From the NCBI RefSeq assembly GCF_004010195.1, contig NC_057718.1, positions 89,423,022 to 89,467,125 of the forward strand: a stretch of 44,104 nt of DNA, in the 5' to 3' direction. A program made the position numbers and the translations under genes. This DNA is from Chiloscyllium plagiosum. Its lineage: Eukaryota. The notes beneath the pieces are model-generated. The model was not told where the DNA came from and did not search any database. It worked only from the letters and a program-made list of their open reading frames with translations. This document shows, piece by piece, positions 1 to 44,104 of this stretch; position 1 is the first letter of the stretch; each line of letters starts with the position of its first letter.

Positions 1-466
1 TGGCCTGGTCTGGTGTGGAGGCTTGGTGCAGGCACAGACCCTGGTGACAGAACAGTTAATCTCATACTTTTTTTATTTCCTTTTTCTTCTTACGTTGGAC
101 ATTTAGTTATTATCCTTTCAACTTTTTACCAAGCACTGAAGTATCTGTACCTCAATATCTTGTACCTAAGATGACAACACAAGCAATGACATTGCAAACG
201 TTTCACTGCACTCATTCGAGTGCACATGGCAATGAAGTTAATTCAGTTTGATACACAGAGCGTGCCCATTCAGTCTGAGTCAATCAGGGAAGTACTGAAT
301 GTCTGCATCTCTTGCCTCAACTCCATAACAAGACGTGGAATGAGATGGAAGGGGGAGTCCCAAACAAATCTTTCAACAGGCAAGTCTACCTGGGGAGTGT
401 GAGAGAAGTGGCAACTGTAAAAGAAAAGCTCTAGATGTGGTGGATGTGAACTTTGCATCTCACAGG

Positions 467-608
467 CTACCTCTCCCTCAATCTCTCCCCTCACTACCTC
501 TCCCTCAACCTCTCCCCTCACTACCTCTCCCTCAATCTCTCCCCTCACTACCTCTCCCTAAACCTCTCCCTCACTACCTCTCCCTCAACCTCACCCCTCG
601 CTACCTCT
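467..608. repeat. 27-bp pyrimidine-rich minisatellite (ctacctctccctcaatctctcccctca), about 5 copies
   Basis: Directly visible tandem units. Confidence 0.9.
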
Positions 609-952
609 TTATAAAGCCATCTCCTGGCTATCCTGATTTTTATTTGTTGTCTTGAGATTTTTGATAATACTCAGGAGAGGTCCTGTGGGACATTTTATTA
701 CATTAAATGGTTATTTAAATGTATGTTGTTATTGTTGTTGAATTGGCAATTAACTGGCTCAGTAAGCACATGGATAATGAGTGCAGTGCCTTTATTACTC
801 TCTCAAGTCAGAGTCAAATTGTGGTTCTATCGCATCCCAAGCAATAAGAGCTTGGCAACACCAGACTAATGATTCAACTAAAAGGTGTCAAGGCACACTT
901 TCTCATTCTCCTTCTGTCTCACCCTCCTTTTTCGCTCTCTCACTTTCTCTGC

Positions 953-1887
953 CCATTTATATAAATGATTTGGATGCGAGCATAAGAGGTGTAGTTAGTA
1001 AGTTTGCAGATGACACCAAAATTGGAGGTGTAGTGGACAGTGAAGAGGGTTACCTCATAGTACAACAGGATCTTGACCAGATGTGGCAGATGGAGTCTAA
1101 TTTAGATAAATGCGAGGTGCTGCATTTTGGGAAAGCAAATCAGAGCAGGACTTATACACTTAATGTAAGGTCCTACGGAGTGTTGCTGAACAAAGAGACC
1201 TTGGAGTGCAGGTTCATAGCTCCTTGAAAGTGGAGTCGCAGGTAGATAGGATAGTGAAGAAGGTATTTGGTATGCTTTCCTTTATTGGTCAGAGTATTGA
1301 GTACAGGAGTTGGGAGGTCATGTTGCGGCTGTACAGGACACTGGTTAGGCCACTGTTGGAATATTGTGTGCAATTCTGGTCTCCTTTCTGTCAGAAGGAT
1401 GTTGTGAAACTTGAAAGGGTTCAGAAAAGATTTACAAGGATGTTGCCAGGGTTGGAGGATTTGAGCTACAGGGGAAAGCTGAATAGACTGGGGCTGTTTT
1501 AACCGGTTGCGTCGGAGGCTGAAGGGTGACCTTATAGATATTTATAAAATCACGAGGGGTTTGGATAGGATAAATCGACAAGTCTTTTCTCTGGGGTAGA
1601 GGAGTCCAGAACTAGAGGGCATAGGTTTAGGGTGAGAGGGGAAAGATTTAAAAGGGACTTAAGGGGCAATGTTTTCACACAGAGGGTGGTACATGTATGG
1701 AATGAGTTGCCAGAGGAAGTGGTGGAGACTGGTACAATTACAGCATTTAAAAGGCATCTGGATGGGTAAATGAATAGGAAGGGCTTAGAGGGATTTGGGC
1801 CGGGTGCTGGCAAATGGGACTAGATTGGGTTGGGATATCTGGTCAGCATGGATGGGTTGGACCATGCTGGACATCTTTGTGACTCTA
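953..1887 (+). mobile_element. 5'-truncated CR1 (HER1-like) LINE, reverse transcriptase C-terminal part plus 3' UTR, decayed
   Basis: YINDLD...[30 protein letters not shown] and LERVQKRFTRM motifs, with frameshifts and stops. Confidence 0.92.
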
Positions 1888-2362
1888 AATGGATCGCAGC
1901 CTGTTTCAGTACTGAAATCCTTGGTTGCCTTTTTCCTGTTCCCACCATACAACTGTAGCATTTTAGCCCCCACTGCCACCATCAGCAGGGACTTGCTCAC
2001 CTGATCCTCTTGCCCATCCCTCCCGTTCCTGTCGTCAGGAATCACTGAAGTCAGAGAGGACCCCTTCGGCAGCTCCCCGGGCCTACCAACCTGGGCCAAA
2101 TGGCCTGCGTCCACACTGCAGAGATACAATGATTCTACGCTCTGCCTCTCGATGGGTCACTCCAAAACCAAGCAGAGGGCAAGTGTCATCTTTACGAGCA
2201 TACAAAGTTGGGGTAGACTCATGAGCCTGCTTCGCCATTTAATAAGTCTGTGGCTGACATGATTGTAACCTTAACTCGCTATTCTTGCCTCCCTTGATAA
2301 CCTTTCAAATGGGTTAATGGCTCAAAGAACTGAAGAGCCTACTCATGTTCTCCTTTTCTATG

Positions 2363-2425
2363 TTACCTCGTCTAACTAGGTTCTGGGTTACCTCGTCTAA
2401 CTAGGTTCTGGGTTACCAGGTTCTA
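2363..2425. repeat. Short tandem duplication (gttacctcgtctaactaggttctgg x2 plus a partial copy)
   Basis: Visible 25-bp direct repeat. Confidence 0.85.
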
Positions 2426-2458
2426 ACTCTGCCTTCAAAATAGCAAACATCTCTTATT

Positions 2459-3943
2459 TAGAGTCATAGAGCCATAGACATGTACAGCATGGAAACCGAC
2501 CCTTGGATCCAACCCGTCCATGCCAACCAGATATCCCAACCCAATCTAGTCCCACCTGCCAGCACCCGGCCCATATCCCTCCAAACCCTTCCTATTCATA
2601 TACCCATCCAAATGCCTCTTAAATCTTGCAATTTTACCAGCCTCCACCACATCCTCTGGCAGCTCATTCCATACACGTACCACCCTCTGTGTGAAAAAGT
2701 TGTCCCATAGGTCTCTTTTATATCTTTCCCCTCTCACCCGAAACCTATGCCCTCTAGTTCTGGACTCCCCCACCCCAGGGAAAAGACTTTGTCTATTTAC
2801 CCTATCCATGCCCCTCTTAATTTTGTAAACCTCTATAAGGTCACCCCTCAGCCTCCGATGCTCCAGAGAAAACAGCCCCAGCCTGTTCAATCTCTCCCTA
2901 TAGCTCAAATCCTCCAACATCTTTGTAAATCTTTTCTGAATCCTTTCAAGTTTCACAACATCTTTCCGATAGGAAGGAGACCAGAATTGCACGCAATATT
3001 CCAACCGTGGTTTAACCAATGCCCTGTACAGCCACAACATGACATCCCAACTCCTGTACTCAATATTCTGACCAATAAATGAAAGCATACTAAACGCCTT
3101 CTTCACTATCCTATCTACCTGTGACTCCAGTTTCAAGGAGCTATGAACCTGCACTCCAAGGTCTCTTTGTTCAGCAACACTCCCCAGGACCTTACCATTA
3201 AGTGTGTAAGTCCTGCTAAGATTTGCTTTCCCAAAATGCAGCACCTCGCATATATCTGAATTAAACTCATCTGCTACTTCTCAGCCCATTGGCCCATCTG
3301 GTCAAGACCCTGTTGTAATCTGAGGTAATCTTCTTCGCTGTCCACTACACCTCCAATTTTGGTGTCATCTGCAAACTTACTAACTGTACCTCTTATGCTC
3401 GCATCCAAATCATTTATGTAAATGACAAAAAGTAGAGGGCCCAGCACCGATCCTTGTGGCACTCCACTGGTCACAGGCCTCCAGTCTGAACACCCTCTGT
3501 CTTCTATCTTTGAGCCAGTTCTGTATCCAAATGGCTCGTTCTCCCTGTATTCCATGAAATAACCTTGCTAATCAGTCTCCCATGGGGAACCTTGTCGAAC
3601 GCCTAACTGCAGTCCATATAGGAGAAAGTGAGGTCTGCAGATGCTGGAGATCAGAGCTGGAAATGTGTTGCTGGAAAAGCGCAGCAGGTCAGGCAGCATC
3701 TAGGGAACAGGAGAATCGACGTTTCGGGCATTAGCCCGAAAGCCTGAAGAAGGGCTAATGCCTGAAACGTCGATTCTCCTGTTCCCTAGATGCTGTCTGA
3801 CCTGCTGCGCTTTTCCAGCAACACATTTCCAGTGCAGTCCATATAGATCACATCTACCGCTCTGCCCTCATCAATCCTCTTTGTTACTTCCTCAAAAAAT
3901 TCAATCAAGTTTGTGAGAGATGATTTCCCACGCACAAAGCCAT
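2459..3943 (-). mobile_element. 5'-truncated CR1 (HER1-like) LINE, interrupted by a PLE mini-element
   Basis: [22 protein letters not shown]...KFADDTK RT motifs (ORF 3274..3555), C-terminal ORF 2546..3244 and a short-repeat tail near 2459-2480. Confidence 0.93.
3622..3832. mobile_element. Palindromic Penelope-like mini-element with hammerhead-like motif
   Basis: Inverted arms; TSD tgcagtccatatag at 3608-3621 and 3833-3846; CTGAAGA-A-GGGC-TAAT-GCCT-GAAACGTC at 3744-3771. Confidence 0.85.
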
Positions 3944-3944
3944 C

Positions 3945-4380
3945 TTAGGATGGTGAATAGTTTCAAGAAGGGAATGGCGGTTTTCCAAGTGCCAACTGCC
4001 CTTGCCGTTTGAGGTGAGGGGGGTCACGGATTTGGAAGGTGCTGTCAAACTCCTCAGTGTTTCCCAGTTAATGGTACACACTGCTGTCATTATGCATCGG
4101 TGTTGGTGCGAGGGAGTGCTGGAAGTGTTGGACGGCATGTCGGTCAAGTGGACTGCTTTGCCCTGGATGGTGTTGAAGTTCTTGATGGAGTTCATCCAGG
4201 CAAGTGGGGAGAATTCCATCACACTCCTCACAGATGCTGGACTGGCTTTGGGGAGTCAGGAGATGAGTTACTTGCTGCAAAATTTCTAGCCTCTGACCCG
4301 CTCTTGTAGACACTGTGTTAATAAAGTTGGTCCACTTCAGTTTCTGGTCAGCGATAATCCCACAGTGGGGGGTTCAGTGA
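3945..4380 (-). mobile_element. Older non-LTR retrotransposon RT C-terminal fragment (L2/CR1 group)
   Basis: Frameshifted RAGQRLEILQQVTHLLTPQS / RSVMEFSPLAWMN, typical of the LINE RT thumb region. Confidence 0.65.
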
Positions 4381-5471
4381 TGCGTGGGGCAAAGGCACCA
4401 GCACATTCAGCTGGGCCAAATGGCCTACTTCTGTGCTGTTAATTCTACCTAGCTATCACATGATAGCTGGGTAGAATTTTTAGATAAATTCTGATATTTC
4501 TCACACACAGAATTCATAATCTTCTTTTGTGTTGTGGTGTCCCATGCGCTTCTGAGGGGGAAAATATTTCATTTTAGGGTGATGGTCACTTTAAGTTTCT
4601 CTGAGATATTTCTTGTAAAACACCTTGCTGTCAGAAACCGATGAGGAGAGCAAGATGTTTGGGGGGTACACAGTAGAAAAAGGGTCCACCAAAGGCTGCT
4701 TTTCGGAATAAGTCGGTTCCTGGGTGCGATTCTGTCTTCGAGCAGTTTAATTTTAATTTAGGACAAATTGACTGCAGACCAATAAACATTCTGTTCCAGC
4801 AGAAGTCAGGTAAAATATTGAACAGTGGCTCAACATTTGTTATTTGCAGGACTCCACTAGGAAGTCTACAACAATATCACGATTAGAAGAGATTTGAAGG
4901 AAATTCTTGATCGGTTGTTACTGGACAACCCAAAAAAATGACAACTTTTAAATGAGTCTTTGAAACAGTAATCAGACCAAATCATTAATCTTCCAGCTTC
5001 TGAAAGGTATATATCAAATAGGTGTAGAAGAAAATTTAAAAAGTTTGTTTTAAAGTGTAAAGCAATTATATTAATTGTGCTTTTAATATCATTAAAGTAA
5101 CCAACTATGTAAGAAGGAGTAGTTATTATTATATACGTTCTTTGATTTTTATGTGGTAAGATTATTTTCATTTAAACTGTGAACCTTATGGCATTGCTCT
5201 TTCAATAAACACCTGGAATTTCAGATTCTGAAAAAAAACACTCATCATGTCACTGATTTTCACCAAGATCATGAAAAGTTTGAGAATCTAATCCAATTTC
5301 CTGGCACAAGTATGTGTCTCAGCCCTTGTCTGGTGTTAATCACACCCAGTTCTGTGGGAGCCGCACACACCCCTCTCACGCTTTCGAAAAGGAGAGCTGA
5401 CACATGGAGCGTTATGTCGAGCTCTCCAGCCTCCTGCTTGTCTACCTTCAGTAAAGCGTTGACAGGTTTAC

Positions 5472-5657
5472 CTTAGCTGCGTCTTGCAGGCTCTGAAGGC
5501 GGGTTCGCATGAGTTGCTGGAGCTCATCTGTCTGCTGGTGGAGGTTGGCCACGCGCTGAGACATTGCACCCGTCTGATGCACATCACTGACGCTGTCTAA
5601 CTTCTCACCCATGGCCTGCAGATCACTCTGGATTTCCTCCGATTCACGTAGGGTGGC
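5472..5657 (-). CDS. SYNE1: SYNE1 coding exon, 186 bp (ATLRESEEIQSDL...LQSLQDAAK)
   Basis: Acceptor tttccatttgcag| and donor AAG|gtaaac. Matches recalled human ...IKIRLQNLQDAAK. I did not find the next exon in 1..5471. Confidence 0.92.
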
Positions 5658-5727
5658 CTGCAAATGGAAATAAAGACCTGGGATCGATATAGAGCCTTAG
5701 ACATCTTGGAGCATCCAACAATCAACC

Positions 5728-6045
5728 AAGGAATCCCTACAGCGTGGAAGCAGGTAATTCGCCCATCGATTACACACCAATCCTCCGAACAGCATCCCAC
5801 CCAGATTCGCTTCCCCTACCTCATCCCTGCAACCCTACATTTCCCATAGCCAACCCACCTGGGCTGCACATCATTGAGCAACAGTCAATCCACCTAATCT
5901 AAACATCTCTGGACTGTGGGAGAGAACAGGAGCAGCCAGAGATGTGGGGAGAATGTGCAACCTCCAAACAGACAGTCACCCAAGGGTGGAATCCAACCTG
6001 GGTCCCCAGCACTGTGAGGTAGCAGGGCTAACCACTAAGCCACCC
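5728..6045 (-). mobile_element. HE1-type tRNA-derived V-SINE
   Basis: Homologous to the other copies in the window (A/B-box head ggtggcttagtggttag, V-domain core, HER1-like tail). Confidence 0.85.
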
Positions 6046-6547
6046 TTAAGTCCAAATTTTTATTGGATTCAAATTCTACCATGGCATTCGAACCGTGGTT
6101 CCCAGAATATTACAGCACAGGCTTGGAGGGCCGAAGGGCCTGTTCCTGTGCTGTTTTGTTCTTATTACCTGGATCTACGTGATAATGTCACTGACTCCCC
6201 ATTAATCAAATGCAATTAGTGTCATTAGTGCAAATAAATGTGAACAAACTGCTCGGGGATTTCCGATGAACAGTCAATGATAGGAATACAGAGGTAAATA
6301 TTGGATGTGAAAAGCATGACTGCATTTATACAGCAATTTTCATGTCCTCACTCCGTCCTGAAGTGCTTGACAATGACTTATGCATTTTTTGAACTACAAT
6401 CGATCATTTGTTGTAATGTGCAGCAGATTGATGCATTTGAAAGTTCCACAGGTAGTGACAGAAGTGACCAGATCACATTCTTATACTGGTCATCGGACAA
6501 GTAGAATAAAAAGATGACCCCAGGGCTGCTCCCTCTCATTAGAAAGA

Positions 6548-6576
6548 TAGAGAGCGAGAGAGAGAGAGAGAGAGAG
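6548..6576. repeat. (AG)n microsatellite
   Basis: Visible. Confidence 0.85.
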
Positions 6577-7025
6577 GACGAGTGGTGAGCTTAACCTGAA
6601 GGTCCAAACACCTCAAACCTTTGTGGTAACTTCAGCCAGTGAGGACGAGTATTCACTCAGACACCAGGGAGAGAACTTCTTATCGTTCTTCAAGATTGCA
6701 ATGGGACCTGCTACATCCTCCCCCCCTGCCCCCAGTTTAACATCTAATCCAATTGCCAGTGCCTTTCACTGTGCACTCGGTACAGCATGGAAAATCCAAC
6801 ACGATGTGGGTGATCTACAGTCACCTACGTACCCTGACTGTATCCAGCAATCACAGCTGCAGGTACTGACACATCTGCAGGACAGGAGCGCTCTGCAGTG
6901 ACTCTGCCCGAGAGGAGGAGGCAAGGCCATCTGGCCTCACGGACAGAAGTTGCTGAAAGTTTGTGAGTTGGTCGTTAACTTGGGCCACGTGTACAAAGCA
7001 GCAGCTTAACAAATTTGTGTCCTAC

Positions 7026-7163
7026 CTGGTAGGTAATCAGTTGGTCATTGAGCTGAGCTGCACAATGCCAACTGATCGCACTGTACCCGAGATCCTTGGC
7101 TTTCTCCAACCACTTCAGCACAAACTCAAGCATCTCATGGAATTCCTCCAACTGTGAAGCAGC
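7026..7163 (-). CDS. SYNE1: SYNE1 coding exon, 138 bp (AASQLEEFHEMLEFVLKWLEKAK...LITYQ); absent from the supplied ORF track
   Basis: Read by hand: acceptor aacctcatcag|GCT and donor CAG|gtagga. Matches recalled human AASHLEEYNEMLELILKWIEKAK. Confidence 0.92.
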
Positions 7164-7199
7164 CTGATGAGGTTAAGAGGAGCAGCAGGTTAGATTAGA

Positions 7200-7612
7200 A
7201 CAGACACTACACACATACACATATACCAGAGCAACACAGAAACAGACAGACACCAACACAGCACAACCACCGACACAATACAGACAGCACCCAGACACTG
7301 ACACAATACAGATCCGCAACACAACAGACACAGACAGCACCCAGACACTGACCAACACAACAGACACAGACAGCACCCAGACACTGACACAATACAGACA
7401 CTGTAACACAACAGACACAGACAGCACCCAGACACTGACACAACACAGACACTGCAACACAACAGACACAGACAGCACCCAGACACTGACACAATACAGA
7501 CACTGCAACACAACAGACCAGACAGCACCCAGACAGACACAATACAGACACTGCAACACAACAGACCAGACAGCAACACAGATATTAAACAGCGACACAG
7601 ACACACAATACA
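7200..7612. repeat. CA-rich minisatellite, ~51-bp unit (UG-rich on the transcribed strand)
   Basis: Repeating caacacaacagacacagacagcacccagacactgacacaatacagacactg. Confidence 0.9.
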
Positions 7613-8394
7613 ATGCTAATATACAGAAGTGACAGATGAGTTGCAGTCCATACTGGGCAGGATCCTGACAACATGGTTTTGTACTGAGATGGAGTTATTG
7701 GAGGATGGGGAGAGACAAGGAAAAGCTGGAGTGATCGAGCTGTTCATGGCTAGAGGTGACTAGACAAATCGTCAAACGCCATCACAATGGAAACACTATT
7801 TTGGAAAACTTGTCCCCTCTTCTGTTTTCACTAGCAATTTCCCCATCCTCCTGAAGGTGCCGGGTCTGGTATCACAGTTTTCTGATCCCTTTCAGCAGCT
7901 TGTCGTGCCTGAGGTTGGACACGAGTGTTGGCTCATCCTAGTCATTCACAAGAGAGTGAACCGCTGCCTGCAGCCTCCACCACCACCCATTCCCCAAGGA
8001 CCTTCATCCTACAGTGGGTTGTAATCCACCTTAGCAGCTACCAACCATCACCTTTCATCAAGGAGAACACATACAATGCTTGGTTATTTCTGTTCTGTCC
8101 GCAAATCCTTCTGGGACTCATGCCCAGCTCATGTCTCCTCGAAAATCCCTCCTAGCTAGAGGTCCACATCCACATTCCTCAATCTATCTGTGCCATTTCC
8201 AAGCAAAATCTTCATCCCTCTGACCACATTCTCTCAACGTACTCCCCTAGCCCCTCTGCCTTTCTACGTCTCCCACCATCATTAAAGGCTCATTTTTCAA
8301 CCACCTTTCATCACCTCTCGATGCCCCCTCCATCGCTCAGGCTCCACTTCCTACGTTCTCTCCTTTGAGGCACCAGTGAGTGTTGTGTAAAGCA

Positions 8395-8558
8395 GCATAG
8401 GATCCTTAAGATCCATCTCGGTGAGCAGGCGGGCATCAATTTAATGCCTCTTTTGAAAGACAGCACCTCCGATAACACAGAAGTCCCCCAGCACTGCGCC
8501 TTCACAGGTCTCAGTGGAAGCTGAACCTTTCAACCGTCTGACTCAGAAGTGCTGCCAA
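8395..8558 (-). mobile_element. DeuSINE (SacSINE1-like) 5' fragment
   Basis: Reverse complement reads ctgagtcaga...cagtgctgggggac...tcggaggtgctgtcttt...aggatcc, resembling the recalled SacSINE1/AmnSINE1 consensus. Confidence 0.6.
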
Positions 8559-9934
8559 CTTTAACTAACATTTGCAACGTACATTAAACTGATGTTTTTG
8601 GAGTACCTCACATTGCCCTACTAACTGATCTTTACTGCATAACCTTAAAGGAACTTCTGTTATTACTTGCTGTGCACCTCAAATTATTTTCCGATCTCTT
8701 GTATATGATATGAATCTGTCACAGAACAGAAGGACCCACAGGGTCCAAACTTTGCCTCACTGTTTCTGACGAAGCAAAGTGTTGCTTTTACTGAATCTGA
8801 AGTCAGAGAGAACCAATCACTGGGGACTGTGCTGGAAGTAGAAACAATGATAGTAGAAACATTTGGCCCTTTGAGACTGTGGTGCCATTCAATATGATCA
8901 TCCAGTGGAGAGCCTGGGAGTGTCCATTAATCCCTGGAAATAACTGAATCCCAGGAACATGCTCAAACACCAGCTGAAGTTCCATTCGCGTCAGCGACAG
9001 TTCAGGAAGCTGCTCCTGGGAATTTCGAGCACGATAGGGTTTGATGAAGATCTGTGGGCACGATGACCACGGACAGAAGTTTACAATTACCCCCACCAGG
9101 CCAGTTTGGAAGCTGGCGGGATACATGGGTTTCATAGAATACAACGAGTGCCCTTTCCAACATCGACATGACCACTCCCAAAAACTGTATCCCATTTTAC
9201 AGGGGGGGGAAGGAAGGGGAATTTGAGAGTGGAGATCTTGAACTGACAATTGTCCCAAAGTGGCTGATTATTGGTCACATCAGGGCCTCACCTCACCACT
9301 GCTGCTGTTGGACTTGGTGCAGGAGAGGCCCAGACAGAGTAAGTCGCTGGCAGCTTAGGCTTCCTGCGGTGGTCTCTTCCTTGGAGGGTTCACCCTCTGT
9401 CCATGTAAGGCACCAAACACACCCCCACCCGTGCACCCCTCATCACCTCGAAAGTCAAAGCCAACACCCCTCCCCACTTAACCTTCCCCACCCCGGTCTC
9501 TCAAATCCAGCCCACAAATTCTCAAACCCCTCCCCCAATTCCACCCACCCCCCTCACTGGTGCCTGGCAGCCTGGTCCCACCATTCATGCTAATAGTTGG
9601 CACTCCATTAAGTTCCCCTTCTCCAGGGGCTGACTGCAGTCCCAGTTGTGGCCACCACTCGTGCCTGGCGCTGTTGTGACTACAGGGCTTCCATGTGGAC
9701 ACCAGCTCTGTCAGGCAGCAGGTCCTCCCCGGAGAAGACTGGGAGTGGGGAGGTAGCTGAAATCACGCCCTGACCCAGTGAACGCACCACCGATCAGTAA
9801 ATGGGTATCGGGTGGCTTGTATTGGTGGGGATGGGGATCAACACCTCAGTTGGCGGGGCAGGAAACTATACCATCCACGATGGTCCTGTCAGTCAGGCTG
9901 GGAGTCTCTGGGGTGCACTGCAAAGGGATCAGGA

Positions 9935-10478
9935 CAGAACAAAGAACAGCCCAGTGCAGGAATAGGCTCTTCATCCAACAAGACTGCACTGACGCATGAT
10001 GTCCTTTCGGAACTATAAACCTTTCGCCTCCACACGGTCCATATGCCTCTATTCCCTGCCTGTTCCTGTATCTGTCAGGATGCCTCTTAAACAGTGCTAT
10101 TGCATCTGACTCCACCACCTCCTCTAGCAGTGCATTTCAGGCACTTACCACCCTCTGTGTTAAAAAGAAAACATGCCTCTTACATCTCCTATAAACTTAC
10201 CCCCTTTTACCTAAAACCTATGTCCCCTGGGAAAAAGCTCCGACTATCTATCATATCCACGTCTCTCATAATTTTGTAAACTTCTTTCAGGTCACCCCTC
10301 AGCTTCTGACATTCAAGTCAAAACAACTCAATCTGTCCTCATAGCTAATACCCTCTAAAACAAGGCAACATCCTGGTAAACCTTTTCTGTACCTTCTCCA
10401 AAGCCTCCACATCCTTCAGGTAGTGTGGTGACCAGAACTGTACTCAATATTCCAAATGTAGCCTAGCTAAAGTTCTAG
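9935..10478 (-). mobile_element. CR1 LINE 3' fragment
   Basis: VESDAIALFKRHPDRYRNRQGIEAYG C-terminus; homologous to the other CR1 copies. Confidence 0.85.
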
Positions 10479-10769
10479 TTAGGCAGGACTTCAGCATCTT
10501 GAGGAATGGAGATCTAAGAAACTGGAGCAGGAGGAGGCCTCAAAACTGTTCCTGAATTCAATTAGATCTTGATCGATCTGGACTTCAACAATAACCTGGC
10601 TTGGTTCCTTATCTCTTTATTAACCTTACCGTTCAAAATTACATCAGTCCCAATTTTGAACATTTCATGTGGTTGAATTGATTGACTCAGCGGTAGTTCT
10701 GGATTTCCACTGCTCTGGACATGAAAAAGTACTTGCTAATGTCCACCCAGAATGACGCAGCTCCAACTG

Positions 10770-11083
10770 ATTAGATTAGATTAGATTCCCTACAGTGTGG
10801 AAACAGGCCCTTCAGCCCAACCAGTCCACACCAACGAGTCACCCACCCAGACCCATTTCCCTCTGACTAACGCCCCTACCACTATGGGCAATTTGGCATG
10901 GCCAATCCACCTGACCTGCACATCTTTGGACTGAGGGAGGAAACTGGAGCACCCGGAGGAAACCCGCACAGTCACAAGAAGAATGTGCAAACTCCACACA
11001 CACAGATGCCCGAGGCTGGAATCGAACCTGGGTCCCTGGTGCTGTGAGGCAGCAGTGCTAACCACTGAGCCACCATACCACCC
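10770..11083 (-). mobile_element. HE1-type V-SINE, full length
   Basis: Head ggtggctcagtggttagcactgctgcctcacagc, B box ggttcgattcc, (aatct)n tail. Confidence 0.92.
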
Positions 11084-11322
11084 TCCCACAAGAGGAAGGA
11101 ATTTCTATTTACCTAATCAAATATCATAAACACCTCAAGTGAACCTCTCTTAAACATCCACATTTAAGCCTAGACTATGCAACAATTGTGAACCCTTTTA
11201 GCTCCATTGCAGGGGAAAGACAGGCAGGAATTAAAAGCAATAATGTTCTGAAAACACAAATTGCATTGCGATGACGTGAAGGGGGCAGATTTTGAGCTGT
11301 GTGCACAGCTGACATTGCTTAC

Positions 11323-11505
11323 CTTGTTAAGTTTGGAGGCTCTGTACTCGGTCTCCTTAAAGACCTGCTGATACAGACTCGAGAGCTTGATCATGTCATC
11401 GGTCAGACACTTGCTCTGATGAGGGTTCTGCTCTGTGAAATCCTGTATTGTTGCGTCCAGTTCCACAAGTTTCACATTGCAGCTGTCCACCTTGTCCCAT
11501 AGTCT
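11323..11505 (-). CDS. SYNE1: SYNE1 coding exon, 183 bp (RLWDKVDSCNVKL...RASKLNK)
   Basis: Acceptor ggcttttgcag| and donor AAG|gtaagc. Matches recalled human CNSKLMELDAAVQKFLEQN...AENRLSKLNQ. Confidence 0.92.
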
Positions 11506-11576
11506 CTGCAAAAGCCAAATCACCTCACAATCAAACCTCCATGGCTCCCTCCCAGATTAAATTGGGATGTGTACAG

Positions 11577-12850
11577 AATACATAAATGATTTGGATGTGA
11601 GCATAAGAGGTAAAGTTAGTAAGTTTGCAGATGACACCAATAGTGGGCGGCACGGTGGTTAGCACTGCTGCCTCACAGCGCCAGAGACCTGGGTTCAATT
11701 CCCGCCTCAGGCGACTGACTGTGTGGAGTTTGCACATTCTCCCTGTGTCTGCGTGGGTTTCCTCTGGGTGCTCCGGTTTCCTCCCACAGTCCAAAAATGT
11801 GCAGGTCAGGTGAATTGACCATGCTAAATTGCCTGTAGTGTTAGGGGCAGGGGTAAAAATGTAGGGGAATGGGTCTGGGTGGGTTGCGCTTTGGCGGTTC
11901 GGTGTGGACTTGTTGGGCCGAAGGGCCTGTTTCCACACTGTAAGTAATCTAATCAATATTGGAGGTGTAATGGACAGTGAAGAAGGTTACCTCAGATTAC
12001 AACAGGAGCTTGATCAGATGGGCCAATGGGCTGAGAAGTGGCAGATGGAGTTTAATTCAGATAAATGCGAGGTGCCAAGTTTTGGGAAATCAAATCTTAT
12101 TAGGACTTATACCCTTAATGGTAAGGTCCTAGAGAGTGTTGCTGAACAAAGAGACCTTGGAGTGCAGGTTCATAGCTCCTTGAAAGTGGAGTCGCAGGTA
12201 GATAGGATAGAGAAGGCGGCGTTTAGTATGCTTTCCTTTATTGGTCAGAGTATTGAGTACAGGAGTTGGGAGGTCACGTTGTGGCTGTACAGGACATTGG
12301 TTAGGCCACTGTTGGAATATTGCGTGCAATTCTGTTCTGTTTCCTATCAGAAGGATGTTGCGAAACTTGAAAGGGTTCAGAAAAGATTTACAAGGATGTT
12401 GCCAGGTTTGGAGGATTTGAGCTATAGGGAGAGGCTGAACAGGCTAGGGCTGTTTTCCCTGGAGCGAAGGGTGAGGGGGTGACCTTATAGAGGTTTATAA
12501 TATCATGTGGGGCATGGATAGGATAAATAGACAAGGCATTTTCCCTGGGGTGGGGGAGTCCAGAACTAGAGTGCATACGTTTCAGGTGAGAGGAGAAAGA
12601 TATAAAAGACACCTAAGGGACAACGTTTTCACACAGAGGGTGGTACGTGTATGGAATGAGCTGCCAGAGGAAGTGGTGGAGGCTGGTACAATTATAGCAT
12701 TTAAAAGGCATCTGGATGGGTATATGAATGGGAAGGGTATGGAGGGATATGGGCCGGGTGTTGGCAGGAGGGACTAAATTGGGTTGAGATATTTGGTCGG
12801 CATGGACGGGTTGGACCGAAGGGTATGTTTCAGTGCTGTACATCTCGATG
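11577..12850 (+). mobile_element. 5'-truncated CR1 LINE, split by a SINE just after the FADDT motif
   Basis: INDLD...KFADDT at 11577-11640 resumes as IGGVMDSEEG at ~11958; ORFs 11904..12482 and 12505..12777. Confidence 0.92.
11643..11953 (+). mobile_element. HE1-type V-SINE nested in CR1
   Basis: Head gggcggcacggtggttagcactgc, tail taatctaatc, possible 5-bp TSD caata (11638-11642 and 11954-11958). Confidence 0.92.
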
Positions 12851-12955
12851 ACCAAATGACATATTGCCCAGGCTTTCTGTGTCTGCCATTGTCCATGTGG
12901 TAGTACTCTCTCCTGTCTGGTTCAGATACTTGTGGGTTCGGGTCTTACTCCAGAT

Positions 12956-13798
12956 CAGGTACATCGTTCTTTGAAAGTTGCATCACATATAGACAGAGTG
13001 GCAAAGAAGGAATTAAGCATGCTTGCCTTCATTGCCCAGAGCATTGAGTATAGGAGTTGGGAGATTAAGTTGTGGTTGTACAGGACACTGGCAGGACCAC
13101 TCCTGGAGTACTGTGTGCAGTTCCGATTGCCCTGCTATAGGAAGGATACTATTAAATTGGAGAGGGCACAGAAAGGATTTGCCAGGATGTTCCCGGAAAC
13201 GGAGGATTTGAGGAGAGGCTGGATAGGCTAGGACTTTTTTCACTGGAGCGTAGGAGGTCGAGGTGTGACTTTATAAAGGTTTATTAAACCATAAGGGGCA
13301 CAGATAAGGTGAATAGCAAAGGTCTTTTCCCTTGGGTGGGGGAGTCCAAAACTAGAGAGCACAGGTTTAAGGTGAGAAGGGCGAGATTTACAAGGACTTG
13401 AGGGGCAACATTTTCACAAAGGGTAGTGCATATATGGAATTAATTGCCAGAGGAAGTAGTAGATTCAGGTACAGTTACAACATTCAAAAGGCATTTGGAC
13501 AGGTTCATGAATAGAGGAGAACGTGAGGACTGCAGATGCTGGAGATCAGAGCTGAAAATGTGTTGCTGGAAAAGCGCTGCAGGTCAGGCAGCATCCAAGG
13601 AGCAGGAGAATCGACGTTTCCGGCATGAGCCCTTCTTCCGGAAGGATTTCCAGCAACACATTTTCAGGTTCATGAATAGGGAAGGTTTAGAGGGATATAG
13701 GCCAAAAGCTGGCAAATGCGATTAGTTTAGTTTGAGTAACTTGGTCGGCATGGATGTGTGGGACTGAGGGGTTTGCTTCCATGCTGTATGTTCTGTGA
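12956..13798 (+). mobile_element. CR1 LINE 3' fragment
   Basis: QVHRSLKVASHIDRV...LYRTLAGPLLEYCVQF...FKRHLDRFMN. Confidence 0.9.
13515..13664. mobile_element. PLE mini-element (full arm plus short inverted arm) inside CR1
   Basis: TSD caggttcatgaatag at 13500-13514 and 13665-13679; same family as 3622-3832. Confidence 0.85.
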
Positions 13799-14189
13799 CC
13801 TGGCTGACTTCTCTGCACGGGTCAGAGCAGTACTGCTCCACCACAGTGTCCACCTTGCAGTTGGAAGGTTTATTGAACTGATGGCTCGGTTCACCATCTC
13901 ACATTTAAGATCCAGTTACTTTGATGGAAAGCAGGGGAGTTCTTGCTGCTCTCCTGCCAGCGTTAATCACTCAACGAGATGCCACTTAAAAATAGATTAT
14001 CCAGTCATTATCTTGTAGGATCTTGCTGTACGCAAATTGGCTGTCGTGTTGCCCTCATTATAACAGGGCCAACATTTTTAAAAAGCCTTTCTTTGGCTGT
14101 AAACTGCTTTGGGGCACCCCGGGGTGTACTATTTCAAGTTCTTCCTTCTTTTAACCGTCCACTGTGAGTACATAGGGTATGTTTCAAAG

Positions 14190-14417
14190 TCAAAAAGTGT
14201 GGTGCTGGGGAAGCACACCGGTCAGGCAGCATCCAAGGAGCAGGAGAGTCAACGTTTCGACCATAAGCCCTTCATCAGTAACCATCACATTCCTAATGAA
14301 AGGCTTATGCTTGAAACGTCAACTTTCCTGCTCCTCGGATGTTGCCTGACCAGCTGTGCTTTTCCAGCACCACACTCTCGACTCTAATCTCCAGCATCTG
14401 CAGGCCTCACTTCTTCC
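14190..14417. mobile_element. Palindromic PLE mini-element
   Basis: TSD agggta(t/g)gtttcaaag at 14174-14189 and 14418-14433; inverted arms; CTGATGA...GAAACGT motif on minus at 14251-14278. Confidence 0.85.
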
Positions 14418-14892
14418 AGGGTAGGTTTCAAAGCTGGTTGGACCCTTAATTAACAGCCAGGAATCAGGCGTAGTACCAGACATTGCCTGTGGCATAGTTC
14501 AGAAGGATCGGGTCTACTCAGGGACTGGGTCATCAATAAAGAGCCAGGTCAGAGCCGGGAATTGGAACCTGTGGCTTAGCTAGAAGTAACACCAAGAGAG
14601 GATAGGGAGGACCATGTCTAACCAGGGAGTAGCAATCTACGTGGTGAGTTTTAACTGGACACTACTATTCTCGATATAAAAAAAGGATGATTCTGAAGGA
14701 AACGACTGAACAGCAGCAGCTCCTTCACCAAATTGTTAGCTTTTCTTCATTTTATGAGCTGGAATCTTTCTGGTGTCAGGATATGGAGGTTCAGACCGAA
14801 CAGAACAGGGATGAAACACTGGAATCATTTCCGGAACTTACTGAATGCTGCAGTGTCAGACCTTTTTATATGAATGATCTGGAGTGGACAAA

Positions 14893-15229
14893 ATCATAGA
14901 ATGCTTACAGTGTGAAAGCAGGCCATTCAGCCCATCAAGTCCTCACCGATCCCACCCGGCCCCAAAACAGCATCCCACCTGACACATCCCCTTGCCCGAA
15001 CCATACAACCTTACCACTAACCCACCTAGCTTGCACATCCTGGCACACTATGGGCCAATTTAGCACAGCCAATTCACCCTAACCTGCACATCTTTGAACG
15101 GTGGGAGGAAACCGGGGCACCCAGAGGAAACCCATGCAAACACGGGGAGAATGTGTAAAAACCACACAGGCAGTTGCCTGAGGGTGGAGTCGAACCTGGC
15201 TCGTTGGTGCTGTGAGTCATTATACCACC
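14893..15229 (-). mobile_element. HE1-type V-SINE
   Basis: Homology to the other copies. Confidence 0.85.
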
Positions 15230-15419
15230 TGTTGTACTGAAGGTGAGGAAGCAAGAGAATAGCTGGGCTGTATGGCTTTGAGGATGCTCATCGAACCTTG
15301 TAGTGTGTGTAGCTGTAGAATATATACACTATTCATTGTAAGGTGCTGTATGCTAAAGACATTAAAATTTACGTCTTGTGTCGCGAACAAATAAATGAAA
15401 TAAACTGGCCCTGTTTTAC

Positions 15420-15572
15420 CTTGTGCTCAATCTTGGCTTGTACAATATCAGTTCCTTTCTCCTTCAGCTTTTTGGAGATGTCATTCAATTCATCAGAGAT
15501 CTGCTGCATCCTGCAGTTAAAGTCCAGGGTCACTGCCTGCATTTGCTGAGCTTCTCCTTCTTTCAAATTCAC
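15420..15572 (-). CDS. SYNE1: SYNE1 coding exon, 153 bp (VNLKEGEAQQ...IVQAKIEHK)
   Basis: Acceptor cactcttcag| and donor AAG|gtaaaa. 51 codons, aligning to recalled human ...KLKAKTDNVVQAKTDQK. Confidence 0.9.
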
Positions 15573-16329
15573 CTGAAGAGTGAGGGCATCAAACATTAAT
15601 ATTAGGAGGGTCTCAACTCGCAGTCAACACAATCTGAACCAGCTTCCCGGTTTCCGACTGGGAGCTCCTCAACGTCTTTTCTGGAAAGGGCTACGCTGGG
15701 TGCTGAAGAAAACTCTCAGACTCGGACCTTGCGAACTGATTAGTTTATTACACGTCATATCATGGGGAATTCACCGTCCTAATTGTGGCTCGGTGTTATC
15801 CCGAAGTACATCAGGATACTACAGGATGATAGAGAGAAAACAGCTTGGATCTGACCATTAATTCCACAGTTTGGCAAGTTGGTACTGAATTAGAGGTTAG
15901 TCATTAAGTTCAAAACTAAAGCACTATTATGCATTCCACAATCAAGTGGTCAAGTGGTATTACCACCTGCTCTAGTTACACGGATTGCTAACATTAAGCA
16001 GAGATATCCCTAATTGGCTGAATAACTGTGAAGAGGCAATAACTAGAGAAGGAAGGGGGACTAATTGGAAAGTCTATGTCAGCTTGACTGGTTCTACAGC
16101 CTGCGCTGATCATTCAGCAAAGGGAGGAGACACTATCTTGAGAAGGAAGATAAGGACAACCTTTCACATGAACTCATAGTAAGGAATGCATAGCCAGCAA
16201 AGTTCTGGCTGGGGACACAAAATGGAACTCTCAGCCGAATCAGGAAAATGGCTTCCAGGCAAATAATGTTAACTTTTCCCCAACAATGGGGATGGAGTGG
16301 GGCTGGACTAGCATGTTGGGAAGAGGAGA

Positions 16330-17135
16330 GGATAAGCAGGTTCTGAGATAAAAACAAATAGCATTAATTTGTTTCAATGTAAAATGACTTCAATGTAAAC
16401 AAGTCTGAGATGATCCAATTTGGACCAATAAAGGATAGATCAGGGAACTTTCTAGATGGCACCAAGTTAAATAGAGTAGATGTCCAAAGAGACTTGAGGG
16501 TTTAGGTGCAAAGATCATTAAAATGCCAGATTCAACTGCAGAAAATCATCAGGAAAACTAATGGAATACTGGCCTTTAGATCTAGGGATTCGCTATGCAA
16601 GGTGCAGTGATGCAAAACCCTGGTTAGGTACCACTTGGAGTACTGTGGGCAGATCTGGACACCACACCTTAAGAAGGATGTATTGGCCTTGGAGGGAGAA
16701 CGATGCAGGTTTACAAGAATGATATCTGGACTTCAGGGGTTAGGTTATCAGGAGAGATGAGACAAATTAGGCCTCTTTTCTGATTAAAGTCTTCAAGATG
16801 TTAACAGGACAAGACAGGGTAAAGAGAAACTATTTCCACTGGTTAGCGATTCATCAAGTAGGGAGCATAGTCTGAGAATTGGGCCAGACCGTTCAGGAGA
16901 GATGTTAGGAAGCACTTTTACACACAAAGGCTGATGGAGATTTGGAACTTTCTTCCACAAATGGCAGTGGTTACTGGCCTAGTTGTTAATTATAAATCTG
17001 AGATAGATAAATTTTTGTTAAGCAAAACATATTAAAGGATAAGGGACAAAGGCAGGTAGATGGAGTGAGGCAACAGATTAATTAAAGGGTGGAATGAGCT
17101 TGAGGGGCCGAATGGCCTACTCCTGTTCCGATGCT
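16330..17135 (+). mobile_element. Old, degraded CR1 LINE 3' fragment
   Basis: ctggttaggtaccacttggagtactgtg...aaggatgtattggccttggag and the 3' UTR gggccgaatggcctactcctg. Confidence 0.75.
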
Positions 17136-17394
17136 TTTCTAAAGATAATTCAAGACTTAACCTTATTGATATGGACAGAACCACCTGTCACAGTCAGTCA
17201 CATTGATTTTTATGAGCAGTTCAAGCTACACGTTTTTAAAACAAGCATTCACCATGGGACAAGATGTCCCAATCCATTATTCTATTTCATAGACAACCAG
17301 CACTTTTAGCTAATGGGTGCCATCCTCACCTCCCCCCATCCCCTTCCCCTTCCTCCCCCCTCCATCCCCAATCTCCACGCATGCTGGATTCCGG

Positions 17395-17590
17395 GGAGAT
17401 TTTATCGCTGCTCTTTCACTGTCACTGGGTCAAAATCTTGGAACGCCGTCCCTAACAGCATTGTGAGTGTGCCAAAACACTATGAGCTGCTGGAGCTTGG
17501 GAAAGCAACTCATCTCCAAGGGCCACCGGGCACGGGTAACAAAAGCTCACTTCACCCGCCACACCTGCATCCCGTGAAGGAATGAAGAAA
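17395..17590 (+). mobile_element. 3' end fragment of a LINE or LINE-tailed repeat (also at ~39290-39480)
   Basis: ctgggtcaaaatc..ggaa...cctaa..gcattgtg shared with 39307-39350. Confidence 0.55.
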
Positions 17591-18199
17591 CGGGGAAGAT
17601 AATTGGGAGTAAACATCTCTCCGCAGGGAGAAATCGCAGATAAACATCACACCGGTTTGTCCTCCAGCTGCTGTATGCTCTTTACCCAAAGTGAATCGTC
17701 CTTGTGAGGCAGTGAAACAGTGGACGCCCGACACTTGAGCCGAAATGACAGCAACTCTGGGGCAAATGAGTGTCCCCTAATGATGATAGCAGAGTATGAA
17801 GCAATTGACCAAGATCAAAGCCTTGCCTTGACTCAGCTTGGAGAGAAGTCGGTCAGCAACTAATGCTCAACTCTGCTCTCACTTAAGTGATCTGAGCTCT
17901 CTGTGGAAAAATCCAGCCACGGCAAAATGCAATGAAACAAATAGTTCTTTTATATTTTGTTAAAGTATGACTTGAATCAGAAGAGAATGTAATGACTGAA
18001 GTGTTTTCATTATGTGAGAACCCATTGTCTTTTTTCAAAAACTTGCTGTTGAGGTATGGACATCCCTGAAGGTTGACATTTTATCACCTTGGTCACTGCC
18101 CTTCAGAAGGGCACTATGCATCACCACTGTCTTCTCAAGCTCCCTAACTACTGCTGGAAGGCAAACAATTGGTACTTCCTAAAATACAAGATTGTGAAT

Positions 18200-18340
18200 A
18201 AAAACCTAAAGAACTGCAGATGCTGTATCTCAGAGACAAAAAACAGAAATCGCTGGAAAAGCTCGGCAGGTCTGGCAGCATCGGCGGAGAGAAATCACGG
18301 CTAACATTTCAGGTCGAGTGACTCTTCCTCAGAATTCTGA
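18200..18340 (-). mobile_element. PLE terminal fragment of a further family with a degenerate hammerhead motif (related relic at ~34355-34462)
   Basis: aactgcagatgctg...gctggaaaagctc.gcaggtctggcagcatc; minus strand CTGAGGA-A-GAGTC-ACTC-GACCT-GAAATGTTA at 18302-18332. Confidence 0.6.
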
Positions 18341-18856
18341 GTGTTCGACTGTCACACTTGTACCTCAGTCAAGGGACTCCAAACCATTTCCCGTGGTGTC
18401 TGTACAAAATGTCTCAACAGCTGTGAATCGCTCCCTAGCGTTCAGCCCTGGGAGGTGAGCATCAGGACGTGACAAGGCCAGCATTTCTTGCCTATCCCAT
18501 GAAGTGGTAAGATACACCTCCTTCCCTAACCAGTGCCATCCACAGAGTGACAATGTGCTCGCATTGATGCAGAGCGGAATTTTGGGATGTTGACCCAGTG
18601 GCCACAAAAGGTATAACCATGTGTATCCAAGTTGAGACATTCTATGATTTGGAGGAAGATTTGGAGGTAATGGCATTCACATGTGCCTGCTACCCTTGCC
18701 CTTCTAGGGCCTGTGGGCTTGAGAGCTGTTTCCCAAAGTGGTCCAGACCGATTCCTGCGATGGTAAACTGGCCATGGGGAAGAGTGAGGACTTTGTGGTG
18801 GTGGAGTGACCCCCCCCAGGGGAAAAGCCTCCAATGGTGCTGGGTTCGAACTTTAC

Positions 18857-19012
18857 CTGTTCCTCAATGGCTCCAAGGGCCAGGGTGACCTCAGCCAATT
18901 GTTCCGAGAGCTCGGATGGCAGAATAGTGTAAAGCTCCAGGTATTTATCGCGTTGTCGATCTCCCAGTTGCGCCACAGTCTGATGTCGAGCAGCTACCTC
19001 GGTGTGAAGTTC
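18857..19012 (-). CDS. SYNE1: SYNE1 coding exon, 156 bp (ELHTEVAARHQ...LGAIEEQ)
   Basis: Acceptor tcttatgtttag| and donor CAG|gtaaag. Contains KYLELYTILPSELSEQLAEV (recalled human KYLGLYTILPSELSLQLAEV). Confidence 0.93.
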
Positions 19013-20034
19013 CTAAACATAAGAGATTGCATTTTAGCAGCAGAAAGATATCCTAATTCCTTTGATTTAAATAAAGAAAATCAATCAGCAAAGACAAAAT
19101 ACCATTGTCGTTCAGTAAACATGACAAAGTCCAGGGTCACAGGAGTCATTTACTATAATTGAAATCTTCCTGGTGCAAATCCAGTTGGATAAATTTTCAG
19201 CTTGACCATTTTTCTTCTGAATCTCCTGGTTATATTTTTTTCCAGCTTAGAGTCACTCCTCAACTGAGGAGATTCTAACCCCCTTTTTTAAAAACTCCAA
19301 CATGACCACCAAACAGCAGTAGTGCCTATTTATTCCCCAGCACCCATGTCGTGTGCGTGCCGATGTGGGACACAATGAAGAACAACGAGTGCAGAAATCT
19401 TTATTCATATCCCACCACCAGGAAGACCCAAGTGGTCAGCGACAACCAATGCCCTTTTCAACACTGAGTGATCAAAAAGGTGAAGGGGAGGGCAGGGATT
19501 CAGCCTCACTATATTGGTTTCCGATATCACCTCCTCCATGTAGAATCCTCATCCCGGTTTTCAAATCCCCTCCACAGTCTCACTCTTCCCAAGCACCAGA
19601 TTTGCCCCCAGCCACGTAACCCTTTGGGACTGCTCTCCTACCCATGAGGACATGGTAGCATTGTGGTCAAGATCCTGGACTCATAAGTCAGAGAGCCATG
19701 TTAATGCTCTAGATTCATGAGTTCAAGACTCACAACAACATATATATATTTAATGAGATATATTTAATTAAAGAATAACTTGCTTATCTCATTAACAATC
19801 AATAAAATTGTCATTAAAATCTACCTGGTTCACTAATATCACATGTAACTCCCCACACACAGCAACACCATTGACTCTAGACTGGCCTAACTAAGCTGTT
19901 CAGTTACAAGGTGTTCATCAGCACCTGCTGAAGGATAATTACGGGTGGGTAAGAAATGCTGGCCTTGCCAGCGATGCCCACATCATAAGAATAAGTGAAA
20001 TACCCTCCTCCATTTCTGGCCTTTTGTGCATCAC

Positions 20035-20735
20035 TGTTATGAAGATCCGGGTGGACCTTCAAGAAAGTGAAGGACTTGGCAAATACACTGAGCGCTGGAG
20101 AATTTACCAAGTAACATTTGATTCAGAACAAACAAACACAAAAAACACAAATTTGAATTTGACCAATCAGTTTAAATTATACCCGAAAAAATGTCAAACT
20201 CCAATCCAGTTTGAATTGAGTATACTGACAATCTTAAAAGCCAATGACACAATCCGATGCTTTGGGACTGGGGAAAATTGAACAATTGAAAGGAGAGCTG
20301 CCAAGCCCTACATTGTAAACAGACTGCTTGAAAAATAGCTCTCTTAACAATACCCTTTCGATCAGTAACCTGTGATTCAGAAATTCCGAAGAAGAAGAAA
20401 AGAAGACACAGAAAGATCGGAATAGAAGAACGAAAGCTGCCTGGTTTGGAGATAAGAAGGGTGGCTTTGTAAATCTGAATTGGGAGTTTTATCGGACTAG
20501 TATTATTGAAGGGAAGGTAAAAGGTAGGTTAGAGGAAGAAATTTTAAATAGTGGTTAATTAATTATTCTCTGTTATACTTTAAGAAATAAAGTTGTTAAT
20601 TTTTACTTCAAATAGTCCTTGGCCACTCAAATGTTTACAGATTACTGCATGGGACAAATCTTTTCTGTGTTGCTGGTTTTAAATCAGCATTTGCAAATAA
20701 ATTTAAAGCAGGAGGGTTTACCCCACATCATAACC
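20035..20735 (+). mobile_element. Solo LTR of an LTR retrotransposon or ERV
   Basis: Termini TGTTATGA...TCATAAC(C), 5-bp TSD atcac (20030-20034 and 20736-20740), internal AATAAA near 20586 and 20696. Confidence 0.75.
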
Positions 20736-21341
20736 ATCACTGATTTTAAATGATCCACCATCACATCTGGGCCCAGAGAGGAAGCTCCCTAAACCCCTCC
20801 ATCGCTCCCTCTTCCTTTAAACGTACGTCTTTTGACAGACCTATTAGTCAATTGGTCTACCTGCTCTTCTTGTGCCCCTGTGCCAAAATCTCTCCCAAAA
20901 CACCCTTCAGATCCTTCTGCTATGTTAAAGGTGCCACATGCATTTGTTGCTGTTTACACCTGGGGTCATCACCATCTTCTCAAGGGCAATTAGGGAGGGA
21001 AAATAAGCATTGGCCTAGCCAGTGACAACCACATCTCATGAACGACCTTCCGGAAATTAAGGGAAGGAACAGTCTGGTTAGGGTGTGATGGGGGTCGGGG
21101 GATGATGGCAGATTTTCCGTCTATTCAGTGCTCAATTCCCAATCGGTAAATGGAAATCTCCAGCCCAGTGTCTGTTCAGCCAAGCCCAGCTATTCTGCCT
21201 GTTCATCGCTAATCTTGGCGCAGCGACACTCTCACCTCGGAGTCAGACACTGAGGGCTTCAAACTCTCTTCCAGAGAGTTCAGCACTATATCTGGGCTAA
21301 CATTACAGTGAAGTACTGAGGGAGTGCTGTACTGCTATATG

Positions 21342-21652
21342 ATTAGATTCTTTACAGTGTGGAAACAGGCCCTTCAGCCCAACCAATCCACACTGACCCT
21401 CCGAAGAGTAACCCACCCAGACCCATTTCCCTTTGACTAATGCATCTAACACTATGGGCAATTTAGCCTGGCCAATTCACCTGACCTGCACATCTTTGGA
21501 CTGTGGGAGGAAACCGGAGCACCCGGAGGAAACCCACGCAGACACAGGGAGAATGTGCAAACACCACACAGACAGTCACCCGAGGCTGGAACCAAGCCTG
21601 GGTCCCTGGTGCTGTGAGGCCGCAGCGCTAACCACTGAGCCACCGTGCTGCC
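21342..21652 (-). mobile_element. HE1-type V-SINE, full length
   Basis: High similarity to 10770-11083. Confidence 0.92.
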
Positions 21653-21709
21653 CATGTGAAAAGATACCTTGATACTATGTTGGAAAATTGCAGGCGAGTT
21701 ACCCATACT

Positions 21710-22073
21710 GTCATAGGGTCATAAGGTTTACAGCATGGAAACAGGCCCTTCAGCCCAAATTGTCCATGTGGCCTAGTTTTCACCATTAGCCTTGTTCATT
21801 TGCATGTGTTTGGTCCACACACCCGTCCAAATGCGTCTTAAACGACAAAACTATACTTACCTCCACCACCAGGGCTGCTAGAGGTAGTGGTGGAGGTGAG
21901 TACAATTTTGTCATACACTCACCACCCTCTGTGTGAAGAATCTGTTCCCTCTGCACCCTTTTGTATCTCTTCCCCTCTCAGCACAAACCTATGCCCTCTA
22001 GTTTTAGACTCCCCTACCACGGAGAAAAGCTGTTAGCTCGCTTCTTTGTCTGTGCCTCTCATGATTTTATAGA
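21710..22073 (-). mobile_element. CR1 3' end fragment with an internal inverted duplication
   Basis: Tail gtcatagggtcataag and acctatgccctctagttttagactccc. Confidence 0.8.
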
Positions 22074-22261
22074 CCCTGGCCAATACTGACCTCTCTATCC
22101 ACATCAGGAAAGTAGAGGATTTAGTCGTGAGCGCATTGCTGTCTGTGGGAACTGGGCGTGTGCAAATTGGCTGCAGCTTGTCACAGAGTTAAAGTGACAC
22201 AGAATTTCGCCCATGCCATCTCTCTGTGGGGTAACACTTTCAATCCTTAGCTCGAAAAACA

Positions 22262-22668
22262 CGGGTTGTTTTCTCTGGAGTGGCGGAGGCTGACTTGATA
22301 GAAGTCTATATAATGATGAGATGCATCGAGAGGGTTGATGGTCAGAATCTTTTTCCCAGAGTTGCAATGTCTAAAACTAGAGGGGGGGGGGCACGCATTT
22401 AAGGGGGAAGTTCAAAGGAGATATGAGGGGCAAGCTTTTTTTTACCCAGGAAGTGGTAGGAGCCTGGAGCATGCTGCCAGGGGTGTTGGTGGAGGCAGAT
22501 ACAATAGGGGCATTTAAGGGACGTTGGGACAAGCAAATGGATATGCAAGGGATGGAGGGATATGGACTAAGGGCAAGCAGAAGGGATTTGTTTAATTTGG
22601 CGTCATGTTCGCAAAACAGCGAGACCGGAAGGGCCATTTCTGTGCCGTACAGTTCTATGTTCTATTCT
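22262..22668 (+). mobile_element. CR1 3' fragment
   Basis: RGKLFFTQEVVGAWSMLPGVLVEADTIGAFKGRWDKQM and a ttcta tail. Confidence 0.85.
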
Positions 22669-23001
22669 AATCCCCTATTATATCGGTATTACTCTTCAAG
22701 TTACCTTCCAGCAAGTTCCCCACTAATTTCTTTCTGAAATTATCTATTATCTTTGCTTCCACCACCCTAGTAGGCATGGAGTTCCCGGTCATTCAAGCTC
22801 CTTTCCTGTGGCTAGCCTACTTTGGGTGGATTCTGCTGGCTGCGATGTGTTCTTGGGAGATTTTGAGCTCACGAAAATTTTGGCATTCTTGCATTGGTCC
22901 TGATGAGTGCGAGGCATAAAGCGTCAGCAAGGTCCCTCTCTTTTTGACAACATAAGTGTATTTCTTTCCAAGTAACTGCAGCTATTGCTTACTGTAAATA
23001 C

Positions 23002-23167
23002 CTTCAGCTCTCGAAGCTCCGTAACTGCATCCGAAGTAGGATTCAGCAGATACTCTCTTGTCTCATGGAGCCACTGTTTGACAGCATTTAACTCACTCTC
23101 CACCTCTTCCCGCTCCTTTAGCTCCTGCTGGACCATCTTCTTACTCTTCCTTATCTTCTGCCGCACG
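23002..23167 (-). CDS. SYNE1: SYNE1 coding exon, 166 bp (NVRQKIRKSKK...ELRELK)
   Basis: Acceptor ctgttcaattgaag|C completes AA+C (Asn); donor AAG|gtattt. Matches recalled human KQELKDREMVETQINSVKCWVQETKEYLGNPT. Confidence 0.9.
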
Positions 23168-23653
23168 CTTCAATTGAACAGAGATATTTCTCAATATTAA
23201 CTTTGACCAATCTGAGCCCATGGACCAAAACCCTCCTGTCAGAAAAAGTGCAATTCACTTGGAAAATCTGATACAACTCAGACATGATCATGAGAACGTA
23301 ACTACCTACAGGAAGTGTTCAACTGTAGTTCACCCATTGAATGTAACATCAGAAGGTCTGACCAGACTCAACATTTACTCCCTGATCAGTACCATTGACA
23401 CAGAGCATCTCGTGACACATCACATTGGCTGTTGGAGGGATCCCGGATGGGGTGATGCCCCCCTTAGTTGAGGCCTGCGGTCACTGAATGCCTCATACAA
23501 ACCCGGCCAAACAGATGAGGTACTGTAGGCCGAACGCAAGGTCCTGGGAGATAAACAGTGAACAGCATCTGGTCAGTGAATTGATAAGAAGGCATGACTG
23601 GGAGATCAAGGGCGAAATCCAGAAGAAATTATTTCTCACAAAGAGTTAGGAAT

Positions 23654-23962
23654 TTAGATTAGATTCCCTACAGTGTGCTCAACAAGTCCACACCGACCCC
23701 CCTAAGAGCAACCCACCCAGTCCCATTCCCCTACATTTCCCATGACTAATGCACCTAGTACTATGGGCAATTTAGCCTGACCAATTCACCTGACCCGCAC
23801 ATCTTTGGACTGTGGGAGGAAACCAGACCGCCCAGAGGAACCCCACGCAGACACAGGGAGAACGTGCAAATTCCACACAGACAGTTGCCCGAGGCGGGAA
23901 TTGAACCCGGTTCCCTGATACTGTGAGGCGGCAGTGCTAACCACTGAGCCACCATACCACCC
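23654..23962 (-). mobile_element. HE1-type V-SINE (tail-only pieces also at ~23963-24018 and ~24272-24381)
   Basis: Homology to the other copies. Confidence 0.9.
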
Positions 23963-24449
23963 ATAGTCATAGGATCCCAGTATGGAAACAGGCCATTTGG
24001 CCCAACAAGTCCACACCGAAAGAAAGTTGCCTCAAATAAAAGGGCTGAAACATTCCTTAAAAGGAATTGGATACGGTCCAATAGAAGGTGAATATGAAAC
24101 ACTCTGGGGCAAGATCTTGGGAATGTGAACTTAGAGTAGAGAGCATAGGTTCAATGGGCCAAACTGCCTCCTTGCAATTTCTACACCGATGGAACAAAAA
24201 CCTGGAGGAAATGGGAGAGAAAATCAAGAGAGAACCACAAATTGAGGCAGGTGCTGTAGGGAATGAATGGAGTTAGATTAGATTCTCTACAATGTGGAAA
24301 TAGGCCCTTCGGCCCAACTAGTCCACACCAACCCTCCGAAGAGCAACCCACCCAAACCCATTGTCCCTAATTAATGCACCTCGATTCAGGGAGGCAGCTG
24401 CTGCTTAGGTCAAGGCTCAACCCTCGAAGCCCACCCAATCCACACTTAC

Positions 24450-24712
24450 TTGTCGTATCTGTCCTGCATGGCCTTGATCTCATGCATTACAGGCAGGTCC
24501 TCGACAGAGGTGGAAGGCAGAGCCACGTCACGGAGCATGTTTAAGGCTTGCTGTCGAAGAACGGTCAAAGTGGACTGCTCCCGTTCCACCTCCTGGGCGA
24601 AAGCGTCGTGGTACTCCAGGAGCTCCAGCAGTTCGGTCTTCCTCGCCTTTTCAACCGAGCTGTCGGGGAGTCGATCCTGCAACTGGTCCACCACCACGGT
24701 CGTGGTCTCGAT
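24450..24712 (-). CDS. SYNE1: SYNE1 coding exon, 263 bp (IETTTVVVDQLQDRLP...AMQDRYD)
   Basis: Acceptor gtcctcag|ATC and donor AA|gtaagt. Phase 0 to 2. Matches recalled human DQLQDKLPGSSAEKASKAELLTLLEYHD. Confidence 0.92.
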
Positions 24713-25435
24713 CTGAGGACCACCATGGAGAGACATGAGAACAACTCCCCATAGCAACAGTAAACGTGTATACCTTCCCCCAACACCAAATCCCCACTTC
24801 TCCATCTCCATGCTGCAAAGGAGTGAGAGGCAGAGGGAGAAGCTAAGATCAGGAGAAGACCTCAAACCTGGTCCACCATGCAATCCTAACCCCATCTCCC
24901 CACCTTGTGAATTAACTTCTGAAGTGAGAGTTACGTTGCTGGGAAAATGGGGTTGTTGAGGTTTCCTGGGAAATCATCAAGAAATGATCCTGATTCCAAG
25001 CTTGTGTAAACATAGAAACAACGATAGAGCAGACCACTAAAACAGGATTGAGACTGAGTTACACAGGGAGACTCCATAGGAATCCTGTGTGGGCCCCCGA
25101 TAGTATGAGGAGTGTTTTGTTATATTGCCAACTGTTATTAGTTTTCACTTAGCATATAACCATAAGACTTACAGACCACATTGAGGCCAGCCAGCCCATC
25201 AGGTCTACTCCACCATTCAATGGGATCATTCTCAACTCCACTTTCCTGCCATTTCTCTCTAAGCCTGGATTCCCTTATGGATCACTTGTGAGTGCAGAGT
25301 GGAATTGAAAGAGGTGGAGGGCTATTCTTCCAATTGGCCCTGATTGAACCAATTGTTTATGGTGTAGTAAGCATTGAACCACAGGACTGTGAGAGGAAAT
25401 GTGGACTTTATAACTTCGAAAGGGCTCAATTAACC

Positions 25436-25774
25436 AGAATCATAGATTCCCTACAATGTGGAAACAGGCCCTTTGACCCAACGAGGCCACACTGGCCCTC
25501 CAAAGAGTATCCCACTCAGACCCATTCCCCAATTACTCTACATTTACCTCAGACTAATGCACCTAATCTGCACATCCCTAAACATTATGGGCAATTTAGC
25601 ACGGCCAATTCACCCTAACCTGCACATCCTTGGATTGTGGGAGGAAACCAGAGTAGGAGGAAACCCACACAGACATGGGAAAAGTGTGCAAACTCCACAC
25701 AGATAGTCGCCCGAGGCTGGAATTAAACCTGGGTCCCTGGCGCTGTGAGGCAGCAGTGCTAACCACTGAGCCAC
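25436..25774 (-). mobile_element. HE1-type V-SINE
   Basis: Homology to the other copies. Confidence 0.9.
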
Positions 25775-27135
25775 CTAGAACTTAAGGGAGAGAAATTGTT
25801 AGGGAATAGGTATATTAGGAGCAGAATTTGAAATTACACCATAAAAATAGAACAAGGAGACACAAGCTCCAGCAAGTCAAAGTGCAAACTTGTTTCTGAA
25901 TCAGAAATTATTGGCCTGCACATGGAGCACAGGGAACACTGAAGCTTCTGGTGGACAGGACACTGTTGGAGCTCTGTCCAGATAGATGAGCTGGCTTCAG
26001 TTGAAAGGACCATCATTATCTTAACCTCCTGCGTTTGGCACCATTCTAACCCAGAATCCTAACTGTTAAGCATCTTGCTTTTCCATTCTGCCACTCCTCC
26101 CAGAATTCTGTCCAAGCACTATGACAAAAACCCATTTCTTCCTTTGTTTTTGATCATTTACCACCACCCCCACCCTCCGCCCCTATTTGACTACATCATA
26201 AATAGACCAAGAACCATTTGTACTTAAAACCACTTGGACGCCTCTTTGAGCCTTTGAATTCGATATAAAAATGGTCACACTGAGGAAAATGTAATCGTCG
26301 GTGAATCGATAAGAGTACAAGTGCTACAAATGGTTTGTGATGCCCTCTGACCTAGTGTCATGTACATTAACTTGACACTTATTTAGAAGGATGCATTTTT
26401 GGCCAAACTGGCAGTAAAAGGGAAGGGGTCAGTAGGTAATGCAGTGTTTGTGGAAGAGAGGCACTGAGTTTCATATCAGGCCAAAGAGGTTCCATTGGAA
26501 CTAGAAGACATTAAGGGATAGAGAATTCTTGGGCAAATGAAAAGGCAGGTTAAGGAGGTGGGAAGTGAGGAACAAAGGGGAAGATCTGTGATGGGGTGGC
26601 AAGGAGCACTGCCGTTTTCTTCAAACTAGATTTTCCATAAACCCCGCCACGTTTGCTGTTCTTTTGCAACTATTTATACACCTCCCCCAGTTCACCTTTC
26701 ACTTCCTCACTTGCTTCAAGATTAACCCGTTTTTGTCTGACACTGTGTGACTTTGGTCATTCGATCCCTACCAGCCTCCACCCTGTCATAGATGCTCATA
26801 TTGTTCTCTCCCACTCTCACCATTTTCCTCCAGCTCTGCAAATTACTTACAAACTCTTCGAGGGGGGGACTTGTTCTGGCTGCACCACGAGTATGTAGAC
26901 TTAGCTCGATTCCCTAGCGGCAGGTGATGCAGTGGGCTCTGCTACCTGCACCGCTTTAGCTAAACCAATTTCTCCCCGTCCGTTTCAAATGTCTTCCGGT
27001 TCTTATGAAACGTTACTGCCCTGAAGCACCAGCTTCCTCTCCCGCCCTGCTGAGCATTTCCAGCACTCCCTGCTTTCACAGTAACTTGCCAGCACCTGCT
27101 GAACCTTCCGGAACGCCCGTCACTGTGCCCCGTAC

Positions 27136-27354
27136 CTTGTCGGTGAGGTTTTTCCAGCCTCTCGCAGCCTCTTCCAGCATCTTCTCCTGCTCACGGGCGA
27201 CAGTGCGGAGTCGAGTCCAGCGCTGCCACACCGTGGTCATGGATCTGCTGATGGTGGCCTTGCTGGCATCGTTGCCCAGGCTCTCGAGATGGGAAGCCTG
27301 TTCCTCCAGGGCAGTGATCTTTTCATGGAAGGAGTTCACCACTGACAGCAAGGA
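27136..27354 (-). CDS. SYNE1: SYNE1 coding exon, 219 bp (SLLSVVNSFHEKI...WKNLTDK)
   Basis: Acceptor ctaccccgcag| and donor AAG|gtacgg. Contains GNDASKATISRSMTTVWQRWTRLR, nearly identical to recalled human nesprin-1. Confidence 0.95.
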
Positions 27355-27429
27355 CTGCGGGGTAGAGAAATACCGGCAAAGTGAACGGGAGTAAACTAAA
27401 ACGTAATATATCAACACACCCATAACAAC

Positions 27430-27710
27430 TGAAGAACATCCCATCCAGACCCTGACCCTAACCCTGCATTTCCCATGGCTAATCCACCTAGCCCACACAT
27501 CCCTGAACACTACAGATAATTTAGCCTGGCCAATCCATCTAACCTGCACATCTTTGGATTGTGGGAGGAAACCAGAGCACCGGGAGGAAACCCACGCAGA
27601 CACTGGGAGAATGTACAAACTCCACACAGACAGTTGCCCGAGGCTGGAATTGAACCCAGATCCCCAGTGATCCGAGGCAGCAATGCTAACCACTGAGCCA
27701 CCGTGCCGTC
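27430..27710 (-). mobile_element. HE1-type V-SINE, lacking its tail
   Basis: Homology to the other copies. Confidence 0.88.
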
Positions 27711-27875
27711 CAGGGTATATAGACTGGAAACAGGCCATTCAGCCTAACCAGTCCAAGGCAGTGTTTATGCTCTGTGTAAATCTCCTCCCATCTTTCCTTA
27801 TCCATCATCATAACCCTTTTCCCTTATTTGGTCACATCTTAAATTCATCTATATCGTTGAGGGAGGGCTGATGGA

Positions 27876-28362
27876 GGAGATTCACCAGGATGTTGTCTGG
27901 CCTGGAGATACTCAGCTATGAAGAGAGACTGGATAGGCTGGAGCTGTTTACCTTAGTGCAGAGAAGGTTAAGAGGGCATCTGATTGAAGGGTACAAAATT
28001 ATGAGGGGCATATACAGAGTAGTGAGGGAGAAACATTGCCCCTCCATGGAGGGGTTATTATCCAGAAGGCACAGTTTTAAGGTAAGGAGCAGGACGTTTA
28101 GATGGAAATTGAGGAAAATGCTTCCACTTTGAAGGTTGTGGGTAACTAGAACTCACTGTCTGAAAGGATGGTAGGGGCAGGAACCCTAAAGACATTTAAG
28201 TTGCATTTAGGTGAGCACTTGAAATGTCACAGTGTACAAGGTTACAGGCCAAGATCGGTAAAAGAGGATTAGAATTGATGGATGTTTGAGGATCAGCACA
28301 GAAATGATGGGCCAAATGGCCTGTCTCCCTGCTGTAAAAACTCAATGATTCTATGGTTCTAT
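27876..28362 (+). mobile_element. CR1 3' fragment
   Basis: MLSGLEILSYEERLDRLELFTLVQRRLRGHLIEGYKIMRG. Confidence 0.85.
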
Positions 28363-28649
28363 TCATCTCAACTACTCCCTATGGCAGTGAGTTTTATATT
28401 TTCACTTCTCGAGGTAAAGAAGTCTCTTCTGAATTCCTTTTTGGATTTCTTGTTGACTGTCATCATATAGATGGCTTCTAGTTATGCTCAGCCACACAAG
28501 TGGAAATATCTCTGCAATCAACCTATGAAAACCTTTTATAATTTTCATCAGCTCTGTTAGGCCATCTGTCCTCCAGAGCCAGCTTTATTCCTTATCAATA
28601 AATTAGTCCAATTCTGTTCACCTTTACTTGACAGATAAAAGTCACAGTC

Positions 28650-28854
28650 GAGAGAGTGTGAGCGCTGGAAAAGCACAGCAGGTCAGGCAGCATCTGAGGA
28701 GCAGGAGGGTCGATGTTTCAGGCAAAAGCCCTTCATCAGGAATGACGCTCAATGCCAACTCTCCTGCTCCTCGGATGCTGCCTGACCTGCGGTGCTTTTC
28801 CAGCACCACACTCTCGACTCTAACCTCCAGCATCTGCAGTCCTCACCTTCGCCT
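28650..28854. mobile_element. Palindromic PLE mini-element
   Basis: TSD agataaaagtcacagtc at 28633-28649 and 28855-28871; hammerhead-like motif on minus at 28712-28739. Confidence 0.85.
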
Positions 28855-29314
28855 AGATAAAAGTCACAGTCATCCCAGAGAACTATCCAGCTGCTCTCGA
28901 GAAAGAGAGATGACTGATGGAGAGATTAACCTTGCCTCGGGTAAGGGGAACGGTTGTCAATGCAGAGAAGGGATGGAAGAGTCGCTCCAAAGACTAAATA
29001 TAAAGTATATTATAAGCTTGTTATTTCAGTGATTTATTATGTTGCTGAACAAAGTGTAGGTGTGTTAGTTATTAATGCCACTTAGTTATTGGTGAGTTAT
29101 TTATTGATGTAAGCTAGTTATTGACATAAGTGAGTTAATATTGCTTATTGTTGAGCACTGGTTATCGCAGTGGTCTAGTTATTGAAGTTAATGGGTCATT
29201 GAAATGAGCCAGTTATTGCTGTGATCCACTTATCAATGGAAGTTAGATACCAATGTGAGCAAGTCATTTAATGAGCTAGTTAATGACGTGAGGTAGTTAT
29301 TGATGTGAGTTACT

Positions 29315-29608
29315 CTGCCTTAGAGTGGTTGGAAGGTGGGAGGGGCGGGGGCTTGCTGGGTCTGTATTGTCTGCACTTTTGTATGTAACAGTACTGTGTA
29401 ATGTACAGCTGTCTTTGCTGTTGTCTCTTTATATCTTTGTGAAACTGGGATTTGAGGTTTGTCCTCATGCCCCTGTAAACTGTCTGAATGGTAGGGTTTT
29501 GGGCCAATTGCTCCTCTCCCTTATAAAATTGCTGTCTCTTGTATGCAGCTGTAAATGTAACTGTTTGTTTGTTGTAAACTGTTTTTGTAATTTGTTTAAT
29601 AAAATAAA
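29315..29608 (+). mobile_element. 5'-truncated retroposed insert (L1/Tx1-like 3' UTR or mRNA 3' end)
   Basis: 16-bp TSD attgatgtgagttact (29299-29314 and 29609-29624); T-rich body ending aataaaataaa. Confidence 0.65.
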
Positions 29609-29709
29609 ATTGATGTGAGTTACTTATTGTCATGGGCTAGTTAATTTTGTCGACTGGTTACTGACATGACATGATGTGAGCTAGTTATAGATGTGAGCAA
29701 GATTGGCAA

Positions 29710-29823
29710 TTGCCCGAAACGTCGATTTTCCTGCCCCTCGGATGCTGCCTGACCTGCTGGGCTTTTCCAGAACCACTCTGATCTTGATTCTGATTTCCAG
29801 CATCTGCAGTCCTCACTTTTGCC
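29710..29823 (+). mobile_element. Single-arm PLE terminal fragment
   Basis: gcccgaaacgtcgatt...gcagtcctcactttt, same family as 28650-28854. Confidence 0.8.
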
Positions 29824-29942
29824 GCATAGATGTGAGAAGGTGAATCTTACCCACTGGTTAGTGATGTGAGCTAGTTATAGATGTGAGCTGGGTAGTGATG
29901 TGAGCTAATCAACATTGTTAGCTTATCTCTTGCCGTACTGAC

Positions 29943-30087
29943 CTTGTGTTGAGTCAGCTTTTCTTCACTTTCATGGCTAGTTGCTGCTTTGGCTGAAGAG
30001 AATTCCGACAACCTCTTTTCCGCTTGGTTCATCAGAGCAATGACCTGCTGCCTGGCCTCCTGATAGTCCTGCCACTGGGTCACACAC
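29943..30087 (-). CDS. SYNE1: SYNE1 coding exon, 145 bp (CVTQWQDYQEARQQV...EEKLTQHK)
   Basis: Acceptor ttttcgcag|G and donor AAG|gtcagt. Completes the split Arg codon (AG+G). Matches recalled human CTAQWHDYQKAREEV...EEKLSEHK. Confidence 0.93.
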
Positions 30088-30625
30088 CTGCGAAAATGTG
30101 CCAGGACCACACTTTATTCGTGCTCATTGTCATGAACCCACCTTTGGGCAGTGTTGATCTAATACATTCAGAGCAGGGCTGACATTTTGCCTTGAACAAC
30201 TGCATCTCTCAGGCACGTTCTAAACCAGTAGCTTACTCAATGATTTAAAAAGGAACAAATCTTTTTCTTTTCCAAAGCACCATCAAAGTATCTCCAGACC
30301 TCACAGTGAGATAACACATTGGCTGCACTGAGCCCAGCAACACCTCCAGATTTGGTTTCGACCGAGAGTAGACAGCTTCAGTTCAGGAGCTGGCCTTGCT
30401 CCAGGAAATAAGGACTGCCTGGCCTTACCACCTGGGAGTTTGGTGACTCCAAATTCCAGCCACTTTCTGGATAAAGACATTCGTCCTGAATTTTTTATTG
30501 AGTTTATTAGTGGTTATCTTCCACTGATGGCCCCGAGAATGGGACTCCCCCAAACTGAAAATTGTTCTCTACAACCCACTGGATCAAACGATTTTACCAT
30601 TTCAAATATCACCTCCCAAAGATCA

Positions 30626-31050
30626 CCTCTCAGCCTTCTCTGTTAGGCCGGGGTGGGGAGGGCCTGGATTGGAGAGGGGACTGACAGCGGCCCACAGAGG
30701 AACGGGGACGGCCCGGAGAGAAATGGGGACGGGCCGGAGAGGAATGGGGACGGTACGGAGAGGAATGGGGACGGGCCCTCTCAGCCTTCTCTGTTAGGCC
30801 GGGGTGGGGAGGGCCTGGATTGGAGAGGGGACTGACAGCGGCCCACAGAGGAACGGGGACAGGCTGGAGAGGAATGGGGACAGGCCAGAGAGGAATGGGG
30901 ACGGGCCGGAGAGGAATGGGGGCGACCTGGAGAGGAATGGGGATGGGCCGGAGAGGAATGGGGACGGGCCGGAGAGGAATGGGGATGGTCCGGAGAGGAA
31001 TGGGAACGGGTTGGAGAGGAATGGGGACGGCCCGGAGAGGAATGGGGGAC
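30626..31050. repeat. 151-bp tandem duplication with a G-rich 21-bp minisatellite (gagaggaatggggacgggccg)
   Basis: Unit start cctctcagccttctctgttaggccgggg at 30626 and 30777; about 4 versus about 10 internal repeats. Confidence 0.9.
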
Positions 31051-31862
31051 AGTGGTCAGTGGGCCCGGAACGAAGGTGGCCCTGGTTGGTCAGGCCACAT
31101 AGAAGCCCTTATAGAAAGACTGGAATGTCTATCGTTTCAGCTTTATTTCTTATCTTTCCAACTTATTCAATGTATGTCTGTAATGTCGAGTAACGTTTTT
31201 TTTTCTATTTGTTTTGTACCTGGGTACTTTGGAGCTAAGCCGGTACTGTGTGTTGGTGAGATGCCACACCTTTACTGTACTCCTGTTGTTCTGTAACCTG
31301 AGTACACGTGACAATAAACCTCATTCGACATTCTTCTCTTGAGAAGAATAGCTTCAGTTGTTTTAATTTCCAATCTACCGTCATTCTTAAGAAACAGGTC
31401 TCGTGCTGCAGTGGGTAGTGCCCCTATCTCTGAGCAGAAGCTCCAGGTTCAGATCCCACCCCAAGACCTGATGGCCATAGAAGGAAGGTACACTCATAAT
31501 GTGGGCAAGCAATTCGAGTATAGACTTGGAATTCCTCCCAACACACATGAATGGGAGGTGGTTTAAGAGTGGGGAGGATTCCCGAATCAGCCACATTTGG
31601 AGCAAGAATTTAGGAGCCTCTGACATCACATGTTCCAAAATACACTGTAACGTCCTGAGTAACACACCAACTTTCTTATATATTTTTCTTTCATCTCGCC
31701 CGATACCTCCTTGTCGTTTTTTTGTAATACAGGGAAAGGAACTGGGCTCAGGAGTCGGGGTCCTCGCAGATCACCATGCCATCCAAGTGTGTACAAATGA
31801 GGAGGAGAAATAGATAACTCAGCTCTTCAAATCTGTTCCTCCGTTCAATAAGATCAGTGCTG

Positions 31863-33228
31863 TTCAAAGTTTGGGAGAAGATTTGTAGCTCGGGTGCTCG
31901 TTGTTGTGGTTCTGTTCGCCAAGCTGGGAATTTGTGTTGCAGACGTTTCGTCCCCTGTCTAGGTGACATCCTCAGTGCTTGGGAGCCTCCTGTGAAGCGC
32001 TTCTGTGGTGTTTCCTCCGGCATTTGTAGTGGTTTGAATCTGCCAGTTCCAACTGTCCGTTGCAGTGATCGGTATATTGGGTCCAGGTCGATGTGCTTAT
32101 TGATTGAATCTGTGGATGAGTGCCATGCCTCTAGGGATTCCCTGGCTGTTCTCTGTTTGGCTTGTCCTATAATGGTAGTGTTGTCCCAATCAAATTCATG
32201 TTGCTTGTCGTCTGCGTGTGTGGCTACTAAGGATAGCTGGTCGTGTCGTTTCGTGGCTAGTTGATGTTCATGGATGCGGATCGTTAGCTGTCTTCCTGTT
32301 TGTCCTATAGTGTTTTGTACAATCCTTGCATGGGATTTTGTACACTACGTTGGTTTTGCTCATGCTGGGTATCGGTCCTTCGTTCTGGTGAGTTGTTGTC
32401 TGAGAGTGGCTGTTGGTTTGTGTGCTGTTATGAGTCCTAGTGGTCACAGTAGTCTGGCTGTCAGTTCAGAAATGCTCTTGATGTATGGTAATGTGGCTAG
32501 TCCTTTGGGTTGTGGCGTGAGTATCCGTTTTTGTTGATGAAATTGCGTGAGTATCCGTTTTTGGCGAATACCTTGTACAGGTGTTCCTCTTCCTCTTTTT
32601 GCAGTTCTGGTGTACTGCAGTGTGTTGTGGCCCTTTTGAATCGTGTCTTGATGCAACTTCTTTTGTGTGTGTTGGGGTGGTTGCTTTCGTAGTTCAGGAC
32701 TTGGTCTGTGTGTGTGGCTTTCCTGTATACCTTTGTGGTGAATTCTCCGTTTGGTGTTCTCTGTACCATCACATGTAGGAATGGGAGTTGGTTGTCCTTT
32801 TCTTCCTCTCTAGTGAATCAGATTCCTGTGAGTTAGACAGCTAACTGTAAGACAGCTAACGATCCGCATCCATGAACACCCCCGACACGACCGGCTATCC
32901 TTAGTAGCCACACACGCAGATGACAAGCAACATGAATTCGACTGGGACAACATTACTATTATAGGACAAGCCAACAGGGAACAGCCAGGGAATTCCTAGA
33001 GGCATGGCATTCATCCACAGATTCAATCAATAAGCACATCGACCTGGACCCAATATACCGGCCACTGCAACGGACAGCTGGAACTGACAACCGGAAGCGG
33101 CTACAAATGCCGGAGGGAACATCACAGAAGCACTTCACAGGAGGCTCCCAAGCACTGAGGATGTCACCTAGACAGGGGACGAAATGTCTGCAACACATAT
33201 TCCCAGCTCGGTGAACAGAACCACAACA
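31863..33228 (-). mobile_element. Penelope-like retroelement: 5'-truncated copy on minus (RT C-terminus plus GIY-YIG endonuclease) joined to an inverted 3' copy (32849-33228, plus)
   Basis: Minus-strand FTREEEKDNQLPFL...TKVYRKATHTDQVLNYESNHP...KNGY and TLPYIKSISE; NVVYKIPCKDCTKHY(I)GQTGRQLTIRIHEH is a frameshifted GIY-YIG motif; 31901-32292 is the reverse complement of 32849-33228. Confidence 0.9.
31939..31978 (-). ncRNA. Minimal type I hammerhead ribozyme motif of the PLE (second copy on plus at 33152-33191)
   Basis: GCA-CUGAGGA-U-GUCACCU-AGAC-AGGGGAC-GAA-ACGU-C-UGC: stem I GCA/UGC, conserved core, stem II, palindromic ACGU stem III, GUC cleavage triplet. Activity not shown. Confidence 0.72.
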
Positions 33229-33346
33229 GATCCATGCTGCTCTGTTTGCGTTCAAAATTCCACATTCCCTTCCACCCGCGCTAACAATCAATCTCCCTGC
33301 CAAACAAAAATCTATCCACCTCCACCTTAAAAATATTTAATGACCT

Positions 33347-34051
33347 TGTGTGGGAAAAGATCTGCCACCCTGCCTACCCACAGCATGGCCACACAGAACA
33401 CAGAAAATCAAGCCAGTCCAAACCATACAAGAAATACTCAGAATGCCTCAGCATTGACCAAACAGGCTGACAAAGGGAAACCAGACATGACCATAGCCAC
33501 TCGCAGACCAGGGAATTCACGTCCCAAGACAATAAGCTTCCTTGACCCAATAAACACAGGTGTCCCAAAGCCCTAAGGGGAGTCTTGTTCCCCAGTCATA
33601 CCAAAGCCACACAAAGCTCAGGTCAGACAGAGAGGCACCAGAATACCTCGCTCACAGGACAGCAACAATGGAAACACCTTACTGCTTTAAAAGGGACATT
33701 CTCACCTCCCCTCAAAGACAGATGGAATCTCCTGATCCCATTAAGAACAGATTGATACTACTGGACTCTTCATTGTATCTACATTCGGGACATTTTTCTG
33801 ATAACTGCTTAGCGAGTATTACCACTGTATTTTCACTGTTTTTAATTAGCATCATTGTACTGTATTCCTATACAAACTGGCTTGATTCTCTGCTCAGGGT
33901 AGAGAACCCTTGATCTACCTATACAGACTGTCAGTTCTGTGTCAGTCTAGTCAATTTCTCTTCCAGCGATATTGCTTGTAATAAACAGCTTGTCAATTTC
34001 ACCCGATCTGGCTTGTCTGGCCTCTGCTTTATTGGGCTAATTTCTCTGACA
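33347..34051 (+). mobile_element. Probable solo LTR
   Basis: TG...CA ends, AATAAA at ~33980, short cct(t) duplication; interrupts a CR1-like 3' segment. Confidence 0.55.
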
Positions 34052-36350
34052 CCTTCCCTCCACCACTGCCTTCTGAGGCAGAGAAAGTTCCAAAGTCCTC
34101 AATCCTCTCAGAGACAATGAATTCTCCACATTGCTGTTCTGAGTGAGTGACCCCCCCATTGTAAAACAGTGCCCCCTTTATTGTGGGCTGACCCACAGCA
34201 GGGAAGATCCTTTCCGCACCCACTTCGACGAGACCATTCGGGATGTGGTGAACCTCACGCAAATCACCCCTTGCTCTTCAGTGAAACCAAGCTCCACCTG
34301 TCCAATCTTTCCTCATAAGACAACCCACTCATTCCATCCAGTAAATGAGACAAAGAACCAGAACTTCTGGAAGTCAGAAACCAAAGCAGAAATGGCTGGA
34401 AGAACTCAGCAGGTCTGTGGAGAGAAAGCAGGGTTTCACAACTAGTGACCCTTCTTCAGAAGTCAAGCACGCGGTCAATCCAGTAAACCCCCTCTGAACA
34501 CCTTTTACATCCTTTCTTAAATAAATGGACCAGAACTGAACACCGTGTTCAAGACATAGTCTCACCAACACCCTGTGTAGCTGATCCATAACCTCTTCAC
34601 ACTTACTTCAATTCCTCTAGCATGCTGTATCCAAGTATTAACCTTGAACCATTCATGCACTATAGCAGCTTTGCAATGCAGAATTCGGTAGCCGTAATCC
34701 ATTTAAATCATACTCTACTTTTTTATTCTTTCTGCCAAAATGAATACCTTCACATTTTCCCACGTTTACTCCACTTGACAATTTTTTGCCCATTCACTGC
34801 ATCCCTGTAATGTCAGCTTTGTTACAAACTTGCCTACCTATCATTGCATCATCTTCAAGGGGAGCTACCATCCTTGTCAAAGTCATTGCAACACATGAGA
34901 GCCCAGCACAGACTTGTCACATCCCACCAAATCCAAAACAGACCCATTCATGTATACTCTGTTTTCTCCCAGCCAGCCAATCGTCTACCCCAGCTGCTAT
35001 GTTACCCCTACATCACGAGCTCCCACTTTGTGCGATAGCCTTTTATGATTACATTAGATTCCCTACAGTGGGGAAACAGGCCCTTCGGCCCGACAAGTCC
35101 ACACCGACCCTCTGAACAGCAACCCACCCAGACCCAATCCCCTCTGACTAATGCACCTACAGGTGGTTTACCATGGCCAATACACCTGACCTGTACATTT
35201 TTGGGTTGTGGGAGGAAACCGGAGCACCCGGAGAAAACCCACGCAGACGCGGGGAGAAGGTGCAAACTCCACACAGACAGTTGCCCGAGGTGGGAATTGA
35301 ACCCGGGTCTCTGGCGCTGTGAGGCAGCAGTGCTAACCGCTGAGCCACCGTGCAACTCCTGGTGGCACTTTATGTGGAAACGTGCCAAATGCCTTCTGAA
35401 AATTGAATCAAGCAGAGTAAGTTAACGGGCTGAGTTTCATCCAGAGTCAATGCTACTGCTTCAACAAGCTCCAATAAATTGGTGTGACAGGATTTCTCTT
35501 TGACACGACTACGACTCTGCGTTTACTTTGCGTTTTCCAAGTGCCCTGTTATAACCTCTTTAACGATTGATTCTCACAGCTTTCCCAAGGTAGATATCAA
35601 ACTAACTACAGCATAGTTACCTGTTCTCCTACTCCCTCCCTTCTTGACTAGATTTTTACTATTTTCCTGCCTGATGAAATCTGTCCAGAATCTAAAGCAT
35701 TTTGGAAAATTAACACCAATGCGTCTACTACCTCATTAGCCCCCAGTAGAAGACTCTAAGTGAAGTCCATTAGGATGCAGAGACTAAACTACTCACAGGG
35801 GACCTTGTGTGGTGCGGCGGTAGTGCCCCTATTTCTGGACTGGGAGGCCCAAGGTCAGTCCCACCTGCTCCAGAGGTGGAAAGAACATCTCCGAACAGGT
35901 TGATTAGGAAAAATAGGTTCAATTAAAAAAAAGTACACATTTCAAGTTCCTCCCATCCTTCCACCTCCTGATTTCCAGATATTACTGGACTGTTTTCTGT
36001 ATCATTTACAGTGAATACAGAAGCAAAATATACATTTATTCTATTCACCATTTCTTTATTATCTGCTATTCACTCCCTGTTCTCGACATCTAAAGAACAC
36101 ACATTCCCATTACTCACACATTTCCTGATTATAAACTTATAGAAACTCTTCCTATCCATTTATGTTTCTAGCTAGCTTCTACTCATGCTTTCATTTGTTC
36201 TGATTAATTAATCAGAAATTACTGCTGTCACATTGCACAATATCACATCCAGTATAAACTGTTCCCTGGTTAGTTGTAGAACGTGTTGCTCCCTTGAAAG
36301 CATTCTACACATTCTCTCCTTGATTAAAAATCCACTTCCGTTATATCCTT
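34052..36350 (-). mobile_element. Old fragmented CR1 LINE hosting younger insertions
   Basis: LHRVLVRLCLEHGVQFWSIYLRKDVKGVQRGFTGL (34374..34589) and further decayed RT-like sequence (gatagccttttatg...tgccaaatgccttctgaaaat). Confidence 0.6.
35052..35352 (-). mobile_element. HE1-type V-SINE, full length
   Basis: High similarity to the reverse complement of 11643-11953. Confidence 0.92.
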
Positions 36351-36390
36351 GCTCCGCTAACTTGCCCACACTAGCTCAATGACGTTGCAG

Positions 36391-37278
36391 TCGAGAGTGT
36401 GGTGCTGGGAAAGCACAGCAGGTCAGGCAGTATCCGGGCAGCAGGTGAATCGACGTTTTGGGCAAAAGCCCTTCATCTGGAATGAGGTTTGTGGGTCGGG
36501 GCTGAGAAATGAAAGGNNNNNNNNNNNNNNNNNNNNNNNNNGGTCCGGAGGGCAGTGCTGAGTTGGAGGCTTGGGACTGGGATAATGTGGGGGGAGGGGA
36601 AATGAGGAAGCTGTTAAAATCCACATTTATCCCGTGTGGTTGCAGGGTCCCAAGGCCGAGTATGAGGCGTTCCTCCTCCAGGCTCGGGTGGTAACGGTTT
36701 GGCAGTGGAAGAGGCCCAGGACCTGCATGGCCTTGACGGAGCTGGAGGGGGAGTTGAAGTGTTCAGCCACGGGGCAGTGGGGTTGGTGGGTGCGGGTGTC
36801 CCAGAGATGTTCTCTGAAACAATCCGCAAGAAGGTGCCCTGTCTCCCCAATGGAGAGGAGACCACATCGGGTGCAATGGATACAGTAGATGACCAATGTG
36901 GTCTCCTCTACATCGGGAAGACAGGACGCCTTCTTGTGGATTTCAACAGCTTCCTCTTTTACCCTGCCCCCACATTATCCCAGTCCCAAGCCTCCAACTC
37001 AGCATGGCCCTCCTCATCTGTCCATCACTGCCCCCTCTGACCTATCACTTTCTCCCTCATCTTCATCAACCTATCGCTTTCCCAGCTACCTTCCTCCAAA
37101 CCCCCCCGCCCTCCCGTTTATCTCTCAGCCTGACCCACAAGCCTCATCCCTGATGAAGAGCTTTTGCCTGAAACGTTGATTCTCCTGCTCCTCGGATGCT
37201 GCCTGACCTGCTGTGCTTTTCCAGTATCACACACTCTCGACTCTGATCTCCAGCATCTGCAGTCCTCACTTTTTCTTC
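36391..37278. mobile_element. Inverted Penelope-like element with a GIY-YIG remnant; long form of the mini-element family
   Basis: 16-bp TSD ctcaatgac(g/a)ttgcag (36375-36390 and 37279-37294); minus VIYCIHCTRCGLLSIGETGHLLADCFREHL; plus CGLLYIGKTGRLL; hammerhead-like motifs at ~36452-36479 (minus, mutated core) and 37150-37177 (plus). Confidence 0.88.
36517..36541. other. Assembly gap (25 N)
   Basis: Run of n. Confidence 0.99.
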
Positions 37279-37304
37279 CTCAATGACATTGCAGCCTTAT
37301 ATTA

Positions 37305-38165
37305 TATAAGATAAGGCCATAAGATATCAGAGCAGAATTAGGCCATTCAGCCCATCAAGTCTGCTCCACCATTCGATCATGGCTGACACACTTCCCAATC
37401 TCATTCTCCTGCCTTCTCCTTGTAACCTTTGATCTCCTTACTAATCAAGAACCAATCTATCTCTGTCTTAAGTACACTGAATGACTTGACCTCCACAGCC
37501 TTCTGCGGCAATGAGTTCCACTCCTTGGCCAAAGAAATTCCTCCTCACCTTCGGTCTAAATGTCATCCTTTCACTCTGAGGCTGTGCCCTTAGGTCCTAG
37601 TCTCTCCTACCAGGGGAAACATCTTCTCCATGTCCACTCTATCAAGGGCTCTCAGTACTGTATAAGTTTCAATGAGACCACCCCTCATCGTTCTAAACTC
37701 CACTGAGTATAGTCCCAAAGGTCTCAACTGTTCCTCACATGATACGCCCTTCATCCCTGGGATCAGTCTTGAGAATCTCCTCTGGACCCCCTCCAACACC
37801 AGCACATCCTTCTTTGGATTCGGGGCCCAAAACTGCTCACAACATTCCAAGTATGTTCTGACCAGAGCTTTATACAGCCTCAGTGGTACATCCCTGCTCT
37901 TGTATTCTGGCCCTTTTGAAATAAATGTTAACATTACATTTGCCTTTCTAACTGCCAACCGAACCTGTTGTTAACCTGAAGAAAACCCTGAACTAGGGCT
38001 CCCGTGTTCCCCCGTGCTTCAGATTCCCAAAGCCCTTCCCCATTTTGAAAATATTCTTCCCAACAAAGTGCGTATCCTCACCGTTTCCCACATTGTATTC
38101 CATCTGCCTCTTCTTTGCCCACTCCCCGAGTCAGTCCAAGTCCTCCGATGGGCCGAGTAGCCTAA
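37305..38165 (-). mobile_element. CR1 LINE 3' fragment
   Basis: AVRKANVMLTFISKG...LYKALVRTYLECCEQFWAP and a cataag-type tail. Confidence 0.88.
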
Positions 38166-38277
38166 TTCTCTAGCAGCCCCCCCCCCCCGCCTCCTCAACA
38201 CAGCCTGCCCCGGCCCCAACCCCCCACATCTATTTTAAAACGTGCTTTCGATATTGCCGCCTACTTGAGGAGTTTAC

Positions 38278-38615
38278 CTTTGCAGAACGGCTTGCTGAGC
38301 CTCAGCTTGTTGCTCAGTGTCTGCTCTCCGTTGCCGTAGTGACGCCAAGTTCTGTTCCACATGTTCTCTCCCTGCTGTGCTGATCAATGGCAGGAAGCCG
38401 GGCATTAGTGCCTCCAACTCTCCCAGCCGGCTGGCCAGCTCTGCTTCCGTGGCAAAGAACTCAACGTGCCTTCTCAAGGTCTCCTCCGAAGCTTCAACGT
38501 CCACGCCATCTCCGGTCTGCTGCAAGAGGGCACTGGCATCGTCTAGCCAGCCCCTGGCAGACTGAACTGCCCGCAGGTACTGCTGGACCAGAGTCTGCGC
38601 CTTGTCCAGGGATGT
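38278..38615 (-). CDS. SYNE1: SYNE1 coding exon, 338 bp (TSLDKAQTLVQQY...QQAVLQR)
   Basis: Acceptor ccccaaccag|ACA and donor AG|gtaaac. Phase 0 to 2. Similar to recalled human WLEDAQELLQLAGNGLDVESAEENLKSHMEFFSTE. Confidence 0.93.
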
Positions 38616-38872
38616 CTGGTTGGGGAGTGTGGAACAGAAATTATTGTCAACTCTCGCCACAAAAAACATTCACTACTTGGCCAACAGCGTTCTTAACCTG
38701 CATTGTCTCGTCTTAATCTGCATCAAGGAAAATGATCAGCTCTTCTGTCACTTCTGAGTCATATTTCTCACAAAAGTTATGACTCCCACTTTGCTGCTAC
38801 TGAGGGCCAATAGCCTTGAGAAGAATTTTCACTGACTGGAAGGGCAGACTGGAGACTGGACTATAATACCCA

Positions 38873-38876
38873 CAAG

Positions 38877-38909
<33 letters not shown>

Positions 38910-39280
38910 GACAAAGAGAGACAGAGAGACAGAGAGAGAGAGAGAGACAGAGAGGGAGAGACAAAGAGAGANNNNNNNNNNNNNNNNNNNNNNNNNNNNN
39001 NNNNNNNNNNNNNACAGTGAGACAGAGACAGAGACAGAGAGAGACAGAGAGAGACAGAGAGACAGAGAGACAGAGACAGAGACAGAGACAGAGACAGAGA
39101 GAGACAAAGACAGAGACAGACAGAGAGAAATAGACAGGGATAAGGAGAGAAAGAGAGTGTGTGTTGTAATGCTGGTGAGTGTGTGTGTGTGACAGAGAGA
39201 AGGACAGAGAGAGTGTATGTTGTAATGCTGGGGAGTGAGAGAGAGACAGAGAGAGAGAGTGTGTGTTGTAATGCTGGTGA
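38873..39280. repeat. (AG)/(AGAC) microsatellite with a 42-N gap (38972-39013), followed by three gtgttgtaatgctgg units
   Basis: Visible. Confidence 0.9.
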
Positions 39281-39791
39281 GTGGGTTGCAATACCTTTCA
39301 ATGTCGCTGGGTCAAAATCCCAGAATTTCCTCCCTAAGGGCATTGTGGGTCAACCCACAGCAGGTGGACTGCAGCGGTTTAAGAAGGCAGATCCCCCCCA
39401 CCTTCTCAAGGGGACAACAGGGAACTGGCAATAAATGCTGGGCCCAGCCAGCAACGCCCACATCCCACAAACAAATTTTAAAAATCAGACAAAAGGCTGT
39501 AATGCTGCCGAGAGGGGCCATCAGACTGGACAGTGACCTGTATTGCCAGGGAGAAAGCGATAAGACTAACGGAAGGGCCCTAATACTGGAGTAGAAGCTA
39601 TAATATTCAGGGGAGACTTGTAATATCGTACAGAGGACTGTCAAACCAAAGAGAAAGCTTTTAGACATGGGAGACAGCTCTAAATGAGGTGAAAAAAGAG
39701 AGAAAGAAAGAGCTAGCAATGAAGAGGTATAAGGTGTAATATCAGAGAAAGAGAAACAGAGACATTACTGATCCCAAGAACATTAGTATCA

Positions 39792-40025
39792 AATAATACA
39801 ATGACAATCCCACTATGCCATCATCCCAACAATGATCAAAGGTTAACGAGAGATGGTTTGGCTTCCTATTACCTCTCAGTTTATAACCAACTGACAGCCC
39901 AATGGTACCTAGGGGCAGACCAATAATACAATGACAATCCCACTATGCCATCATCCCAACAATGATCAAAGGTTAACGAGAGATGGTTTGGCTTCCTATT
40001 ACCTCACAGTTTATAACCAACTGAC
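39792..40025. repeat. 104-bp direct duplication (39792-39895 and 39922-40025), one mismatch
   Basis: Visible; period 130 bp. Confidence 0.95.
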
Positions 40026-40029
40026 TAAC

Positions 40030-42190
40030 CTTCTTGCTGCTCAGGGTTTCCTGGACTTCAGCCTCGAGTCTGGAAAGTTCCAGCAGATTGCTCTCCACCT
40101 CTGGAGGCATCAGATCCCTGGACTCGGAGTATTTCTCCTTCTCTTTACTGCTCAATGCCACCATGATCCGAAGACTCGACTGCACCTCTTCCTCGAGGAT
40201 CTGGGATTTCCGGATCTCCTCCTGGACACCCTGGAGATTGACATCCAGGTTCAAGTCGGCACTGAGGTCTCCCTTCACCTGCTGCAGCCAATCCAGAGAG
40301 TGTTGGATTTCCGTCTGGAAGTCAATCGTTTGAACCAGTCTGCTCTCACACTCCATTATCCTGGCGCTGATGGTTCCTTGCGCTGACTGAAGCTCCTCCT
40401 TCCAAGCTTGAAGCTGCTGGCTCCTTGCCTCGCGGGCCCCAGTGTCCAGCTCCGGTGAAAACTGCTCCACTTGCTCGATCAGCCCCTTCAGGAGGGAGCT
40501 GACCTCCTGCACGGTCCCCGCCAGAGCGTGGTAGTTCTTCAGCCTCTCCTCCACTGACAGGGTTTCCTCGTTGACCCGGACGAGCTCTTCGGCCAGGGCG
40601 CGAAGCCGGGCCTCCAGCCTGAGCGAGCAGGCCTCGTGCTCCCGGTAGGCCTCGGCGGTGTCTCCCAGCAGCGCCAGCTGCCGCTCAGCCTGTCGCCTCA
40701 GGCGGCTGTGGAGGCCGGACAGACCCGCCACCTCGTCGGGCATCCAGGGCTGGCCGGAGCTCCGGAAGGTCTCCTTCCTCTGGTTCAGGTCATCCACTGC
40801 CTTGCCCAGGCCCGTCACCTCATCGAGGAGGGCCCGGCAGTCACTGCAGGCTGACTGGGCCTCCTCCGACGAGAGGCTGAGGCGGGCCTTGCTCACCCGG
40901 ACTAGCTGCTCCTCCAGCTCACCCAGGGCCTTGCCAGTCAGGCTGACCAGCGAGGCGTACTCCTGGCGGGCCGCCATGGCCTCCTGGATCTTCTCGGACT
41001 TCTCCTTGGCCAGGCCGACGATGCTGTTGAACTGGCGGGGCAGGGCGTTCAGCTTCTCGTCCAGGAAGGAGTGGTCGGCCTCGCTGAGGGAGGGCAGCAG
41101 CTCACGGCCGGCCCTCTGCACCAGCAGCAGGAGGTTCTCGTGCTCGGCGGACTGTTCCAGAACCTGCCGGTACCTGGCGAGCTGCGAGGACAGCTCCGCG
41201 TCGCTGCCCATCAGGCTGACCTGCGGGAAGGTCACCACGTCGGCCTGCTTCATCCACTGGCACACCCGGTCCAGGTCAGCCTTGAAGTACTTCCTGGAGA
41301 GCAGCACCTTCTCCAGTTCCTGCAGCCGCTGGGCGCCCTCCTGCAAGGCCGAGTCGTAGGTGGCCTGCAGCTCCTGGAGCTGGGCCATGATCTCGGATGT
41401 CTCCTCCTCCGTCGCCTCCTTGGCCAGCTCCCTGCCCTGAGCCCACAGAGCCGCCACGTCCGTCTGGTACTCCTTCAGGCGGCTGCCGACGCTCTTGCAG
41501 CTGCGGATCTGCTTGCCCACCTCAGCCGGCATGAGGGCCGCAGGCTCCTTGGAGGTGGCCACCAACCGGTTCTGCTGGACCCAGCTGCTGGCCAGGCCGA
41601 CGGCCATGAGGAACTGGGTGCGGTCCGACAGGGCCTGGCTCAGGTACTTCCTGCGCTGGCCCACCGCCTCGTGCAGGGAGCCCATCCTCCCGTGCAGCGC
41701 GCTCAGGGCCCTCTGCAGCTGCTGCCTCTCGTCCAGGCCCAGCTGGGCCAAGATCCTCTCGGCCTCCTCCGTCAGCGCCCCATGGGCCAGCTCCTGCGAC
41801 TCCAGCTCGTTGCAGACGGCGATGTGGTCCGGCAGCAGGGTCTGGGCCAGCTCGGCCGGCGGGCTGCACCTCAGGGCTTCGCCGAAGAGCTGGGCCTGCG
41901 CTTCGGCCCACTCCAGCAGGTCGTCCAGCCGGGCCTGGCACTGGCTCAGCTCCTCCAGGACCCGGGCGGACAGCTGGATCTTCTTCTCGATCAGCCCCTC
42001 CAGCTGCACCCACTGTCTCTCCAGGTGACTGCTCTGCTCCTTGATCAGCTCCTTGTCTTCGGGGTCCAGGCGGTCCATCAGCATCTGCTTCTGCTCCTTC
42101 AGGTCGTCCAGGACAAACCTCTGGGCCTGCACCTCACCGGCCAGCTTCCTCAGAGCTTCCAAATGCTCGGCCGTGCTCTCGGCATCGGTC
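40030..42190 (-). CDS. SYNE1: Nesprin-1 (SYNE1) large internal coding exon, 2161 bp, spectrin-repeat rod
   Basis: Acceptor ttttctttctggcag|G at 42190 and donor AAG|gttagt at 40030. Translation (TDAESTAEHLEALRKLA...KEQSSHLERQWVQLE...LSRKYFKADLDRVCQWMKQADVVTFP...EKLNALPRQFN...EEVQSSLRIMVALSSKEKEK) matches human nesprin-1 as recalled (TDAESAVEHLEALKKLA...KQADIVTFPE...EEVQSSLRIMNALS). Phase 2 to phase 0. Confidence 0.95.
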
Positions 42191-42234
42191 CTGCCAGAAA
42201 GAAAACATCATCCTGGGTGAGAACGTGCGAAAGG

Positions 42235-42635
42235 AACACAGGAAACAGCCATTCGGCCCATTGAGCCAGTCAAAGTCATGCTCTGTCATCTCAATGCTAC
42301 ACTCGTCCTCTGCCCCCACACCCCTTGATGCATTTAGCATTGAGACGGTCACTTCCTTCTCTCACAACTTAACCTCCACGGCCTCCTGTGGTTAAGAATT
42401 CAGTAGGTTTATTAGCCACTAAGTGGAGACATTCTTCCTCAACCCAACCCAAAATGGCCTGCTCTGAACCCTGACCCTGAGACCCCTTGGTCTACAGAGC
42501 CCCTCTGAAGCAGACTGACCCAGCTCTGTCAGGATCTGATACACTTCAATGTGCATCTCCCTCTCATTCTTCTGAACTGTGGTAGATAAGAGGCCCAACT
42601 GACCCCACTCTCCCTTGTACAGCAATCCCAGGGAT
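42235..42635 (-). mobile_element. Degraded CR1 3' fragment
   Basis: aggaacacaggaaacagccattcggccc tail; MHIEVYQILTELG. Confidence 0.6.
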
Positions 42636-42638
42636 CAG

Positions 42639-42820
42639 ATTGGTGATTGGAAAGCTCAGCCGGTCAGGAAGCACATCCGAGGAGCAGGAGAATTGACAGG
42701 AATGATGAAGAGCCTATGCTCAATTCTCCAGCTCCTCGGATGCTGCCTGACCTGCTGTGCTTTTCCAGCACCACACTCTCGACTCTGATCCGCAGCATCT
42801 GCAGTCCTCACTTTCTCCCA
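42639..42820. mobile_element. Degenerate palindromic PLE mini-element
   Basis: Inverted arms of the same family; degenerate TSD aat(c/t)ccag(g/a)gatcag at 42624-42638 and 42824-42838. Confidence 0.75.
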
Positions 42821-43164
42821 GTTAATTCCAGAGATCAGTCCCGAGAAACAGTGATGATGGTACCTCCCGGGATATCTCTGTGTCCCGGGATCATGTTTCA
42901 CAGCGGGATCTCTTTGCCTTCCTGGAGCAGCTGCTGTGACTCCCAAGTGATGGGTTAGATCTCTCGGGGCTGAGGGAAGGGGGTTAGGTAAGCAAGAGCT
43001 GGCAATAGGAACATGTCACAAACCTCTCTCACGGCAAGTGGACAGACCCTGTCACGTCAGGGACAGGGCTGCTACAGGTACACAGAGAGATACCAGGCAG
43101 ACAACAGTCAGACAGACTGACTGAGAGAGAGACTGAAAGAAACAGATGACCGGGCAGAGCAATG

Positions 43165-43345
43165 CACTGCAGAGAAAAGGACAAAGCAGCATTTACATAG
43201 CACCAGACCTGTCCGCAGCAGAGCTCAAAACATTTCATCGAGCACCATTTTGAAGTGGAATCAACCCTGCCCTTTTCTTTCCCTTTGCGGGGATAACATC
43301 AGGCAAGCTATGCACAGCAAGATCCCACAGATGTAAATGAAATAA
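43165..43345 (-). mobile_element. DeuSINE 3' fragment
   Basis: Reverse complement ctgtgggatcttgctgtgcata...cacttcaaaa...gctatgtaaatgc. Confidence 0.6.
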
Positions 43346-43379
43346 ATTAAGGGATATCGACAGAGACGGTGAGTCCATC

Positions 43380-43632
43380 TCTCATTCACACACACATATA
43401 CACACTCTCTGACTCTATCTCTCTCTCTCTTACACACACACAGTCTCTCTGTCTCTATCTCTCTCACACACACACAGTCTCTCTGTCTCTATCTCTCTCT
43501 TACACACACACACAGTCTCTCTGTCTCTACCTCTCTCTCTCACACACATATACACACTCTCTCTCTCTCCCTCCCTCCCTCATTCTCACACACATACACA
43601 CACACAACACACACACGTACACACACACATAC
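43380..43632. repeat. (CT)/(CA) compound microsatellite
   Basis: Visible. Confidence 0.9.
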
Positions 43633-44104
43633 AAGTCTGTGGGATAAATTTGCATTTGCAGATTTGTGTTTGCAGAAACATTCTATTTTGTTCAAAAAGC
43701 ACACAATCTGCAGGCAGTCAGTCCACGTGACATTTTATAAATTCCTACTTAGGAAATAGAACCAGTCTGACTCAAGGTTGGAATACAGATAGAGTCTAAC
43801 CTTATACTTGGAATGCATTGTCTGAGTGGTAATGTCACCTTTTCTTTTAAAAAAACCCTTAAATTATCTCAGGAATGTGAATTCAAAGAAGTTCTGAGAT
43901 TTACATATTAATTAATCGAAACCTGAGGTCCCATTCTAAGTGATTAAAGACTGAGCAGCCATCTAGATTAGTTCAATACATTGCCTCAGTTGTACGCCAC
44001 TTTAATCTTTTTCTATAAATTCTGTGTCCTATGATCCTGTCCCACTAGCTACCTGATGAAGGAGCAGAGCTCCGAAAGCTGGTACTTCCAAATGAACCTG
44101 TTGG
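43633..44104 (+). mobile_element. 3' region of another PLE family, with a minimal hammerhead motif at 44050-44084, running off the window
   Basis: UAC-CUGAUGA-A-GGAGC-AGA-GCUCC-GAA-AGCU-G-GUA; follows a microsatellite. Confidence 0.6.

Follow-up and report, generated by a model that had tools for sequence, protein, structure and literature searches.

A window of 44,104 nucleotides of the Chiloscyllium plagiosum genome (NC_057718.1) carries several short palindromic insertions built from one terminal sequence, and the question is whether these form a hairpin family that amplifies itself or are fragments left by another mobile element. The six insertions put forward in the original prediction were all present in place as head-to-head pairs of one terminus: five small inserts of 150-228 bp (E1 to E5) and one long form of 888 bp (L). 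They are very probably separate 5'-truncated insertion products of a Penelope-like element (PLE), probably of the Neptune/Nematis type, and not a self-amplifying hairpin family.

The inserts are flanked by target duplications, for which a size of roughly 12-17 bp had been given; this held for five of the six inserts (14-17 bp), the decayed duplication of E5 being about 18 bp long. Of 600 pairs of randomly chosen positions (scores: median 5, 95th percentile 8, maximum 15), 0.7% equalled the duplications of E1, E3 and L (score 14), 0.5% that of E2 (score 15), none that of E4 (score 17) and 3% the decayed one of E5 (score 9). The expected enrichment beyond chance was thus observed, together with an empty site for E2. 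This insert sits inside another repeat, of which three uninterrupted copies in the window span the site without it, and the target is present once in the two copies whose sequence was inspected.

Positions within the arms are given in the numbering of the tailed arm of L (37xxx), which was used as reference. As predicted (about 33-36 nt), one arm of each pair falls short of the true end by a near-constant length, which was measured as a tail of 34-37 nt; the tailless arm ends at 37237-37242 in five of the six inserts and about 5 nt further in in E5. The predicted microhomology between the tailless junction and the duplication amounts to 2-4 nt and is clear in five of the six. An inverted pseudo-LTR (pLTR) copy plus a one-ended tail of the 30-40-nt type was found in all six inserts, so that the "fixed asymmetric architecture" holds as a description. 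It is not special to these inserts, as it recurs in a second family and is the published PLE tail pattern (PMC8557442, PMC3846280), which has been traced in vitro to two reverse transcriptase (RT) start sites (PMC11167929). The tailless arm of L contains a 25-N gap at 36517-36541, with about 100 nt missing beside it; from the tailed arm of L, some 200 nt of the endonuclease region are absent near 36934.

Table. Features of the terminal-repeat family in the window
Feature	Position	Strand	Remarks
E1 insert	3622-3832		
E1 target duplication	left 3608-3621, right 3833-3846		14 bp, exact
E1 tailed arm	3622-3737	-	5' end in hammerhead helix II; subfamily A
E1 tailless arm	3743-3832	+	97% identity to partner over shared core
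E1 tailless arm, minimal hammerhead core	3744-3771	+	only fully intact one in window
E2 insert	13515-13664		
E2 target duplication	left 13500-13514, right 13665-13679		15 bp, exact
E2 tailed arm	13515-13641	-	subfamily A; 5' end at front of hammerhead core
E2 tailless arm	13646-13664	+	only ~21 nt
E3 insert	14190-14417		
E3 target duplication	left 14174-14189, right 14418-14433		16 bp, 1 mismatch
E3 tailless arm	14190-14278	-	subfamily B
E3 tailed arm	14285-14417	+	
E4 insert	28650-28854		
E4 target duplication	left 28633-28649, right 28855-28871		17 bp, exact; last 4 nt common to arm
E4 tailless arm	28650-28749	-	decayed hammerhead core inside
E4 tailed arm	28753-28854	+	start few nt upstream of predicted cleavage site
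S6, single tailed arm	29700-29825	+	13-bp duplication (1 mismatch), inside 17-nt tandem array
L insert (long form)	36391-37278		
L target duplication	left 36375-36390, right 37279-37294		16 bp, 1 mismatch
L tailless arm	36391-36894	-	endonuclease remnant, 3' UTR, hammerhead region
L GIY-YIG endonuclease remnant, frameshifted	36630-36893	-	64% identity over 88 aa to P0001, E 5e-30
L tailed arm	36893-37278	+	starts ~24 nt 3' of partner's 5' end
L tailed arm, decayed minimal hammerhead core	37150-37177	+	predicted cut after 37177
L tail, on one arm only	37243-37278	+	34-37 nt across family
E5 insert	42639-42819		
E5 target duplication, decayed	about 42621-42638 / 42820-42838		~18 bp
E5 tailless arm	42639-42706	-	decayed; hammerhead core deleted
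E5 tailed arm	42704-42819	+	~8 nt deletion in hammerhead core

The arms of E1 are 97% alike, compared with 71-92% to other arms, and the loop of helix II is the same within E1, within E3 and within L, partner arms thus sharing subfamily marks. Partner arms of subfamily B are 0.79-0.89 alike, against up to 0.95 between different inserts; as these partners are no closer than arms of different inserts, a common template is well shown only for E1. An excess of substitutions in the tailless arms (32/251 vs 13/252 sites, p 0.003) drops to 19/188 vs 11/189 (p 0.13) when E5 is left out.

The predicted tie to a PLE with a GIY-YIG endonuclease was borne out by L, whose remnant matches P0001, a bamboo-shark RT-endonuclease protein with an RT motif upstream of the endonuclease; longer relatives carry both PF00078 and PF01541. 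The Pfam GIY-YIG match of P0001 itself was sub-threshold (E 0.0046), and a Pfam scan of two window fragments gave no GIY-YIG match, the L fragment also being without RT sequence. The Neptune clade is marked, as is Nematis, by a cysteine motif resembling a Zn finger between RT and endonuclease; linker cysteines occur in P0001, P0008 and P0013 (the linker falls outside the window fragment), and the parent is probably a PLE of this type, as judged by the cysteine linker of the relatives. A translated pLTR was sought at the N-termini of 78 longer relatives and none was recognised; the sole shark protein is a partial model.

Further copies in the window had been overlooked: the single arm S6, a diverged relative of the arm at about 18200-18335, and a second PLE family at 31866-33227, which has the same inverted-plus-tail build with coding sequence inside. 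The 5' ends of its partner arms lie about 510 nt apart, and a general rule of coupled arm 5' ends was dropped for this reason.

For a genome-wide view, four of the 24 listed public sequencing runs (X1, X11, X15 and X21) were compared with a single arm; the figures come from the 24 of 1,320 result rows and 15 of 248 joints shown. In each of two runs, more than 100,000 contigs shared one pair of outer ends, and their centres varied widely. Among the rows shown, X1 had 1,892 loose ends behind 37272 and 1,321 + 958 behind 37224/37232, where the consensus becomes random at about 37242. Two 3' end classes were found in all four runs, X11, X15 and X21 repeating the pattern of X1, so that the outer arm endpoints are fixed, as foreseen, and not scattered. 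The 11 opposite-strand joints shown have different centres, with 1-6 contigs each (the joints of X1 are undercounted). Those at 37230 and 37171, loose ends included, were set aside as clipping where the reference has private differences. Full-length endonuclease-positive PLEs form partial tandems with direct pLTRs; the joints seen in this orientation were those of the short 124-nt unit, in 9 and 8 contigs. Depth on the last 130 nt was about 100-fold above that at the endonuclease end (summed depth 20.4 million vs 0.21 million in X1, 2,766 vs 25 in X21), in a profile skewed by differences peculiar to the reference arm and by related sequences that match in the terminus only; in X21 the depth climbs from 37 to 555 over 37130-37155. 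Scans by pattern gave no loci in viral contigs and none in prokaryote genomes, and 17 metagenome loci, whose match spans only 19-27 nt, were discarded as chance.

The inserts had also been described as hammerhead-bearing, which is true of some arms. A strict minimal-hammerhead scan returned one intact motif in the whole window (0 in 200 shuffles), that is, in one of 13 family arms, and a relaxed scan matched four of the 13; the second arm of E2 has no hammerhead. Rfam gave no hammerhead and four matches at E<=1, all sub-threshold microRNA hairpins, and their reading as microRNA precursors was rejected as a by-product of the palindromes; E1 and E4 are long predicted hairpins (folding z -23.7 and -13.2). 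The 5' ends of the arms cluster where the hammerhead core begins, about 30 nt before the scissile bond is reached. In six of the 11 arms of the minis the start lies at 37140-37154, ahead of the core, which indicates copying from uncleaved RNA through the whole fold. None begins with the base that follows the scissile bond, and the two arms (in E4 and E5) that were said to start at the GUC cleavage site both retain bases 5' of the scissile bond. No pile-ups of RNA starts or ends were listed in one poly(A) single-cell run, which has low power for cleavage or circular RNA. What we take to be an initiator-like word at 37144-37150 and, presumably, a splice-acceptor-like tract ending at 37128 are weak leads.

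The formation route that we prefer, with moderate confidence, is a staggered double nick in which both strands prime short cDNAs on uncleaved RNA, followed by joining through microhomology. The GIY-YIG domain would nick both target strands 13-18 bp apart, as the duplications suggest; for an anole element, nicking and extension of both strands have been demonstrated in vitro (PMC11167929). Each 3'-OH would then pair over 2-4 nt with the element RNA and prime reverse transcription, and two internal start sites about 35 nt apart would yield one tailed and one tailless arm with their 3' ends outward. The anole element has two RT start sites in vitro, the tail being the gap between them (PMC11167929). 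Nearly all cDNAs would be short, ending at or before the wall observed at the hammerhead front edge, probably because synthesis begins at the start sites within the upstream pseudo-LTR and ends with the template, at the RNA 5' end. The cDNA ends would finally be joined by microhomology or short fillers, with help from the short inverted repeats that the hammerhead helices provide, and such repair would give each insert its own centre, as the junctions display. The hammerhead would act as a passenger and a source of microhomology, with cleavage not required. The very unequal arms of E2 (about 127 and 21 nt) and of the second family fit independent cDNA lengths.

The main rival to this two-primer model is fold-back, or self-priming: a target-primed cDNA would bend back on itself at a short inverted repeat and serve as template for the second arm, which would then be cut or joined some 35 nt before the end. 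We consider this possible but rather unlikely; here too each insert would be a PLE product of its own, and the difference would concern only how the second arm arises. The arms of L, each more than 500 nt before deletions, start within about 24 nt of each other, which is rare under independent truncation and easy under fold-back, and arm starts are within about 10 nt in E1, E3 and E5. The centres overlap the hammerhead helices, that of E1 resembling a switch inside the helix II palindrome (a second point against two primers), and palindromes at inverted junctions have been interpreted as self-priming (PMC3846280). However, the arm starts are separated by about 70 nt in E2 and by about 510 nt in the second family, and which arm is longer varies: the tailless one in E1, E4, E5 and L, the tailed one in E2 and E3. 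Similar lengths of mini arms are also explained by a shared 5' wall, and the tail length equals the spacing of the two RT start sites in vitro (PMC11167929).

Two other explanations concern the centre itself. That a non-autonomous palindromic master (a hairpin "retro-MITE") is transcribed and copied whole by the PLE enzyme would suit the uniform size, the duplications and the very high copy number; in a rotifer, pLTRs alone are enough for mobilisation in trans (PMC3846280), and a few joints with summed depths of 36-103, against about 4-12 for single pieces, imply that some centres are multi-copy. Yet the six window copies, from two subfamilies, have six different centres, the best-supported joint among the 15 shown of 248 (those of X1 being undercounted) reaches a depth of 103, compared with hundreds of thousands to millions at the same positions, and the long form and the second family share the build with coding sequence inside. 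With asymmetric termini and no dominant shared centre in window copies or among the public joints shown, both this reading, which we regard as very improbable, and that of a DNA-transposon MITE were rejected, and the independent formation proposed as the other option was upheld. It is also improbable, if slightly less so, that the ribozyme sets the centre, either by self-cleavage that makes an RNA 5' end or by a folded hammerhead that stalls the RT. Continuous homology does begin within a few nt of the cleavage site in three arms (the tailed one of E4 and the two of E5), two arms start in helix II, and two of the joints shown involve 37181. Against this stand the mini arms that begin upstream of the core, the bases retained 5' of the scissile bond and the largest class of 5' loose ends among the rows shown, which lies before 37149 with random consensus; truncation was therefore placed at the upstream edge of the core and not at the cleavage site. 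Anole cleavage mutants insert normally, with no RNA ends at the site (PMC11167929), and single minimal hammerheads were without cleavage in vitro (PMC4209133).

The inserts add no new kind of element, as their architecture is already described for PLEs. Endonuclease-positive PLEs (Craig et al. 2021, PMC8557442; Arkhipova et al. 2013, PMC3846280) share the 5' truncation, the adjacent inverted truncated copy, the 30-40-bp tail at one end only, the target duplications and the palindromic inverted junctions. In contrast to these, most shark units consist of two terminal stubs only, at very high copy number, and the duplications are 14-18 bp long compared with 8-10 bp in the rotifer cases. Poseidon_Ac of the green anole (Frangieh et al. 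2024, PMC11167929) likewise has two fixed 3' ends that bracket the tail and a minimal hammerhead upstream of them, whose cleavage is dispensable for insertion; the shark family probably differs in having a cysteine linker of the Neptune/Nematis type and is known here from sequence. The minimal hammerheads of PMC4209133, a study in which sharks are unnamed, have one additional base ahead of helix II, open that helix with a G-C pair and carry a palindromic CG where helix III would stand. The shark core agrees in all three, whereas its helix I has only 2-3 pairs and a single arm in 13 is intact. Dual motifs 100-700 bp apart on opposite strands in Schistosoma were ascribed there to truncated PLEs. 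Non-LTR retrozymes (Cervera and de la Pena 2020, PMC7229834; Li, Clavereau and Pollet 2026, bioRxiv 10.64898/2026.07.22.740005), are also non-coding, hammerhead-bearing and pLTR-related, and occur in one chondrichthyan. They are head-to-tail tandem arrays whose units each carry a type I hammerhead, whereas all pairs in the window are head-to-head, with tail and duplication and no tandem copy, and a retrozyme identity was rejected.

The value of the family lies in its material, as very many duplication-bounded PLE stubs are present in one genome and the route to the inverted arm can be tested by counting alone. Stub counting could also show why copies stop at the hammerhead front; both steps were left unsettled by the 2024 in vitro study. 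In annotation, such hairpins should be labelled as PLE fragments and not as MITEs, microRNA precursors or retrozymes. We tentatively suggest that the shark element may mostly copy its own leader: its RT would engage the internal start sites of the upstream pLTR and run off the RNA just ahead of the hammerhead, with entry into the coding region about 100 times rarer. The genome would in this way fill with 130-nt stubs and hairpins, whose ends would mark in vivo where the transcript starts and where the RT has its two start sites. Remobilisation of some stubs as SINE-like monomers is conceivable, and small-RNA silencing of the parent may draw on the hairpins.

All six inserts of the original prediction, five mini inserts (E1 to E5) and one long form (L), were confirmed in the window at the predicted coordinates, and each is an inverted pair of one terminus (6/6), with the 5' ends facing inward and the 3' ends outward. 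The inserts are real, well bounded and abundant. One arm of each pair carries a terminal tail of 34-37 nt. In the numbering of the L right arm, which is used for all arm positions, the tailless arms stop at 37237-37242 in five of the six inserts, the E5 arm ending about 5 nt further in. The near-constant short end of the second arm was thus upheld, as was the microhomology with the target-site duplication (2-4 nt, clear in 5/6 inserts). The duplications were scored against 600 random position pairs (median 5, 95th percentile 8): 0.7% of these pairs reached the score of E1, E3 and L, 0.5% that of E2, 3% that of the decayed E5 and none that of E4.

Penelope-like element (PLE) inserts and relatives in the window
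Feature	Position	Strand	Target-site duplication	Remarks
E1, mini insert	3622-3832		14 bp	
E2, mini insert	13515-13664		15 bp	
E3, mini insert	14190-14417		16 bp, 1 mismatch	
E4, mini insert	28650-28854		17 bp	
E5, mini insert	42639-42819		about 18 bp, decayed	
L, long form	36391-37278		16 bp, 1 mismatch	
S6, single tailed arm of the insert family	29700-29825		13 bp	inside 17-nt tandem array
Second PLE family, same build	31866-33227		31851-31865 / 33228-33242, 15 bp, decayed	endonuclease and RT-end remnants; hammerhead on both arms
Second family, tailed arm	31866 to about 32815	-		endonuclease and RT-end remnants
Second family, tailless arm	32843-33228			89% over 399 nt
Second family, hammerhead core	31975	-		
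Second family, hammerhead core	33155	+		
Diverged relative	about 18200-18335	-	none detectable	54-67% to other arms; longer helix II

The tailless arm of E2 is only about 21 nt, which corrects the earlier description. The host of E2 is another repeat, three other window copies of which cross the insertion site uninterrupted, the target being single in the two copies inspected. This host belongs to one of several dispersed repeat families (D3-D6, D8, D11, D14-D19; 1165-3424, 10020-13788, 10774-35349), probably LINE/SINE fragments. Tandem arrays with 17-nt, 21-nt or dinucleotide-type units (7239-7583, 29093-29927, 30626-31050, 38833-39281, 43360-43622) and N gaps (36517-36541, 38972-39013) were also observed. 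A weak match (E 5e-4, 24 aa) at 11869-11940 (+) to the N-terminus of shark protein model P0006 is probably a repeat absorbed into the gene model. The inserts fall into two subfamilies, E1/E2 and E3/E4/E5/L. The partner arms of E1 are 97% alike (71-92% to other arms), and those of the older subfamily are 0.79-0.89 alike, not closer than arms from different inserts. The tailless arms of E3, E4, E5 and L were richer in substitutions than their tailed partners (32/251 vs 13/252 sites), an excess mostly from E5 and not significant without it. The few bases at the left end of S6 could be the leftover of a tailless arm. The second family has a tail of about 36 nt, and its motifs appear to be of Poseidon type.

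The predicted tie to a GIY-YIG PLE was borne out by L and its relatives. In the L left arm lies a GIY-YIG remnant with a frameshift (36893-36630, minus strand); its best match was a Chiloscyllium punctatum protein (74% over a 74-aa query; 64% over 88 aa by tblastn), and the host is read as shark-like from this match. The matched protein combines an RT motif with a cysteine linker and with a Pfam GIY-YIG match that stays below threshold; most of 78 longer relatives have RT domains. The RT-endonuclease linker motif is described as a mark of Neptune and Nematis in PMC8557442, and the linker in the matched protein suggests a likeness to these groups. The L right arm begins in the same coding region as the left arm, about 24 nt further 3', with about 200 nt lost. 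Since both arms start in endonuclease coding sequence, L is a head-to-head join of two 5'-truncated PLE 3' ends, of which the minis are shorter examples. The family may already be catalogued in Repbase/Dfam.

The hammerhead content of the arms was sustained only in part: one intact minimal motif was present (3744-3771), but the intact motif was absent from 12 of 13 arms in the strict scan, which gave no match in 200 shuffles. A relaxed scan matched 4/13 arms, and an Rfam search of the window returned no hammerhead. Further relaxed core matches beyond the known arms, at 11416 (+) and 35671 (+), may be chance or belong to other families. On the L right arm, the reference hammerhead core starts at 37150 with the predicted cut after 37177. 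For the 11 mini arms (five pairs plus S6), six start at 37140-37154, two in helix II (37160-37164), two align from 37179-37181 and one (E2) from about 37218. The 5' wall, where arm 5' ends pile up, lies at the front edge of the hammerhead core and not at the predicted cut, and the proposal that the ribozyme cut fixes the centre or truncation was not borne out. Both arms said to begin at the GUC cleavage site still hold nucleotides from the 5' side of the scissile bond, and the E5 centre contains pieces of the upstream core (both judged by eye). Arms reaching the wall would have been copied from uncleaved RNA through the whole fold, which argues against RT stalling on it. The wall may mark the 5' end of the element RNA, where an RT that had started within the upstream pseudo-LTR would run off. 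Near the wall, upstream of the core, lie a splice-acceptor-like pyrimidine tract ending in CAG (37117-37128) and, directly upstream, an initiator-like word (37144-37150). In Drosophila Penelope, an intron ends at helix I (PMC4209133) and an internal promoter is reported (PMC2377424).

Four of 24 public sequencing runs were aligned to the L right arm (36935-37300) at 80% likeness, with matches from 117,363 of 21.6 million contigs (X1), 103,682 of 38.5 million contigs (X11), 10,003 of 1.8 million contigs (X15) and 3,813 of 13.0 million raw reads (X21). Among the 24 rows listed of 1,320 on loose ends in the four runs, the largest groups in X1 were 1,892 behind 37272 (the tailed end), 1,321 behind 37224 plus 958 behind 37232 (the tailless end, the consensus matching the element up to about 37242 and then random), and 1,042 in front of 37149, whose consensus was random; X11, X15 and X21 agreed. 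Arm endpoints thus cluster in all four runs rather than scattering at random. The last 130 nt were covered about 100-fold more deeply than the endonuclease end (X1, 20.4 million vs 0.21 million; X21, 2,766 vs 25), and depth rose in X21 bins from 37117 to 37194 (13, 37, 555, 1,215, 1,818, 2,499), these depths being distorted by private differences of the reference arm and not equal to copy numbers.

Of the two readings in the original prediction, a non-autonomous hairpin and independent products, the latter, which it favoured, stood: the inserts form independently. Among the 15 of 248 joints shown, with X1 incompletely counted, there was no dominant shared hairpin centre, and 11 switched to the opposite strand, no two of them at the same position; each of the 11 was supported by 1-6 contigs, and its summed depth did not exceed 103. 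A minor amplified hairpin may exist among the copies, as near-symmetric centres may escape detection and the X1 count is incomplete. Head-to-tail joints of short units, 37272 to 37149 (9, 8 and 1 contigs) and 37272 to 37188 (5 and 2 contigs), were also among those shown and would represent small partial tandems or retrozyme-like dimers at other sites of the sampled genomes.

We lean slightly towards a two-primer route to the paired arms, in which both nicked target strands would each prime cDNA on element RNA; on staggered nicks this would give the orientation, tail asymmetry and duplication of these inserts. According to PMC11167929, the anole enzyme nicks both strands and extends each one, has two start sites bracketing the tail and does not depend on hammerhead cleavage, the cleavage site showing no RNA ends. 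Two antisense cDNA ends would pair only where the RNA carries inverted repeats, which fits centres within the hammerhead helices. Fold-back, in which one cDNA self-primes the second arm using the same microhomologies, is rather unlikely; self-priming has been proposed for palindromic inverted PLE junctions (PMC3846280) and the L arm starts suit it, being about 24 nt apart, but those of E2 lie about 70 nt apart and those of the second family about 510 nt. One coupled long form (L) and one uncoupled (31866-33227) are insufficient to decide the route.

A literature search covering few subscription papers turned up no report of PLE stubs in sharks and none of a 5' wall at the hammerhead. Published accounts describe a neighbouring inverted 5'-truncated copy and a tail of 30-40 bp that is often confined to one end (PMC8557442), inverted pseudo-LTRs whose duplications measure 8-10 bp and whose tail is 31 bp, with palindromic junctions (PMC3846280), minimal hammerheads and pairs of motifs that lie on opposite strands at a distance of 100-700 bp (PMC4209133), and inverted pseudo-LTRs and short 3' extensions among the features that curation routinely records (PMC8969392). 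Like the PLEs of PMC8557442, the inserts here are inverted 5'-truncated pairs with the tail on one arm. They add another case of an already described architecture, and their tail asymmetry is the PLE tail.
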